Assembly (NCBI GenBank): GCA_963701665.1 | Contig: OY969622.1 | Location: forward strand, 1,152,001 to 1,216,000 | Origin: Candidatus Babeliales bacterium | GTDB lineage: Bacteria > Babelota > Babeliae > Babelales > JANWKD01 | Reading direction: 5' to 3' | Length of the DNA stretch: 64,000 bases | Shown here: piece by piece, positions 1 to 64,000 of the stretch | How the letters are laid out: every line of letters begins with the position of its first letter | Numbering within the stretch: position 1 is the stretch's first letter | Made by a program: the position numbers and the translations under genes | The notes under the pieces: generated by a model | Told to the model about the DNA's origin: nothing | Seen by the model: only the letters and a program-made list of their open reading frames with translations | The model's database searches: none

Positions 1-200
1 AAAAAGCCTGAAGCCGCCTTATAAAAAGCTTCCTTAGCGGAAAAACGCACCGCCAACCGCTCAACCACCTTTGCCGGATGAGCAAAAGAGTAGTCTAATT
101 CTTGAGGGGTAAAGACCTTTAATAATTGGCGTGATGAAAAATGTTGCCAAGCATCAAAGCGTTTGATGGCAACTGAATCGATCCCTATACCACAGATCAT
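1..200 (-). CDS. acpS: Holo-ACP synthase, 5' part (runs off the window start)
   Basis: Manual translation from ATG at 200: MICGIGIDSVAIKRF...VFTPQE...LAVRFSAKEAFYKA, with the GxD and RFxAKEA motifs of AcpS. ATGA overlap with the upstream stop. Confidence 0.9.
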   Translation of the reverse strand, partial: MICGIGIDSVAIKRFDAWQHFSSRQLLKVFTPQELDYSFAHPAKVVERLAVRFSAKEAFYKAASGF

Positions 201-1735
201 GGCGTAAATCGCTCAATTAATTGGTCAAGAGATCGATAGAGAATCGCTTCCTGAATATGAGGAACATCAATCACTTCTGCACTCGTTAAGTCAGCTATCG
301 TGCGAGCGACTTTTAGAATTTTGTGATACCCTCGCATACTCAAGTGCAAACGGTCGAACGCTTTTTTAATCAGATCCTGTGCCCCATCGGTCAGCACGCA
401 ATAGGCATCAACCTGTGCAACGCTCATAGAAGCATTCCAAATTTCAGAATCGCCGAACCGATTACGTTGCGCCATAACGGCATTATTAACTGATGCTGCT
501 AAATTGGCTGAACTTTGTACGGCCGAACCATCTTTCATGCCATCAAATGAGACCGATTGCACATTAATATGTAAATCAATACGATCGAGCAATGGCCCTG
601 AAAGTTTTTCCATATAGCGTTCTATCTGAGTGCGCGAACAAGTACATTCTTTCTTTTTATCACCGAGAAATCCGCACGGGCATGGATTCAATGCGGCAAC
701 TAATAAAAATGATGCTGGAAAGGATACGGCATGATTTGCACGAGAAATACAAACTTTTTTATTCTCAAGTGGTTGGCGCAATACTTCTAACGTTGAGCGC
801 TTAAATTCAGTTAACTCATCTAAAAAAAGAATGCCATTATGCGTTAAACTAATTTCGCCTGGTTGTGGAAATGAACCACCGCCAACAAGGCCAGCTTGTG
901 ATATTGTATGATGAGGATTACGGAATGGGCGTTGCGTAATCAGCGTTCGTTCTGCTAATTTACCGCTTACCGAATAAATTTTTGTTGTTTCAAGAATCTC
1001 GTTGAACGTCATCTGTGGCATTAAGGTCGGTAAGCGCCGCGCTAACATGGTTTTTCCTGACCCAGGTGGGCCAATGAATAAAATATTATGTCTGCCCGCG
1101 GCTGCAATTTGCAACGCGCGCTTTGCTTGCGATTGCCCTCTCACATCGCTAAAATCAACATCGTATTTACACGAGTGTCTCAATATATCATGCGCGCGTT
1201 TTGCTGGTTCAATAACAATTTCTTTGCGCGCGTACGCAACTAAGTGTACTAAGCTCGTCACGCCAATAACATCAATGCCTTCAATAAGCGCCGCTTCTTG
1301 AGCATTTTCATGCGATAAAATAATGCGTCGTTTGCCTATTTTTTTTGCATCGAACGCGATAGCAAGCGCACCTTTAATCGAACGAATGGAACCATCAAGG
1401 GATAATTCACCCAAAAATAATGTTTCTTCTAAAAAATCCGGTGAAAATTCAATATATTTACTTGCTTGCATAATGCCGATTGCAATTGGCAAATCAAATA
1501 AAGTACCTTCCTTTTTTAAATCTGCTGGCGCTAAATTAACGGTAATTTTTCGCTCGGGCAATCGAATGCCACTATTTTTGAGTGCAGTTTGAATACGTTG
1601 ACGACTTTCAGTAATTGCTCTATCGGGTAACCCAACAATAAAAAATTGCAGCATACCAAATGACAAATCAACTTCGACAATTACTTCGTGAGCATTGATA
1701 CCCACAGGCGTTGCTGCATAAATTTTTGCGTGCAT
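197..1735 (-). CDS. comM: YifB/ComM family Mg-chelatase-like AAA+ ATPase
   Basis: IVGLPD, ITVNLAPADLKKEG, Walker A GPPGSGKT, Walker B LFLDE, NPCPCG and LLDRID motifs. Confidence 0.92.
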   Translation of the reverse strand: MHAKIYAATPVGINAHEVIVEVDLSFGMLQFFIVGLPDRAITESRQRIQTALKNSGIRLPERKITVNLAPADLKKEGTLFDLPIAIGIMQASKYIEFSPDFLEETLFLGELSLDGSIRSIKGALAIAFDAKKIGKRRIILSHENAQEAALIEGIDVIGVTSLVHLVAYARKEIVIEPAKRAHDILRHSCKYDVDFSDVRGQSQAKRALQIAAAGRHNILFIGPPGSGKTMLARRLPTLMPQMTFNEILETTKIYSVSGKLAERTLITQRPFRNPHHTISQAGLVGGGSFPQPGEISLTHNGILFLDELTEFKRSTLEVLRQPLENKKVCISRANHAVSFPASFLLVAALNPCPCGFLGDKKKECTCSRTQIERYMEKLSGPLLDRIDLHINVQSVSFDGMKDGSAVQSSANLAASVNNAVMAQRNRFGDSEIWNASMSVAQVDAYCVLTDGAQDLIKKAFDRLHLSMRGYHKILKVARTIADLTSAEVIDVPHIQEAILYRSLDQLIERFTP

Positions 1736-1946
1736 TAAAAAAACCTACTATGCATATTTTATAAAATTAAAATTACTTTCGTATGTTATTTGTATACCAT
1801 ATGTTTTATTATTTGGAAATAAAAATATTTTTTTATAAACTCATCACATTGGTAAAAAGTGATTCTTTTTTAAAATTACCTTACACTAAGGTTTTAAGCT
1901 CATTCTTTTATTCGAGCATAATTTGCATAAAAATAAGGACTAGGAA

Positions 1947-4790
1947 ATGATTCTCACACTTCTTATAGCATTACTTTATTCTACGATGTTATGCGCTGAT
2001 AACCAGCAAAATAATGCACAAGATCTAGCATCACAACCTAGTTCCGTTGTACAAGAGCATATTTCTTATACCATAGGGCCCACCATCATCTCAGGCAACA
2101 TAGCATTCACTGGTGCGGCATTGCCAGGAAGCAAAGAATACGCAATCACACAACATACTATCGGCGAAGGGATCGGCCTTATTAATGGCGTCACTCCCGA
2201 ATATGTCATGCTGAATTATCAGCCTGAACTGCCCAATCCGCTTTTTAATCAAAAGATTTTAAATCTTACTCATAATGCGCAAAAACTTATTGCAGTCCCT
2301 GCTGATCATCCAAATCAATTGTTCTTGCTTGAAAATTTACTTACCACATCACAACAATCGTTACTTGCAAGTCCTGTCCTTCCCGATGTTGATGGCATGC
2401 CATCGAGCATGATTATGAGTTGTGATACCGGCATAACGGGCACGAGTGATACATCATTACATGTCTATACATTAGCTGCAGTTGCTTCTCATGATGGCGT
2501 TTTTGGCGATCACAAAAGCGGTTTTAATCTTATCAAACATAGCGTTACTCAAGAAGAATTTACTGATAATCAAAATAAAAAAGTTATCAAAAATAAGACT
2601 CATCTAGAACTGTGTGAAGCTACATTAAAAGCCGTTCCTATTGGCATCGATGAAGACAACTCAGCGCTTTCAATTAACGGCGGTGTTTCATCGGTAGGCA
2701 ATCATGTTGCAATGTGTTGGCATCCTAACATGGAACGTTTTTACATCGCACTTCAGATAAAAACAAAATCGGATGCCACCATTAATCAAGGTGGGCGTGC
2801 GCTTCTTGTTGGACGCGTGGATGATGACAAACTTATATTAGATCCTGTACTTCCGAGTGATATCTGCCAAGGTATGGATAAAATAATCGCTGCAACAGGC
2901 CCTGATCAAGAAGTTTCAATTCATACTATATATCCATTTAGTACAAGCGCGGGCATACCTTATCTTCTTGTAGTTGGTGGTAATGGAAGTCCGGAAACGA
3001 CAAAAAAAATGATTTCAGCACTGCCACTTACGCACCACGGGTATAATATTTCACGCAAACAAGCAACCCAAGAAAAACTACATGGCACCATTGCAATGCG
3101 TAAAAGCAACATGCAAATATTATACGGTTATGACAGAAAAATTGCTGCCCGTTTATTAACAACACCGGCAACTACACAAGAAGAAGTGTATTCTTGTTAT
3201 GATGCTGCAATAGCGGTCGGCAACTTTTATTCACTTCCTCATGATATTACGGATGTCGTCATTTCTGGTAATGCAGTATTTGTAAGTGTGGCACAAAAAG
3301 GAAATGGTCAACAAGCAGGCATTTTTCATTCACAAGCAATTTTAGATGAGGAAGGACGCATTGCAGGATGGACGCAATGGCAACGTTTCGGACCTGATTG
3401 TGGCATTGAAAAATTTAGCATTCAGCCACTTGCCTATATGATAACATACTTGTACAGCGACACGCCTATCTTTGGTCTTAAGCAATGGAAACAACCGCTC
3501 AAACGAAAGAAAAACGAGCAGATTCCTCCGCCGACTGATTCTCTTGAAGGTCTTATTCAAACAATTTTCCCTCAAGTCGAGGGCGGTCTGCAAGCTTTGT
3601 ATAGCTGCGCGCGCGACATGCCAGGATTAAATTCTGATAAGCAAGAACTCTCATTATTGATTGCACTCGGGCAAAAAAAAGTTGCACTCGTTCAAACAGG
3701 TTCACTCGTTAATGAAGAATTTTTTGCACCGCACAAAGATAATTTTTTGGCTACTATTTCTTATGCAACACCTCAGTTGAAACAACATGCGGAACATCCT
3801 GCGCGCACGCTCGTTTTATCTGATGAGGTCATTGAATCACTCGGCGTACTGAGCTGTGCTACCATTGCAACAAATGGCACACAAGCATGGCTTGTTGTCG
3901 GTGGCCCACGGGGCGCTGCTATTCTTTGTACTAAGGATGGAAATGGCTGGGCATCTGAATCTGGCATTAATACCTTATTTGCTACAGCAAGCGAGGGATA
4001 CCATTTCAAAAAATGTGGAACTTACCGATTTGTTCAAAAAATTATCTGCGAAAATAATAATCTTTACTTTATTACCAATAAAAGTATTGAACGATTGCCA
4101 ATAGACCAAGAGGCGCTAATGAATCCCGCGCAATTTAACACAACCGTCATTCAAACAGATGCGGAGTGCATTTTTGATGGAAGCGTTTCGGGGCCAATGG
4201 CTATTCTTGCAACATCAGATGGTCTTTTATTTAATCCACCAGGCACTGACATCCAATTTGAAAGAGCAGCATTATCAACATCGGCTCTGAATAGGGTAAG
4301 TTTGCCATACGAACACTCAGTGGTGCGCTCATTATTTTTTGTAACACGGACAAACCGTGAGAACGATTTTGCATGCGGCGCACAACTCTATGCTTCCGTA
4401 GGATCATTAGCCGAAGATAAAACTGATATTTATCGTTTTTATATTGATCATATCTATGAAAAAGGTATTCAAAATGATTCAATCAGACGCATCGATGATC
4501 ATTTGCATCGTGGTAAACCAACACCATTCCTTGCATTCAATAATTTTAGATCACATTTTGCCACTGATGGCACGCATTATTTCACGGCACGAGCACGGCA
4601 AACAACGACTAAACCTTTTCTCAATCTAATTCCACAAGAACAATGTAAAAAGGTTTTCATAGCAGATCATTTGTGCTACGAAATTCCACTCCAAGTGCAC
4701 AAAGCTAATAATATTGTTACACTTCTTCAAAACCCTGCAACCGGAAGTTGGATAGCTGCTGGTGACTTTGGCATCCGCACTCATGATTAG
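1947..4790 (+). CDS. Large secreted beta-strand-rich hypothetical protein (possible multi-propeller)
   Basis: 947-aa ORF with AAGGA RBS and signal peptide (MILTLLIALLYSTMLCA). Many short beta-strand/Gly-turn patterns; no family recognised. Confidence 0.75.
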   Translation: MILTLLIALLYSTMLCADNQQNNAQDLASQPSSVVQEHISYTIGPTIISGNIAFTGAALPGSKEYAITQHTIGEGIGLINGVTPEYVMLNYQPELPNPLFNQKILNLTHNAQKLIAVPADHPNQLFLLENLLTTSQQSLLASPVLPDVDGMPSSMIMSCDTGITGTSDTSLHVYTLAAVASHDGVFGDHKSGFNLIKHSVTQEEFTDNQNKKVIKNKTHLELCEATLKAVPIGIDEDNSALSINGGVSSVGNHVAMCWHPNMERFYIALQIKTKSDATINQGGRALLVGRVDDDKLILDPVLPSDICQGMDKIIAATGPDQEVSIHTIYPFSTSAGIPYLLVVGGNGSPETTKKMISALPLTHHGYNISRKQATQEKLHGTIAMRKSNMQILYGYDRKIAARLLTTPATTQEEVYSCYDAAIAVGNFYSLPHDITDVVISGNAVFVSVAQKGNGQQAGIFHSQAILDEEGRIAGWTQWQRFGPDCGIEKFSIQPLAYMITYLYSDTPIFGLKQWKQPLKRKKNEQIPPPTDSLEGLIQTIFPQVEGGLQALYSCARDMPGLNSDKQELSLLIALGQKKVALVQTGSLVNEEFFAPHKDNFLATISYATPQLKQHAEHPARTLVLSDEVIESLGVLSCATIATNGTQAWLVVGGPRGAAILCTKDGNGWASESGINTLFATASEGYHFKKCGTYRFVQKIICENNNLYFITNKSIERLPIDQEALMNPAQFNTTVIQTDAECIFDGSVSGPMAILATSDGLLFNPPGTDIQFERAALSTSALNRVSLPYEHSVVRSLFFVTRTNRENDFACGAQLYASVGSLAEDKTDIYRFYIDHIYEKGIQNDSIRRIDDHLHRGKPTPFLAFNNFRSHFATDGTHYFTARARQTTTKPFLNLIPQEQCKKVFIADHLCYEIPLQVHKANNIVTLLQNPATGSWIAAGDFGIRTHD

Positions 4791-4807
4791 ATAAGGATTT
4801 TGCAACG

Positions 4808-6085
4808 ATGGTTAAAAAAAGATTTTTCCGTATATATAGTATCATACTTTTTGGTCTTTTTTGTGGCCAAGAAACACATGCTATTACCATTTTGACAACA
4901 AACGTTTTTAGGCCGTGGGATATAAATTTACGTCCCCCTCGTTGGCCTAATAGAAACTGGCAATTTACTGGATATTTTGAAGCCGGTTTGAAATCACGCG
5001 GATATAATCCTGAAAGTGATGCCGTTAATGTTATGCAATTATGGCAACCAACACAAGATGCACTCGCCATGCTACAAGGATTTCCGCCAAATAGTCCTGA
5101 AACACGTTTCTTTCAAAATGTCCTCATGAGCCCGCAAGATGATGGCATACGCGGACATTTTGATGTAACGGGAAAATTTAATTTGAAAATCAGTGGCGGA
5201 TTAGCCGCGCGCTACCATCTTCCCCATAATATTACGATTGCTGCTTTTTTGCCGTTTTATTCAATGAAGTTGCATGATGTTGTTTTTACCGATCTTACAC
5301 AAGATCTAACCGCGCAGGATATTATTGTTAAAGAAAATTTAACGGATAATTTTGCCGCAGCATTGCAGCAAATTGATCCTTCACTCGAATTGACGGGATG
5401 GAACCGCAGCGGTGTTGGCGATTTTGGATTTTTTGCTTCATGGATTGGTTCATACCCACAAGCAAAACCTATATTAAAGAATGTTGATTTGACAACACGC
5501 TTAGGCATTACCCTACCTACCGGATTACGTACCAATGAGAATCAAATTCTCTCAATCCCCTTCGGCTACAATGGTTCAGCGGGTTTATGGTTTGGTGCAG
5601 GCATTACGCTTACTTGGTTTGACCATGTTCGCGCTGGCATCGATTTTGAATTTTTGCATCTTTTTGGCAACTCACGCTTTCAGCGCATAAAAACATACTT
5701 TGATCAAACCGATTTATTATTTTTAGCAAAAGCGTATGCGCATACTGATTATGGTTTTACACAGCAATATAATTTATACGCTGAAGCATATCGTTTTTTT
5801 AGCGGACTTTCAGTAGGGGCCATTTATCAATTTTGGCGCCATGGCGAAGATAAGCTTGCTCTCTACACCAATTTATTTTCAAATGCAATCGCTAATACCG
5901 CACAAAAATTACAAGAAATAACGATCCATCAATTTATTTTCAAGCTCAATTATGACTTTCAGTGTAATCTTGATGACTGCGCACCAATTAAACCAAATAT
6001 TTTTCTCTTTTATAAATTGCCATTCAATGGCACACGAGCATTGTTAGTAAATACTATTGGCGCAGTCGTTACATTAAATTTTTAA
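4808..6085 (+). CDS. Putative outer-membrane beta-barrel protein
   Basis: Signal peptide (..ETHA), alternating aromatic/hydrophobic strands and a C-terminal Phe (VVTLNF). Confidence 0.65.
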   Translation: MVKKRFFRIYSIILFGLFCGQETHAITILTTNVFRPWDINLRPPRWPNRNWQFTGYFEAGLKSRGYNPESDAVNVMQLWQPTQDALAMLQGFPPNSPETRFFQNVLMSPQDDGIRGHFDVTGKFNLKISGGLAARYHLPHNITIAAFLPFYSMKLHDVVFTDLTQDLTAQDIIVKENLTDNFAAALQQIDPSLELTGWNRSGVGDFGFFASWIGSYPQAKPILKNVDLTTRLGITLPTGLRTNENQILSIPFGYNGSAGLWFGAGITLTWFDHVRAGIDFEFLHLFGNSRFQRIKTYFDQTDLLFLAKAYAHTDYGFTQQYNLYAEAYRFFSGLSVGAIYQFWRHGEDKLALYTNLFSNAIANTAQKLQEITIHQFIFKLNYDFQCNLDDCAPIKPNIFLFYKLPFNGTRALLVNTIGAVVTLNF

Positions 6086-6087
6086 AG

Positions 6088-6486
6088 CTATGCTTTTTGT
6101 TCTTGAATAAGAGTAAGTTGTGCAAGTGCTAATGCTCCAACAGCCATGACAATATCTCGAACGGCAATGTCAAAGTACATAGCATCTATGGTAAGTAAAT
6201 TCGCTACAATAATTACTAACCACGCTGCCATTAAATAAGCACCTAACCGTGTAAATTTTGTCAAAATCATAATGCCGACAATGATTTCTACAATGCCGAT
6301 AAAATACATGAAGTGTAATAATTTCATAGGAATATACAGAATGACAAACTGGCTTACGTATTTTTCCCAATGGGTAATAATATTCAGAAATTTATCAGCC
6401 CCGGCTGCTATTGCCACTAAACCATACGTTATTTTTAACATTAACCATGTGCCATGCGTAAGGTTTGAAGCAGATTGTCCGTTCAT
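6088..6486 (-). CDS. DoxX family membrane protein
   Basis: LKITYGLVAIAAGADKF, GIVEIIVG and DIAVRDI motifs; four hydrophobic segments. Start placed at MNGQS. Confidence 0.8.
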   Translation of the reverse strand: MNGQSASNLTHGTWLMLKITYGLVAIAAGADKFLNIITHWEKYVSQFVILYIPMKLLHFMYFIGIVEIIVGIMILTKFTRLGAYLMAAWLVIIVANLLTIDAMYFDIAVRDIVMAVGALALAQLTLIQEQKA

Positions 6487-6644
6487 ATCTTTTCTCTCTG
6501 TTTTATGAAACATCACAACAAATTATACTTAAACTAGCTACATACCTATGCATGGGGTCAATATTTTTAAAAAAAATTATTTTTTAATATATACTTAATT
6601 CAAATTGATAATGCCTTGAAAGATAACGAAATCAACCAGCAGCT

Positions 6645-7991
6645 ATGAAAAATATTTTTCTGATTTTAACTATTTTTGCATTCAGTACACGAGCAATGAA
6701 TGAAGAAACGCTAGCCATACCCAATAGCCCACATTATGATGCAGCGCTCAAACAGTTCACTATGCAACCGTTAATGCTTAAAACAATCGCTTCCAAGCAA
6801 GTTGCAAAAAATGTAGCGGCAACGTATTTTGAGAAACTTTCAGGAGAAAACATTGATGCATATGCACAAGAAATTGATACAATTATTATCCCGGATTTAC
6901 AACCTCTTGTTGCTCGTTATGCCATCGTTGAAGCTGCGCAAGCTGGCTATGTCTTTGGTTACACACAACCCAAACAACCAAAATGCGGGCGCACCTATGA
7001 AGGATGGTGGCGTTTTGATCGAGGAAATCCTTCAGATACGGTTCACAAAGTTATTTTTAAATATAATGACTATGCTCAAGAATTTACATTTGATGAACAC
7101 ATTCTGTATCTCGTTGATTCACCACAACAAAAAATGGTAGCCCTTATTGACGGTCCTATGTTTAAATTTTTTGTTCGAAAAGATTATACATGGAAATTCT
7201 TAGCAGAGACACCCTCAACAAATACGTCTTTACTATTTTTAGATGATGCAACCGCTTTAAGCTCAAGTCATAATGATAATGCCGTTACACTTGGAATATA
7301 TTCTGTTGATAATGATACTCTTTTAACCTCACATATAAAAAACACGCAAAAATTCTACTGTAGAAATAATGACAATATCCCATTAGCCGTTGTATACAAT
7401 GCTGACAAGCATGAATTACAATTATGCTATAAAAAAAATAGTCATGTAACCACCAAAGAACTTAGATCGTGGGTTGCAGAAGCGCCACCTAGCAATTGGA
7501 AAATTTTTAGCTCCCAAGATAAAAAAAATATAGCTCTCAGTTTTCATGACTATACCCGCAAAGTCGATAACCATACCATCTTATTATGTACAATGATAAA
7601 GCATACACCCATTTTAATATCATCTTTAAATCATAGAAGCGGGAACATTAAGGCATTGGAAGACGGATTCATTAGCTTAAAAGGATCCTATAAGCTTCAT
7701 CGCGGCAAAGATACACGGCACAAAGAACATTATGCTATCGACATCGAAACCGAAATAATGGTCACATATGCCACCAAAAAAGATGCAGAATCAGAATGTA
7801 AAAAATTAGGCAAGACAATGACTAATATACCACTGAAAGCACTATTTGCTTCGGTCGCCTTAAAAAATTCTGACGATCCCAAAGCCTTACAAAAACTGAA
7901 AGAATCGGATACCTTTCAAAATTTGGAAGACGTATTCAAAATCAATCTTCTTGAAAAAATTGAAACATTACTAAAAGATCAACCGCTATGA
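6645..7991 (+). CDS. Secreted hypothetical protein, paralog 1 (BC-box-like N-region, beta-rich core)
   Basis: Signal peptide ending STRA-MNEE. Shares PxYDxAxxxFT and ALxNSDDP segments with the next gene. Confidence 0.7.
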   Translation: MKNIFLILTIFAFSTRAMNEETLAIPNSPHYDAALKQFTMQPLMLKTIASKQVAKNVAATYFEKLSGENIDAYAQEIDTIIIPDLQPLVARYAIVEAAQAGYVFGYTQPKQPKCGRTYEGWWRFDRGNPSDTVHKVIFKYNDYAQEFTFDEHILYLVDSPQQKMVALIDGPMFKFFVRKDYTWKFLAETPSTNTSLLFLDDATALSSSHNDNAVTLGIYSVDNDTLLTSHIKNTQKFYCRNNDNIPLAVVYNADKHELQLCYKKNSHVTTKELRSWVAEAPPSNWKIFSSQDKKNIALSFHDYTRKVDNHTILLCTMIKHTPILISSLNHRSGNIKALEDGFISLKGSYKLHRGKDTRHKEHYAIDIETEIMVTYATKKDAESECKKLGKTMTNIPLKALFASVALKNSDDPKALQKLKESDTFQNLEDVFKINLLEKIETLLKDQPL

Positions 7992-9313
7992 AAAATTCCC
8001 TTTTATTTTTAATGCTCTTACCATTAAGCACGCGCGCCATGGAACAAGAACCTAAGGAGCACCCAACGATCAAACTCCCTCGTTATGATAGAGCGCGCCG
8101 ATGCTTTACGCGCACGGTGCCATCATTGGTCGAGTGTATGTTAAAACGAATGCCAAAAGTGTTAATCCCAAACCTCAAGGTACTTACAGGGGAAACGCTC
8201 GATTCACATGAATCGGCTATACAAAAAACTCTCAGCAAAGTTCCTGCAGAATTGCGTGAACCAATATCATTCAATTTCATGCTGCATGCAGCAAAACATA
8301 ACTATAAAATGATTTTTTACAAACGACGCAAAACAAAAAAAGCTCTTTCAAAAATATGCTTAAAAGATGATAAAAAATTAAACATTTATGGGAGCATGAA
8401 TCAATCTGCTAAAGAAGATACATTAATCTGCGATGATATCATTTTAGATCATGATACTAATCCTTCTGGCAATACAATGGCTCTATCTCTTACAAATGGG
8501 GCTGTGCAGTTTTTTCAAAAAAAAGATACTGTATGGGAAGATATTGGGGCAACACCACCTGAGAATAATAAAACAGTGTTTCATGTAACGCGTTTTTTTG
8601 ATGACACAACATGCGTATCTTATAGCATAAACATAAGAAATGAATTAACGCTATATACATTGAATAACGCATCTTTACAATCATCAAAGATTCCTCTTGA
8701 ATCTTCAATATATCTTACAAATCCAAATAAAAAGAATATACTTTTCTTTATAGATCCGGCGTGGAATTTATTCTGTTGTCTAAAAAATCAATCCGGCATT
8801 CAGGTACAAAAAGTTACTTCGCTCTCTTCTAGAGATGAATTTGACTCTGTTGTATCAGAAAATAAATTTTTTAATTATGTGGTCAATGATTTTTCAGAAA
8901 ATCCTATACTTCACGTTATTGGATTAATCGACACACAGCTTCAGGCAATAAAACAAATTAAAGCATGTAACATTTTCTCTATTGCTAACAAAGTCTACGT
9001 TAAAAGTTTTAAAAAAGGCATTATACATCTTGCAAAAGCTATTGATGATAATCACAGTTTTGATGAAAAAACCTTCGAGCATCATGCGATTGATGTGAAC
9101 GCTGAATCCAGCATTGCAACATTTCATGGCAAATTTTATGTTAAGCCAATGCTCAACCTTCCTTACCAAGCAATCCTTGCTTTGATTGCCTTAGAAAATT
9201 CTGACGATCCATCTCAGCTGGCAGCATGGGCAACATCTTCTGTTGTAAAAAATTTATCGGAAGAATTAAAAAATCAATTAATGGAAGAACACGACAAAAA
9301 AAAGAGTTCTTAA
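7988..9313 (+). CDS. Secreted hypothetical protein, paralog 2
   Basis: Signal peptide ending STRA-MEQE; ATGA overlap with paralog 1; homologous N- and C-terminal segments. Confidence 0.7.
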   Translation: MKNSLLFLMLLPLSTRAMEQEPKEHPTIKLPRYDRARRCFTRTVPSLVECMLKRMPKVLIPNLKVLTGETLDSHESAIQKTLSKVPAELREPISFNFMLHAAKHNYKMIFYKRRKTKKALSKICLKDDKKLNIYGSMNQSAKEDTLICDDIILDHDTNPSGNTMALSLTNGAVQFFQKKDTVWEDIGATPPENNKTVFHVTRFFDDTTCVSYSINIRNELTLYTLNNASLQSSKIPLESSIYLTNPNKKNILFFIDPAWNLFCCLKNQSGIQVQKVTSLSSRDEFDSVVSENKFFNYVVNDFSENPILHVIGLIDTQLQAIKQIKACNIFSIANKVYVKSFKKGIIHLAKAIDDNHSFDEKTFEHHAIDVNAESSIATFHGKFYVKPMLNLPYQAILALIALENSDDPSQLAAWATSSVVKNLSEELKNQLMEEHDKKKSS

Positions 9314-9429
9314 AATCAATGATTTTTTCAGATTGGATCGCTATTTCCAGAGTATGCCTGGGATCAAAAACATTAAGCAAAATTCGACACAAATATTTGC
9401 TTTAGGATATAAATATTGAAAACACAATC

Positions 9430-9527
9430 GTCATTGCGAGCGAATGCGTGGCAATCCAATTATAAAATTAGTTCCTTTAAGGAATTAATTAAAATTTGGA
9501 TCCCCACGGCCAAAGCCTCGGGATGAC
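9430..9527. repeat. Dispersed palindromic element (two-arm core)
   Basis: GTCATTGCGAGCGAATGCGTGGCAATCC-linker-GGATCCCCACGGCCAAAGCCTCGGGATGAC. Near-identical reverse complement at 34514-34611 and 48786-48881. Confidence 0.92.
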
Positions 9528-9587
9528 GCTGTGTTGTTTATTATTTTCAGGTCTTTATTAGAATTTTGGAATTTTAGGATTAGGCCC

Positions 9588-10607
9588 TTAGAGAATTTTA
9601 GTTATGCTGTGGGCAGTTTTTTTATTACCATCATGCACGATAACATCAGTGATGAGACCAAATTTTTTCGCTTCTTGCTTTGCTTCTGTTTGAACAATCA
9701 TATGCAACAATCGTTCGGCACGCGTTTCGATCAAATCTTCTTGCTCTTCTAATTGAAAGAGCATTGCTTTACCCTCGAGAATGTCCTCTTTTATTTTTTT
9801 CAAAACATCGGCTGAAAGATCTGATCCTGCCAAATCAAGGAAATAACAAAATCGTTCAATAAGCGACCGATATAAATCATCTAATCCATCACGCGAGATA
9901 ATATTTTTATCCATGAGCGTTGAAAAGCGTTCTGAAATATCCAATACGGACTTCCATACCCCTTCTTGCTCTACGGGACTCCACATGAGCTTCAATGTGG
10001 TGATATCAAGAAATCGTAATAACATCTGAGCAAGCCGTTCGCGCGCAAGTCTTTCTTCCAAGCAGTATGCTGCATCCATTTTTTTAACTAAAGAACTTGA
10101 AAGATCATTGAGAAACTTTTCAGGCTCTTGCTTGAACAAGGCAAAACGATTCAAAAACATTTCATACATCGTATTTTTGAAAGAAGTTTGAATATCATCA
10201 AAATTAATTTCAGGATATTCTTGTATAACACTTTTCATTAAACGCGGCATTTCTTCAAGCATATCGGCAAATGCATCAGCACAAATATGAGGCGCCGCTT
10301 TTATTTTGTTACAAAAAAGCCGCAAAGAATATTCCATGAAAGAGGTTGTCTGCCGTGTTACGTTCGCTTGTTCTAAAAATTGTATAAAATGCGAAAATGA
10401 GTACGGTAAAAAATTCTGCGTATACGATGGGTCATTAAAAATATTTTGCAGATATAATTGCATTCCCTGTTGCGTAAAATGAAGGGGCGCACAAAATAGA
10501 TATGAAGGGTCTTGATAGCGTCGCACAGGACCCTCTCCATGCTCTGCAACTACTGTAAAAAAAAGCGCGCAGAAAAATAGTACAAAAAAAGTAAGTTTAT
10601 TTTTCAT
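9588..10607 (-). CDS. Hypothetical alpha-helical protein with signal peptide
   Basis: 339-aa ORF with GGGAG RBS and hydrophobic N-terminus; divergent from gspF. Confidence 0.75.
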   Translation of the reverse strand: MKNKLTFFVLFFCALFFTVVAEHGEGPVRRYQDPSYLFCAPLHFTQQGMQLYLQNIFNDPSYTQNFLPYSFSHFIQFLEQANVTRQTTSFMEYSLRLFCNKIKAAPHICADAFADMLEEMPRLMKSVIQEYPEINFDDIQTSFKNTMYEMFLNRFALFKQEPEKFLNDLSSSLVKKMDAAYCLEERLARERLAQMLLRFLDITTLKLMWSPVEQEGVWKSVLDISERFSTLMDKNIISRDGLDDLYRSLIERFCYFLDLAGSDLSADVLKKIKEDILEGKAMLFQLEEQEDLIETRAERLLHMIVQTEAKQEAKKFGLITDVIVHDGNKKTAHSITKIL

Positions 10608-10724
10608 AGCAACTCCCTACAATACAAGGTATATACTTAGCATACATAAAAGAGTATCATGAAAAAAAAATTTTATACAACTGGACTTAGAATTACCCTT
10701 AAAAAACATTGAAGGAACACAATA

Positions 10725-11951
10725 ATGGCGTTATATACTTACCAAGCTTTTACAAAAGATGGTAAAAAGACGACCGGCACCCTTGATGCTCCCTCAGAGG
10801 AAGCACTCCGGCAACAGTTGGTAAAAATGGGACTTTATCCAAGCAAGATAACGCTTGCAAAAAGTCAGACTGAATCAGTTCCTTGGTATAAAAGAATATT
10901 CACATCCTCAATATCGTTAAAAGATAAAATATTATTTACTAAACAACTTGCCGTATTGCTCAAATCGGGCGTTCCTTTATTGCAAGCACTCGATCTTCTT
11001 ATCGATCAGTTTGAAGGCGGTCTTCGCTCAATCATTATTACTATTAGAGATGGTATTAAGGAAGGTAAATCGTTCGCAGAAGGATTGAGCAGATATCCAA
11101 AAGTGTTTGATAGTATTTATGTACAACTGGTACGCGCAGGAGAAGCGAGTGGAAAATTAGAAACGATTCTTCTTCGTTTAGTTGAATATATGGAGCGGCG
11201 CGCGGCAATTATCAAAAAAGTAAAAGGCGCTCTCACCTATCCTATGATACAACTTGCCATGATAATTTTGGTAGTTGTTGGTTTAGTATCTTTTGTCATT
11301 CCAAAATTGGCTGAAACATTTACCGCACAAGGAAACCAGCTACCATTACCAACACGTATGCTCATGGCACTCTCAGATTTTTTACGTTCCTATTATCTCA
11401 TTATTTTAGGCGTTATTCTTTTTATAGCAGTTATCTATCGTTTCTGGAGCAAAACTGCAAGTGGTGCACGCATCATTGATACAATAAAATTAAAAATTCC
11501 CGTCATACGATATTTTACTAAAATGGGCGCTGTGGTACAATTCAGCCGCACGCTCGGCATGCTTATTGAAAGCGGGGTAAACTTAGCCGAATCATTAGAT
11601 ATTGTTGTCAAAATTATTGATAACCGCATCCTCAAAGATGCATTGAGCCAAGCACGCGATAAAATTATAAAACAAGGTAAAATTACTGAGTATTTAAAAC
11701 AAACAAATATTTTTCCTCCTATTGCTATTTATCTCTTAAAAACCGGTGAAGAAAGTGGACAACTTGATTTTATGCTGCTTACCGTTGCAAAGAATTATGA
11801 AGATGACTTATCAGATTTTTCTGATAACTTATCTTCAGCACTTGAACCAATTATGTTGATTACCATGGCAGTTATTGTTGGATTCATAGTCTTGTCAATT
11901 GTATTACCAATGACCCGTATGATGGGACCAGAAGAACAAATGAAACTTTAG
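10725..11951 (+). CDS. gspF: Type II secretion inner-membrane platform protein F
   Basis: FTKQLAVLLKSGVPLLQAL, AGEASGKL, ALTYP, GEESGQL and LEP motifs of the GspF/PilC family; followed by pseudopilins. Confidence 0.92.
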   Translation: MALYTYQAFTKDGKKTTGTLDAPSEEALRQQLVKMGLYPSKITLAKSQTESVPWYKRIFTSSISLKDKILFTKQLAVLLKSGVPLLQALDLLIDQFEGGLRSIIITIRDGIKEGKSFAEGLSRYPKVFDSIYVQLVRAGEASGKLETILLRLVEYMERRAAIIKKVKGALTYPMIQLAMIILVVVGLVSFVIPKLAETFTAQGNQLPLPTRMLMALSDFLRSYYLIILGVILFIAVIYRFWSKTASGARIIDTIKLKIPVIRYFTKMGAVVQFSRTLGMLIESGVNLAESLDIVVKIIDNRILKDALSQARDKIIKQGKITEYLKQTNIFPPIAIYLLKTGEESGQLDFMLLTVAKNYEDDLSDFSDNLSSALEPIMLITMAVIVGFIVLSIVLPMTRMMGPEEQMKL

Positions 11952-11985
11952 AAGATAACCCTATCTTTTTTGAAAGGAAGAATCG

Positions 11986-12414
11986 ATGACTACAACCCGT
12001 AGAAATATATATGTACAAGAAGCTTTTACCTTAATTGAAATTCTTGTTGCTGTGATGATTGTGGGAATACTGCTTGCTGTTGTTGGCGCAGGAACCGTAG
12101 GTTATTTGCGAAGAGCCTCTATCACCGGCACTAAGGCAAGTCTCAATGCGCTTTCCCAAGCAATTGACTTATATAGGGCTGATACCGGTGCATATCCTAA
12201 ACAGCTTGAAGAGCTTATCGAAGCTCCTAAAGCTTTAGCTAAAAAATGGATGGGGCCTTACATATCGAAAAAAACAACACCTCAAGATGGCTGGAATCAT
12301 GATTTTTATTACAAAGTGACACCGGGTGGCAAACATCCCTATGATTTATTCTCCTATGGCCCACACGGTGAAGAAGGCCCTGAAGAGGAACACCTAAGTG
12401 TTTGGGAAATCTAA
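11986..12414 (+). CDS. gspG: Type II secretion major pseudopilin G
   Basis: AFTLIE prepilin site, ALxQAIDLYRADTGAYP, WMGPY, DGWNHDFYY and SYGPHG. Confidence 0.9.
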   Translation: MTTTRRNIYVQEAFTLIEILVAVMIVGILLAVVGAGTVGYLRRASITGTKASLNALSQAIDLYRADTGAYPKQLEELIEAPKALAKKWMGPYISKKTTPQDGWNHDFYYKVTPGGKHPYDLFSYGPHGEEGPEEEHLSVWEI

Positions 12415-12949
12415 CATCTCAAAAGGTTTTACCCTTATAGAAATAGTAGTTGTCATCATGATTTTAAGCGTGGTGGCAACTATTGTTATTCCAAATATTT
12501 TACAACGTGCGCCCGGCTATGAGCGAAAAAAGTTTTTCTCAGAATTAAATTCCTTGATGGCAATCACGTGGGAACATGCATTGCGCACCAATCAGCTTCA
12601 TCGCGTCGTATTTGATTTTGATACAAGAACTATTAATATTGAAGTTGAAACAAAAAATGATGAAACTGGAAAAAGTTCATTTACCAATGTAAGTGGCGTG
12701 TATAGAAGAACTTCTTATCAATGGCCAGAAAATTTTGAAGTGCGAGAGTTTTTTATCGAGGGCTTAAACGAAATGAAAGGTGGCAAGAAAGTTGAAAAAA
12801 TGTGGATCTTTGTAACGCCCGAAGGATTAGCGCAAGAAGTCATTATAAACGTTATGGACGTTACCCAATCTAAAGAGATACCACTCGGATTAGTTCTAAA
12901 TCCTTTCATTGCACAATTTAAACTCTATGACACATTTCAAAAGCCGTAA
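12398..12949 (+). CDS. gspH: Minor pseudopilin, GspH-like
   Basis: GFTLIE prepilin motif; lies directly after gspG. Confidence 0.7.
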   Translation: MFGKSNISKGFTLIEIVVVIMILSVVATIVIPNILQRAPGYERKKFFSELNSLMAITWEHALRTNQLHRVVFDFDTRTINIEVETKNDETGKSSFTNVSGVYRRTSYQWPENFEVREFFIEGLNEMKGGKKVEKMWIFVTPEGLAQEVIINVMDVTQSKEIPLGLVLNPFIAQFKLYDTFQKP

Positions 12950-13355
12950 CGATTGCCAAGGATTTACTTTTGTTGAAGTAGCACTTGCCGTGTTAATGCT
13001 CGGCATCATGCTCACTGCAGCGCTTGGTTTGCAACAAAGCAGTTTTGCAAGCATCATCAGATATTCAGAACGCTTACAACAGATTCTTTTATTAAAAAAT
13101 CTATTATTTGATGCTGCATTCGCACGCGCGCAGCAGCAGGGATACGATCACCTTGAAAAAAAAGCGAGTGAGGATAACAAAACCTCGTTTCGTTATGGTA
13201 TAAAAAAAGTTGCTCAAAATTCTTCATTACACTCGTTTGAAAATATTCTCTGCCAAACAGCCGAGGCAACATGGGCAGGCCCTTTACGCACGAACAAAGA
13301 AACACTCATAAGCTTTCTGTATAAGCCTGAGAAAAAAGAGAAAGAGAAAACATGA
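12927..13355 (+). CDS. gspI: Minor pseudopilin, GspI-like
   Basis: GFTFVE prepilin motif, short length and operon position. Confidence 0.65.
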   Translation: MTHFKSRNDCQGFTFVEVALAVLMLGIMLTAALGLQQSSFASIIRYSERLQQILLLKNLLFDAAFARAQQQGYDHLEKKASEDNKTSFRYGIKKVAQNSSLHSFENILCQTAEATWAGPLRTNKETLISFLYKPEKKEKEKT

Positions 13356-14221
13356 AGTCTGGATTCACGCTTATTGAGCTTGTTATTGGACTTTTCATAT
13401 CAAGTATTATGCTGGTTTCTCTTTATACAAGTTTTTATATCACGGGCAGAGTAATAAAAAGTAGTGAAGATATCGTCAGTCATGATATTCACATTGCAAT
13501 CTTAGGACATCAGCTTGAGCATGATATCGATGGCATCTTTGCTCCCTCAAGCACCACCATTACTACAACACAACCATCACCCCAAACAGCTAATGAACAA
13601 AAACCAACTGACCAAAAGGAATCTACACCAAAAGAAATCAAAGATATTTTCATCAGCGCGAATGATAAAGATGGCATGTTGCGTACGCTCAGCTTTATCA
13701 CCGTCAACCCATTACAGACCTACCACAAAGAAGGCCCAGCCTCTCGTATGGTACGCGTTGTGTATAAACTTGCTCCTAACAAAGATAAAACTTCATTGAT
13801 ACTCACACGCCAAGAATCAACGAACCTCGATTTAAAAGCATTTGAAATAAAAGGCGCACAAGGCATTCGTGCATACGAATTAAATGATAGGATCAAATCA
13901 ATAGAGGTTGAATTTAAATATCCTGAACAAAAAGAAGAAAAAAAAGAAACAAAAGAGGAAACACAAGAGCAACAAAAAGTTGCATATGTAACAGTAAAAG
14001 AATGGACATCTGAACAGCAACCAAAAGAAAAAAAACCGGTGCCTCAGATTCCACAATTCATCATCTTTACCATTACCTTGTGGGATATTCATCATATCAA
14101 TGAACAAACGCATATAATGTCATATGCAATTCCTTCATTCAGTCAAAAAAAGGCTCCTCAAGAAAAGAAGCCGCAACAAAAGCCTAATCAGGCTCCTAAT
14201 GCCACACAAGTAGCTCGGTAA
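13352..14221 (+). CDS. gspJ: Minor pseudopilin, GspJ-like
   Basis: MKSGFTLIE, LEHDI and RVVYKL...LTRQE segments; operon position. Confidence 0.7.
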   Translation: MKSGFTLIELVIGLFISSIMLVSLYTSFYITGRVIKSSEDIVSHDIHIAILGHQLEHDIDGIFAPSSTTITTTQPSPQTANEQKPTDQKESTPKEIKDIFISANDKDGMLRTLSFITVNPLQTYHKEGPASRMVRVVYKLAPNKDKTSLILTRQESTNLDLKAFEIKGAQGIRAYELNDRIKSIEVEFKYPEQKEEKKETKEETQEQQKVAYVTVKEWTSEQQPKEKKPVPQIPQFIIFTITLWDIHHINEQTHIMSYAIPSFSQKKAPQEKKPQQKPNQAPNATQVAR

Positions 14222-14243
14222 ACGCCAGCAAAATAAGGATTTT

Positions 14244-15371
14244 ATGAAAAAACCATCCTCTTGCGCTCATCAATCAGGCTTCATTCTCGTTCTTACTCTC
14301 ATGATTTTGAGCATGACTGTGATGCTGGTGACACAACTTTTTCAAAGTAGCGTCATTCATTTTTATTTTGATCGGACCATGATTGAACGAGAGAAAGCAA
14401 AAGCTCTCGCGCGCAGCGGCATTGAATTGGCGTACAGTCTTCTTACTATACCGCCTCCAGAAGATAAGGAAGGTGCAAAAGCGGGTTACCCACCACAAGA
14501 AGGTCAAGAAAAAAAAGATCCCAACGTTGAATTGCTCAAAAAAATTTTGCCAACGCTCAACAGATGGCAAACCTTTGAACTTACTGAGCAAATAGATGGC
14601 ATGGATGGCGAGATTAAGCTTTGCATAACCTGCGAAGATGGTAAACTAGACCTGAATCAATGGTACGATTTTAACAAAAAGAAATTTATTGGTGGTGAAG
14701 GAGACGCATCGGCGGCAAGTTCAACACTGAAGTATGCCCATTCTTTTCTCGATGGTAAAAAAATTCTCAAAGCAGTTTTTGGCGGTCTTAAAAAAACAGC
14801 GAGCAATAAAGACTTATTTGAACAATTTGAAAAGTTTTTAAAACAGAGGCAGTATAAGTTGAATGATGTTACGGAACTTCTTGCAATGAAAGAATTACGT
14901 GACGCATTTAACGATGCCATTTTTTATGAACCGCCATCACCTAAGACGGGCAAAAAGGAACAAAGACCTGTGTATTTAATGGATATTTTCACGCTTTGGT
15001 CGAGTGCCAAAACTTTAAATCCATGGTTGCTTTCAGATTCAATTTGCGCCATAGTGGGATTAAAACGTGCTGAGCCAGGTGATTCGGCACTCCATGAAAA
15101 AGAAGTCGATCAACTCCTCAAGGGTATAAAATCAATTGAAGGAGATGTAAAAAGCGCGTGGGAAAAAGTTTTACAAAAATTGTATGGTAAAGAATTAAAA
15201 GCAGTACCAAATGATTTCAGTGCACTTTTTGCACAAAAATTTGAAGCAAGAACATTTGGTGTACTTTCATATGGGAGAGTAGGATCAATTACTCAAAAAA
15301 TTTTTGCAATCATAGGACGTGAAAAAGATGCTCTTGCTCCGTATACTATCAAGAGACTCTATTGGTTATAA
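14244..15371 (+). CDS. gspK: Minor pseudopilin GspK-like
   Basis: GFILVLTL without Glu5, AKALARSGIELA, EDGKLDLN and TLNP are GspK hallmarks. Confidence 0.8.
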   Translation: MKKPSSCAHQSGFILVLTLMILSMTVMLVTQLFQSSVIHFYFDRTMIEREKAKALARSGIELAYSLLTIPPPEDKEGAKAGYPPQEGQEKKDPNVELLKKILPTLNRWQTFELTEQIDGMDGEIKLCITCEDGKLDLNQWYDFNKKKFIGGEGDASAASSTLKYAHSFLDGKKILKAVFGGLKKTASNKDLFEQFEKFLKQRQYKLNDVTELLAMKELRDAFNDAIFYEPPSPKTGKKEQRPVYLMDIFTLWSSAKTLNPWLLSDSICAIVGLKRAEPGDSALHEKEVDQLLKGIKSIEGDVKSAWEKVLQKLYGKELKAVPNDFSALFAQKFEARTFGVLSYGRVGSITQKIFAIIGREKDALAPYTIKRLYWL

Positions 15372-15389
15372 TCCAAAAAGGATAGTACC

Positions 15390-17039
15390 TTGCAGATAAA
15401 AACAGAAACGCGTGTTGGCATATTCGTTATAATTGCATTGGGCATATTCTTTTATATGACATTGCAATTAGGCGTTTTTCGATTGCATAAAGGTAATTAT
15501 AAACTCCAAGTCGTTAAGTTTAATGATATCGGTGGGCTTGAAAGAAAAGCTGAAGTAAAAATCGCGGGTGTCACTATTGGATGGGTAGATCATATTGAGT
15601 TGATTGATGGTACCACCTACTTAGCAAAAGCCTATATTATGATCCTCAAACAATACATGCTGCATACTGATGCTTCTGCACGCATACGGCAAGAAGGATT
15701 ACTCGGTACAAAATATCTTGAATTACTTCCCGGTGATCCATCATTACCAATACTACCACCAGGTCATGAACTGGGCAGCCCCGCCCAAGGCGCTGTTTCC
15801 ATCGATGATATTTTACGCAAAGTTAACACAATCGCAGGACATGTTGTTGATGTTACTGAATCGCTTCATGAATCATTCGGCACGCCTGAAGGTCGCAGTG
15901 AACTGCAACATACTTTACGCTATGTCAGTCAAGCAGCTGAAAAAATCGCCACCTTTGCCAATTCGTTAGATCGCACGCTGTCACATAATGAAAACAATAT
16001 AAATAATATTCTTGCTGATGTACGCGAAATCACCCATGAAATGTCCAAATCCGTACCAGAACTGAGCGATAATTTTTCACGACTTTCAAAACGCATGGAA
16101 GGTGAATTTCTTCCTTCATTGCAACAAAGTTTAGAACGCATATCAATCGTGTTTGATCGCGATGTAAATCGCATTGCACAAAAAGTTGAAAAAACAACGG
16201 ACGCACTTGAAGGTGCCGCGCAACATGCTGCTGACGGTTTCAGAAACATCAGTTCTATTGCCGGAAAACTTGATGATGGCAAAGGTCTATTAGGACAACT
16301 TATCAATGATGAGGATATGTCTAAAAATACGAAATATGCACTCGAAGGTCTAAAAAATTATTTCTCTATGATCGATAAGTTGAGCATTGTCTTAGATGCA
16401 CACGGCGAATTTATGTACCGCCCGGCTGAACATATGGTATTTGAAGAAGCCAAGGGATATATTGACGTACGCATACATCCAAGCGACGATCATTTCTATT
16501 TGATTCAACGAGTAACCTCACAACGAGGGAACTTACTCAGAAAATCATTAGTCAAAAACTGGTATGATGAAAATGACAGACAGTTCTTGCCGAGCGACTT
16601 CTTTGTAGCCGCGCGGCCTCTGGGCGAGTTGGTCGGTCGCGTGGAAACTATTGAGCGTACGCTCGATACACCGCGGTATGGTCTCCAAGTTGGTAAAATT
16701 TTTAAAGATGTTGCACTCCGTTTTGGTCTCATCGAAGGATGGTCAGGTATCGGCATTGATGTTGAAATCCCTTTTAACAATGATAACTTCCGTTGGGTAA
16801 CTACGGTTGAATTATTTGATTTTAGAGGTCGTCAACGTATTAACGATAGCAGACCGCACCTGAAATGGATCAACCGCGTGTTTATATTAAGAAATATTTA
16901 CTGCGCATTTGGTGCTGATGACTTTATCAGTATTGAAAACTCTAACGGCTTCTTTGGCGTAGGATTGCGCTTTGATGATGCTGCATTAAAAGCAGTCGCT
17001 GCTAAATTTGGCTTCTTAAGTTCAGGCGGCGCTGATTAA
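15390..17039 (+). CDS. mlaD: MCE/MlaD-domain protein with long helical stalk and beta-rich C-terminal domain
   Basis: ETRVGIF TM anchor, GLERKAEVKIAGVTIGWV and GLLGTKYLEL MCE motifs, GKGLLGQLIND, then amphipathic strands. Confidence 0.85.
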   Translation: MQIKTETRVGIFVIIALGIFFYMTLQLGVFRLHKGNYKLQVVKFNDIGGLERKAEVKIAGVTIGWVDHIELIDGTTYLAKAYIMILKQYMLHTDASARIRQEGLLGTKYLELLPGDPSLPILPPGHELGSPAQGAVSIDDILRKVNTIAGHVVDVTESLHESFGTPEGRSELQHTLRYVSQAAEKIATFANSLDRTLSHNENNINNILADVREITHEMSKSVPELSDNFSRLSKRMEGEFLPSLQQSLERISIVFDRDVNRIAQKVEKTTDALEGAAQHAADGFRNISSIAGKLDDGKGLLGQLINDEDMSKNTKYALEGLKNYFSMIDKLSIVLDAHGEFMYRPAEHMVFEEAKGYIDVRIHPSDDHFYLIQRVTSQRGNLLRKSLVKNWYDENDRQFLPSDFFVAARPLGELVGRVETIERTLDTPRYGLQVGKIFKDVALRFGLIEGWSGIGIDVEIPFNNDNFRWVTTVELFDFRGRQRINDSRPHLKWINRVFILRNIYCAFGADDFISIENSNGFFGVGLRFDDAALKAVAAKFGFLSSGGAD

Positions 17040-17092
17040 CATTTCCTCTAAACGTTAATGTTACTTTACAGAAATAATATCTAAGCAGAATT

Positions 17093-17141
17093 GTCATTGC
17101 GAACCTACGAAGCTTTTAGCGAAGTAGGTGTGGCAACCCAG
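17093..17141. repeat. Single arm of the palindromic element with a nested hairpin
   Basis: GTCATTGCGAA-CCTACGAAGCTTTTAGCGAAGTAGG-TGTGGCAACCCAG, between convergent genes. Confidence 0.8.
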
Positions 17142-17155
17142 ATAATAAAAAGACA

Positions 17156-17608
17156 TTAGGGTTTCAAATGCTTCAACAGCGCCAACTCTTTTCTATGCAT
17201 AATTTTATAATCTTCATCACGCTCGTGATCATATCCAAGCAAATGACAAATACCATGCACTAAAAGCACTTGCATGCGCTCGTACAAAGCAACATTCATG
17301 TCACGCGCCGCACGCTCCACATATTCAACAGAAATAATGAGATCACCGAGGTTTTTATCTTCCTCGTTTTTTGGTTTGATCCGCTCGCCTGCTTTGAGTG
17401 AAGGGTGATAGGAAAAGGAAAGAATGTCGGTTGCTTTGTCTTTATGGCGGTAGGTTTTATTGTAATAACGGATTGTTTTATTCGTCGTCAACCAAATGCC
17501 AAGATCATAATCTTCATAACGCAAGATGCGCAGAATTGTCTGCGCATCTTTTTTTAATTGTTTTATGTCGATTGGTATGGCACGTTGGGTATTTTTAATC
17601 GTTATCAT
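17156..17608 (-). CDS. ybeY: rRNA maturation RNase YbeY
   Basis: NKTYRHKDKATDILSF, LGDLIIS and HGICHLLGYDH motifs. Confidence 0.95.
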   Translation of the reverse strand: MITIKNTQRAIPIDIKQLKKDAQTILRILRYEDYDLGIWLTTNKTIRYYNKTYRHKDKATDILSFSYHPSLKAGERIKPKNEEDKNLGDLIISVEYVERAARDMNVALYERMQVLLVHGICHLLGYDHERDEDYKIMHRKELALLKHLKP

Positions 17609-18746
17609 CGTAAAAGTTCAATATTGTATGTTTTCTTTTTTCATGTTCAGCGTTTTTATTTTCTATAAATTGCTCTTCTTTTAATGCTAAAGCTACGTCA
17701 TTTTCATCATGTAATTTTTTTCGTAATAACGCTTCACGAGCTATTTTTTCTGCTTCTTCAGCTCGCGTTGCTTCTTCTTCACCTTGCTTCTTTCCAAATT
17801 CTCTTTCTTCTTTAGTTTTTCTAGAAATTTCAGCATTTTGCTCATCAGTCAAGTTACGATCAGTCTCAATAAAAATTTTAGCAAGACGTTTCGAATGTTT
17901 CTTCTTTCTAAGATTACAAACCTTACATTCTTCTATACGAGCATTAATTTCTTCTTCTGATGATGACGGCCCATTATTTAATGGGTTACAGTAATACTCT
18001 TCTTGTTCATTATTAATCTCATTGACTGTTTTTCCTTGTGCATCACGGCTTTTCACATCAAAATTATTCTTCAATAATTCTTCAAAAAGTGCTTCATAAG
18101 CAGAAGGCGGCTGTAAGCGAGCAGCAATATGAAGAGGGGTATCACCAGTTTTATCTCTTTCAACACTTAATGCTATTAATTTTTTTTGCACCTGCAAAGA
18201 TTTGTTTCGCGTAGCAATATCCAACAAGATATTGTCTCTATCATCTTTTTGCATCTGATCGAATTTAAGCCTTGTTGTCATAACTGCAATTGTTTCTACA
18301 CTTTGATCGCCATATTTTTCAATGAGCGCATGCAATGGGTACTTTAAAAAATATGTTTTTTCTGGGGTACGATCAACACAATATTCTTTAAAAGTATCTC
18401 TAACGTTCAACCCTTTTTCTTGCATAAATTGCAATAAATCGGGACGATTATGCTCAATCGCTTTTTGAATTAATTGAGGATGCCTACCGCAATCTTCAGC
18501 ATAAAATTTTTCTTTAAATATTTTTAAGGCATTTTGATCATTATTCTTTAAAACAGCTTCAAAAGCGTCAAGCATTGCCTTTTCACGTGACCAATTAAAA
18601 GTAACAGCACAATATATATTTTTCTGTAAACCTCGAAATCCAAAAAGCCCTTGTCGCGGAACCCCATGTTCATCAAGATAAGCCGCTGCATCATACATAC
18701 TCAGGAACAGAAGCATAAATATTAGCTTTCGCTTCAATACAATCAT
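17595..18746 (-). CDS. Secreted ankyrin-repeat protein with charged C-terminal coil
   Basis: Signal peptide; GDTPLHIAAR and YPLHALI ankyrin motifs; E/K-rich tail. Start placed at MIVLK. Confidence 0.75.
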   Translation of the reverse strand: MIVLKRKLIFMLLFLSMYDAAAYLDEHGVPRQGLFGFRGLQKNIYCAVTFNWSREKAMLDAFEAVLKNNDQNALKIFKEKFYAEDCGRHPQLIQKAIEHNRPDLLQFMQEKGLNVRDTFKEYCVDRTPEKTYFLKYPLHALIEKYGDQSVETIAVMTTRLKFDQMQKDDRDNILLDIATRNKSLQVQKKLIALSVERDKTGDTPLHIAARLQPPSAYEALFEELLKNNFDVKSRDAQGKTVNEINNEQEEYYCNPLNNGPSSSEEEINARIEECKVCNLRKKKHSKRLAKIFIETDRNLTDEQNAEISRKTKEEREFGKKQGEEEATRAEEAEKIAREALLRKKLHDENDVALALKEEQFIENKNAEHEKRKHTILNFYDDND

Positions 18747-19059
18747 CAGAAAATCCCTTCCGATAGAAATTAAGTACATAATTTTTAAGTCATTGCATGA
18801 TAACATAAAACTTAATAGAAGAAAAAATTCCTAACAAATTTATCTCTAATATTCATATCCTAATGCTGTTCGCTGACTAAGTATTCAATTATTTTGCAAA
18901 AATTGATAACAATATTTTTTTAAAGAATCTTCTTCAATTTCAAGTTTTTTGTCTTTCTGGTAGAAAACATAGCTTATAATACATATTTACATTATATTAT
19001 TTAATCATGACAAATTAATATTTTTTACTATTTTTTCAGTATAATTTAGGATGGGACGA

Positions 19060-21565
19060 ATGAAAAAAAAGCTTATTATTTTTTTTACCATTTTTCTAAC
19101 AATTGCTAGTTCATTACCTATTTTTGCAATGGAAATGAGCATTGTTGAAATAAAGGAAAGTATCCAAAGCCGTATTTCTGAAGACACCAATCTTGATCAG
19201 CCTGATAGTATTGGCGTTATTCCATTAATCTTTGCAGCACAACATAATGATGCCGACTTAACCCATCAACTGATTGCATTTCATGCCAACGTTAATGTGC
19301 AAGATAGGTGTGGGTCAACACCTTTGCACAATGCGCTACGAAATGGAAATATTTCTCTTGCACATTTTTTGCTCAATCATGGCGCAAATGCTGATATCCA
19401 AGATGCACAAGGCAATACACCGCGTTCCCTTGCTCAGGAATATTCTCTTACTGATATTTTAAAACGTTTTGATGAAAGTAAGAAAGTTGAAAAAGAAACC
19501 TCCAAAGGAAAAGAAAAAGAAGAATCGGCCAAGAAACCGGCAAAAACAAAAAAAATAGGAGCATTTAAGAGAAAAGCGCAAACTGCCTTTAAAGTATTAC
19601 ATGTTCTCAATACTCGTAAAAATACGACAGAAATTCAAAGAAAACTTTTGGCACTTTTTACTGATAAAAAAGCCATGATGACATCTTCAGAAAAAAAATT
19701 ACATCTTACTTCTGAAGATTGGTATGCATTAATTACCGCTGTTTCTGAAAATAGTGTAGAAAAAGTAGCTAACGTCCTTAGCAATGAAGATGCTAATGTT
19801 AATCTCGTAACGCCATCAGGATTTACTGCACTTGCATTAGCCTGCAAAAATTGCAGTAGAGAAATTGTTAATAAGTTACTACAGCACAAAAAAACTATCA
19901 TTGATCTTCCACTTCAAAGCGGAGCAACTCCTTTAATTATTACTGCATCAACTCCTATTGATAGGCCGCATCTACAAAAAAAGTGCTTTAAAATTATAGA
20001 ATTATTAGTTGAGCATGGAGCTAATATTGATACACAAGATAAAGAAGGTTCAACAGCATTAATGAAGGCTTTGTTGAATGGCAATATTAAAGTAGCAAAA
20101 TTTCTTATTAAATTAGGCGCAGATACTTCACTAAAAGACAACCATGGTTTTAGCGCGCTTTTTTATGCAGCAGGAAAAGGGTATTTGCCCATTGTTAAAA
20201 AATTAGTAAAACATGGCGCTAATGTTGATGCTACATCAAAAAAATGGAATCCAGTAACACAAGCAATTTCCGAAGATCATTATAAAAGTTGCACAATTCT
20301 TACAACAAGCAGCATCAAACACACCAGAAGATGTAGAAGAAACTACTGATGATCTTAATGAAAATGACTTCATATTAATTGATACAAATAAATCCCATCC
20401 CAAAAAGAAAATATCTTTTAACATACCGGACGAAGAAAAAGAAATAGATGAAAATTTTAAAGCACTAAAAACAAACAACACAGGTAAAGGCAAAATAAAT
20501 TATTTTAAAGGACTGTTAAAAAGAAAAAAATGGCAAAAACAAAATGATTTAGCTTCTGAATTTGACGAATTAGATTCTCTACAAAACAATTTATCCCTTC
20601 AAGATTTACAACAACATACAAAAGAAAAATCACATAGAGGCAGTTCTTATAATGATATTAACAATATTGATACATTGTGGAGAAGAAGAATAACCTTAAA
20701 TGAGCTCAAAGAAAAAATAAAACTTCGCGAACATTTTGTAGAAACCATTGAAGAAGTAAAAAAAATAGTAGGTGATGGATTTGATTTTATCTTTGATAAC
20801 GAAATTCCTTTAGATATGACGAAAGAAGAATATTCAGAAAGCAAGATAAGTGAAGTAATGAGCGCGGCAAGTGAATTTTTGGACGTTAAAATCCAAACTC
20901 TTAATGAAGAATATGAAGCTGAAAGACAAAAAAGTATAGATGCAAAAAAAGAAGCAGATTACCATTTAAAAGAAGCCGAACATTATAAAAAAGAAGCAGA
21001 ATCCCATTTAAAAGAAAAAAGGCGACATGATAAAAGGATAATAAAGCTTGAAAACAAGGAAAAAAAGCATAAAAAAAATGCACGTGTACGTCAAATAGTT
21101 CTTGCTCGTATGCCAGTACCAACTAATAAAGAACGGAAAATTATTGAAAAAAGAACAACTCAACCGCTTAAGGAGCTAGAAAAAATTAAAATATATGCAG
21201 ATGAATATTTAACGAAAGAAATACCAAAAGAAGAATTAAAATATTTAAATGTAGAATTATCTGATGAAGAATTCCAACGCGCCTTGGAAAGTAGCGAAGA
21301 ACAAAAGAAAAAAATTGAAGATATGCGAGAAGAAAAACATAGGAAAAAAGAAGAACAATTCAAGAAAGACTTAAAAAGAGTTGGCAGACCTAATGGTGAG
21401 CAACTTAGGGAACTTCAGATAAGAACAGGTAAAAATAATATTCTAAAGTTAAGTAACATTTACGTAGCTGAAAAATTGGCTCAAGAAGAATCCCATAGGA
21501 TAATTGATGGTTTTGAGCCGGAAGATCCTTCTGATGAGAACTCAGAAGAAGAAAGCGAAGAATAA
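19060..21565 (+). CDS. Secreted ankyrin-repeat/coiled-coil protein split by one frameshift (~20284-20287)
   Basis: ORFs 19051-20349 and 20675-21565 join if one A is removed from TATAAAAGTT. The shifted frame reads HYKVAQFLQQ (completing the ankyrin repeat) and is open from 20288 to 21565. Confidence 0.8.
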
Positions 21566-21633
21566 GAAAAAATTCTTGCAATCGAAAAATGATTTTTCTT
21601 ATTGTAAATCTATCATATAAAGGAGAAAAAATA

Positions 21634-22215
21634 ATGATGAATTCTACCAACAATTATTTCGATTACAATCTTTCCCAAGAATGTATTAAACAATTAAAAG
21701 AAAATTCGACATGGTATTTGATTTTGGGAATTTGCATGACAATCTTAGGAATGATCGCCCTTCTTTTTTCTTACACCACAACAATCTTTTCCGTTGTTTA
21801 TTTAGGCTTATTGTTGATCGCTGTCGGTGCTTTTGAACTTTTTCAAGCATTTAAGATGAGCAAATGGAGCACATTTTTCTTGCACATATTTTTGGGGGTA
21901 CTCTTTATCGTTGGCGGTACCCTGATGATCATGAATCCTACCATAAATGCTATCAATCTTACCTTGTTCTTAGCATTCTTTTTTATGGTTTCAGGCATTG
22001 TAAAAATAATTTTTGCCTGCGCAAAAAATATTCCTCATAAGTTTTGGCTTATCCTAAATGGCGTTTTAACGCTTATCTTAGGGATTCTTATTTGGTATCA
22101 ATGGCCATATTCCGGCTTATGGGTTATCGGTATGTTTGTCGGTATTGATGCAATCTTTACCGGTTGGACATGGATTATGTTATCAATTGCAGCTAAAAAG
22201 ATTAGTTATAAATAA
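21634..22215 (+). CDS. HdeD/DUF308 family membrane protein
   Basis: WYLILGI...GVLFIVGG...P..GLWVIGMFVGID pattern; six TM segments; AAGGAG RBS before ATG 21634. Confidence 0.88.
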   Translation: MMNSTNNYFDYNLSQECIKQLKENSTWYLILGICMTILGMIALLFSYTTTIFSVVYLGLLLIAVGAFELFQAFKMSKWSTFFLHIFLGVLFIVGGTLMIMNPTINAINLTLFLAFFFMVSGIVKIIFACAKNIPHKFWLILNGVLTLILGILIWYQWPYSGLWVIGMFVGIDAIFTGWTWIMLSIAAKKISYK

Positions 22216-22231
22216 AATTGATAGTTCTGTT

Positions 22232-22495
22232 TTAGTTTCTTTTTACCAACATATGACACTTAGCACATGACTGATTCAGAGGGATACTGGATGGATAATT
22301 TAATGCTTCAAAAAGACATTGCGGATAATTAATATGTCCAGCAGGATCTTGTAGATAATTTTTCATAACCGGATGTCGTGCTTGCTCTTCTAAAGTCATC
22401 CCACTACTTTTTGCACCTACAAAAAGTTCCATCGCATTATTTGTTGAAATTAAAAAAAATAACGCATAAAAAGAGATATTGCCTATTTTTTTCAT
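22232..22495 (-). CDS. Small secreted hypothetical protein
   Basis: MKKIGNISFYALFFLISTNNA-MELF; C-terminal CxxCH-like CAKCH of unknown meaning. Confidence 0.5.
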   Translation of the reverse strand: MKKIGNISFYALFFLISTNNAMELFVGAKSSGMTLEEQARHPVMKNYLQDPAGHINYPQCLFEALNYPSSIPLNQSCAKCHMLVKRN

Positions 22496-22572
22496 TATTG
22501 ATTTCTTTCTGAATATAATTTTATAGGTATTAGTATTCATGTTAATTTTATTTTCAGAAAAATCAATCTTAC

Positions 22573-22845
22573 TCACGGTTTATTTTCAAAAGTTGGGTCT
22601 TTTTTAACCATATCTTTCCAAAAATTTTTCTTCCATTTTGATTCCGCGGTAGCCGCCGTGCACTCTTTTTTCTTTCTTATATTATATCCTGAAGGTGGTC
22701 GTGGTGGACTCTGCTTTGAGCGCTGCTTTGGACTTTGCTTTGGTCTATAAATAACGCCTTTTTTGTGTGACTTGCGTTTATAACATGGGGTCATTGGGAA
22801 AAAATGACACATGAGCAGTACATAAAAAAGAATTTTATAGTTCAT
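22573..22845 (-). CDS. Small basic secreted protein (duplicated leader, copy A)
   Basis: GAGGT RBS; leader MNYKILFYVLLMCHFFPMTPC; K/R/P/S-rich body. Confidence 0.7.
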   Translation of the reverse strand: MNYKILFYVLLMCHFFPMTPCYKRKSHKKGVIYRPKQSPKQRSKQSPPRPPSGYNIRKKKECTAATAESKWKKNFWKDMVKKDPTFENKP

Positions 22846-22852
22846 AAATACC

Positions 22853-23101
22853 TCAATTTTCAGAACCATGTGGCATAACTGATATTTCTGTATATCCCTG
22901 ATAAAAATCTTTTTCTAGTCGTTTAGTTTTGTCTTGATTTAAGCCCGGTTTTGAAGATTTTTTACCTGGCTCGAATTTTGATTTATAAAATTGAGCAGTA
23001 TCACTTTTATGTCTAAATTTTTTGCCCAGTAATTTAAAACATGGAGTCATCGGGAAAAAATGGCACATCAATAATGCGCAAAAAAGAATTTTATAGTTCA
23101 T
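22853..23101 (-). CDS. Small basic secreted protein (duplicated leader, copy B)
   Basis: GAGGTG RBS; leader MNYKILFCALLMCHFFPMTPC; Lys-rich body. Confidence 0.7.
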   Translation of the reverse strand: MNYKILFCALLMCHFFPMTPCFKLLGKKFRHKSDTAQFYKSKFEPGKKSSKPGLNQDKTKRLEKDFYQGYTEISVMPHGSEN

Positions 23102-23108
23102 AAACACC

Positions 23109-23498
23109 TCATTCATTACACGAGTGTTCAATGCAGGTATCACATGCATTAATACAATCTTGGCAAAGCCAATTAATTTGATGACAAGAATTGACGCAAT
23201 CATTATCAAGAACATCACACAAATCGGCTGATTTATCACACGCATCCATACATTGCTCGCACACTCGAATACATGCCTGCGTTTTTTCTGTGCAATCCTT
23301 AGATTTGCATTCTTTTAAATGAAGTCTGCATTGAGTGATACATTCTTGGACCGCATCATAGGCGGCTTTGAAAATATGGTCAACTTTGTGCACATTGTTA
23401 TGGTTTTTGTGTAATGCAACAATTTTTTTGCACGTGTCAAGAGCAGCCTCGCACGCAAGAATGCACGCGTTACATGCTTCAATATGATTTGCTTTCAT
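23109..23498 (-). CDS. Cys-rich four-helix-bundle copper-binding protein (DUF326/Csp-like)
   Basis: Repeated CxxxCxxC spacing throughout a 129-aa helical protein. Confidence 0.75.
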   Translation of the reverse strand: MKANHIEACNACILACEAALDTCKKIVALHKNHNNVHKVDHIFKAAYDAVQECITQCRLHLKECKSKDCTEKTQACIRVCEQCMDACDKSADLCDVLDNDCVNSCHQINWLCQDCINACDTCIEHSCNE

Positions 23499-23573
23499 AG
23501 CGTCTCTTTCTTATTTACAGTAATTAATTTTAATCACTCTACTATAAAAAAAAGATAGAAAACAATAAGACTA

Positions 23574-23807
23574 TTAATTCGTTTTTTTAGGTGCTTTTTT
23601 CTTTGCAGCAGGAGAAATCTCAGGTTTTTCTTTTACTTTACCCAATTCAACTAACGCTTCTATCGCTCTACGTTCACTCCGAGTAACACGTGAATATGCA
23701 CGCGATACATCCGTAACTGTTTTTTTTGGGGTTACTTTTTTCATTGCTGCAAGCTCTAAGAAACATGTACCCATCACAATGCTCAGAACAAGTGCATTAT
23801 AGTTCAT
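23574..23807 (-). CDS. Small basic secreted hypothetical protein
   Basis: AAGGA RBS; signal peptide ending LAA-MKKV; SPAAKKKAPKK tail. Confidence 0.65.
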   Translation of the reverse strand: MNYNALVLSIVMGTCFLELAAMKKVTPKKTVTDVSRAYSRVTRSERRAIEALVELGKVKEKPEISPAAKKKAPKKTN

Positions 23808-24093
23808 ACATTCCTTTTATAAAAAAAATAATAATTATGCTACAACGACATTCATTAGCATTTTTAAAATATAAAAAGAAAGCTAGTATGGCAATCCACG
23901 TTAAAACATCTTCTATTTTTGTTATCGAATACGGTTGTTGGCTAAAAAACTAGATGCATCATCGCCAAGAGAAGAAATTATTTTTGCTAATTCATTTATA
24001 ACATAACGATCAGATACATTTAGAGTTGCCTTTATTAATTCATCGACTTTTGATGCTGCATTAGAAATTATAACCTCAGGTTGCGCCTTTGTA

Positions 24094-24465
24094 TCAAAAA
24101 AAATAGAGAAAACAGGGCCTTTTAAGCATAGCCCCGAAACGTTCTGACAATGCTTTTCTTAAATTCTGAAGACCCTTATCAGTACTTTTAACAGTCTGTG
24201 TTTCTTCTCCCAATTTTTTAAGACTAGCACTCAACGGTGATAAGAGTTTCCTTAAATCATCAGTAGAACGACTAGAATAAGGAAGCACTATACGCGCATT
24301 TTTTAATGAAGATAAATTTGCAAACACTGCCATTATTGTCTCTTCTATCGATCTGTAGGGAGAAACAACAGGAGGCTTTAATGGAATGCCTTTACTTGCA
24401 GCCTGAATTTGCATAAAAAAAAATGAATTTAACAAGTAAATAAACACCATTATAAAATTCTTCAT
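24094..24465 (-). CDS. Secreted hypothetical protein, possibly frameshifted near 24100-24125
   Basis: GAGGGGG RBS and signal peptide (..QIQA). An overlapping frame stays open from about 24119 to 23922. Confidence 0.6.
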   Translation of the reverse strand: MKNFIMVFIYLLNSFFFMQIQAASKGIPLKPPVVSPYRSIEETIMAVFANLSSLKNARIVLPYSSRSTDDLRKLLSPLSASLKKLGEETQTVKSTDKGLQNLRKALSERFGAMLKRPCFLYFF

Positions 24466-24629
24466 AGAACCCCCTCATATTATTGTTATCAATATCCCCC
24501 TCTTTTAACTAAGAATAGCTATTTTATCTTTAAAGAATCAATAAACTCTTGTTTTTTATGGGAGCGGCCTTATATAATAAAGTCATATTTGAAATTTTGA
24601 TTGTAATATAATATTAATAGGTGATATTT

Positions 24630-25745
24630 ATGAAAACATATATTTTTACAAAGTTAGTCATACTTAGTCTTTTGATGGGGTTGCTATCATTATTTGCATT
24701 TGAGCTAAAGTGTGCACAAAAATTGAATGGCCTTCCTTTTGAAAAAGTGGCGAAATTAGCTGATCAACTTTCAGTGCAAGATGAAAAACAAATTATTGAA
24801 TTTTTTAAACAGCACGAACAAGAAATCAAACCTTTAACCAACCTAGAAGGGTTTCGCGTTTGGAAAAAAGTATTTGCAACAAATAACAGCAATCTTAAAA
24901 AAGCTGGGCTACAAAATATAGAAAGCTCTGTTGAAAATTATGGTATTCCATTAACTAACACAGCGTTTATTCTTGAAATTGCGGGTCCGGGAAATCGATG
25001 GCAGAATATTGTCCAATATTTAGGAAAAATGAGCGATAGTGATGCCTATACTTATGCAATACACTTGGGACAAAATGTTAAAGAAAACAAAAAGAAATTA
25101 CACAACTTCCGTCACGATATTGAAACTCTTTATCAAAAAAATCCAATACCGACTTATCAAGCACTAAGTCGTATATTTTTAGGAAATACTCTTGCAAAAC
25201 AAATCCAAGACAAGCATCTCACCCATATAAAGCAACCCCATCGCTATTTAGTTAAATATCCATGGGCACCCGAAAATGCCCCTATTAATGATATCAATTA
25301 TGCTGTTGTTGAAGATCACATCAATAATGCCCGTCACATCGTTGATACAAAGTATCTTGATTCACTTGCAAAAAAAGGCACTTCTCCGACGACAATTCAA
25401 GCAAACTATATCAACATTAAAGAAATTCCAGTAAGCCTTATCCCACAAATTCTTGAAGCATTCAAAGCAGGATTATGGAACTTTAATGCGTTATTCAAAG
25501 ATGGTGATATTTATTTTGCCAATACAGAACAACCAAATAGCGCAAGTCCTGAACTTATTGCAAAAGGTTTTAATGCACAAGATTCGTTTTGGCGGAACAG
25601 AATTAAAAATGCTTTTATAGAGTTCGCATCAATGCTAAAAACGAGTGGCACTAAGGCACAACAAGAAGCCTTCAGGAAATTTATTATTTCTGATAAAGAA
25701 ACTCAAGAATTACCTTTTTATGATATGATTAAAGATAGCATTTAA
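24630..25745 (+). CDS. Secreted hypothetical protein, possible degenerate kinase-like fold
   Basis: AGGTG RBS; hydrophobic N-terminus; YAVVEDHI...GLWNFNALFKDGDIYFANTE. Confidence 0.65.
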   Translation: MKTYIFTKLVILSLLMGLLSLFAFELKCAQKLNGLPFEKVAKLADQLSVQDEKQIIEFFKQHEQEIKPLTNLEGFRVWKKVFATNNSNLKKAGLQNIESSVENYGIPLTNTAFILEIAGPGNRWQNIVQYLGKMSDSDAYTYAIHLGQNVKENKKKLHNFRHDIETLYQKNPIPTYQALSRIFLGNTLAKQIQDKHLTHIKQPHRYLVKYPWAPENAPINDINYAVVEDHINNARHIVDTKYLDSLAKKGTSPTTIQANYINIKEIPVSLIPQILEAFKAGLWNFNALFKDGDIYFANTEQPNSASPELIAKGFNAQDSFWRNRIKNAFIEFASMLKTSGTKAQQEAFRKFIISDKETQELPFYDMIKDSI

Positions 25746-25821
25746 TGTTCAAAAAAGAACACGCGCAACTTTGCTTTAGTAAGTACTACCTACTGACTTG
25801 TCGGTGGTTCTGATTTTCACT

Positions 25822-27744
25822 TTACTTTTCATAACGAGTGCCTAAATGCTGCGCTAAAAATTTTTCCACTGCAGCATAAAACTTCATGCGATTTTCTTGA
25901 CGAACTAAGCTGTGTCCCTCATCAGGAAAAAGTAAGTATTCATGAGGAATGCCCTTTTCTTGCAGAGCGGCAACAAATTGTTCTGATTCTGATTGTTTCA
26001 CACGCACATCGTTTGCACCATGCGCGAGCAATAAAGGAATCCTTAGATTCTCAATGCTAAATAAAGGAGAACGAGATTTAAGAAATTTTTCATCACTCAG
26101 TTTCCCTATGCGTTGTTCCCATTGTGCTAATGACCAATAAGGTGGTAACGTTTGTAAAACGGTGATCAAATTACTCGGAGCACACATTGCAATCGAACAG
26201 CAAAAAATATCGGGCGTAAAGGTTGCACCTACGAGCGCAGCATAACCGCCATAAGAACCGCCAAAAATAGCAATTTTTTTAGGATCAGCAATTCCTCGAT
26301 CTAGTGCCCATTGAACCCCATCAATAAGATCATCCTGCATTTTTCCGCCCCACTCGCCATTACCGGCAGCTAAAAATGTTTTTCCATAGCCACTTGAACC
26401 GCGATAATTAACTTGCAAGACAGCACAACCGCGATTAGCAAGTAATTGCACAACAGGATCATAACCCCAACTATCTCGACAAAATGGACCGCCATGAACA
26501 TACAACACTAAGGGTAGATTTTTTTTCTCAACAATAGGACGGGTCAAATAGCCATAAATTTTTAGACCGTCACGCGCAACGAAAGAAAGCGATTCCATAT
26601 GAGCAAGTTGATAGTTATTAAGCTCTGGATTGCGATAAAATAAAAAAGTTGCTTCTTTTGTGTCAAAATTATATGCATAATATTCAACTGATTTGTTATC
26701 AAATTCAAAACCAAGTAATACTTTTTTGCCATCATAAGTTCCTCTCATGGCAACCAGGTCACCTGCACACAAAGAAAGAATGGTATCATAATCTTTTTGC
26801 ATCGCTGGATCAAGAACTTTATAGGAATAGCGTTCTTTGTTAAAACATACTAATTCTGGTTCATACGTATCGACATTAAAACAGACACTTTCAACATCAT
26901 ATTCGGCATCTTGCGCAAGAATTTCCAGCTGCCCTGTCTTAACATTTAAACGTTGTAAGCAACGTGTATTCGTTTTCAATGAACTATTCAAAAATAAATA
27001 TGAATTATCTTTTGAGAAACCTAAAATAGCTGAATACATTTCATCTTCTAATGCATCTTCAAAACCCACCGATAAAAGCTTGTGCCATTTTTCATTGCTA
27101 TTTTTTCGTACAAAAAGATCTTGCGAACCATCAGCATTTGTTTGTAATGCACCCAACACTTGCAAATGCCTGCCAACAATCCATCTGGTGAAAGTGCCTG
27201 GATTTTTCGCAACTAATGTTATAGCACCTGTGTTTAAATCAAGATTATATACATCAAAAAATTTTGGATTATCTTTGTTCATTTCTATCAAAACTTCATG
27301 ATGATGATCTTTATCAATAGCATTTATATGTGCTTTCACTCCTTGGAACAGTGTAAAGTTTTTCACTTCTCCTGTAAGGGAATCAAGAGCAAAAATACTA
27401 TAATTCTCATCACCATTATTATCTTTTAGATATAACAACTGCTTGCCATTTGGCGCCCATGAATAACTAAAAATGCCTCGTTTAGTTTCATGACTAAGCA
27501 CTTTATCATCATTTTGGCCTACTGTTTTTACCCAAATGTTCGAGACACCCTCGTAAGGTGCACAATACGCCATCTTAGTTCCATCAGGTGAAAGAGTTGG
27601 ATACGTCTTTTCAGGGTTGCCAAATAAGACTGCCCGAGGAATAAGTGGTACGGCTGTAATAGTATTTAAGAATAGTACATAGCTGGCAATTATAAGCAGA
27701 AATGACATAAAAATGAGGGGTGTTGATTTAAATGAAGTTTTCAT
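25822..27744 (-). CDS. S9 family peptidase (dipeptidyl aminopeptidase/acylaminoacyl peptidase)
   Basis: LIPRAVLFGNP, HGGP, NYRGSSGYG, catalytic GGSYGG, GANDVRV and FPDEGH. Confidence 0.93.
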   Translation of the reverse strand: MKTSFKSTPLIFMSFLLIIASYVLFLNTITAVPLIPRAVLFGNPEKTYPTLSPDGTKMAYCAPYEGVSNIWVKTVGQNDDKVLSHETKRGIFSYSWAPNGKQLLYLKDNNGDENYSIFALDSLTGEVKNFTLFQGVKAHINAIDKDHHHEVLIEMNKDNPKFFDVYNLDLNTGAITLVAKNPGTFTRWIVGRHLQVLGALQTNADGSQDLFVRKNSNEKWHKLLSVGFEDALEDEMYSAILGFSKDNSYLFLNSSLKTNTRCLQRLNVKTGQLEILAQDAEYDVESVCFNVDTYEPELVCFNKERYSYKVLDPAMQKDYDTILSLCAGDLVAMRGTYDGKKVLLGFEFDNKSVEYYAYNFDTKEATFLFYRNPELNNYQLAHMESLSFVARDGLKIYGYLTRPIVEKKNLPLVLYVHGGPFCRDSWGYDPVVQLLANRGCAVLQVNYRGSSGYGKTFLAAGNGEWGGKMQDDLIDGVQWALDRGIADPKKIAIFGGSYGGYAALVGATFTPDIFCCSIAMCAPSNLITVLQTLPPYWSLAQWEQRIGKLSDEKFLKSRSPLFSIENLRIPLLLAHGANDVRVKQSESEQFVAALQEKGIPHEYLLFPDEGHSLVRQENRMKFYAAVEKFLAQHLGTRYEK

Positions 27745-27884
27745 GAATTACCTTTTTTAGGATGCTAAAATTTAATATTAGTATATCAAAAGCTAAAAAA
27801 TCATAAAGGGGGATTATTACACTGCCAACCAAAATTATTGCGACCATAGAAAATAACTAATAAAATATACTAAGGAGCAAAAAT

Positions 27885-28034
27885 ATGAAAAAAATAGTAC
27901 AAAATGCCTCAGATAAGACTTTTGAAGAAAAGATGCATGATTTGAAACAAGCTTATGAAAAGGCAGAAACAAATCCTTCTCGCCTCCTTTTTATTAAAGA
28001 ATGGGAAATTCTTGACGTTGAAGATTGGAAATAA
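27885..28034 (+). CDS. 49-aa ORF resembling an antitoxin C-terminal segment (not in ORF track)
   Basis: TAAGGAG RBS; MKKIVQNASDKTFEEKMHDLKQAYEKAETNPSRLLFIKEWEILDVEDWK. Confidence 0.5.
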   Translation: MKKIVQNASDKTFEEKMHDLKQAYEKAETNPSRLLFIKEWEILDVEDWK

Positions 28035-28299
28035 AAAAATTATTCTTCTTCAAAACATCCAAATCCATACTCCTGTCAGCCTTTTGCATAAGTGCTTTTT
28101 TAAGCTCATCAATAATAGCTTTATTTTTAGGATCAAAGAGCCATTTTTTTTCTTGAGGAATTTCTTGTATTGGCTCAAGGATAATGTTTCCGCTCTTTTC
28201 ATATATTCTGTAAAGATGCTATAAATCTTTAGCTATTTCTTTGGGGATAGTAACACGATTACGAGAGTCCACTGTAACGTATATAGCTGCTTTTTTCAT
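27994..28299 (-). pseudogene. AbrB/MazE-type antitoxin-like gene with an internal TAG
   Basis: AGAGGTG RBS; MKKAAIYVTVDSRNRVTIPKEIAKDL*HLYRIYEKSGNIILEPIQEIPQEKKWLFDP. TAG at 28219-28221; 3' end uncertain. Confidence 0.65.
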
Positions 28300-28366
28300 A
28301 TAACACCTCTTATTTTCATATTGTACCAATAAATGGGCAAGGTATTGATAAAAATATTATAAACAC

Positions 28367-28426
28367 TTGAAAATTAAGAAAGTTCCTTGTAAATTCTAAA
28401 TTAGATTCAAAATTTACAAGGAACTT
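28367..28426 (+). promoter_or_regulatory. Sigma70-like promoter overlapped by a 16-bp perfect inverted repeat
   Basis: TTGAAA-17-TAAATT; AAGTTCCTTGTAAATT (28380-28395) and AATTTACAAGGAACTT (28411-28426) end at the ATG. Confidence 0.65.
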
Positions 28427-29599
28427 ATGCGTAGAGAACACTATTTAGCCCAGATAAAAAATAATTTTCGGGTACACTCAGTATGCGCTGTTCTCGGCCC
28501 TCGCCAAGTAGGTAAAACAACCTTAGCCAAGATGTTTATTCAAGAACATTTTTCTGGTAACGCCCATTTTTTCGATTTAGAAAACCCTTTGGACTTAGCT
28601 CGCCTTGAAAATCCACTCTTAGCCTTTGAAGCAATTGAACAAACACTTATTGTTATTGATGAGGTTCAACGTCGACCAGATCTTTTTCCTATTCTGCGAG
28701 TTCTTGTTGATCGAGACAATAATCCTCATAAATACCTCATTCTTGGCAGTGCCTCACGAGATCTCATTGCCCAATCATCTGAAACCTTAGCAGGAAGAAT
28801 TGGCTATATTGAACTTCCACCCTTTTCACTTTTTGAAGTAAAAAATAGCAAACGACTGTGGTCTCGTGGTGGATTTCCCCGCTCATATTTAGCAGATACG
28901 CAAGAAGATAGCTATTTTTGGCGACAAAGTTATATTACTACTTTTTTGGAACGGGATATTCCAAATCTTGGTTTTTCAGTTCCTTCGGCACAGATGCGCC
29001 GATTTTGGCTTATGCTTGCCCATTATCATGGTCAAATATTTAATGCTTCTGAACTTGCACGATCATTAGCACTATCCGATCATATGGTACGTAAGTATCT
29101 TGATATTTTAGCCGGGACTTTTATGATACGTATCCTACCGCCTTGGTTTGAAAATTTACACAAACGACAAGTTAAATCACCAAAAATGTATTTTCGCGAT
29201 AGTGGCATTTTACATGCGTTATTGGGAATTATTAACGAATCAGAGCTACAAATATTTCCTAAACTTGGCTCTTTTTGGGAAGGCTTTGCGCTCGAAGAAA
29301 TAATTCGCACTTTTGATGCATCACAAGGCGAATATTATTTTTGGTCAACACAAGCACAAGCAGAACTTGATTTGTTCATCTTAAAACATGGTAAACGATT
29401 AGGTTTTGAATTCAAATATACCGATGCACCAAAACTCACCAAATCAATGCACATTGCATTAGAAGATCTTAAGCTTGATCACCTGGCAGTATTGTATCCT
29501 GGCAAGGAGATATTCCCGCTGGGCGAACGCATGTATGCTTATGGCCTTGAAACAATTGCATCAGGCGAATTTTTGCACACTATAAAAGAATACTTTTAA
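28427..29599 (+). CDS. AAA+ ATPase (AAA_14) with DUF4143 domain
   Basis: GPRQVGKT, IDEVQ, LGSAS, ETLAGRI, RGGFP, KSPKMYFRDSG and a C-terminal ELD...EFK nuclease-like motif. Confidence 0.92.
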   Translation: MRREHYLAQIKNNFRVHSVCAVLGPRQVGKTTLAKMFIQEHFSGNAHFFDLENPLDLARLENPLLAFEAIEQTLIVIDEVQRRPDLFPILRVLVDRDNNPHKYLILGSASRDLIAQSSETLAGRIGYIELPPFSLFEVKNSKRLWSRGGFPRSYLADTQEDSYFWRQSYITTFLERDIPNLGFSVPSAQMRRFWLMLAHYHGQIFNASELARSLALSDHMVRKYLDILAGTFMIRILPPWFENLHKRQVKSPKMYFRDSGILHALLGIINESELQIFPKLGSFWEGFALEEIIRTFDASQGEYYFWSTQAQAELDLFILKHGKRLGFEFKYTDAPKLTKSMHIALEDLKLDHLAVLYPGKEIFPLGERMYAYGLETIASGEFLHTIKEYF

Positions 29600-29616
29600 G
29601 CAGACAACAGTTTTTA

Positions 29617-29754
29617 TTACAACAAGATCTTAGCAATCCACACGCCATCTTTTTCGAGCGAGCGCAATCCAAGATCCCACAAATCCTGAGCGATCGTTTT
29701 ACCAACGCCGGGAATTTGTTGAAATTCTTTCAAAACTCCAGATTTGGTTTTCAT
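29617..29754 (-). pseudogene. Chimeric remnant: helix-hairpin-helix (Cdd1-like) N-terminus fused to a copy of the ValS C-terminus
   Basis: MKTKSGVLKEFQQIPGVGKTIAQDLWDLGLRS-LEKDGVWIAKILL*; ValS ends LEKDGVWVAKILI*. Confidence 0.75.
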
Positions 29755-29783
29755 AATGTTCTTTTCTTAATGTCCATCTTCAT

Positions 29784-29819
29784 AAAAAAAGGCAGCATAT
29801 AAAAATTATACGCTGCCTT
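29784..29819 (-). terminator. Intrinsic terminator after the WD40 gene
   Basis: Minus strand AAGGCAGCGTATA-ATTTT-TATATGCTGCC followed by T7. Confidence 0.8.
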
Positions 29820-29844
29820 ATACATAATTTACAAAAAAATTAAA

Positions 29845-31821
29845 TTAATATCCCTTTGGAACAAATTTGCTTTGTGCCTGTTCTGTTACTTTTTCATTAT
29901 AACAAATGCCTAGCGCTCTTGCTGCTGATAATCCTTTGCCCAATTCCCTTTTTGAAGGATCTTCAAGTTTGTACTCAATCAAAGTAGTACCTTGGGAAAA
30001 CCATGAAGGATTACGCGATGACATTAAAGCAAAATACCCTATTTTGGCTAATTTTTTACCATCTGGAGAATAAGAACAGGCAGTCGTAATAAAATCTCGA
30101 TTAGGATTAAGAGCGCGTTTATCGAGATGCAGCCAATCATCATCTAGTGCAATAATTCGCACATTATTATTAGAACGAATAAAAAATTTTTCCCCGGAGT
30201 TGGGACTAAAACGAGCCTCCTGTATCCCTTCTACATAAGATTCATGCCGATATTTTCCTGCAACTACATCATAAATACAAATACCGGTGATGCCTTTAGC
30301 CCATCCGAATGGACTAAGATATGTATGTTCTCCGACTCTCCTCCCAGCAATTAATAATTGTGAGCCATCAGCTGATTGATCAACGGTCAGAGCACCATCT
30401 TCTAGCTTTAATGTCGGATTTCTACCACTCAATCGATTATCAAATACTTTTGTTTTTTCACCTCCGGCAACAAAAACATGAGGATTTGCTGGAGAGTACT
30501 GAACATCTTTTATTGGGTAAGAAAAATTCATTACTGAAGATTTCCCAGTTTCAACGTCCCATAAACGCCATGTTTTATCATAACTTCCTGATAACGCATG
30601 TTTACCATCACGATGCACGTCCAATGAACTAACTGTATCACTATGACCTTCTAACAGAACTTGAGTTTTAATTTTTTTTACACAACGCTCCTTATCCTCC
30701 CGCGTCTCACTTAACAAAGTGCGCCAATAAAATCTTCTATAAGAAGATTCAGATTTAGAAGGATCATAAATCCCAATGCTATTATTTTTGACATTAGCAA
30801 CAGCTAGCAATGCGTCATTCTGCATGAAACGAACTGCCGTAGGTTTTGTTTTTGAGCAGAAATCATCAGAAAATAGATAGGGGTAATAACGATCATTATT
30901 TTCCAATAGTATTCCATCTTTAAAAAGTAAGGCGATAGTACTGCCATTATCCGCATATCGTAATACCTGACAGCTTAAATCTCCACCTTTATAATATCTC
31001 TTTTTATTTTCATAGCGGCGATTTTTTTCAAAAATAGATGATGCTACTAATTCTGAATCTTCATCAGATAATTTAAGCGATTCAATCCAACGCATACAAT
31101 TGGAGTTCTGTTCTGCTAAAAATTTTTTGGCAAAATTAGAGTAATTATCTCCGTAATACAAACTGTCCCACAGATCCTCAGCTATGTTGTGATACCATAT
31201 CAACTTTTCTCCCTTACGAGCTGCGTTATGTGATCCTAATTTCGATTTCCTAAAAGCCGTATCGGCTATAAATTCAATACAACCTTTTTTCAGCAACTCG
31301 CCCAATTTTTTCTTTTCGTCTTCAAAATTTTTGAAAATATTGGCTAAATTAAGAAGACGTACAATATAATTGGGTTTATTTTTGTAAAAATTAAAAATGT
31401 AATTTGATACTAAATTTTGCACTTTATTATCAGGTTGATCTTTATTTGATTCGAGCAATGGATCAAGACCATCGAAAAATGATTGTGTTGCATCATCTAT
31501 AACCAAAGTATTCATTATTTCAACCGAATTATCTTTGTCATCTCTCGGCATAAAAGGATAATCCGTAGGGCTATGTTCTTTCTCTGTTTCTTCATCTTTG
31601 GTTCGCATATTTGCAATGTCACCTTCTTCTATATCTAACCGTTGACTCAATTCATCAAAACCCAACAACCCTTCTAATGATCCCATAGTATCGTCTAAAT
31701 AAGTTAATACTTGATCTAATTCAGCCCATGTTTCTGATGCATGTACATTCTCATCATTTTTTTCCATCCCAAACAAATTAAAACACGCTAGTACAGCTAT
31801 TAATAACAATAATTTTTTCAT
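29845..31821 (-). CDS. Secreted WD40-repeat protein
   Basis: Signal peptide ending LFG-MEKN; canonical repeat LEGHSDTVSSLDVHRDGKHALSGSYDKTWRLWD. Confidence 0.85.
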   Translation of the reverse strand: MKKLLLLIAVLACFNLFGMEKNDENVHASETWAELDQVLTYLDDTMGSLEGLLGFDELSQRLDIEEGDIANMRTKDEETEKEHSPTDYPFMPRDDKDNSVEIMNTLVIDDATQSFFDGLDPLLESNKDQPDNKVQNLVSNYIFNFYKNKPNYIVRLLNLANIFKNFEDEKKKLGELLKKGCIEFIADTAFRKSKLGSHNAARKGEKLIWYHNIAEDLWDSLYYGDNYSNFAKKFLAEQNSNCMRWIESLKLSDEDSELVASSIFEKNRRYENKKRYYKGGDLSCQVLRYADNGSTIALLFKDGILLENNDRYYPYLFSDDFCSKTKPTAVRFMQNDALLAVANVKNNSIGIYDPSKSESSYRRFYWRTLLSETREDKERCVKKIKTQVLLEGHSDTVSSLDVHRDGKHALSGSYDKTWRLWDVETGKSSVMNFSYPIKDVQYSPANPHVFVAGGEKTKVFDNRLSGRNPTLKLEDGALTVDQSADGSQLLIAGRRVGEHTYLSPFGWAKGITGICIYDVVAGKYRHESYVEGIQEARFSPNSGEKFFIRSNNNVRIIALDDDWLHLDKRALNPNRDFITTACSYSPDGKKLAKIGYFALMSSRNPSWFSQGTTLIEYKLEDPSKRELGKGLSAARALGICYNEKVTEQAQSKFVPKGY

Positions 31822-31980
31822 TATAGTTTTGCCCCTGTATTAAATTTAAAAATAAGTTTACATCACTAAATTGCTTCATTAATGTAGTAATTTTTTATTT
31901 ATTTGTCAAAAAAACACAATGATTTATTGCCTTTTTTCAACCTCATAGAATACTTACTGAAACATTAATGAGTCATCGCA

Positions 31981-34440
31981 TTAAATTAAAATTTTTGCAA
32001 CCCATACACCATCTTTTTCAAGCAAGCTCATCTCATGGTTACGATCTTTAACAGGCCTATACATAATTGTTTTAGCTTGTGTAACGCCTTTAATGATTTG
32101 TTCAATGGTCATGAGGTCATCAAGAGTTTGTTCAATATCAGATATGATTTCTAAAACGCTCAACTCAACTTTGAGCGACAACTGCTGTTTTGTCTTGAGC
32201 GTACGCACGTGCGTTATGAGTGACACGCAATGATGCATGAGACGCGCGCTTTTTTCAAAGGTATAATTGATGCCATCAAACCTCGTTTGATGTAATGATA
32301 AGAATTTTTCTTCTTTGGAAAAAAGTTCTTGATAAATTGTTTCAGTAACATGCGGCAAGTATGGTGCGTACCACTGCAAAATGCGCAGGCCAATGGTATA
32401 CAAGGTCCATTGCGTTGCTTGCACGGTTTCCTTGTCATATTGATCGGGATTGAAAAGTTGATTTTTAATCAATTCAAGATAGTTATCACAAAAATCGTGC
32501 CAGAAAAACTTCTCGATCGCATCGAGTGCTGCACTCAATTCATACGTATCCAGCGCGCGGTGATACATCATAAAACACGCGGAACTTTGATGCAGAATCC
32601 ACTCGTTCACCGGCCCTAAACGCGCGGGTTGTTCAGTGATATGCTTAGGCATATGTTCATGAATAAAACGAAATGCATTCCATATTTTGGTAACAAGCCG
32701 CTGACCAATTTTTAATTGATTTTCTGAGAATGCAACATCGTGGCCAAGTTGTCCTGATGCTGTCCAATAGCGAATAACATCCGCACTGTATTGTTGCAAC
32801 AAATTTTCTGGCGCTATTTTGTTATTTTCTTTTGATTTTGAGATTTTTTCTTTTGCATCACTGAGCACGTGCCCCGAAATAACAATATCACGCCATGGGA
32901 TACTATCAAAATGCATCCACGATTTTATAATCGTATAAAATGCCCATGTACGAATAATATCATGTGCTTGAGGGCGCATGCTCATGGGTATAAATTCTTG
33001 CGTTGCTTGTGGCTCAAAAACATGAGAATCATCATGAGCAAAGAGTGAATAACAAATTTGTGGCGTCAATGAAGAAGTGTTCCATGTATCCATAACATCG
33101 GTGTCAGGAGTAATTTCAGTACTCCCACATTCAGGACACGAACCATGATACTGAGTTTCTTGCGGGTCAATGGGCAAATATTTTTCTTCAGCAAGAATGA
33201 TATGCCCATTTGCGCAATGCCATACGGGAAAAGGTATGCCAAAAAATCGTTGACGCGAAAGGCACCAATCCCATCCTAATGATGCAACCCAATTGGTATA
33301 GCGCGCTTTCATAAAGCCCGGAAACCAGTTGATGCCATCAGCAATGGCGATCAGTTCTTTTTTATAGGAAAGAATATTTAAAAACCATTGCGATAATGCA
33401 ATATATTCGATTTCTTTTTTGCAACGCTCGTGTACGTTCACGGCGTGCGTAATCTGCTTTTGTGCTGGCAATAAACCGTGTTCTTTTAACGCGTGCAATA
33501 CGGTCTCACGCGCTTTGTGCGCTGTTAAGCCAGCCAAGATTCCAGTATCAGCAACCCATTTACCATCATTACCAATCGATTGACGGTACGGTAAATTATA
33601 TTTTTTGAACCAATAAATATCAGTTTTATCACCGAAGGTACAGCACATAACGAGCCCGGTACCCTTTTCCAGGATAACCTGATCATCTGCCATAATAGGA
33701 ACAACTTGGCCAAAAAGAGGCACCATCGCTTTTTTACCAGCAAGATGTTGATATCGTATATCAGCCGGATTATAAAAAAGTGCCACGCATGAAGGCAAAA
33801 GTTCAGGCCGGGTTGTGCCAATTACCAGCAGTTGGCCATCTTCAGTTTTAAAAACGATATCATTAAAGAACGAGGGTTTTTCAACGTCATCTAATTCTGC
33901 TTGCGCAACAGAAGTACGGCAAACCGTGCAATATAACGCGGGTTCATATTTTCGGTAGACATACCCTTTTTTATACAAACGGATAAATGATTCTTGAGAA
34001 ATTTTGCGCGCTCTACGGGAAATAGTTGAATAATCGAGGTTCCAATCAACGGAAAGCCCCATGTGCTGCCAAAGTTCTTTAAACGTATGTTCAACGGCGA
34101 CCGTTTCTTGTAAACAAATGGCAATGAAATCCGAGCGTTTCATAGAATGCGCGTGGATGTCTAATTTTTTTTCAACAAAACGCTCGGTTGGTAGTCCGTT
34201 ATCATCAAAACCGAATGGATAAAACACCGAGTAGCCACTCATTCTTTTGTAGCGCGCCATGATATCGGTATGGGTATAGGAAAAAATATGGCCAATATGC
34301 AGTGCACCCGAGACGGTCGGCGGCGGCGTATCAATGCTATACAATTGTCCAGGATTATTTTTCGCTGCATAGGTATTATGTTCAAGCCATAATTGTTGAG
34401 CCTTGCGCTCATGAAGGTGATTATCGTACTGTTTTTCCAT
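31981..34440 (-). CDS. valS: Valine--tRNA ligase (archaeal-like type 2)
   Basis: IDTPPPTVSGALHIGH, GFDDNGLPTE, TTRPEL, WCLSRQR, DVMDTW, RPQAHDIIRTW and KISKS. Start placed at MEKQY. Confidence 0.95.
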   Translation of the reverse strand: MEKQYDNHLHERKAQQLWLEHNTYAAKNNPGQLYSIDTPPPTVSGALHIGHIFSYTHTDIMARYKRMSGYSVFYPFGFDDNGLPTERFVEKKLDIHAHSMKRSDFIAICLQETVAVEHTFKELWQHMGLSVDWNLDYSTISRRARKISQESFIRLYKKGYVYRKYEPALYCTVCRTSVAQAELDDVEKPSFFNDIVFKTEDGQLLVIGTTRPELLPSCVALFYNPADIRYQHLAGKKAMVPLFGQVVPIMADDQVILEKGTGLVMCCTFGDKTDIYWFKKYNLPYRQSIGNDGKWVADTGILAGLTAHKARETVLHALKEHGLLPAQKQITHAVNVHERCKKEIEYIALSQWFLNILSYKKELIAIADGINWFPGFMKARYTNWVASLGWDWCLSRQRFFGIPFPVWHCANGHIILAEEKYLPIDPQETQYHGSCPECGSTEITPDTDVMDTWNTSSLTPQICYSLFAHDDSHVFEPQATQEFIPMSMRPQAHDIIRTWAFYTIIKSWMHFDSIPWRDIVISGHVLSDAKEKISKSKENNKIAPENLLQQYSADVIRYWTASGQLGHDVAFSENQLKIGQRLVTKIWNAFRFIHEHMPKHITEQPARLGPVNEWILHQSSACFMMYHRALDTYELSAALDAIEKFFWHDFCDNYLELIKNQLFNPDQYDKETVQATQWTLYTIGLRILQWYAPYLPHVTETIYQELFSKEEKFLSLHQTRFDGINYTFEKSARLMHHCVSLITHVRTLKTKQQLSLKVELSVLEIISDIEQTLDDLMTIEQIIKGVTQAKTIMYRPVKDRNHEMSLLEKDGVWVAKILI

Positions 34441-34474
34441 GATTTTTCTTCTAGATTGGGCCAAGTTTATTATT

Positions 34475-34665
34475 TAATGCAAACTCGATGAAACTTACAA
34501 TAAACACAAGGATGTCATCCCGAGGCTTTAGCCGTGGGGATCCAAACTTTAATTAAATCCTTAAAGGAACTAATTTTATAATTGGATTGCCACGCATTCG
34601 CTCGCAATGACGATTTTGTTTCCGATATGCATTTCTTACGGCATAGTGACATCAAACTTGCGTTA
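34475..34665. mobile_element. MITE-like element: palindromic core (34514-34611) inside imperfect terminal inverted repeats
   Basis: Ends TAATGCAAACTCGATG and CATCAAACTTGCGTTA (12/16 complementary); colinear copy at 48749-48935. Confidence 0.75.
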
Positions 34666-34713
34666 TTCAGTGTAACCGCAAAGAATATTTGGGTCAAAAT
34701 TAAACAATCTGCC

Positions 34714-35763
34714 TTATTTTCCATCGTGTAGATTACGCAGGGCAGTGCAGGCAGCAAAAAGTAAAGAATAGGTGCGTACGACGGCATCTCGATCTGGCTC
34801 CTGCTCTATGCGTTTTTTCTTAGCCCAATTTATATAGGTTAAAAGTGCAGTTAACTTTAAACCACAGAAAAAGCTAATTAGAGCTGTTGAAGCAGGATAT
34901 ATTAAAGGCCAATGCAGTCCGATCAAGAGCCCCGTTGTCGGCATGCAACATGCCGTAGAACCAAGAGCAAGACATGCAACTCTACCGCAAGGTCCCTCGA
35001 GCGTTGAACATTGATGATTACCAATCACCATGGTATCAAATAGGTTACCTGGGTCGTAATCATATAGGTGATCAGAGTCATAAACATATTTTAACTCTTC
35101 CCAATAAGGACTGTTTCCAATCCTATTTGAAAAATGGGTTAAAATTTCATAACGAGCTTGCATATAATTACCTTCACAACGTCTTTTTTTCAATCGAGTA
35201 TTGATTTCGTTTGTTTCGCGTACATAATGATTTAATGTTGTTGCTAAATCTTCATAATCATTTTCAAATTTCTCCACAGGAATGTGCCCCTGAGGAATCA
35301 AATTTTCTAATGCTTGTATGTCAGACCAAAAAAATGTTTGTGGATCATCATGACGTACTTTTCCCATAAATTGCTCCATTGCTGCCCTTATTTGATCAGC
35401 ATTTGTATCTTTCCTGCAAAGCCCAACAACATATTTTTGATGAGCTCGTTGTATAGTTCTTGCAATTGGCAAAAAAGGAGAAGGGCCTAAAGGATCTGCG
35501 TTAGGCTGAAACTCTTTTAAACGCATAAGATAATTCAATTCAAAACTATCGGCTGGCAAAAAAGAAAAAATATAGCTTGTTACCTCTGGTGGCAATTTTG
35601 TCAAAAGACAATCTTCACTAGGATCAAAATAGAGTGCTGCTTGGTGCATTGCGTGACCTTTTTTACTTACTAGTACTAAAGGAATTTCTTCTTCCATGGC
35701 ACTACATCGCGCATAAGAAAAAAATAGTAAAATTAGACAACTTCTTGTAATAAGATCAGCCAT
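34714..35763 (-). CDS. Secreted F-box protein with C-terminal hydrophobic hairpin
   Basis: Signal peptide ending CSA-MEEE; F-box motif LLTKLPPEVTSYIFSFLP; two hydrophobic segments near the C-terminus. Confidence 0.75.
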   Translation of the reverse strand: MADLITRSCLILLFFSYARCSAMEEEIPLVLVSKKGHAMHQAALYFDPSEDCLLTKLPPEVTSYIFSFLPADSFELNYLMRLKEFQPNADPLGPSPFLPIARTIQRAHQKYVVGLCRKDTNADQIRAAMEQFMGKVRHDDPQTFFWSDIQALENLIPQGHIPVEKFENDYEDLATTLNHYVRETNEINTRLKKRRCEGNYMQARYEILTHFSNRIGNSPYWEELKYVYDSDHLYDYDPGNLFDTMVIGNHQCSTLEGPCGRVACLALGSTACCMPTTGLLIGLHWPLIYPASTALISFFCGLKLTALLTYINWAKKKRIEQEPDRDAVVRTYSLLFAACTALRNLHDGK

Positions 35764-35772
35764 TTTAGACTC

Positions 35773-38037
35773 CTACGTACTTACCTGTGATAATTTTGCC
35801 AATTCATTGCGTGCAAGTCCCTTTATTTGCTCATTAAACTGTTGAGCGTCAACAATTTCTCGTAGCTGTTTTTGCGCTTCTGTTCGATTTTGTAATTGTA
35901 TATGGCAGTAGGCAATTTTGAATGGCGCTTGAGGCTGTGCGTTATTTATCTGATACGCTTTCCTGAAATAGCCGATCGCTTCTTGAAACTGATTCATTTG
36001 GATTGCTAATTCTCCCAAATTATACCATATGCCGAAATCAGCTGGCCGAGCTTGGGCTACTTGCAGACAAACTTGTTTTGACTCTTGCAGATTGTTATTT
36101 ATATTATACGCGGAAGCAAGCAAGAATAAATTATCAGCATTGCGTTCCAATTCGAGCAATTTTTTACAAGCAACAATAGCTTCTTCACCCTTTTTCATAG
36201 AAAGTGCGACTTTTGCATATATTTTGAAGCCATCAGCATTATCAAGATCGCCTTTCAAGCACGCGTTCCTAAAGCACTCGAGCGCCTTATCTTGCTCGTT
36301 ACGTGATAACCATATTTTGCCCCAATTAAAATATGCCTTACCGTAGTGAGGACGCAAATGCAAGGCGAGCGATAAAGCCTTCTCTGCCTCATCATACCGT
36401 TGTTTGTTTATTAAGAATGATGCCAAGTTGTTATATGCTTCAGGATAGTGAGGTTGGATTTTAATACTTTTCTGCAAACACTCAATCGCCTTATCAGTAT
36501 CGCCAAGAAATGAATAGGCAACGGCCAAATTATTGAGTGGATCAGGATATTGATTATCCATATCGATCGCTTTAATGTAGTAAGGAAGGGATTCTTTATA
36601 TAACCCTTTTTCTGACATTGCAACGGCGTAGTTATTATATGCGCGCGCTTTCCCTGGTGCATTTTGAATAACGTTAAGCCAGAACTCTTCTCCCGAACGC
36701 CAGACGTGGTTGCGCACATATGCAGCGTAACCCACACAGCACAAAAAGCTCAATAACACCGTAGATTTCAAATGATTGTTATAGCGCTGCACTAATGCCG
36801 GCATGTAGGGCGTTTCAAGAGCCAAAGAAAGAAGTTTAACTAAGGCTAATGCAAGAAGCAGCATGGGGCCCATTGAACTAAGATATGTTTTATAATCAGT
36901 CAACAATTCTGATGATGGAATAAATGATGAGCGCGGTGCGATGGCAACAAAAAACCATAAAAAACCAAATGCAATGATTGAAGTCGCATTATTCTTCAAA
37001 AGATAGTAAATACCTCCAGCCAATGAACATAAAAAGAAAAAAGGTATGAAACAATCATAGGAAAAAAAACTTTTAACCAATTTCCAGTCATATTCAACAC
37101 AAATATTGAAAGGCCATACAAACATGAATAAATAGTGAACTATAACTTTAAACTGGGAAATGAAAAAATGCACCGGCAAAATTTTATCAGTTACTTTTTC
37201 CGTCAACACGTTCCCGATATTATTCCGCGCTTCCATTTTTAAGGTAATAGCCTTAGAAAAGAATGAAAATTTCAAAAAATAGATATAAATACCAATCACC
37301 GTAACGGCTAAAAGAGCATGGATGCCTATTCTTTTTTTGAAAGATGCCCACTCGCCTCGTGCTATAAAAAACCAATCAACCACCATCATCAAAAATGGCG
37401 ACATGATTGCAATTTCTTTTGTGCCGCACGCAAGAATGCCGAGTGCAAAAACTAAAGCCATAAAAAATATTTTTAGGCCTTGAGTGCGCGCGTATTCAGA
37501 AAGCATTAAACAAACTGACATGGCAAGAATAAATAATGTCGCCGTACCCTCTAATTGACCCTGAATAACATAGGAGACTGTTTGACTTTGCACGGGATGT
37601 AATAAAAATAAAGCAGCAGCAGTAAATGCTATGAAAAATGCGTGAGTGCTTACGAATTTCTGATTTTTTATGCGGGGAAGCGCCAGCATGAGGAAATAAT
37701 ATATCAACACACCTGTTAAAGAATGTATAATCACGTTACCCAAGCGATAGGTAAAAGGATTAAATTTTCCCCATGAATAATGCACGGAATTTAACCAATA
37801 GCTTATCCAACGCGTCGTTGAAAAAAAGAGTCGACTAAAATGGTAATGACGAATATCAAAAAATTTTGTGATGTTTGCTAGATCGTCAAATTGAAAGCTA
37901 TAGTTCAGAGAAGGATAATAAAAAAGGAAGGTTAATGCGGGTAAAACTAGTAGAGGTATTAAAGAAAGTTGCCACCAAGGATATACAATCCATAAACTCT
38001 GCGCTGATGCGCTTATTTCTTGTCTCTTTTTTTTCAT
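35773..38037 (-). CDS. TMTC-like multi-pass glycosyltransferase with TPR repeats
   Basis: FQFDD first-loop motif, LFLLHPVQSQTVSYV, TKE, RNHVW, then several TPRs (AYNNLA). Confidence 0.8.
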   Translation of the reverse strand: MKKKRQEISASAQSLWIVYPWWQLSLIPLLVLPALTFLFYYPSLNYSFQFDDLANITKFFDIRHYHFSRLFFSTTRWISYWLNSVHYSWGKFNPFTYRLGNVIIHSLTGVLIYYFLMLALPRIKNQKFVSTHAFFIAFTAAALFLLHPVQSQTVSYVIQGQLEGTATLFILAMSVCLMLSEYARTQGLKIFFMALVFALGILACGTKEIAIMSPFLMMVVDWFFIARGEWASFKKRIGIHALLAVTVIGIYIYFLKFSFFSKAITLKMEARNNIGNVLTEKVTDKILPVHFFISQFKVIVHYLFMFVWPFNICVEYDWKLVKSFFSYDCFIPFFFLCSLAGGIYYLLKNNATSIIAFGFLWFFVAIAPRSSFIPSSELLTDYKTYLSSMGPMLLLALALVKLLSLALETPYMPALVQRYNNHLKSTVLLSFLCCVGYAAYVRNHVWRSGEEFWLNVIQNAPGKARAYNNYAVAMSEKGLYKESLPYYIKAIDMDNQYPDPLNNLAVAYSFLGDTDKAIECLQKSIKIQPHYPEAYNNLASFLINKQRYDEAEKALSLALHLRPHYGKAYFNWGKIWLSRNEQDKALECFRNACLKGDLDNADGFKIYAKVALSMKKGEEAIVACKKLLELERNADNLFLLASAYNINNNLQESKQVCLQVAQARPADFGIWYNLGELAIQMNQFQEAIGYFRKAYQINNAQPQAPFKIAYCHIQLQNRTEAQKQLREIVDAQQFNEQIKGLARNELAKLSQVST

Positions 38038-38057
38038 AGCTTTTCCTTTTTTTGCTG

Positions 38058-38263
38058 AGAGCCTTATCCGAAAATAACAAACAACACACCGTCATCCTGA
38101 GGAGCGGAGCGACGTAGGGATCCAGAACTTTAATAAGTTCCTTTAATGAACTAATTTTATAGACCTGGATTCCTACGACAACTTCGTTGTCTCAGAATGA
38201 CATCTTTATTACTTTCCTAGTACTTCTTGCTTAGAGCAAAACTTCAATTTTCGGACAAGCTCT
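38058..38263. mobile_element. MITE-like element: variant palindromic core (38091-38201) in a second type of terminal inverted repeat
   Basis: Ends AGAGCCTTATCCGAAAAT and ATTTTCGGACAAGCTCT; core GTCATCCTGAGGAGCGGAGCGACGTAGGGATCCAG...CTGGATTCCTACG...CTCAGAATGAC with a related AT-rich linker. Confidence 0.75.
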
Positions 38264-38347
38264 AAAATTACAATTCAATTTTTTGATTGCCATTCTACTG
38301 TACCATGTAATTTTGTCGAGCTTTGAGGGTAAGTACCCGATAAACGT

Positions 38348-38376
38348 TTGACCCCTATGAGCGAATAATCTACACT
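38348..38376 (+). promoter_or_regulatory. Sigma70-like promoter for the S2P-like/tyrS operon
   Basis: TTGACC-17 bp-TACACT. Confidence 0.6.
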
Positions 38377-38440
38377 ACAAACATATGTGCGTATGGCAAG
38401 TACAAAAAATAATCGTGAATTTCAAGGTTTTCTGATGATT

Positions 38441-39145
38441 ATGAATTTAAGAAATATCGAATTTCTCATGAGCATCTTAACCATGCTTGTTGCCTATATC
38501 ATTACTGAGACAAGCTGCGGTTTTCTGCGCGCATGGGTTGCAAAAATGATGGGCGATGATAGTGCCGAACGTAATGGCTTTCTCAGTTTGAACCCTCTTG
38601 TACATATTGATTTTATTGGGGTTATCTTCCTTGTTCTTTATAACTTTGGATGGGGACGTTATATACCCATCAATCCGTATTCTATTCATGGCCCATTCCA
38701 ATATTTAAAAATCACCCTAGCGTATTTTTCTGACACGATTGCTCGTATCATACTTGCCATCGTTGCATTAGTAATTCTTGTTTCATCATTTGGGATAAAA
38801 CTCCTAGAAGTCGTCAAACCTATGATTTTTCATCAGCATATTGCGTTACCTATTTTGGCAAAATATTATCCTGAAACATCGTCGTTTATTTTAACGATCG
38901 CCATTATTTTGGCAGCAATAATTTATTTGTGTGTTCTTCTAGCAGTATTGAATTTAATTGTGAACACCGTACGTTTAGTTATTTTATTTTATTTTCAAGA
39001 AAGTTTGGGTTCTGGCTACTTAGAATTCTTCATTCCTATTTTACTTATCATTTTTTTAGCTGATCCCTTACAACATAAAGCTATAGATTTTGTTATTCTT
39101 ATTGCCTATTACCTCACTCGTTTATGGGGTGGATCATTCATATGA
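38441..39145 (+). CDS. Site-2 protease (M50)-like membrane protein with degenerate HExxH
   Basis: [23 protein letters not shown] and [11 protein letters not shown] match the family; the HExxH position reads TETSC. Start uncertain. Confidence 0.7.
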
Positions 39146-40350
39146 AAACGGAAAAAAAATCATCAATCAAAGGACTTGAGCGCATCGTTGAAGGTGCAGA
39201 GCTCGTTGTCTCAAATGCAGATTTAGAAAAAAAACTTGCGCGCGGCAAACCTCTCACCATAAAATTAGGTGCCGATCCGACAGCACCCGATCTCCATCTA
39301 GGGCACGCGGTTGTACTTTCAAAATTAAAAGATTTTCAAGATTTAGGTCACAATGTTATTTTTCTCATTGGCGATTTCACCGCACGCATTGGCGATCCCA
39401 CCGGAAAATCAAAAACGCGACCGCCGTTAACTGATAAACAAATTGCACAAAATACTGCCACCTATTTTGAGCAGGTCAGTAAAATTCTTGATCCTGCCCT
39501 CATTAAAATTCGATTTAATTCCGAACTTCTTTCTCCATTGAGCGCGCAACAAATTATTGAATTATGTGCAAAAGTCACGGTCGCGCGTTTAATCGAGCGG
39601 GAAGATTTTAAGAATCGTATGCAAAAGCATGAACCAATAGGGTTTCATGAACTATTGTATCCCCTCTTTCAAGGATACGATTCAGTTGCACTCAAAGCAG
39701 ATGTTGAAATTGGCGGTACTGATCAAACATTTAATTTACTCATGGGCCGTGAACTGCAAGAACATTATGGGCAAGAACCTCAAATTGTTATCACCATGCC
39801 ACTTCTTGAAGGGCTCGATGGTGTTGCAAAAATGTCCAAATCCTTAGGCAATTATATTGGTTTAACTGAACCAGCTTCACAAGCATATGGCAAACTAATG
39901 TCAATTTCTGATAAGCTCATGTGGCGCTATTTTGCACTCTTATTGCGTAAAACAAAACAAGAAATGAGCTCTATGCAAGAGCATGTCGCTTCCGGTGCCA
40001 CCCATCCGATGGAACTTAAAAAAGAAATGGCACATGATATTATTGCAAAATTCTGGTCAATTCCCGAAGCTGATGCTGCTCAAGAGCAATTTCAAGCAGT
40101 GTTTCAGAAAAAAGATTACTCACAAGCAACGCCAATACAATTGGCAAAAGATACTGCAAATCCAATCTGGATCGTTGATTTTTTAAAACTACTCGGTGCA
40201 ATACAAACTTCTTCAGAAGCTAAACGACTACTTGAAGCAGGCGCCGTATCGATTGATGATCAGAAAATAACTGATTTTAAAGCGCAAGTTTCTTGGAAAC
40301 CTGGCATGCATATAAAAGTCGGCAAGCATCGTATTTATCGCATCGAATAA
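39142..40350 (+). CDS. tyrS: Tyrosine--tRNA ligase
   Basis: [34 protein letters not shown] and a C-terminal S4 domain (KVGK). Confidence 0.97.
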
Positions 40351-40352
40351 AA

Positions 40353-40380
40353 TTAAGGACAGTGTTAAAACTGTCCTTAA
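40353..40380. terminator. Hairpin between tyrS and the convergent gene (probable terminator)
   Basis: TTAAGGACAGT-GTTAAA-ACTGTCCTTAA, an 11-bp perfect stem right after the tyrS stop. Confidence 0.65.
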
Positions 40381-40408
40381 ACTAATGTGGAGTAATTTTA
40401 TTTACAGA

Positions 40409-40894
40409 TTACTTATGTCGTGCAGCATTTTTCTCATATAACGTATTATTTGCCACATACATTGTACATTCCTCATCTCGCGCTTGTTGAGATAGGTATT
40501 CCGTTTCTTTATATGCATAGTAGCGAGGTTTGCAAGTTATTCTTCCTTTTTCAGCGGCGTTTAAGTGCTTATGATCACGCATGTCGCGACGCAATACGTC
40601 AAACGAGCTATCAGCAACCGAAGATTGATTGCCAAATTCGGGATTATTTGAAGTATCCGCAAGCTTTTTTATGGCAACCGTAAGTTTCGTGGCTGCTCCC
40701 ATATTTTTAGCTGATATAGTAACACCATTTCCTGAAACAGAAGAACATAACCCTTCTTTACTCAGATCTTCACGATCGCATTCCTCTAGGTAAGTACCTA
40801 TTACTTTCTTTCTATAACTTCTTTCCTGCTTTTCCATTGCTTGCGCAACAAATACTGTCAGGGAAGTGCATAAGAAAAATAGCCTATAATTCAT
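40409..40894 (-). CDS. Secreted hypothetical protein
   Basis: AGGAG RBS; MNYRLFFLCTSLTVFVAQA-MEKQ. Confidence 0.7.
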   Translation of the reverse strand: MNYRLFFLCTSLTVFVAQAMEKQERSYRKKVIGTYLEECDREDLSKEGLCSSVSGNGVTISAKNMGAATKLTVAIKKLADTSNNPEFGNQSSVADSSFDVLRRDMRDHKHLNAAEKGRITCKPRYYAYKETEYLSQQARDEECTMYVANNTLYEKNAARHK

Positions 40895-40910
40895 CGGTAC
40901 TCCTAATCTT

Positions 40911-41486
40911 TTATTTGTTTCTATGAAAATACCACCAGATCCCATAACCTAAACCTGCAGTTGTACCGCTAGCTATGAGCCCATGAAAGAATGCACTCTT
41001 ATATACACTCTTACTACGCGACAAAGTTTCTTCTTGCACTTTATTTTGAAAAGTTGGATCATTTTTTAAGAAAGCAGCAATTATAAGTTCATCATATTCA
41101 TTCATATCTATTTCTAATCTAGATGGTGCCACTGTATATGAACCATCTTTATTCTCCACACTATCTTCTCTTTGGTATAGAGCTTTTACTCTTAAAAGAG
41201 CATCGGCTGATGCTTTTGAAACATACTCGCTCTTAACATCGACATATTTAGGAGGAAATACCTCAAATTCTGAAGCTTTAAATTCATTATCCTTTTTTAA
41301 TGTTTCTAGCAAATTTTTCACTATAAAATGAGAGTTTTTTTCATCTTTCTGTTCTTCAAAAACTTTAACAGGTACGCGTTCAAATTTTAATTCTGCAGGC
41401 TCTTTGTAACCTTCTTCCATTGGTTTTATTTGGCAAAAGTTGCCTAATAAAATCACAAACGAAAATATAGAAATCATATTTTTCAT
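40911..41486 (-). CDS. Secreted hypothetical protein with C-terminal TM anchor
   Basis: Signal peptide ending IKP-MEEG; C-terminus FFHGLIASGTTAGLGYGIWWYFHRNK. Confidence 0.7.
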   Translation of the reverse strand: MKNMISIFSFVILLGNFCQIKPMEEGYKEPAELKFERVPVKVFEEQKDEKNSHFIVKNLLETLKKDNEFKASEFEVFPPKYVDVKSEYVSKASADALLRVKALYQREDSVENKDGSYTVAPSRLEIDMNEYDELIIAAFLKNDPTFQNKVQEETLSRSKSVYKSAFFHGLIASGTTAGLGYGIWWYFHRNK

Positions 41487-41681
41487 AATGAATCCTTAAA
41501 AATTTTTAATTTTTAACATTAATCACAGCAGAATAAGAATAGCAGCATTCTCCACTATTTCAATTGAAAATTTTAATCATTTTCGGGAGAAAACAGAGGC
41601 GATATAAAATTTGATTTTTTTTACAAATATGCCATACTATTAATACAAATAGAAGTCAAAATATAGGGGGAAATTGATTTT

Positions 41682-42110
41682 ATGAACAAGTTATTTATAG
41701 TGTTATTTATTACTGGTTTAGCCTGTGTACAGGTATCCTTAAGCATGGAGCTGGAACCGGATGCCTTGGAAAAAGCAATCAAGAAAAGGCTCATACAGCT
41801 CCCTCCACGCCCTAATCGTTTAAAGCAGATAATCATTGAACCATCTAGGCAAAATTCAACGGTAGAAAAGCAGCTTGATGAAGCATTTGCAACATTAAAA
41901 AACAAAGGTTTTCTCTTTAATCAGATTCAAAGCTGCAAAGTGGAATGTGATCCCGACAATAAAATTAGGGTTAAAAAAATTCTTAGACGCGATAGTAGTT
42001 TTGAAACAATACGAGATAAAACTTTTGTCGAAGGAACAACAAAATTACCCGAGGGATGCTTAATAAGGCTCGATGCAGTAGTACGCGCAACAAGAAAAGC
42101 GAACCTTTAA
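41682..42110 (+). CDS. Secreted protein with divergent RidA/YjgF-like domain
   Basis: Signal peptide ending SLS-MELE; VEKQLDEAFATLKNKG and TFVEGTTKLPEGCLIRLDAVV resemble RidA-family segments. Confidence 0.55.
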   Translation: MNKLFIVLFITGLACVQVSLSMELEPDALEKAIKKRLIQLPPRPNRLKQIIIEPSRQNSTVEKQLDEAFATLKNKGFLFNQIQSCKVECDPDNKIRVKKILRRDSSFETIRDKTFVEGTTKLPEGCLIRLDAVVRATRKANL

Positions 42111-42123
42111 GATCAAATTGCAT

Positions 42124-42158
42124 AAAAAAAAGAGCCCAAATTTTGGGCTCTTTTTTTT
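42124..42158. terminator. Bidirectional intrinsic terminator
   Basis: A8-GAGCCCAA-ATT-TTGGGCTC-T8 between convergent genes. Confidence 0.92.
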
Positions 42159-42169
42159 GTCTTTATTAA

Positions 42170-42778
42170 TTACTTTTTAATCACATTAATCACTTTTGGC
42201 GGCACAACAGGATCAATGCGAGAAAGTTTGATCGTCAAAACATTATTTTCATATTCCACAACAACATCTTCAAGTGAAATCTCCACCGGCAATGATTGCA
42301 TGACCTGCTGTGAACTATATGAAATATGATTTCTAGTTGTAGTATGCTTATCATCTTTTTTATCATCAGATGTTTCAACACGCTGTTGCATACTCATTTT
42401 CATCATACCAGCTTTACGATCAACATTGAGCTCTAACTCTATTTGTTTATTGCGTGCATTGATGCTCAATACATCCTGATGCACAACTGCTTTGATAGAA
42501 TCTTTATCAAGTTCTTGAGCAATCGTGATAACCAAATCAGCGTCATTAACTTTGGCATTCAACACATTGCCATTAGTAGAAAAACCGCTTTGCATCACCG
42601 AGTGCATGCTTGAATTAAAAGAATTATGCATTTTTGAAAATTTCTTTTGTATTTTGTGAACAGCGTGCGTCATTTCGTTCAAAGCGTCATCAAAACTAAA
42701 ATCAGCGAATACTTGAGAGCCCATCAAAGAAGCAACAAGCATGAATGCTCTTGCTGAATGTTTTAGATAGTTTTGCAT
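42170..42778 (-). CDS. Signal-peptide-bearing Hsp20/alpha-crystallin-like protein
   Basis: AAGGAGG RBS; signal peptide (..QVFA); QSLPVEI...YENNVLTIKL...KVINV resembles the Hsp20 C-terminus with an IxI-like motif. Confidence 0.7.
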   Translation of the reverse strand: MQNYLKHSARAFMLVASLMGSQVFADFSFDDALNEMTHAVHKIQKKFSKMHNSFNSSMHSVMQSGFSTNGNVLNAKVNDADLVITIAQELDKDSIKAVVHQDVLSINARNKQIELELNVDRKAGMMKMSMQQRVETSDDKKDDKHTTTRNHISYSSQQVMQSLPVEISLEDVVVEYENNVLTIKLSRIDPVVPPKVINVIKK

Positions 42779-42880
42779 GAATCCTCCTTTGTAATTAAAA
42801 AAAAGATACAATTAATCACAAAAATGGTAGCAAAAAAACACAATTGTTTCAATCCAAGGCACCTGCTCTATTTCAATGTT

Positions 42881-42909
42881 TTGCTTATTGAAGAGCTATT
42901 TTATATACT
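42881..42909 (+). promoter_or_regulatory. Sigma70-like promoter; ATG follows 7 nt after the -10 box (possibly leaderless)
   Basis: TTGCTT-17 bp-TATACT; no SD sequence before ATG 42917. Confidence 0.55.
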
Positions 42910-42916
42910 ATAAAGT

Positions 42917-43648
42917 ATGAAAAAACAAACTACGCATAAAGATAACGAACTTATTTTTGGCATTCACCCTATTCTTGAGCTTCTAAAAGCAAAAAAACGT
43001 AAATTAGTGGTAATTTACACTACTAAACTAACCCCAAAAGGTTTTCAGGATATTGAAAGGCTCCTCCCTAAATCGGTGCCTATTCAATATGTCGAGCGCG
43101 AGGTTTTACACAAACTCGCGGGCACCACTGATCATCAGGGTGTTGTTGCCTATGCAACGCCGCTCGTTATACGAAAGAAATTCTTCGATCCTGCTAGAGA
43201 AAAATTCTTACTTATGCTCGATGGCATTCAGGATGTAAGAAACCTTGGCGCAATCATACGCTCAGCCTATTGCACGGGCGTCGATGGCATCATTATGATC
43301 AAAAAGCATGGCGCTCCTTTAAATGCGAGTGCGTTCAAAGCATCCGCGGGTTTGGCTGAACATGTTGAATTATATAATGCTCCCTCGGCATCAGCCGCTG
43401 CTCAAGAACTTAAAAAAGCTGGTTACAATCTTTATTTAGCCGTTGTTGAAAAAGGCACCAATGCTACCCAAGTTCAGTATGAAAAACCGCTCTGTTTAGT
43501 CATTGGCAGTGAAGCACTCGGCATCTCAAAAGAAATACTTTCTTCAGGTACGCGCATCACGTTACCACAACGTACGCCTGACATTTCCTATAACGCGTCA
43601 GTTGCCGCAGGGATTTTGTTATTTCTCATCAGTCAATCACAATCATAA
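42917..43648 (+). CDS. rlmB: TrmH/SpoU family 23S rRNA methyltransferase (RlmB-like)
   Basis: IFGIHP, HQGVVA, LDGIQDVRNLGAIIRSA, KASAG, IGSE and SYNASVAAGI. Confidence 0.85.
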   Translation: MKKQTTHKDNELIFGIHPILELLKAKKRKLVVIYTTKLTPKGFQDIERLLPKSVPIQYVEREVLHKLAGTTDHQGVVAYATPLVIRKKFFDPAREKFLLMLDGIQDVRNLGAIIRSAYCTGVDGIIMIKKHGAPLNASAFKASAGLAEHVELYNAPSASAAAQELKKAGYNLYLAVVEKGTNATQVQYEKPLCLVIGSEALGISKEILSSGTRITLPQRTPDISYNASVAAGILLFLISQSQS

Positions 43649-43659
43649 AAGACATCATT

Positions 43660-44010
43660 ATGATAAAACGTTTTATTACTTTAGCATGTGTCATGTTATT
43701 AACGTCACACATATCTCACGCGGAAATTACTAATTGGGATGGACTTACTGAATCTATTGGCAAAAAAGTTATTATTGGCTGTTTTGCTGCTGCATCTGCA
43801 GGAATATTTTATGATGGTATGAAAAAAGCTTTTTGGGCGCCCAAACCCCCAACAATATGTTACAATACCAAAGTAGGGGACCCATTTCCAATAAGAATGC
43901 GATCTAAACGTGATGATGGAAAAATACACTTTAAACAATTTATGGGAATAGTAGAAGCAAGCATTGGCTTCACTGGCCTTATTGCAAGTTGGTTTGCCAA
44001 TAAATGGTAA
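43660..44010 (+). CDS. Small exported membrane protein (tandem family, 1)
   Basis: Signal peptide (..ISHA) and two Gly/Ala-rich hydrophobic segments around a basic loop. Confidence 0.65.
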   Translation: MIKRFITLACVMLLTSHISHAEITNWDGLTESIGKKVIIGCFAAASAGIFYDGMKKAFWAPKPPTICYNTKVGDPFPIRMRSKRDDGKIHFKQFMGIVEASIGFTGLIASWFANKW

Positions 44011-44049
44011 TATTTTAAAACATTTAACAAATGAATAAACAGATCTTCA

Positions 44050-44475
44050 ATGAAAAAAATTACTATCATATCTTTTTGTCTTTCAATATTGTTAATTCAC
44101 TCTGCTTCAAGCATGGAACAATGTAAATCAGTATGGACTCCTGAAACAGTAATTGGTGTTGGTGGAGCTCTTGTTGGCATTAAACTTATGCATGATGGAT
44201 TGCAAAAAATGGCCAATCCGAACCGACAATCGTTTTCTTTATCGAGATGGAAACTTTTCAGTGAGAATCAGGGAGGAACAAATACGGTAACCCTACAGTT
44301 TCCCCAAGCAACTGTTGTACCGCCTAAAATTACATTTAAATTCAAGCGTCTTAATGCAGAAGAAATATCTCAAGAATTTAAAGAAGGCGTATTCTTATTT
44401 GGCTGTGGAGCATTGAGCACTTTTGGTAGCATTGCAGGCATTTATCTTATTCGGAAAAATTATTCCCAGATTTAA
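44050..44475 (+). CDS. Small exported membrane protein (tandem family, 2)
   Basis: Signal peptide ending ASS-MEQC; same architecture (HDGLQK vs YDGMKK). Confidence 0.65.
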   Translation: MKKITIISFCLSILLIHSASSMEQCKSVWTPETVIGVGGALVGIKLMHDGLQKMANPNRQSFSLSRWKLFSENQGGTNTVTLQFPQATVVPPKITFKFKRLNAEEISQEFKEGVFLFGCGALSTFGSIAGIYLIRKNYSQI

Positions 44476-44497
44476 AATTAAACAACGAAGGCAAGAA

Positions 44498-44872
44498 ATG
44501 TTAAAAAATTTAAAAATATTCTTATTTATCATTCTATCAATAATGCACATTCCACACATAAGTCGTGCCGAAACCAATACACTGGGACAAGCGGCGGTTA
44601 TAGGTGCATGGGCTTTAAGTGGCGCCACCCTACTTACCTTAGGTGCTTATAATATATGGCCTACACAACGAGTTACCATTAAAGAGAAAAAATTTTTTGA
44701 TATCAACGGCAAGCGTCAAACATCTCCCGATCAAGCTTGGCAAATACAAACAACAATGCGAAAAATTTCATTTTTCAATCTTTCTCCGGTTGAAATTTTT
44801 AAAAACGGTCTCATGTGTGCTACAGGCGCTGGCATACTTTTACATGCATGGAAACTTTCTAAAGATTCATAA
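44498..44872 (+). CDS. Small exported membrane protein (tandem family, 3)
   Basis: MLKNLKIFLFIILSIMHIPHISRA-ET; same two-TM architecture. Confidence 0.65.
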   Translation: MLKNLKIFLFIILSIMHIPHISRAETNTLGQAAVIGAWALSGATLLTLGAYNIWPTQRVTIKEKKFFDINGKRQTSPDQAWQIQTTMRKISFFNLSPVEIFKNGLMCATGAGILLHAWKLSKDS

Positions 44873-44890
44873 AAGGAAGTTATTAAATTT

Positions 44891-44920
44891 CTGGGTTGCC
44901 ACGCATTCGCTCGCAATGAC
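44891..44920. repeat. Single arm of the palindromic element
   Basis: CTGGGTTGCCACGCATTCGCTCGCAATGAC matches the right arms of the 34.5 and 48.8 kb copies. Confidence 0.88.
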
Positions 44921-44996
44921 GCTGTTGTTTAAGATGTTCACTTTCAATTGCTAAACATTCGATCAATCTAATTCCATATAAGCACAACATGTTGGA

Positions 44997-45144
44997 GGCC
45001 TTGTCGCATGTTAATGCGCAAGGTCGACTTGTTTGCGTCAGGAAGATACATAAGAGGCACAGCCTCTTATGGGCCCTTGTATCCAATGTATTGGGCACGC
45101 AATACATTGGTGCTGCCCGCACAGGGTCGCATGACTGCGCAAGT
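44997..45144. ncRNA. Candidate structured RNA of unknown family
   Basis: GC-richer intergenic island with perfect 10-bp (45049-45071) and 11-bp (45083-45110) hairpins plus further stems. No known family motif recognised. Confidence 0.4.
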
Positions 45145-45183
45145 AAAAAGTAAAAGTTTTTATAATGGATTTTTATATAAAGA

Positions 45184-45284
45184 CTGGATTCCTATGTTCC
45201 GCCTTCGTTAAAACTTCGACGGACACGCGCTACGTTGCGGATCCTGCAAAGCCTTGGCGAAGTAGGACGGCTCCTCAGAATGAC
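45184..45284. repeat. Arm of the variant palindromic element interrupted by two REP-like hairpins
   Basis: CTGGATTCCTA..[TCCGCCTTCGTTAAAACTTCGACGGA]..[TCCTGCAAAGCCTTGGCGAAGTAGGA]..CTCCTCAGAATGAC. Confidence 0.75.
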
Positions 45285-45477
45285 AACTTCGCCTTTTGTT
45301 TAATTATTTCTTATAGATATTCATGCTGATGCAAAAGTAATTTGTATAATTCTATAAAATTATTGACTTTTCTAATGACAAAAAGCTAATAATTATAGAA
45401 AAGAATATTCTTATTTTTGGCAATATTCTTTAAAAGCAGTAATGTTTCAGGGACACAACATTCAAGGGGGAGTGAAG

Positions 45478-46248
45478 ATGTCTGCTGCTATGCTTTACGC
45501 AAAAAAATTATTGTATACACACAAACGTCTTCTTATTGCATTATTTGCAATCGCAGGAGCCGCTGGCATTCTATGGCAATCATGCCGCTTCCTTTTTATT
45601 ACGCAACGCTACACGCTTTCCATTGACGCTCAATGCTCAGAAACCGTACGCAAAGATATCAATGCATATGCTGATACCACGTTTAAAAATATCATTTTTG
45701 ATACGCACGCGATTGCTCAACTAAAATCAGAATTTAAATATCTTAAAACAATTCAAGCACGCTATGTGAGCCCTGGTTATGTTGAAATCTCCTGCAAAGC
45801 TCATGCGCCACTCATTTGCATTAATAATGATCAGGTTATGCTTGAAAATGGCAGCATTGTAAAAAAAACTGTCTTTAACGATGATGTTATTAAAGGGTTA
45901 CCTTCAATTGTGGTTGCTCGCGAAGATAACATACATTCGCCGCTGTTTGCATTTCATGTGCAACGATGGCTTGCCGATATATCAAACGAGCTTTTTGCAC
46001 AGTACACCATTCGCTGGGTCAATCACACAAACATTCATCTAGAAGATAAGCAAGCACCAAAATTTTCGTTAATCACCCATAGTCATAAAATACCTTCAAA
46101 TACCTGTTTTGCACAATATGCCGCTATAAAGAATTATGTACTTAGTCAGAACAAGCAAAAAAATAACAAAGACCAAAAAAGATGGAGCGTCGACGTACGC
46201 TTTAAAAATCAATTTATAGTGCAGACCATGCACGAGGGGGTAGCATGA
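45478..46248 (+). CDS. ftsQ: FtsQ/DivIB-like cell division protein (divergent)
   Basis: Single N-terminal TM, POTRA-like LKSEFKYLKTIQARYVSPGYVEI, C-terminal VDVRFKNQFIV; directly upstream of ftsA. Confidence 0.7.
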   Translation: MSAAMLYAKKLLYTHKRLLIALFAIAGAAGILWQSCRFLFITQRYTLSIDAQCSETVRKDINAYADTTFKNIIFDTHAIAQLKSEFKYLKTIQARYVSPGYVEISCKAHAPLICINNDQVMLENGSIVKKTVFNDDVIKGLPSIVVAREDNIHSPLFAFHVQRWLADISNELFAQYTIRWVNHTNIHLEDKQAPKFSLITHSHKIPSNTCFAQYAAIKNYVLSQNKQKNNKDQKRWSVDVRFKNQFIVQTMHEGVA

Positions 46249-47480
46249 AACAAAATCTTTCACCTGAGCAATTTATAGTTGCTCTTGATATAGGAACGAC
46301 AAAAATTTGCGTTTTAGTTGCGCACGTACACGATCAAGATACCGTTGAAGTTATTGGCATTGGCAAATCACCATCGCACGGTCTTGAAAAAGGAATCGTG
46401 GTTGATGTTAATAAAACGGTACAATCAATAAAAAATGCCGTAAAAGAAGCTGAATTAATGGCCGGCTGCACGATCGAACAAGCAACGATCGGTATTTCAG
46501 GCGCGCACATTCAATCGCGCACATCACTCGGCATGGTGCCCATTACACGCGGCGAAATTAAAGCGCTCGACATTTCACAAGCAACCGCAGCCGCGCGCGC
46601 TATAGCATTGCCCGAGGGTCAACAGATCTTGCACGCGCTTCCACAATTTTTTGTTATTGATTCCCATGAAAAAGTTATTGATCCGCTCGGCATGTTTGGC
46701 GTACGCCTTGAAGCGCACGTTCATATTATTACCGGTTCAGTTGCATCGGTACATAATTTAGTAAAATGTTGCGAGCTTGCGGGCATCATGGTTAATGATA
46801 TTGTTCTTGAGCAACTTGCTTCAGCAAATGCCGTGTTAACGCGTGATGAAAGATATTTAGGTGTCGGCATGCTTGATATTGGTGGCGGCACATCAGATTT
46901 AGCACTTTATCAAAAAGGTACCATTAAACATACTATGGTGTTACCAATTGCGGGTAATCATTTCACCAGTGATATTGCAATCGGATTGCACACCACCCTC
47001 AAGAGCGCAGAAGAAGCAAAAAAAGAATTCGGTATCGTTGATGCCTCGTTGATTGGGCAAGACGAGTGTCTTGAAATTGAAGCGATCGGCCAAAAAGACT
47101 CTCGCATCATTTTACAAAGTGAACTGTTACCAATTTTACGCCCGCGTGCGCAGGAATTATTAAAATTTATTGATAAAGAATGCAAAAAACATAATCTCTA
47201 CCCGACAATGCCAAGCGGTATGGTATTAACTGGCGGCGGATCATTACTCAAGGGTATGGACCGTATTGCTGCAAGTATATTAGGCATACCTGTGCGTATT
47301 GGAACTCCTCAATTACAATCGCCTTTCGCGCTCTTTTTAGAAAACCCAATGTATGCAACTGCGTACGGACTCTTGCTTCACACGGCAAAAAAACAGGATA
47401 CTGGCATTACGAAATTCAACGGGCCTCTTACATCACGCATAATTACCCGTATGAAATCGTGGGTATCAGAGTTTTTTTAA
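46245..47480 (+). CDS. ftsA: Cell division protein FtsA
   Basis: ALDIGTTKI, GMFGVRLEA, DIGGGTSD and VLTGGGS. Confidence 0.97.
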   Translation: MKQNLSPEQFIVALDIGTTKICVLVAHVHDQDTVEVIGIGKSPSHGLEKGIVVDVNKTVQSIKNAVKEAELMAGCTIEQATIGISGAHIQSRTSLGMVPITRGEIKALDISQATAAARAIALPEGQQILHALPQFFVIDSHEKVIDPLGMFGVRLEAHVHIITGSVASVHNLVKCCELAGIMVNDIVLEQLASANAVLTRDERYLGVGMLDIGGGTSDLALYQKGTIKHTMVLPIAGNHFTSDIAIGLHTTLKSAEEAKKEFGIVDASLIGQDECLEIEAIGQKDSRIILQSELLPILRPRAQELLKFIDKECKKHNLYPTMPSGMVLTGGGSLLKGMDRIAASILGIPVRIGTPQLQSPFALFLENPMYATAYGLLLHTAKKQDTGITKFNGPLTSRIITRMKSWVSEFF

Positions 47481-47499
47481 AAAAGATTGGGGAGAAGAT

Positions 47500-48732
47500 A
47501 TGTTTGAATTTGAAGTGAATCAAGCGCATGATATTCCTACTGCACGTATAAAAGTAATTGGCGTTGGCGGAGCTGGCGGCAACACCGTTAATAGTATGAT
47601 TGAAGCACAAAGTGATATCGGTATTGAATTCATCGCAGCAAACACGGATGCTCAAGCATTAAGTCTTTCCAAAGCTCCTCATAGAATTCAACTTGGCGTA
47701 AAATCAACAAAAGGTCTTGGCGCTGGCGCAAATCCTGAACTTGGCAAACGAGCAGCAGAAGAAGATTTAAGCAAGATCATGGATATTCTTGAAGAAGCTG
47801 ATATCGTATTTTTAACGGGCGGTATGGGCGGTGGCACTGGTTCAGGCGCATTACCGGTCATTGCACGCGCACTGAAAGAAAAAAATATTCTTTCCATTGC
47901 AATCGTGACAAAGCCATTCCATTTCGAGGGTAAAAAACGCGCGACCATTGCACAAGAATCTATCGATGCACTCAGAAAAGAAGTTGATACCTTACTCATT
48001 GTTCCTAATCAAAAATTATTAGAAACCGTTGATCATAATGTTTCCATGATCGATGCATTTGGCATGATTAACAGTCTTTTACATCAATCAGTTAAAGGCA
48101 TTGCAGATATTATCACCAAACCTGGTCATATCAATGTCGATTTTGCTGATGTCAGAACTATCATGAAAGATATGGGATTAGCAATCATGGGAACCGGTAA
48201 AGCAACCGGCAAAGATCGTGCACTCGATGCTGCGTATCAAGCTATTTCTTCACCGCTTTTAGAAAATATGACCATCAAAGGTGCACGCGGTATCCTTATC
48301 AATATTTCTGGCGGTCTTAATTTAGGACTTCATGAAATCGGTGTTGCAGCCTCAGTCATTGCTGAACAAGCTGAAGAAAATGCAAGCATTATTGTTGGCT
48401 CAGTTATTGATAAATCATTGAATGATGAAATAATCGTTACGGTTATTGCAACGGGATTTATCCAGCAACAAACAAGAACAGCACAAGAAGCTCCTACGTT
48501 CAAGCCGGCCGTTGAACAAAATGTTGTCATACCAGAACCAGAAATTGTTGTTACAGCAAGACCCGTTCATCGCATTGAGCAAACACCAGTGCAATCTGTT
48601 CTTGAACACACAGAAAAACCGATGGTAGCGCAAGAAAAGAAAGAAGAAGTTATCCATCAAAACATTGATATCAATGATCTTGATGTGCCGACATTCTTAC
48701 GCCAACAAAAAGAAGTGAGCGGTCACGAATAA
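47500..48732 (+). CDS. ftsZ: Cell division protein FtsZ
   Basis: GVGGAGGN, GGGTGSG, INVDFAD and C-terminal DLDVPTFLR. Confidence 0.98.
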   Translation: MFEFEVNQAHDIPTARIKVIGVGGAGGNTVNSMIEAQSDIGIEFIAANTDAQALSLSKAPHRIQLGVKSTKGLGAGANPELGKRAAEEDLSKIMDILEEADIVFLTGGMGGGTGSGALPVIARALKEKNILSIAIVTKPFHFEGKKRATIAQESIDALRKEVDTLLIVPNQKLLETVDHNVSMIDAFGMINSLLHQSVKGIADIITKPGHINVDFADVRTIMKDMGLAIMGTGKATGKDRALDAAYQAISSPLLENMTIKGARGILINISGGLNLGLHEIGVAASVIAEQAEENASIIVGSVIDKSLNDEIIVTVIATGFIQQQTRTAQEAPTFKPAVEQNVVIPEPEIVVTARPVHRIEQTPVQSVLEHTEKPMVAQEKKEEVIHQNIDINDLDVPTFLRQQKEVSGHE

Positions 48733-48748
48733 CAAGAATGTATTAATT

Positions 48749-48935
48749 TAGCGCGAACTCGATGAAACTTACAATACATAGAAATGTCATCCCGAGGCTT
48801 TAGCCGTGGGGATCCAAACTTTAATTAATTCCTTAGGAACTAATTTTATAATTGGATTGCCACGCATTCGCTCGCAATGACAATTCTGTTTTCCATATGC
48901 ATTACCTGCGGCATAGTAACATTGAACTTGTGTTA
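48749..48935. mobile_element. MITE-like element, colinear with 34475-34665 (core 48786-48881)
   Basis: AACTCGATGAAACTTACAATA...GTCATCCCGAGG...GCAATGAC...GGCATAGT.ACAT..AACTTG.GTTA is shared with the other copy. Confidence 0.78.
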
Positions 48936-49934
48936 TTGTACTGTATCATCTTCACTCTGAGTTAAGCGTTGTCTTTTTTCGAATAATGTTTTGACTCGAG
49001 GGTAGTGTCTTTTTTTGAGAATTTTTGTGCCATGATAGGTACGACGTTCGCGCTGCTTTTTTCCTGCAAGCATATCAACCCAATAGTTATAAGGGTTATG
49101 CATTGGCGGAGTTCTTTCTAATAGATGCGCTGCTACATCCTGCGCTTTTTTACCAAACTCTAGAGCATGTTCATCTTCATTATCAAGCCAACTCCAATAT
49201 GAATATATAAAGCATATGTGAGAAAACTCTTCATGGGCATGCATGTTGATAAGTTCATTTTGAAAAGAGTTTTGCGCACTATTAAAACTTACGCCCCAAT
49301 CAGTTAGACGCTTATAGAGAGCGGATGAATCAAGAGTATTGGTCAGGCTGGGCAATTCAGAACGATCGCGTATCAGTATTTCAAGAACTTTATTTTCAAG
49401 ATGCGATCTTTTTTGAGCCCCTCGATCGACTTGTATTTTTTCTATTCTTTTTTGAGCCTCTTCTTGTAACTGTTTGAATTTATTAAACTCATCAGCTTTT
49501 GGGCTATTATTAAGCACCTCCCGATAAGCACCTTCAATGAGTCGCATAAAATCATTAAAATAGACATTCAAGTAAATGCATGGTAATAATTTCAAAAAAT
49601 AACACATTTGTTTATGAACAGCCTTTTTACAAGCAAATGTAGTCTCATCATTTCTCTTCATAAATTCTTGCACTTTTCTTCGTTTATATTCTTCTATTTT
49701 CAGATCATCGAACTCAAATTCGCATACTGCTTCGATGCCAAAACCATGAAATAAATCAAAGGCAGCCTCGAAGTCCTGCAAACGAAGAAGCTCGGGTTCA
49801 CATTGTCGGTCATTCACTATACACTCGATAGATGCTAGTACCTGCTCATTACTAATGTTGCTTTTATCTTCCATCGCCAACACGGGCACATTAGTATAAA
49901 AAAGTAGTAAAGAAAGTAATAAAAAAAATAGCAT
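48933..49934 (-). CDS. Secreted hypothetical protein
   Basis: MLFFLLLSLLLFYTNVPVLA-MEDK; basic C-terminal patch (KKQRERR, KKRHYPR). Confidence 0.7.
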   Translation of the reverse strand: MLFFLLLSLLLFYTNVPVLAMEDKSNISNEQVLASIECIVNDRQCEPELLRLQDFEAAFDLFHGFGIEAVCEFEFDDLKIEEYKRRKVQEFMKRNDETTFACKKAVHKQMCYFLKLLPCIYLNVYFNDFMRLIEGAYREVLNNSPKADEFNKFKQLQEEAQKRIEKIQVDRGAQKRSHLENKVLEILIRDRSELPSLTNTLDSSALYKRLTDWGVSFNSAQNSFQNELINMHAHEEFSHICFIYSYWSWLDNEDEHALEFGKKAQDVAAHLLERTPPMHNPYNYWVDMLAGKKQRERRTYHGTKILKKRHYPRVKTLFEKRQRLTQSEDDTVQ

Positions 49935-50040
49935 TAGTGTTTCCAAGAAGTTATGAACATTTATTCTTAATAGTAGCATGCAATCAGGCATAGTGGCAAT
50001 GAAACCATATTAAACCAGTGATTACATAAAGGATATTTCA

Positions 50041-51009
50041 ATGCATCACTCATTTTTATTAACCAATCTGATGAGCCCTCCCATACTTTTTTTCATACTC
50101 GGCATGCTAGCATCGCTTCTACGCGTTGATATTGGCATTCCGCAATCACTTTCTCGATTCCTTTCGCTGTATCTCTTAATATGCTTAGGATTTCAGGGAG
50201 GTATCGAGCTTGGCTATGCAGGCATCACGCTGCAAGCATTATTACCTTTATGCGTTGCCATTATTATTTCATGTATCATTCCCCTTTATACCTTTTTTTT
50301 GATGCGCAGACATCTCAATGTATATGATGCAGCAGCAGTGGCTGCGACCTACGGCTCAGTTGGTGCCGTAGCATTTATCGCGGGAACAAATTTTTTGGAA
50401 GCACTCGGCTATTCATATGATGGCTATATGATTGCTGCCTTGGCACTCGTCGAATCACCCGCGATCATTATTGCCCTCTTATTGGTAAAAAAATACGCAC
50501 CCGGAAAAAAATCAACCACTCGCGAGCATTGGCTCCATGATGCATTTTTGAACAGTTCAGTTTTTCTTATTATCGGCAGTCTCATTATTGGGTTTTTCAC
50601 AGACCAGCGAGCGTTTTTACAGCTCAAACCGTTCACCCATGATATTTTCAAAGGTATGTTATCACTTTTCATGCTCGATATAGGTATCTTGGCGGGAAGT
50701 GGATTACAAGAATTAAAAAAATCTGCCGTGTTCTTAACGGTTTTTGCGGTTGTAGCACCCCTTATAAATGGGTTCGGGGCACTCGTTTGTGCCTATTTCC
50801 TCAATATAAGTCCGGGTGACAGCTTTTTGCTAGCGCTTATTTCAGCGAGCGCTTCATATATTGCCGTTCCTGCGGCACTCAGAGTTTCTGTACCCCAAGC
50901 AAACCCGGGACTCTATTTGCCGATGTCGCTGGCAATTACCTTTCCCTTTACCATTCTGATTGGGATGCCACTCTTTATAAGTATTATTCAGTATTTTTGG
51001 GTATTATAA
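50041..51009 (+). CDS. sbtA: Sodium-dependent bicarbonate transporter family permease (SbtA-like)
   Basis: SPPILFFILG, AATYGSV, ALVESPAIII, ASASYIAVPAA and SLAITFPF. Confidence 0.88.
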   Translation: MHHSFLLTNLMSPPILFFILGMLASLLRVDIGIPQSLSRFLSLYLLICLGFQGGIELGYAGITLQALLPLCVAIIISCIIPLYTFFLMRRHLNVYDAAAVAATYGSVGAVAFIAGTNFLEALGYSYDGYMIAALALVESPAIIIALLLVKKYAPGKKSTTREHWLHDAFLNSSVFLIIGSLIIGFFTDQRAFLQLKPFTHDIFKGMLSLFMLDIGILAGSGLQELKKSAVFLTVFAVVAPLINGFGALVCAYFLNISPGDSFLLALISASASYIAVPAALRVSVPQANPGLYLPMSLAITFPFTILIGMPLFISIIQYFWVL

Positions 51010-51390
51010 GAAATTGGGACTTTGGGATTTGATGAAGAATGAGAGAAATAAGGATGGGAAGATTTCTTAAAGTAGCTAATGTTATGGGTACTAGCTACTT
51101 TAAATTACAACTAAGATTATTAAGCGATTTATATACTTAACAATTTGTCGATATCAGTATTTTCTGATAAAGTAGTTAAGGTTGCGTTTTTATGTATGCA
51201 TTGGTGGACCATCTTGGCTCAAAATAATAACTGTTACAAGAATTAATAACGGAACATTAATTTTTACCAATAAATCGATTAACTTCAAAAATGTACGACT
51301 TTTTAACACGGTTGCCCCTTTAAAAAATAATTTAAAAAGTAGATTAACAATGAATAGTATATTTCTTACTTTCATACATGGCAAGATATC

Positions 51391-54090
51391 ATGGTATTTT
51401 TAGTAAAAAACTTTTATAATTTTATTGCTAGTGAAGAATTTTTATTTTTAACAGAAATTCTTGCTTCATCAGTAAAAATATGTTTTTTCTATTTTTTACT
51501 TTCCAAAGCTTTCAAAACAAAGAAAATAACCTTTCCCTTAAGTAGTCTACTAGTACTTTTAATAAGCGGTTTTTTGGTGGATTGTGCTTGGATTATAAGA
51601 GGATATAGACACTTATTTGATCCCACTTTTGATATACGTTTTTGTATGTTCTTTATCAGATTAGCCTGGACTTTTAATATAATTCAATTTCATGCATTAT
51701 CTTTTTTTATTGAAAGTTTATTAGAAAAAAAGACCATCATTAATGTTCGTCAAAAAGTATCGATACTTATAAGTGCTGTCCCATGCTCATATTTTATAGT
51801 TTTGGGCATCGCTTTTTATAACTACCCTGGTTATAGAACTTCGTTTGAATTTTTTATGATGGGCGCAAGTTTTTTTTATATTAGCTCCATTATAATTTTA
51901 CCCACTCTTTATTTAACTCTAAAAAAGCTCAAACATAAAAACTATCCGGAAATTTTAAGAAAACAATTGACTATCTTTATAAAATATTTAATTTTCCCTT
52001 ATATGCTTACAGAAACTATTAATAATATTCTTATCATTCAGAATCTTTATTTTAATGCAGTTACAAGCACTTATACCTTGCTTCTTACTTTTGCCATTTA
52101 TTATGCTATGCGCAAAGTCATGGGTCTTCGTTTCTTGAATTTCCAAAATCATGTACAAGCAAGCAGATCTTTCAATTTTATTGACGATTTTAAAAATGTC
52201 CTTGAACAGTTAAGCCATACTAATTCTCTTTCAGAGCTCAGCATCGTAATGCAACTCTTTTTTAAAGAAGCCTTCAAGGTACCAGTACAACACACGCATC
52301 TTTACATTCGTATCCACACGCAACTCAATGCAAAAGCACAAGAACAAAAACCTGTGTTATCGACACGAGAACTTATCGTTGAACGCTATATTACCAAAGC
52401 AGATGATGCCCAAGATATCCTTGCCTATTTACGTGAGCATCGCATTGTCATTTATGATGAAATTGTATTTAATAATTTTTATCATGAAACAGCAATTAAT
52501 CTTCAGGTTATTCAATTTCTTGAACGTATTAACGCTGCAGTATTTATCCCTATTTTTGAGCACACCAGCCTTGTCGCTTATATAATGCTTGATCGCGATG
52601 GCAGAGCACAGGAATTTTATAGCGACGTTGAGCGTGACGAGATGATTGTTTTTGCAAGTTACCTTGGCAAAATTGTTCACCTTCTTCAAAATCGCAACCT
52701 CGGATTACTCATTGCTCAAGAAAAAGAATTGCGCGAAGAATTATTCCTTAAGCATCAAGAGAATAATCAATACAAAGAAAGTATCCGCTCATTTTTACGT
52801 TCAAGTAATCAACGCAAAATTGGCATCATATTTTATAAAAATAAAAAATTCACGTTGGGCAATCAAGCCGCCCAGGAACTCGTCCCTGTTGATTTAAATA
52901 CCCACATTGGCCATCCCCTCACCAAAGTATGCAAACAACTGGCCGAACACGTTCAAGCGTATAAAACAGCACAGCAAGCTTTTGCACAGGATGCTCAGGG
53001 CAATAAATTAATTTTAGTTGGTCTTCCCAACCTCGATCACACGAATGTCATCATCACCGTGTATTATCCTGAAATTGCTGACATTATCAAAAAGCAACTT
53101 GATATCCTTCACAACCCTTCTGAGTGGGATTATTTATTGTATTTAGAAACAACACAATCAGGAAAACTCATCAATCAGCTTGTGCCAAGCTCTGGCAGTC
53201 ATTTCTTAAATTTTAAAATTGAACTGTTAAAAACGGCGCTGAGCAAAAAGGCACTCTTATTACAAATGCCTGAGGCAGATTTGACGCCGACCGTGGAAAT
53301 TATTCACCATATTAGCTTGCGAGAAAAATTAGAAGTTATAAACGCACACACCCTTAAAAATACTGATCTTGCCATTCATCTTTTTGGCGTCAACCCACTT
53401 TTAGGCTTTGCCCAAAAGCCTTCGCTCCTTGAGCAATTAAATTCTGTCGGCACCCTCTTTATCCAAAATATTCATGCACTCGACGGAGAACTGCAAGAAA
53501 AATTGGCAGAATTTATTAAATATGGCTATTTCACGGTGTTTAAAGGCGATCAGCGCATTGTCAGTGACGTACGCATTATTGTTTCAACGCACGCCAACAT
53601 TGAAACGCTCATTCAAGAAGGAAAATTCTCACAAAGCTTATATAACGAACTCCAAAAAACGAGTCTCTGCTTGCCTCCTTTAACGGCACTCGCTCAAGAA
53701 GAAATTCAAGAGCTTGTCGAGGGCGTCACACAACAAGCATTGCACTCGTCAGTGTCCAAAAATTTACTTGCGCTCAACGATCGTGAAAAGAATTCTTTAA
53801 TTGATAATCGGCCTATGAGCTTGATGCAATTCAAGGCTAAGATTCTTCAAACATTGGCGCATAAATCCAAGAAAAGTAATGGCGTTTCTCCGCTTGAACT
53901 CGATTCAAATACAAATCTTACCGACCCAACGCTCATTCAAGCAGCGCGCTTAGGTAAAAAAGCGTTGAAAGACCCAAAAATGATGAGTATTCTGTGGAAT
54001 AGATTTAAGAACCAAAATAAAATTGCAGCATTCTTAGGCGTCAATCGATCGTCAATTAACCGACGACTTAAAGATTATAATATTGGCTAA
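51391..54090 (+). CDS. Multi-TM sensor fused to a degenerate sigma54-activator AAA domain and HTH
   Basis: About seven N-terminal TM segments, GAF-like region, GTLFIQNI...LQEKL, SDVRIIVST, and C-terminal NQNKIAAFLGVNRSSINRRL. Confidence 0.8.
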   Translation: MVFLVKNFYNFIASEEFLFLTEILASSVKICFFYFLLSKAFKTKKITFPLSSLLVLLISGFLVDCAWIIRGYRHLFDPTFDIRFCMFFIRLAWTFNIIQFHALSFFIESLLEKKTIINVRQKVSILISAVPCSYFIVLGIAFYNYPGYRTSFEFFMMGASFFYISSIIILPTLYLTLKKLKHKNYPEILRKQLTIFIKYLIFPYMLTETINNILIIQNLYFNAVTSTYTLLLTFAIYYAMRKVMGLRFLNFQNHVQASRSFNFIDDFKNVLEQLSHTNSLSELSIVMQLFFKEAFKVPVQHTHLYIRIHTQLNAKAQEQKPVLSTRELIVERYITKADDAQDILAYLREHRIVIYDEIVFNNFYHETAINLQVIQFLERINAAVFIPIFEHTSLVAYIMLDRDGRAQEFYSDVERDEMIVFASYLGKIVHLLQNRNLGLLIAQEKELREELFLKHQENNQYKESIRSFLRSSNQRKIGIIFYKNKKFTLGNQAAQELVPVDLNTHIGHPLTKVCKQLAEHVQAYKTAQQAFAQDAQGNKLILVGLPNLDHTNVIITVYYPEIADIIKKQLDILHNPSEWDYLLYLETTQSGKLINQLVPSSGSHFLNFKIELLKTALSKKALLLQMPEADLTPTVEIIHHISLREKLEVINAHTLKNTDLAIHLFGVNPLLGFAQKPSLLEQLNSVGTLFIQNIHALDGELQEKLAEFIKYGYFTVFKGDQRIVSDVRIIVSTHANIETLIQEGKFSQSLYNELQKTSLCLPPLTALAQEEIQELVEGVTQQALHSSVSKNLLALNDREKNSLIDNRPMSLMQFKAKILQTLAHKSKKSNGVSPLELDSNTNLTDPTLIQAARLGKKALKDPKMMSILWNRFKNQNKIAAFLGVNRSSINRRLKDYNIG

Positions 54091-54116
54091 ACACTCGTTT
54101 TTAAGGGAACCTATAA

Positions 54117-54212
54117 ATGTGGTATTGGTATGAAATATATGGCGTAGGATTGGCAACATTCTTTATAGTATATGGTATTAAGTGGTTTATTTTTGGAGAA
54201 AAAAAGTCATGA
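54117..54212 (+). CDS. 31-aa single-TM small protein (not in ORF track)
   Basis: AAGGGA upstream; MWYWYEIYGVGLATFFIVYGIKWFIFGEKKS. Confidence 0.4.
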   Translation: MWYWYEIYGVGLATFFIVYGIKWFIFGEKKS

Positions 54213-54388
54213 CACAGAATATGCACGCAATAATTGCTTTCATTCTTTACCAAATTACCTGGCATTTATTCTTGAAAAAACATTTTGTTTTTAAAAAAGA
54301 AAAAGAATTTTGGAAAAAAATTCTAAGTGGTATTCTTTAATCTTAAAGAGAAACACTAAGTAGTTTTGAATAAATGAGAGGCTCGAAA

Positions 54389-54847
54389 ATGAAAGCAAAA
54401 ATTCTAATTACACTCTTCAGCTGCACAATTTTTATTGTTATGCCACTTCTTAGCATGGAACAACAAGAAGAACCAATTGAAGTGATTATCCATAACTCAG
54501 TATCGGACAATCGTGAACAATCAGCATCTGTTCCAGATGATATTTCGGAAAAAGTTCCTTTACCGTTCTGCTGGAGAGTCGCATCTAATATTGTCGCTAC
54601 AGGGATGATTACAGTACCACTTGTAACTATCGTCGGCGTGGCAGCAGCTGGTCCCACTATATTCAACGATGAAATGGGCTTAGATACTCTTCCAACTATA
54701 GTACTAAGTGCCTTCACTGCTCTTGTTAGCGGCACATTATGTTTATGTGCCTGCGCACAAGGTAAAGATAGATTTAACCAATGTCGAGCCCGTGCCAAAC
54801 AAAGAGCGGCAAGAAAATTTAGTTTCGCCGTAGAAAATAAAGTTTGA
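54389..54847 (+). CDS. Secreted protein with a two-segment hydrophobic hairpin
   Basis: GAGAGG RBS; signal peptide ending LLS-MEQQ; two hydrophobic segments and a Cys/basic tail. Confidence 0.7.
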   Translation: MKAKILITLFSCTIFIVMPLLSMEQQEEPIEVIIHNSVSDNREQSASVPDDISEKVPLPFCWRVASNIVATGMITVPLVTIVGVAAAGPTIFNDEMGLDTLPTIVLSAFTALVSGTLCLCACAQGKDRFNQCRARAKQRAARKFSFAVENKV

Positions 54848-54848
54848 T

Positions 54849-55595
54849 TTAGCTATTCTTTTTCAAAGCCTCTGCTTGACTGCCAAGAAGCCCTTTTAAT
54901 GATGCCCAAAATTTTTGATCTTCCGCATATTCTTTTTCAACAGCAGCGTCATAAAATTCTAAAGCCTTAATGGCAGCTTCTCTATCCTGTGTTTTTTGAA
55001 CAACCAGCTCATTAACAGTTTTATTATGCTGACAGCCCATGTATAGCAATAATTTTGCTTCAAGGGGATCAAAACAGAGAAATTCAAGTGCAAGAGCGCT
55101 CACCAAGGCAGCAAGTATGCTAATCCATGCCTTTTGATTTTTGAGTACGATTCTACGAAAGAGAAAAAAGAGCCCTATCACTAACAGAAATGAAAGAACC
55201 ATGTAGCCATAATGGACCATTTTCATAGAAAATGGCTGCACTTCTTTTAGCATCATCAATGCACGCGCAATAAGGAAAAATTGTTGCTCTTCGGGCATTA
55301 AGGAAAGCCATTCAGGATTAGCAACAATGACGGCATTTTGCGTTTGGGGATTTATTTGCCCATATATGAATTTATTGAGCGGATTTATTTCGATGCCAGC
55401 TTTTTTTGGGCTTGCCATTTCTACAGCTTTTTCATAGCCAATAAGTTCAGCAGCTTTTTGGCCTTGCGCAACAAGCTTCTCAGAAGCAGGAGCTGCAAAG
55501 ACATTTTCGAAAAATTCAGCGGTTTTTGCTGATACAGCTAGCACATTAACCATGCACAACAGAGCAAGAATGCTACTTATTTTTACTAATTTCAT
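54849..55595 (-). CDS. M48 peptidase-like paralog lacking the zinc motif
   Basis: LMPEEQQFFLIARALMML aligns with TPNEQRFLIGHELTHI of the neighbour; TAAGGA RBS before MKLVK. Confidence 0.65.
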   Translation of the reverse strand: MKLVKISSILALLCMVNVLAVSAKTAEFFENVFAAPASEKLVAQGQKAAELIGYEKAVEMASPKKAGIEINPLNKFIYGQINPQTQNAVIVANPEWLSLMPEEQQFFLIARALMMLKEVQPFSMKMVHYGYMVLSFLLVIGLFFLFRRIVLKNQKAWISILAALVSALALEFLCFDPLEAKLLLYMGCQHNKTVNELVVQKTQDREAAIKALEFYDAAVEKEYAEDQKFWASLKGLLGSQAEALKKNS

Positions 55596-56397
55596 AGTGT
55601 TCCTTATGGGTAGTTTGAAGGTTATTACATAATAATTTTCGTTCATTATATGATGGATGATCTGAAAAAAAGCCAAAATGTGGATTTTCAGAGGGTAAGC
55701 TAAAATCTTTCTGCCAACGGCGCAATAACGCCATGCACCCATCATACGAGGTAAGTTTTGTTAACGATTGCTCGTCGGCAATGCGTTCTATATGTCTTCG
55801 ATATGCCAAATTAGATAACCCTGGCCCGAGCAAACTTGCATACGTCAGAATAATTGCAGGGAGGGTTATAGCCAGTTTTTGATACGATTGAGGAATTTTT
55901 GTTTTTATATAAGGAACCCACATAGCATAGAGGAAATATCCCACACAGCTCAGTAACAAAATAATAAAAAAGAGTGTAATGAAATTTGAATAGAGCGTGT
56001 GATTTTCTTGGATATGAGTCAGCTCGTGGCCAATCAAAAATCGTTGTTCATTGGGAGTTAAATCTTCAAAAAACCCTTCACTAATAAATAAAAAGGGCTT
56101 ATTGCTCAATGGTATGAAAAGGAAAAGCATTGGAAAATAAGCAAATGCATTCCAATAACCCATCGTTGCTAGCGCATAACGATTCATTTTACGAATAGTA
56201 AATGGTTCGGTCATGCCCATCTCATGAGCTATGCTCAAAATCTTTTCTTCTTGCGCTGGAGCAAGATGTTGGCTACCAAATTGTTCCTCTGCTGCCTGAA
56301 TGGCATAGTCATTCAGGTATAAAAAGATAAGGTTCCGGGCACAGAATAGTATACCTAGACCTAGGAAGATGCTAAAAATGATCAGTTTTTTATTCAT
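55573..56397 (-). CDS. M48 family zinc metallopeptidase
   Basis: NAFA, HELTH, ERIAD and SDHPSYNER. Confidence 0.88.
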   Translation of the reverse strand: MNKKLIIFSIFLGLGILFCARNLIFLYLNDYAIQAAEEQFGSQHLAPAQEEKILSIAHEMGMTEPFTIRKMNRYALATMGYWNAFAYFPMLFLFIPLSNKPFLFISEGFFEDLTPNEQRFLIGHELTHIQENHTLYSNFITLFFIILLLSCVGYFLYAMWVPYIKTKIPQSYQKLAITLPAIILTYASLLGPGLSNLAYRRHIERIADEQSLTKLTSYDGCMALLRRWQKDFSLPSENPHFGFFSDHPSYNERKLLCNNLQTTHKEHYEISKNK

Positions 56398-56762
56398 GAA
56401 CGCTATGTCTTTATTTATATTAGGAAATTTATGGAAAAATTATGTACACTAAAAATGGTTTTTATATTTAATAGTATAGCAGGTGGGAATTATTTTGCTA
56501 TAAATGCCAATTTTTTGCATAAACGGGTTCATATTGGGCCAGCAGCACAATAGGTCCTTCTTAAAAAAGTGCTAATCCTGATACCTAAACTATGTGTTCA
56601 AATATGTATTTGTATTGATTTTATTAAAAATAATGAGACAATATAACCCTATACTGTAGTTATTCAATCTTATTTGAAAGGATAAAATCGCGAAATAATT
56701 GCACCAATCTCTTTTAAACATTGCTTGTGACAAACAATGCACAATCTCATAAGGAAAAATCT

Positions 56763-57645
56763 ATGATGTTTCGTCTATGCAGTGTAGTAGTGAATGCCAT
56801 GCTTGTTTCCAATCTTTTATCATGTCAAGAAGCTGATTTGCTCAAATCAAAAGGATTTATTGAGATAGAAAATAAATCTTTTTTGAAAGAAGATTTCAAT
56901 CAAGTTTACCAGTCTTTCAATAATTTTATTCATAGCATGACTGAAAAACCCGAAATTTCAAAAAAATTCGTACATCTGAAAAAGAATTTTTGAATCTTTT
57001 AGACTTTAAAAATCGCTTTTGCTCAGCACCTCCAAGTTATAGAAATCCAAAAGAAGATCTCACCAAGCGACATAATAAGATTTACTTTCAGTTTATCCAC
57101 GAATATTATCAATTCTTGCGTGAACAAAACATACAGGAAATATCTAACGTTTATCCTTTTTTAGACAAAATGGATGAAATTGATTGTATGGCAAAAAGAA
57201 TATTTGGAGAAACTCTTGAAGTATTAGACAATGACTATCCAAATATTAAAAAATTGTTTTATGGGAACCATCAAGAACTGACCGTCATTACCAATATGAT
57301 CAAGCAGAGCCTGATCGATGGGCCACTACTGCTCATTTTGATAAATCTGGGCTGAGTCTAATTTGGGGTTCCAGTGATGATAATAATGAAAGCCTATTAA
57401 TTTGCGAAGATACTCAAAACCCAAGCCTTGAAAAACTTAAAATTCCATCAAGAAACTTTGCTCGTCAAAATGATGCTAGCTCAGCAATTTTAATTGCAGG
57501 CGCAGCACTTCAAAAAGTAGGGATAGATATGAAACCAACCCTTCATGGCGTCGCACCTATAAAGAACCCTCATAGATTTGCCGTCATTTCTTTTTTATTA
57601 ATTCCTGATATAGATATGAGTGATATAAAAACTGATTTTCAATAA
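56763..57645 (+). pseudogene. 2OG-Fe(II) oxygenase (IPNS-like) interrupted by two frameshifts
   Basis: The third frame (57295-57645) reads AHFDKSGLSL...PTLHGV...HRFAVISF (HxD...H...R). Shifts at the A7 run 56960-56966 and near 57293. Confidence 0.75.
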
Positions 57646-57653
57646 AGGCTATC

Positions 57654-58106
57654 ATGTTGTATCCATCAGCAAAAGTACTCATTAAACATCCTTCCGATGC
57701 CAAACAAATTTTAATGGTAAAACGTTTTGTTAATGGAACCATGTCTTATGAGCCTGCTGGTGGAAAAATCGAAGTCAATTTTCAAGAGAAAAAAGCAGAG
57801 AGCCTTGAACAATGCGCAATACGAGAAGCTCGAGAAGAACTAGGGCTTCTCATTTCAATTGAGAATTATATTGGCTCATATTACTTCTTTTGGTCCATCG
57901 ATCCAAAAAAATTTTCATCATGCGCCTTATTTATTGGAACAATTATTGCACGTGATAAAGATTTTAAAAGAAATGCTGATGCATGTGAATTACCCATCGA
58001 ACCTGCTTGGGTATCACTCAATGAACTTGTTAACAAAAAAGTACCTATTGATCCATTGCATGTGGGATTAGAGGGCCTAATAATGAATCATTTCAAGTTA
58101 ACTTAG
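57654..58106 (+). CDS. NUDIX hydrolase
   Basis: PAGGK...ESLEQCAIREAREELG Nudix box with an insertion. Confidence 0.88.
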   Translation: MLYPSAKVLIKHPSDAKQILMVKRFVNGTMSYEPAGGKIEVNFQEKKAESLEQCAIREAREELGLLISIENYIGSYYFFWSIDPKKFSSCALFIGTIIARDKDFKRNADACELPIEPAWVSLNELVNKKVPIDPLHVGLEGLIMNHFKLT

Positions 58107-58206
58107 CCGTGGGAATCCAAAACTTTAATACATCATTTTAGGAATTAATTTTTATAAGCTGGGTTGCCACACCTACTACGTTAAAGCTCCGTAGTTTCGC
58201 AATGAC
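58103..58206. repeat. Left-truncated palindromic element with a nested hairpin
   Basis: TTAGCCGTGGGAATCCAAAACTTTAAT...CTGGGTTGCCACA-CCTACTACGTTAAAGCTCCGTAG-TTTCGCAATGAC. Confidence 0.8.
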
Positions 58207-58257
58207 AACTCTGTTTTCGATGTTTTCTGTCCAAAACAAATATTTGGTTCTTGGCTC

Positions 58258-58680
58258 TTATTCAAGCCATGCCTCAACATGCTCAAGTAGTTCTTTAGCA
58301 TTTTTGAAGGTTAGCTTTTCAACTGCTTGTTCAAAGGGTAGCCAGGTATAATCGGTATGTTCATAGGATAGCGTAACGGCCTTATGGGCGCTTGGCGCTA
58401 CAAAAAAGTACACTTTTTTCAGCACAAGCTCATGCGTTTTGGGATCTTTAAAAAAATAGGAAAATGCTTGTTCAAATCCAGCAGCAAGAGTAACCTCAAG
58501 CCCTGTCTCTTCTTTTAATTCCCGCAATGCCGCCGCTTCTTTACTTTCATCTTTTTCTATATGTCCTTTAGGAAAATCCCAATGACCGTAGCCAGCGGCG
58601 CCATATTGCAAAAGTAAATATAAACGATGCTGCTTCGTCTCATGATATACCACAACACCAGCTGAAAATTCTCGTTTCAT
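58258..58680 (-). CDS. NUDIX hydrolase, asymmetric Ap4A hydrolase (NUDT2)-like
   Basis: SAGVVVY, YLLLQY, HWDFPKGH, ALRELKEETG and LSYEHTDYTW. Confidence 0.85.
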   Translation of the reverse strand: MKREFSAGVVVYHETKQHRLYLLLQYGAAGYGHWDFPKGHIEKDESKEAAALRELKEETGLEVTLAAGFEQAFSYFFKDPKTHELVLKKVYFFVAPSAHKAVTLSYEHTDYTWLPFEQAVEKLTFKNAKELLEHVEAWLE

Positions 58681-58700
58681 AGCATCCCTAATCTAAAAAC

Positions 58701-60386
58701 CTAATCTAAAAAGTAGAGGCGTACGCTGAAGAACGCGCGCGTTTTATAAAAAAGATACCCAATCATCATGCATAAAGGTCCTGTCCACAACCAAAATCCC
58801 ATTTTGGTAAGGAAAAAAGTTTTGAGTGCAGAGGTGCATGCATAACTTATAAGCACAATACCACCTTGATAAAGAAGCCCAAATAATAAGATAAGAAGAA
58901 GTAATTGTTTACCTGCTGCTTTAACAAAGGTAAAGAACGGTCTGATATAAATAGACATCGAAAAATTTCTGTGCAAAAACCATAAGAGTAAAAAACTTTG
59001 CAAGGCACATGAAAATACCATAGCAAGTGCCAGACCAACTGCCCCGAAAAATGGCATTAACAGTTTTCCAAAACAGTAGTTGCTCACAATTGCAACTAGT
59101 GAAACAATAATAATTGATGATGTTGAACCTTTGAGTGTATAAAAAAGGCTCAAAATAATTTTATAGAGCGAAAAGAAAAAAAGGCCTGCTAAAAACGCAA
59201 TGAGCACGTTGCTTGCTTGTGCAACATGATCAACGGTAAATTTGGATGACAAAAATAAGGTAAGGAAAATTTTTTCAGCTAACAGCATCATGATAAGCAT
59301 TGCGGGAATAGTAATCCAAAAAACTACTTTTGCTGCTTCAAGTAAATAGATACTTAAGCGTTGAGGAGCGTAGGTACTCACGCGCGAAAAATAGGGCAAC
59401 AAAATTGTAGAAAATGCGGTAGCAAAAACGCCCAAAGGAATCCCCATAAATCTATTTGCGTAATTAAGAAACGAGATAGAACCGTGGGGCAAATAGGTTG
59501 CCACTGTTGTGATAATGGCCAAATTAACTTCCAAAATGCTCATGCTAAAGAAAAATGGAATAAATTTTATTAAAAGATCTTTGAAGTATGGTTTTATTTC
59601 ATGGGTAGGGTAAGCAAATTTGAAATGCAACATATAAAAAGCGGCGATATGCAAAAAAAGCTGCAATAATCCACCCACCAAAATAAAATAACATAAACTT
59701 TCAACCGATAAACCAAATTTCAAGCAACTCAAAAGACCTGCTATATAAACAACATTCATCAAAACGGGGGCGATGGCAGGAATAAAAAAATGATTTACTG
59801 CTTGTAATGCCCCAGCTAGAATTGCACTGCTCGAAAGATAAATTATAAATGAGATAAGCAACCGTAAATAGATAATTGCATGCTGCGCAATTTCAGGACC
59901 TGGCCCAGGAATATACCATGCGGGGAAAAACCATTCAAACAGTGATCCCAAAAAAGGGATTGATGATTTGAGCGGTTGTACTGCGCCATCCATATACCAA
60001 CCGGGCGCTAAAAAACGAATGACCAATTCAGCCTGCCAGAAAATAAGAACGCATAAGCCAATTAAAATTCCTTCAAATAACAAAAATGTCAGACTCATTA
60101 AAGATCCAACAAGATCACGGCGATCTTTTTTTGTTAAAGTAACTAACGTTGGCACTAACGCAGAGCTTAATGCCCCTTCTGCAAAAATTTTGCGCAACGA
60201 ATTAGGAATTTTATAGGCAGTAAAAAATGCATCTGAAAGTGCCCCAGCGCCCAGGAATTGCACCATTAAGATTTCACGTGCAAGACCCAATAACCTACTC
60301 AAAAGTGTCGAAGTTCCGACTTGAATTGTTTTTTTTATGACACCTTTTTTATCAAATGATAAGGCCGCTTGTTGTTTGGTGAGCAT
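58701..60386 (-). CDS. murJ: Lipid II flippase MurJ/MviN
   Basis: SRLLGLARE, DAFFTAYKIPNSLRKIFAEGA and YANRFMGIPLGVF. Confidence 0.93.
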   Translation of the reverse strand: MLTKQQAALSFDKKGVIKKTIQVGTSTLLSRLLGLAREILMVQFLGAGALSDAFFTAYKIPNSLRKIFAEGALSSALVPTLVTLTKKDRRDLVGSLMSLTFLLFEGILIGLCVLIFWQAELVIRFLAPGWYMDGAVQPLKSSIPFLGSLFEWFFPAWYIPGPGPEIAQHAIIYLRLLISFIIYLSSSAILAGALQAVNHFFIPAIAPVLMNVVYIAGLLSCLKFGLSVESLCYFILVGGLLQLFLHIAAFYMLHFKFAYPTHEIKPYFKDLLIKFIPFFFSMSILEVNLAIITTVATYLPHGSISFLNYANRFMGIPLGVFATAFSTILLPYFSRVSTYAPQRLSIYLLEAAKVVFWITIPAMLIMMLLAEKIFLTLFLSSKFTVDHVAQASNVLIAFLAGLFFFSLYKIILSLFYTLKGSTSSIIIVSLVAIVSNYCFGKLLMPFFGAVGLALAMVFSCALQSFLLLWFLHRNFSMSIYIRPFFTFVKAAGKQLLLLILLFGLLYQGGIVLISYACTSALKTFFLTKMGFWLWTGPLCMMIGYLFYKTRAFFSVRLYFLD

Positions 60387-60446
60387 GGGAACTCCTTGCC
60401 TAAGTAAACGTTATTAAAAAATTCCAATAGTTAATCTAAAATACAT

Positions 60447-60986
60447 TTAAGGATCAAAGCGGGAAATATCAAAATCATCGTAAAAACACAGAGTGCTAAA
60501 AGGGGAAATATCAAATAATTCATCTGTATCCAAATCAGCGCACGGATATTGGGTATGCTTAAACAAATATCGCTCTTCAGTATCTGTACAATCTTCTACA
60601 GAGCTATCGCCGATTTCTTTCTTTTGCATTTCTGGCATCCGCTCATTTTCCAGTTGCTGTTTTAATTTTCTTGCTTCTCGCGCTCGTTTGCGCCGCAATT
60701 TTCTTTTTTTTGCTTTGCTTGGCTTTTGACTTTGAAGAACATTTTTTGGTGTTATATTAACCTTTTCCATAAATGCATGGAAGGCCAGCGCATCTTCTTC
60801 AGTTCCCAATGCGGTACAGTAGCGACTAGTTTCCAAAAATTTATTTAAATGTGCCCATGCTTCTTCGCCTTTTTTGCCATTTATTTCTATATCAAAATTG
60901 TCCAAAAAACCTTTTTCACCTTGATCCATACAAGAAAGAGCAAATGAACATAACAAGATAGATATCAAAACAATGTAATGTATCAT
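60447..60986 (-). CDS. Secreted hypothetical protein with NLS-like basic tract
   Basis: Signal peptide ending LSC-MDQG; KAKKRKLRRKRAREARKLK; acidic/aromatic tail. Confidence 0.7.
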   Translation of the reverse strand: MIHYIVLISILLCSFALSCMDQGEKGFLDNFDIEINGKKGEEAWAHLNKFLETSRYCTALGTEEDALAFHAFMEKVNITPKNVLQSQKPSKAKKRKLRRKRAREARKLKQQLENERMPEMQKKEIGDSSVEDCTDTEERYLFKHTQYPCADLDTDELFDISPFSTLCFYDDFDISRFDP

Positions 60987-61695
60987 GCACTTTTCCTTTC
61001 ATCTGGCTTATAATTTTTGTCTTCCAGCAAAAACCCATTTTTAAGTTCCAGCACTGTATGCATTCTTTTTTTAATTTCAGGATCATGGGAACTTATAATC
61101 AAACCCATAGCATACTCCTCTTGATACGCGAGCACAAGATCAATAATCACAGCGCCCGTTTTTGCATCTAAATTTCCTGTGGGTTCATCAGCAAGTAAAA
61201 AACGAGGGCGATTACATAACGCGCGTGCTAAAGCCGCGCGGTGTTGCTGACCGCCCGAGAGCGTTCCAGGCAAAACGTACGCCTTATCGGTCAGGCCCAC
61301 GCGCTCAAGTAACTCGAGTGCTTCTTTTTTTACTTCATTATTATTTTTTTTGGCGAGTATCCCTTTAATCATAACATTTTCAAGAACACTCAACTCCGGA
61401 ATTAAATACGGTTGTTGAAAAAGGATACCAATGTGCTGATTATAAAAAAGTTCTTTTTGTGCTGCGGTATAGTGATCGATCCGTTCATTATGATAGGCAA
61501 CATAGCCTTCTGTTGGCTTTTCAAGGCCTGCCAGCATATGCAGAAAGGTGGATTTGCCACTTCCTGATGCGCCGGTTATGACATAGCGCATGCCTTGTTC
61601 AAAAAAAAAGTAACCCCGTTAACAATCATAACGGGGTTACCAGCTTGTATAAACGTTTTTTTTATATTGTGCGTTGAAATATGTGTTTTATTCAC
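60983..61695 (-). CDS. lolD: LolD-like ABC transporter ATPase, frameshifted at a T9 tract
   Basis: GASGSGKST, LSGGQ and LLADEPTGNLD. The N-terminus MNKTHISTHNIKKTFIQAGNPVMIVNGVTF from GTG 61695 is in another frame; one extra T at 61601-61609 restores it. Confidence 0.75.
61601..61640 (-). terminator. Intrinsic terminator-like structure inside the lolD 5' coding region
   Basis: Minus strand GTAACCCCGTTA-TGATTGT-TAACGGGGTTAC followed by T9. Confidence 0.7.
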
Positions 61696-61700
61696 GAGAA

Positions 61701-62228
61701 TTAATTATCGCTATCACTTTCATCAGACGATGCAGAATCAGTATCGGTAGAACTTTTTTCTGATGCAGAACTTTGAAAACGTTTCATCGCAAGATAGAGA
61801 GCTTCATGGTCGTGTGGACGAGCCACAATGCCATGCTCATAAGCAAAGCGAAAACGATCTGGATTATTATCAGTTTCCATTATAGTCACATAATCGAGTG
61901 CTGGCTGTGGTTTTTGCAGTTTAAGTGAGTTTTCGTTGTAGCTAATAATTATAGGTTGATTCATTTCTTGTGGCTGAACATTGCGGGCCGAAGCACGTGT
62001 ACCAACCAAAACAGGAGCTCTGAGTAAAGCAACCACACCCTCGCTCAAGGTTTCCTCAGATTGCTGTGTATTATTAGTATGGTTTCCAGGTATCAATGGT
62101 CCACCGTAGTTCAAACGCATTATATAGGTATTAAATTCTTCTAAGGTTTCCTGACCATCTTCCATACAATATAAGGCTGGCATACATAAAAAACCCAACG
62201 ATAAGAGATAAAAAGTTATTGGTTGCAT
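61701..62228 (-). CDS. Secreted hypothetical protein
   Basis: AGGGGG RBS; signal peptide ending LYC-MEDG; Ser/Asp-rich tail. Confidence 0.7.
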   Translation of the reverse strand: MQPITFYLLSLGFLCMPALYCMEDGQETLEEFNTYIMRLNYGGPLIPGNHTNNTQQSEETLSEGVVALLRAPVLVGTRASARNVQPQEMNQPIIISYNENSLKLQKPQPALDYVTIMETDNNPDRFRFAYEHGIVARPHDHEALYLAMKRFQSSASEKSSTDTDSASSDESDSDN

Positions 62229-62319
62229 AAAATTTCCCCCTGCAATAATTAAGTAAAATAATGGTATATATCATTCAGATTACGAGTATACCATTATTTT
62301 AAAAATGTCCTATATAGCC

Positions 62320-62694
62320 TTAATAATTACACTTTCTGCAAAAAAAGACCGCTATCGCTTCTTCCGGTGTTTGGCCGGGGTACTGAGGAACCAAGAGGGT
62401 ATCAAAGAGCCGTTCAACCTCACCCGGGCCCCAAGATTTTTTTTCTGGGAAATCAGGAAAAATACTGTTAATAGTTGCAGCAATCTGATTACTTTTTTTA
62501 AGATCTGCTATTATTTTCTCATTCCTCATTGCTGCGAGCTCTAACCGCGCAAAAGCAACTTCAATTTCGCCCCATTGCAACTCATCATAAGCTTTTTCAA
62601 TAAAACGGTGAGCATCAAGAGGATTACCCATTTCCATGGCACGTAAAGAATTAAAAAAAATAATTATTAATACAGCAAGAATTGAGTATTTCAT
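62320..62694 (-). CDS. Secreted hypothetical protein
   Basis: GGGAG RBS; MKYSILAVLIIIFFNSLRA-MEMG. Confidence 0.7.
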   Translation of the reverse strand: MKYSILAVLIIIFFNSLRAMEMGNPLDAHRFIEKAYDELQWGEIEVAFARLELAAMRNEKIIADLKKSNQIAATINSIFPDFPEKKSWGPGEVERLFDTLLVPQYPGQTPEEAIAVFFCRKCNY

Positions 62695-62749
62695 GAATTG
62701 CTCCCTAAAAATCATAATTTATGTGCAATAAATATATAATGAATACTCT

Positions 62750-62775
62750 TAAAAAAGGCAATAGTGAGATGAATT
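62750..62775. repeat. 26-bp direct repeat, copy 1
   Basis: TAAAAAAGGCAATAGTGAGATGAATT, identical at 63937-63962. Confidence 0.9.
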
Positions 62776-62781
62776 TTGATT

Positions 62782-63876
62782 TTATGCTTGTAATTGCTCG
62801 ATAGATTCTCTCAATTTTATTAGTGTTTCTCTATTTTTTGGTGAATCGAGAATAACTATTTTGCCTCCTTCATATTTAAAATCTAATGGAAACACTTTAA
62901 TATTTTTTTCTTCCAAGCCGAGTTCTTTAATATCTTCTGGTTCCAACCATGGAAATTTTTCCAATTTCAGATAAATGATAAAACGATTGGGAATATGCTT
63001 ATAGAATTCCTCAAGGCGCCTAAGCGGCCCCCCTTTTATTATCTCGAAAGTTCTCTCAGTATTTCCCAAATCAAGCACAATAAAAAGAGGTGAATCCACC
63101 GCCCTTTTATAAGGTATTTCTTTATAAGGCAGGGCACTTGAGCGAGTAATAACATTAAAGTTGAGAATATCCTTATCAAACGTCTTAGCATAAGGAATTT
63201 CTGTCAACGTATGTTCTATTGGAACATACCTTTCATGTTTTATTGGCACGATTTTTTGGGGAGCAGCTTGTGTGATTTTTATAGCGGCATCTTCAATAGC
63301 ATTTCTGAGCTCTGTTAATGTTTCTCTATTTTTCAGCGAATCGAGAATAACTATTTTGCCCCCTTCGTATTTAAAATCTAATGGAAACACTTTAATATTT
63401 TTTTCTTCCAAGCTGAGTTCTTCAATATCTTCTGGTTCCAACCATGGAAATTTTTCTAATTTCAAATAAATGATGAAACGATTGGAAATATTCTTATAGA
63501 ATTCCTCAAGACGCCTAAGCGGCCCCCCTTTTATTATCTCGAAAGTTCTCTCAGTATTTCCCAAATCAACCACAATAAAAAGAGGTGAATCCACAGGCTT
63601 TTTATATTGTATTTCTTTAAAAGGCAGGGCACTTGAGCGAGTAATAACATTAAAGTTGAGAATATCCTTATCAAACGTCTTAGCATAAGGGATTTCCGTT
63701 AACATATGTTCCATTGGCAAACGTTTTGGGGGAATAACTTGTGTGTTTTCTAAGGCACTTTGTAAATTTTCTAAATCATTTTTCAAGATGCTCAGTGCAT
63801 CGCGCGCAAATTCCATTGATAATGATTGCCCATACATAAAAAGAAAAATAATAATGCTAGCGTTAATTTTTTGCAT
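62782..63876 (-). CDS. Secreted protein with a recently duplicated ~140-aa domain
   Basis: Signal peptide ending SLS-MEFA; two near-identical LTEIPYAKTFDKD...KNRETL units with a 495-nt period. Confidence 0.8.
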   Translation of the reverse strand: MQKINASIIIFLFMYGQSLSMEFARDALSILKNDLENLQSALENTQVIPPKRLPMEHMLTEIPYAKTFDKDILNFNVITRSSALPFKEIQYKKPVDSPLFIVVDLGNTERTFEIIKGGPLRRLEEFYKNISNRFIIYLKLEKFPWLEPEDIEELSLEEKNIKVFPLDFKYEGGKIVILDSLKNRETLTELRNAIEDAAIKITQAAPQKIVPIKHERYVPIEHTLTEIPYAKTFDKDILNFNVITRSSALPYKEIPYKRAVDSPLFIVLDLGNTERTFEIIKGGPLRRLEEFYKHIPNRFIIYLKLEKFPWLEPEDIKELGLEEKNIKVFPLDFKYEGGKIVILDSPKNRETLIKLRESIEQLQA

Positions 63877-63936
63877 TTCTGTTACCCTCTATAGCCCATT
63901 GATTGAATTTTATTCAAAATCCTAACTTTATAAGGC

Positions 63937-63962
63937 TAAAAAAGGCAATAGTGAGATGAATT
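63937..63962. repeat. 26-bp direct repeat, copy 2
   Basis: Identical to 62750-62775. Confidence 0.9.
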
Positions 63963-64000
63963 CTTGTTTTTGATAGCACCACTCCATTAAAATAATCGTA

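Follow-up and report, generated by a model that had tools for sequence, protein, structure and literature searches.

A methionine directly after the predicted signal peptide of host-like exported proteins in a Babeliales bacterium

Genes of the window

The window analysed here is a stretch of 64,000 nucleotides from a genome of the Babeliales (Dependentiae), labelled G000, whose relatives live inside protists. A preliminary description had singled out 17 of its genes as encoding a methionine directly after a small residue at the end of a signal peptide. Indeed, each of the 17 coordinates is the ATG at which an open reading frame begins, with a leader of the n-, h- and c-region type and the methionine at residues 18-24; the dipeptide tally was borne out as well, with 14 Met-Glu and one each of Met-Asn, Met-Asp and Met-Lys. 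Cleavage sites were ranked with a model of our own, not SignalP, which uses positions -13 to -1 only and scores Met as neutral. As the description had proposed, predicted cleavage falls just before the methionine, this site being ranked first in 12 of the 17 proteins, second in three and fifth or sixth in two.

Two paralogous exported orphans are encoded on the plus strand at 6645..7991 (TRA/MNE, the slash marking the predicted cut; Met codon at 6696) and 7988..9313 (TRA/MEQ; Met codon at 8039), the latter keeping A/ME in an orthologue of genome G001 that is 27% identical. The type II secretion cluster lies at 10725..15371 on the same strand and comprises GspF, GspG, three more N-methyl pseudopilins and a GspK-like protein without family match. 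An ankyrin protein at 19060..20349 (plus strand; IFA/MEM, Met codon at 19129) carries the mark; a counter-example is the ankyrin protein at 17595..18746 (minus strand), which has a signal peptide and a junction without Met. On the minus strand are found a small exported orphan at 22232..22495 (NNA/MEL), a small basic orphan at 23574..23807 (LAA/MKK, Met site second in the blind model) and a WD40 protein at 29845..31821 (LFG/MEK, Met codon at 31767), followed by orphans at 34714..35763 (CSA/MEE, Met site sixth), 40409..40894 (AQA/MEK, with A/ME kept in a G001 orthologue at 34% identity) and 40911..41486 (IKP/MEE, with Pro at -1 as described; Met site second). The orphans at 41682..42110 (SLS/MEL), 44050..44475 (ASS/MEQ, flanked by Met-free exported genes at 43660 and 44498) and 54389..54847 (LLS/MEQ, with two downstream membrane segments predicted) are on the plus strand. 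The remaining five are minus-strand orphans, at 48933..49934 (VLA/MED, Met site fifth, A/ME kept in a G001 orthologue at 25% identity), 60447..60986 (LSC/MDQ), 61701..62228 (LYC/MED), 62320..62694 (LRA/MEM) and 62782..63876 (SLS/MEF, Met site second).

The preliminary description had also assigned domains to the bodies of these proteins. Pfam confirmed the ankyrin repeats (19060) and the WD40 domain (31821); the F-box of 35763, F-box-like by eye only, has no match at E<=1e-3, and within 60 residues of Met no protein of the 17 matches an NLS pattern. Four of the six exported proteins named as envelope controls (1947, 4808, 10607 and 55595) fall outside all Pfam and NCBIfam families.

Methionine placement across the genome

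On the sequence evidence, the rule of a methionine after the leader is genome-wide in G000. Among 534 signal-peptide proteins, 129 have Met at +1 of the blind-predicted site, compared with about 14 (range 4-24) that have it at other offsets. Moreover, 89 of 494 soluble proteins with a signal peptide have Met-Glu within residues 15-33, compared with 15 of the 595 other proteins (p=6e-19), a placement that is not due to chance. By our own model the leaders follow the Sec/signal peptidase I pattern, with n-, h- and c-regions, 15-30 residues and small residues at -1 and -3, and the residues before Met are canonical (Leu/Ser/Ile/Thr at -3, Ala/Ser/Gly/Cys at -1, Arg at -3 in 0/254). Two signal peptidase I genes (PF10502) with catalytic Ser/Lys boxes are present. 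Altogether, the motif is found in 152 of 530 exported proteins, about three in ten, which fall into 99 BLAST families, one of them ankyrin-rich and accounting for 31 motif genes; most of the motif proteins scanned with Pfam belong to no family. Three exported GNATs were also encountered in this genome.

The motif is distributed as the preliminary description had claimed, favouring host-like proteins and avoiding those of the envelope: a small residue followed by Met-Glu/Asp/Gln/Asn is found on 22 of 35 proteins of the ankyrin, WD40 and DnaJ type, 0 of 23 envelope proteins and 2 of 35 other enzymes (p=3e-7). In 12 relatives read by eye, the same contrast was 10 of 15 proteins with Met versus 1 of 20. 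CaaX-like C-terminal ends (7/145 vs 2/284) and NLS-like basic runs (15/145 vs 13/284) appear to point to the host cytosol as destination; by a disulfide proxy the classes do not differ. The 13 of 35 host-like-domain proteins without the motif count against the idea of a host-adapted terminus.

The residue after Met is biased as well. It is Glu, Asp, Gln or Asn in 102 of 129 cases in G000 and in 45 of 49 in G001 (hydrophobic in 4 and 2, respectively), unlike the +2 position of native starts (75/341) or of Met-free leaders (38/122) in G000. In family f1, 79-92% of the Met termini thus belong to the NatB set (Met-Asp/Glu/Asn/Gln). Elsewhere the spectrum changes: all six ankyrin/WD40 proteins of G042 carry Met-Val or Met-Ile, outside this set, and among the first ten ankyrin proteins listed for Babela massiliensis, all bearing the Met mark, six belong to the set and four have Met-Arg/Lys/His/Ile. 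Since Met is constant and +2 varies with lineage, the NatB reading of the preliminary description fits f1 and is not universal.

Conservation and breadth

The motif is kept in orthologues of G000 and G001 that are about 34% identical. Its status is concordant, present in both members of 12 pairs, in neither of 55 and in one only of 9 (p=2e-7), and the concordant orthologues differ in leader length and sequence and interchange Glu, Asp and Gln at +2. Only 16 of 75 motif genes of G001 have a reciprocal match in G000 (median identity 34%), versus 72 of 112 Met-free genes (58%). Anchor-free global alignment placed Met on Met in 6 of 18 pairs, no better than neighbouring positions, because the N-termini are unequal in length; the figure of 12 of 92 other Mets kept is not a like-for-like control.

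In ten families the motif is at background level. The mark is also carried by G085, a Holosporales-like alphaproteobacterium and likely an endosymbiont, on proteins without BLAST match to G000; this occurrence in a lineage unrelated to the Babeliales is new here, and would be expected if the host imposes Met. Beyond Babelota, the mark is verified in this one genome. In 20-kb samples near TLC from 40 alphaproteobacteria, the motif was found in 2 of 183 leaders (control 6), and a strict pattern in 401 alphaproteobacteria did not cleanly split TLC-bearing from other genomes, base composition being a confounder; the unpublished genomes G295 and G102 underlie none of the conclusions. In G291 and G089, 0-1 of 30 loci were genuine. 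The strict scan of named genomes gave 25 matches, mostly isolated or out of frame, and is too strict for mapping breadth. A first pattern scan was too noisy because its reversed control understates chance (deeper-window control 44-51 vs 83), and served solely for three in-frame examples of family f13, read by eye. Searches of viral contigs, plasmids, the ESM Atlas, Rfam and representatives returned nothing useful.

Possible meanings and comparison with known systems

The second ATG might be the true start, giving a leaderless cytoplasmic form, as the preliminary description had itself considered. About half of all starts in G000 have no strong Shine-Dalgarno sequence, and a naive gene caller picked the internal ATG in three genes of the window. 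Such a start is nevertheless very improbable: a Shine-Dalgarno score of at least 4 is found at 0 of 154 internal ATGs versus 79 of 154 first ATGs, folding is stronger in the internal region (-5.3 vs -2.2 kcal/mol, and -3.6 around a random Met), GTG/TTG is not enriched at +1 and four Val replacements use GTT/GTA. A Kozak-type codon bias is equally absent (Ser AGY 25/61, p=0.42), and Kozak-like context and alternative start codons found no more support than the internal start. As a practical consequence, gene callers may start Met-class genes at the second ATG, so that the signal peptide is lost. It is also quite unlikely that Met is a relic without present function, left when a leader was added before a native start or a leader-plus-Met cassette was copied, with the acidic +2 residue reflecting a general Sec bias. 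The poor reciprocal matching of Met-class genes does suggest that they are young and fast-evolving, one DnaJ protein resembles, by eye, a native start after Met, and a single ankyrin-rich family supplies 31 motif genes. Against this stand the spread over 99 families, the +2 bias unlike that of native starts and Met-free leaders, and the concordance of orthologues despite differing leaders.

We tentatively favour, with a probability of about 40%, the reading that Met provides a host-style N-terminus preserved by the host's N-terminal quality control. The sequences demonstrate four points on which to build: the rule itself, its host-like bias, its retention in orthologues that have diverged, and its presence in two unrelated lineages. 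Ordinary signal peptidase I would cut the precursor directly before the conserved Met, and the mature protein, beginning Met-Glu/Asp/Gln/Asn, would resemble a native eukaryotic protein. It would then cross the outer membrane through the type II system, the cluster at 10725..15371 being the likely exit and a candidate route that does not imply reading of Met by this system, and might be delivered to the host cytosol or nucleus. There the Met start would likely evade host N-terminal quality control, masking an acidic or amide residue which, if exposed, would be an Arg/N-degron, and could possibly be acetylated. As to its origin, a leader joined ahead of an existing ATG may give new genes Met for free, which selection would then retain. 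NatB takes Met-Asp/Asn/Glu/Gln, free Asp/Glu/Asn/Gln termini become Arg/N-degrons, and Met-hydrophobic termini, when unacetylated, serve as UBR substrates (PMC11735805). The same text describes NatB as ribosome-tethered and co-translational, so acetylation of an imported bacterial protein is doubtful, and its substrates, when left unacetylated, may themselves be UBR1 targets (PMC11735805). Among Met-free members of Met-majority families, +1 is Ala/Ser/Gly/Thr/Val in 8 of 24, compared with 116 of 340 other exported proteins (p=1.0), and only Val is raised (5/24, p=0.012). These residues shield equally under the N-end rule; their missing substitution for Met is an argument against the shielding explanation.

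Close behind ranks the possibility that the mature Met is an export tag, read by a chaperone of the periplasm, a paralogous secretin or a translocon of the vacuole, which would route proteins to the host. A Met that other stabilising residues fail to replace, and that stays invariant while +2 depends on the lineage, suits a tag. G000 encodes gspF and gspG, pseudopilins, GspC and two secretins and has no match to T6SS or VirB9 in searches for these two; for G085, the matches are a two-domain gene of the GspF/PilC type and two secretins. Babela is described as growing inside a vacuole (PMC4378268), which implies a further sorting step for a tag and leaves delivery to the host cytosol hypothetical. 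For export in Plasmodium, signal-peptidase cleavage that gives the right mature N-terminus is enough (10.1101/2023.05.17.541120). Against a tag, GspF is present in 61 of 61 genomes, including the families at motif background, so its co-occurrence carries no information on the motif. A GspG match is absent in G085, and a dedicated reader gene was not found. Recognition of type II cargo is presumed to depend on its fold, and this cargo is not known to carry a linear signal. Nor do signal peptidase I copies track the motif: a single match was obtained for 6 of the 7 motif-rich f11 genomes, and at least two for 9 of the 12 f12 genomes, which are motif-poor; a dedicated second peptidase for the Met class was rejected on this independence. 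G085 has one PF10502 gene. Secreted AAA ATPases, considered as a translocon motor, were found several times, with Met present in some and absent in others. Somewhat less likely still is a PEXEL-like code of protist parasites, in which signal peptidase exposes Met for a reader that sends the protein to the host, arisen independently in Babeliales and Holosporales-like bacteria; if true, one residue would reveal the effector list in lineages without genetics. Of the host-like terminus first proposed, the cleavage site, the class bias and the improbability of an internal start stand; a universal NatB link is not supported, and co-occurrence with gsp genes is uninformative.

Dependentiae, equipped with Sec and a T2SS, export hundreds of proteins, and a one-residue mark would supply a predicted effector list, directly testable in the cultured Babela-Acanthamoeba pair. 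It would be evidence that host N-terminal biology, or a sorter, shapes bacterial secretomes across phyla. The literature searched gave no description of the rule. As a precedent for the host-style reading, Listeria p60 and listeriolysin O are reportedly host N-end rule substrates (Sijts 1997; Schnupf 2007). Under that reading, the Met rule too would involve host N-degron machinery meeting proteins that bacteria release into the cytosol; the Listeria cases are single proteins, with no secretome-wide residue rule. The mature pattern of PEXEL proteins, x-Glu/Gln/Asp, resembles Met-Glu/Asp/Gln. In Plasmodium, a cleavage-made N-terminus distinguishes host-exported from resident proteins, through the eukaryotic ER, an RxL motif, the aspartic protease plasmepsin V and the PTEX translocon (10.1101/2023.05.17.541120; PMC10900883); here there is a correlation with domain class only, a bacterial Sec leader, a fixed Met and no RxL. 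Met-Asp/Glu/Asn/Gln is common to the Met rule in f1 and to the eukaryotic NatB and Arg/N-degron system, but NatB acts on host ribosomes (PMC11735805), whereas the bacterial termini would arise in the periplasm and have Val/Ile/Arg/Lys/His at +2 in other lineages. In Babela and Chromulinavorax, ankyrin and orphan proteins, the protein class of the Met rule, bear signal peptides, and no secretion system besides T2SS was found in Babela; the word methionine is absent from both main texts and the Babela leaders are partly termed 'atypical' (PMC4378268; PMC6561590). A bacterial parallel in form is the Q-rule of Bacteroidetes, also a lineage-specific +1 residue after signal peptidase I that is proposed or shown to be stabilising: there, Gln is cyclised by the cell's own glutaminyl cyclase on most signal peptidase I substrates (PMC5837995; PMC10653852), whereas in G000 the residue is Met (129 of 534 sites, against 34 with Gln) and is confined to a host-like subset that includes none of the envelope proteins.

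A Met-first rule at predicted signal peptidase I junctions

A Met placed just after the predicted signal peptidase I cut (the Met-first rule) is a real, selected and class-biased rule at position +1 of the substrates of this peptidase. The source genome, G000, is a single contig of 1.34 Mb that includes the window (G000:C1:1152001-1216000) and holds four matches to the TLC nucleotide transporter, whose named homologues belong to Ca. Babeliaceae/Babeliales. Genes, signal peptides and cleavage sites were called by in-house scripts, not by SignalP or Prodigal; the scripts gave 1168 genes and 573 signal-peptide-like products with false positives among them (e.g., 18 cytoplasmic families in 300 proteins scanned). 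Every one of the 17 window junctions at which the preliminary description had placed a Met after the leader was borne out. Throughout G000, ME at residues 15-33 was found in 89/494 soluble signal-peptide proteins versus 15/595 others, and the residues ahead of the junction Met followed the signal peptidase I pattern (Ala, Ser, Gly or Cys at −1, mostly Leu, Ser, Ile or Thr at −3). A cleavage model trained on positions −13 to −1, with Met scored neutral, put Met at +1 of the predicted cut in 129/534 cases, other offsets receiving 4-24 each; in the window, the proposed cut directly before Met was the model's top rank in 12 of the 17 proteins. The strict motif, small|Met-[EDQN], occurred on 152/530 leaders, versus 10.5 in deeper control windows, and was spread over 99 BLAST families and all 100-kb bins.

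An internal translation start at the junction Met is unlikely, since a strong Shine-Dalgarno sequence was found at 0/154 internal versus 79 first starts and mRNA folding was stronger at the internal ATG site than at the first start. A naive gene caller did begin genes at the junction Met at window positions 6696, 44113 and 49874, with loss of the signal peptide. A pure relic would leave position +2 unexplained: E/D/Q/N followed Met in 102/129 cases versus 75/341 native starts and 38/122 Met-free leaders.

Protein classes with and without the Met

The anticipated bias towards host-like and away from envelope proteins was supported. The first 767 kb of G000 encode 304 eligible signal-peptide proteins, of which 300 were scanned against Pfam, families being sorted by hand: the motif was present on 22/35 proteins with host-like domains (ankyrin, WD40, DnaJ, LRR, AAA and others), 0/23 envelope proteins, 2/35 other enzymes, 0/18 cytoplasmic false calls and 60/189 proteins without a Pfam family. 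Counted by family, under a looser rule, the host-like bias was weaker (6/13 versus 1/19). In twelve relatives, with 149/164 leaders scanned (the 15 dropped over a size limit were ten from one G008 cluster and five of cytoplasmic or membrane-anchored appearance), 10/15 host-like versus 1/20 envelope proteins had Met directly after the leader, once one false call per group was removed by eye. CaaX-like ends (7/145 versus 2/284) and NLS-like basic runs (15/145 versus 13/284) were modestly enriched in the motif class. The Met-class proteins with CaaX-like ends (G000:C1:317024, 317572, 613653, 785864, 979061, 1073296 and 1287967), in which extra Cys or basic residues are common, are candidates for host prenylation.

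Several AAA+ ATPases with signal-peptide-like leaders (G000:C1:575513, 580307, 680762, 1012695, 1035143 and 1049952) have the +1 Met in some cases and lack it in others. In G041, a tandem Sel1-repeat family (L054:3732-14933) has leaders ending A|TS in place of Met and adjoins a secreted ubiquitin hydrolase that is itself Met-free. The Met-acidic motif is also missing at three other loci, from an exported MavL-like protein (L018:14223-15716), a DOT1-like methyltransferase (L038:13993-14649) and a lysophospholipase (L017:17775-19334). Small exported proteins with hydrophobic segments past the leader, at window 43660-44872 (three in tandem, only the middle one Met-first) and 54389-54847, are candidates for vacuole-membrane proteins. 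Two small paralogous ORFs (window 22573-23101) share near-identical leaders ahead of very basic, Met-free mature parts. Signal-peptide-like leaders also precede a weak HSP20 match (window 42170-42778, E 5e-5) and a glutamine synthetase (G000:C1:43037-44425, or L003:5766-7151; 67% identity in G001), which is odd for an ATP-using enzyme.

Conservation and recurrence

In 460 kb of G001, a relative in the same family (f1), the motif was present on 75/187 leaders. Among 76 reciprocal G000/G001 pairs with leaders, it occurred in both members of 12, neither of 55 and one only of 9 (p=2e-7). The 18 pairs with the motif in the G000 member averaged 34% identity, with leaders of unequal length and with Glu, Asp and Gln exchanged for one another at +2. 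On global alignment the Met lined up in 6/18, no better than neighbouring residues, so the result shows that orthologues agree in motif status and gives no rate for the site itself. A DNA pattern (h-region, small residue, Met-Glu/Asp), of which 31/37 G000 matches were true, recovering 31/120, was counted in 151 Babelota genomes. Above a line of 15 per Mb, set after the fact, lay 52/151 genomes (f1 2/2, f11 7/7, f17 1/1, f3 10/20, f19 26/55, f5 4/7, f2 1/3, f14 1/3) and 0/53 in the ten remaining families. Residues beyond Glu/Asp at +2 escape this pattern, and G042 has Met-Val/Ile on 6/6 ankyrin/WD40 proteins. Single in-frame examples, judged by eye, exist in motif-poor f13; low counts in some families may therefore reflect small effector sets. 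The suggested co-occurrence with gsp genes did not hold up as a discriminator, GspF being present in 61/61 genomes. Signal peptidase I copy number does not track the motif; G000 has two tandem paralogues (G000:C1:911619-913409), 63% identical and with catalytic boxes in both, a duplication that is patchy across the order.

The cultured Babela massiliensis offers a check. PMC4378268 supplement 9 has 126 ankyrin rows; in the first ten, judged by eye, small|Met was present in 10/10 (SignalP call in 9), with Arg, Asn, Gln, Lys, Glu, Glu, Glu, Ile, His and Glu at +2, and in 0/9 of the periplasmic/outer-membrane rows shown, of which just three look cleavable. The Ulp1-like alignment of that paper has small|Met in 7/7 full-length members, whose leaders its authors termed atypical; the paper also describes growth in one vacuole and a type II system as the sole secretion system detected (PMC4378268).

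Outside the phylum, TLC is carried by 51/401 alphaproteobacterial genomes. One of them, G085, gave 45 DNA-pattern matches over 2.1 Mb; inspection of 30 showed 14 (13 by rule, 1 by eye) in which leader|Met-Glu/Asp stands at the N-terminus of an ORF, and the motif also occurs in three neighbouring genes. The TLC of G085 shares 78% identity with proteins named Ca. Paracaedibacteraceae and has a motif gene roughly 2 kb away on its contig. Among the motif proteins are a lipase, a peptidase and two with LRRs; the Met is absent from two other LRR proteins and from BepA-like, DsbA-like and LolA proteins and one binding protein. At E<=1e-3, BLAST matched none of the 17 motif proteins to G000. G085 encodes a T6SS sheath, a pair of secretins and a two-domain GspF/PilC-type protein, with no match to GspG. 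A two-domain gene of that type is kept in three very small TLC-bearing alphaproteobacterial genomes of 0.5-0.6 Mb (G378, G256 and G082), the first of which encodes a T6SS sheath and a pair of secretins as well. Candidate lists for G069, G232, G071 and G378 look, by eye, as if they might resemble that of G085. In G291 and G089, 0-1/30 inspected matches were real. Counting against breadth, leaders near TLC in 40 genomes had the motif on 2/183, and the strict pattern gave no clean split over the 401 genomes.

Possible functions and known systems

For Met-first proteins the cleavage, the way out of the cell, delivery to the host and the function are all predicted or inferred; internal start and pure relic aside, two readings remain, and both may hold. 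One, with a probability of about 0.4, is that the Met-first terminus would be a response to host N-terminal control. The CaaX and NLS bias of the motif class and the recurrence of the same mark in unrelated lineages are consistent with this, as is the NatB-like +2 set. The earlier NatB reading matches f1, with its Met-E/D/Q/N set (102/129 in G000) and its avoidance of Met-hydrophobic termini (PMC11735805). Host control sits less easily with the Val, Ile, Arg or Lys found at +2 in other lineages, with NatB being co-translational, and with Met-free family members being no richer in other stabilising residues (8/24 versus 116/340). Alternatively, and with only slightly less probability, the mature Met N-terminus could mark proteins for export: the Met is constant, and PEXEL offers a precedent, although no reader gene was found.

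A literature search found nothing on a Met-first rule; most subscription journals and bioRxiv supplements lay outside its coverage, so absence from print is unproven. The word 'methionine' occurred 0 times in the main texts of PMC6561590, PMC4378268, PMC4776705 and PMC5837995, and PMC12172432 has no occurrence of 'signal peptide'. Among known systems, the Met-first rule resembles the Q-rule in its form and, in what it apparently marks, the mature N-terminus of PEXEL proteins, yet it belongs to neither.
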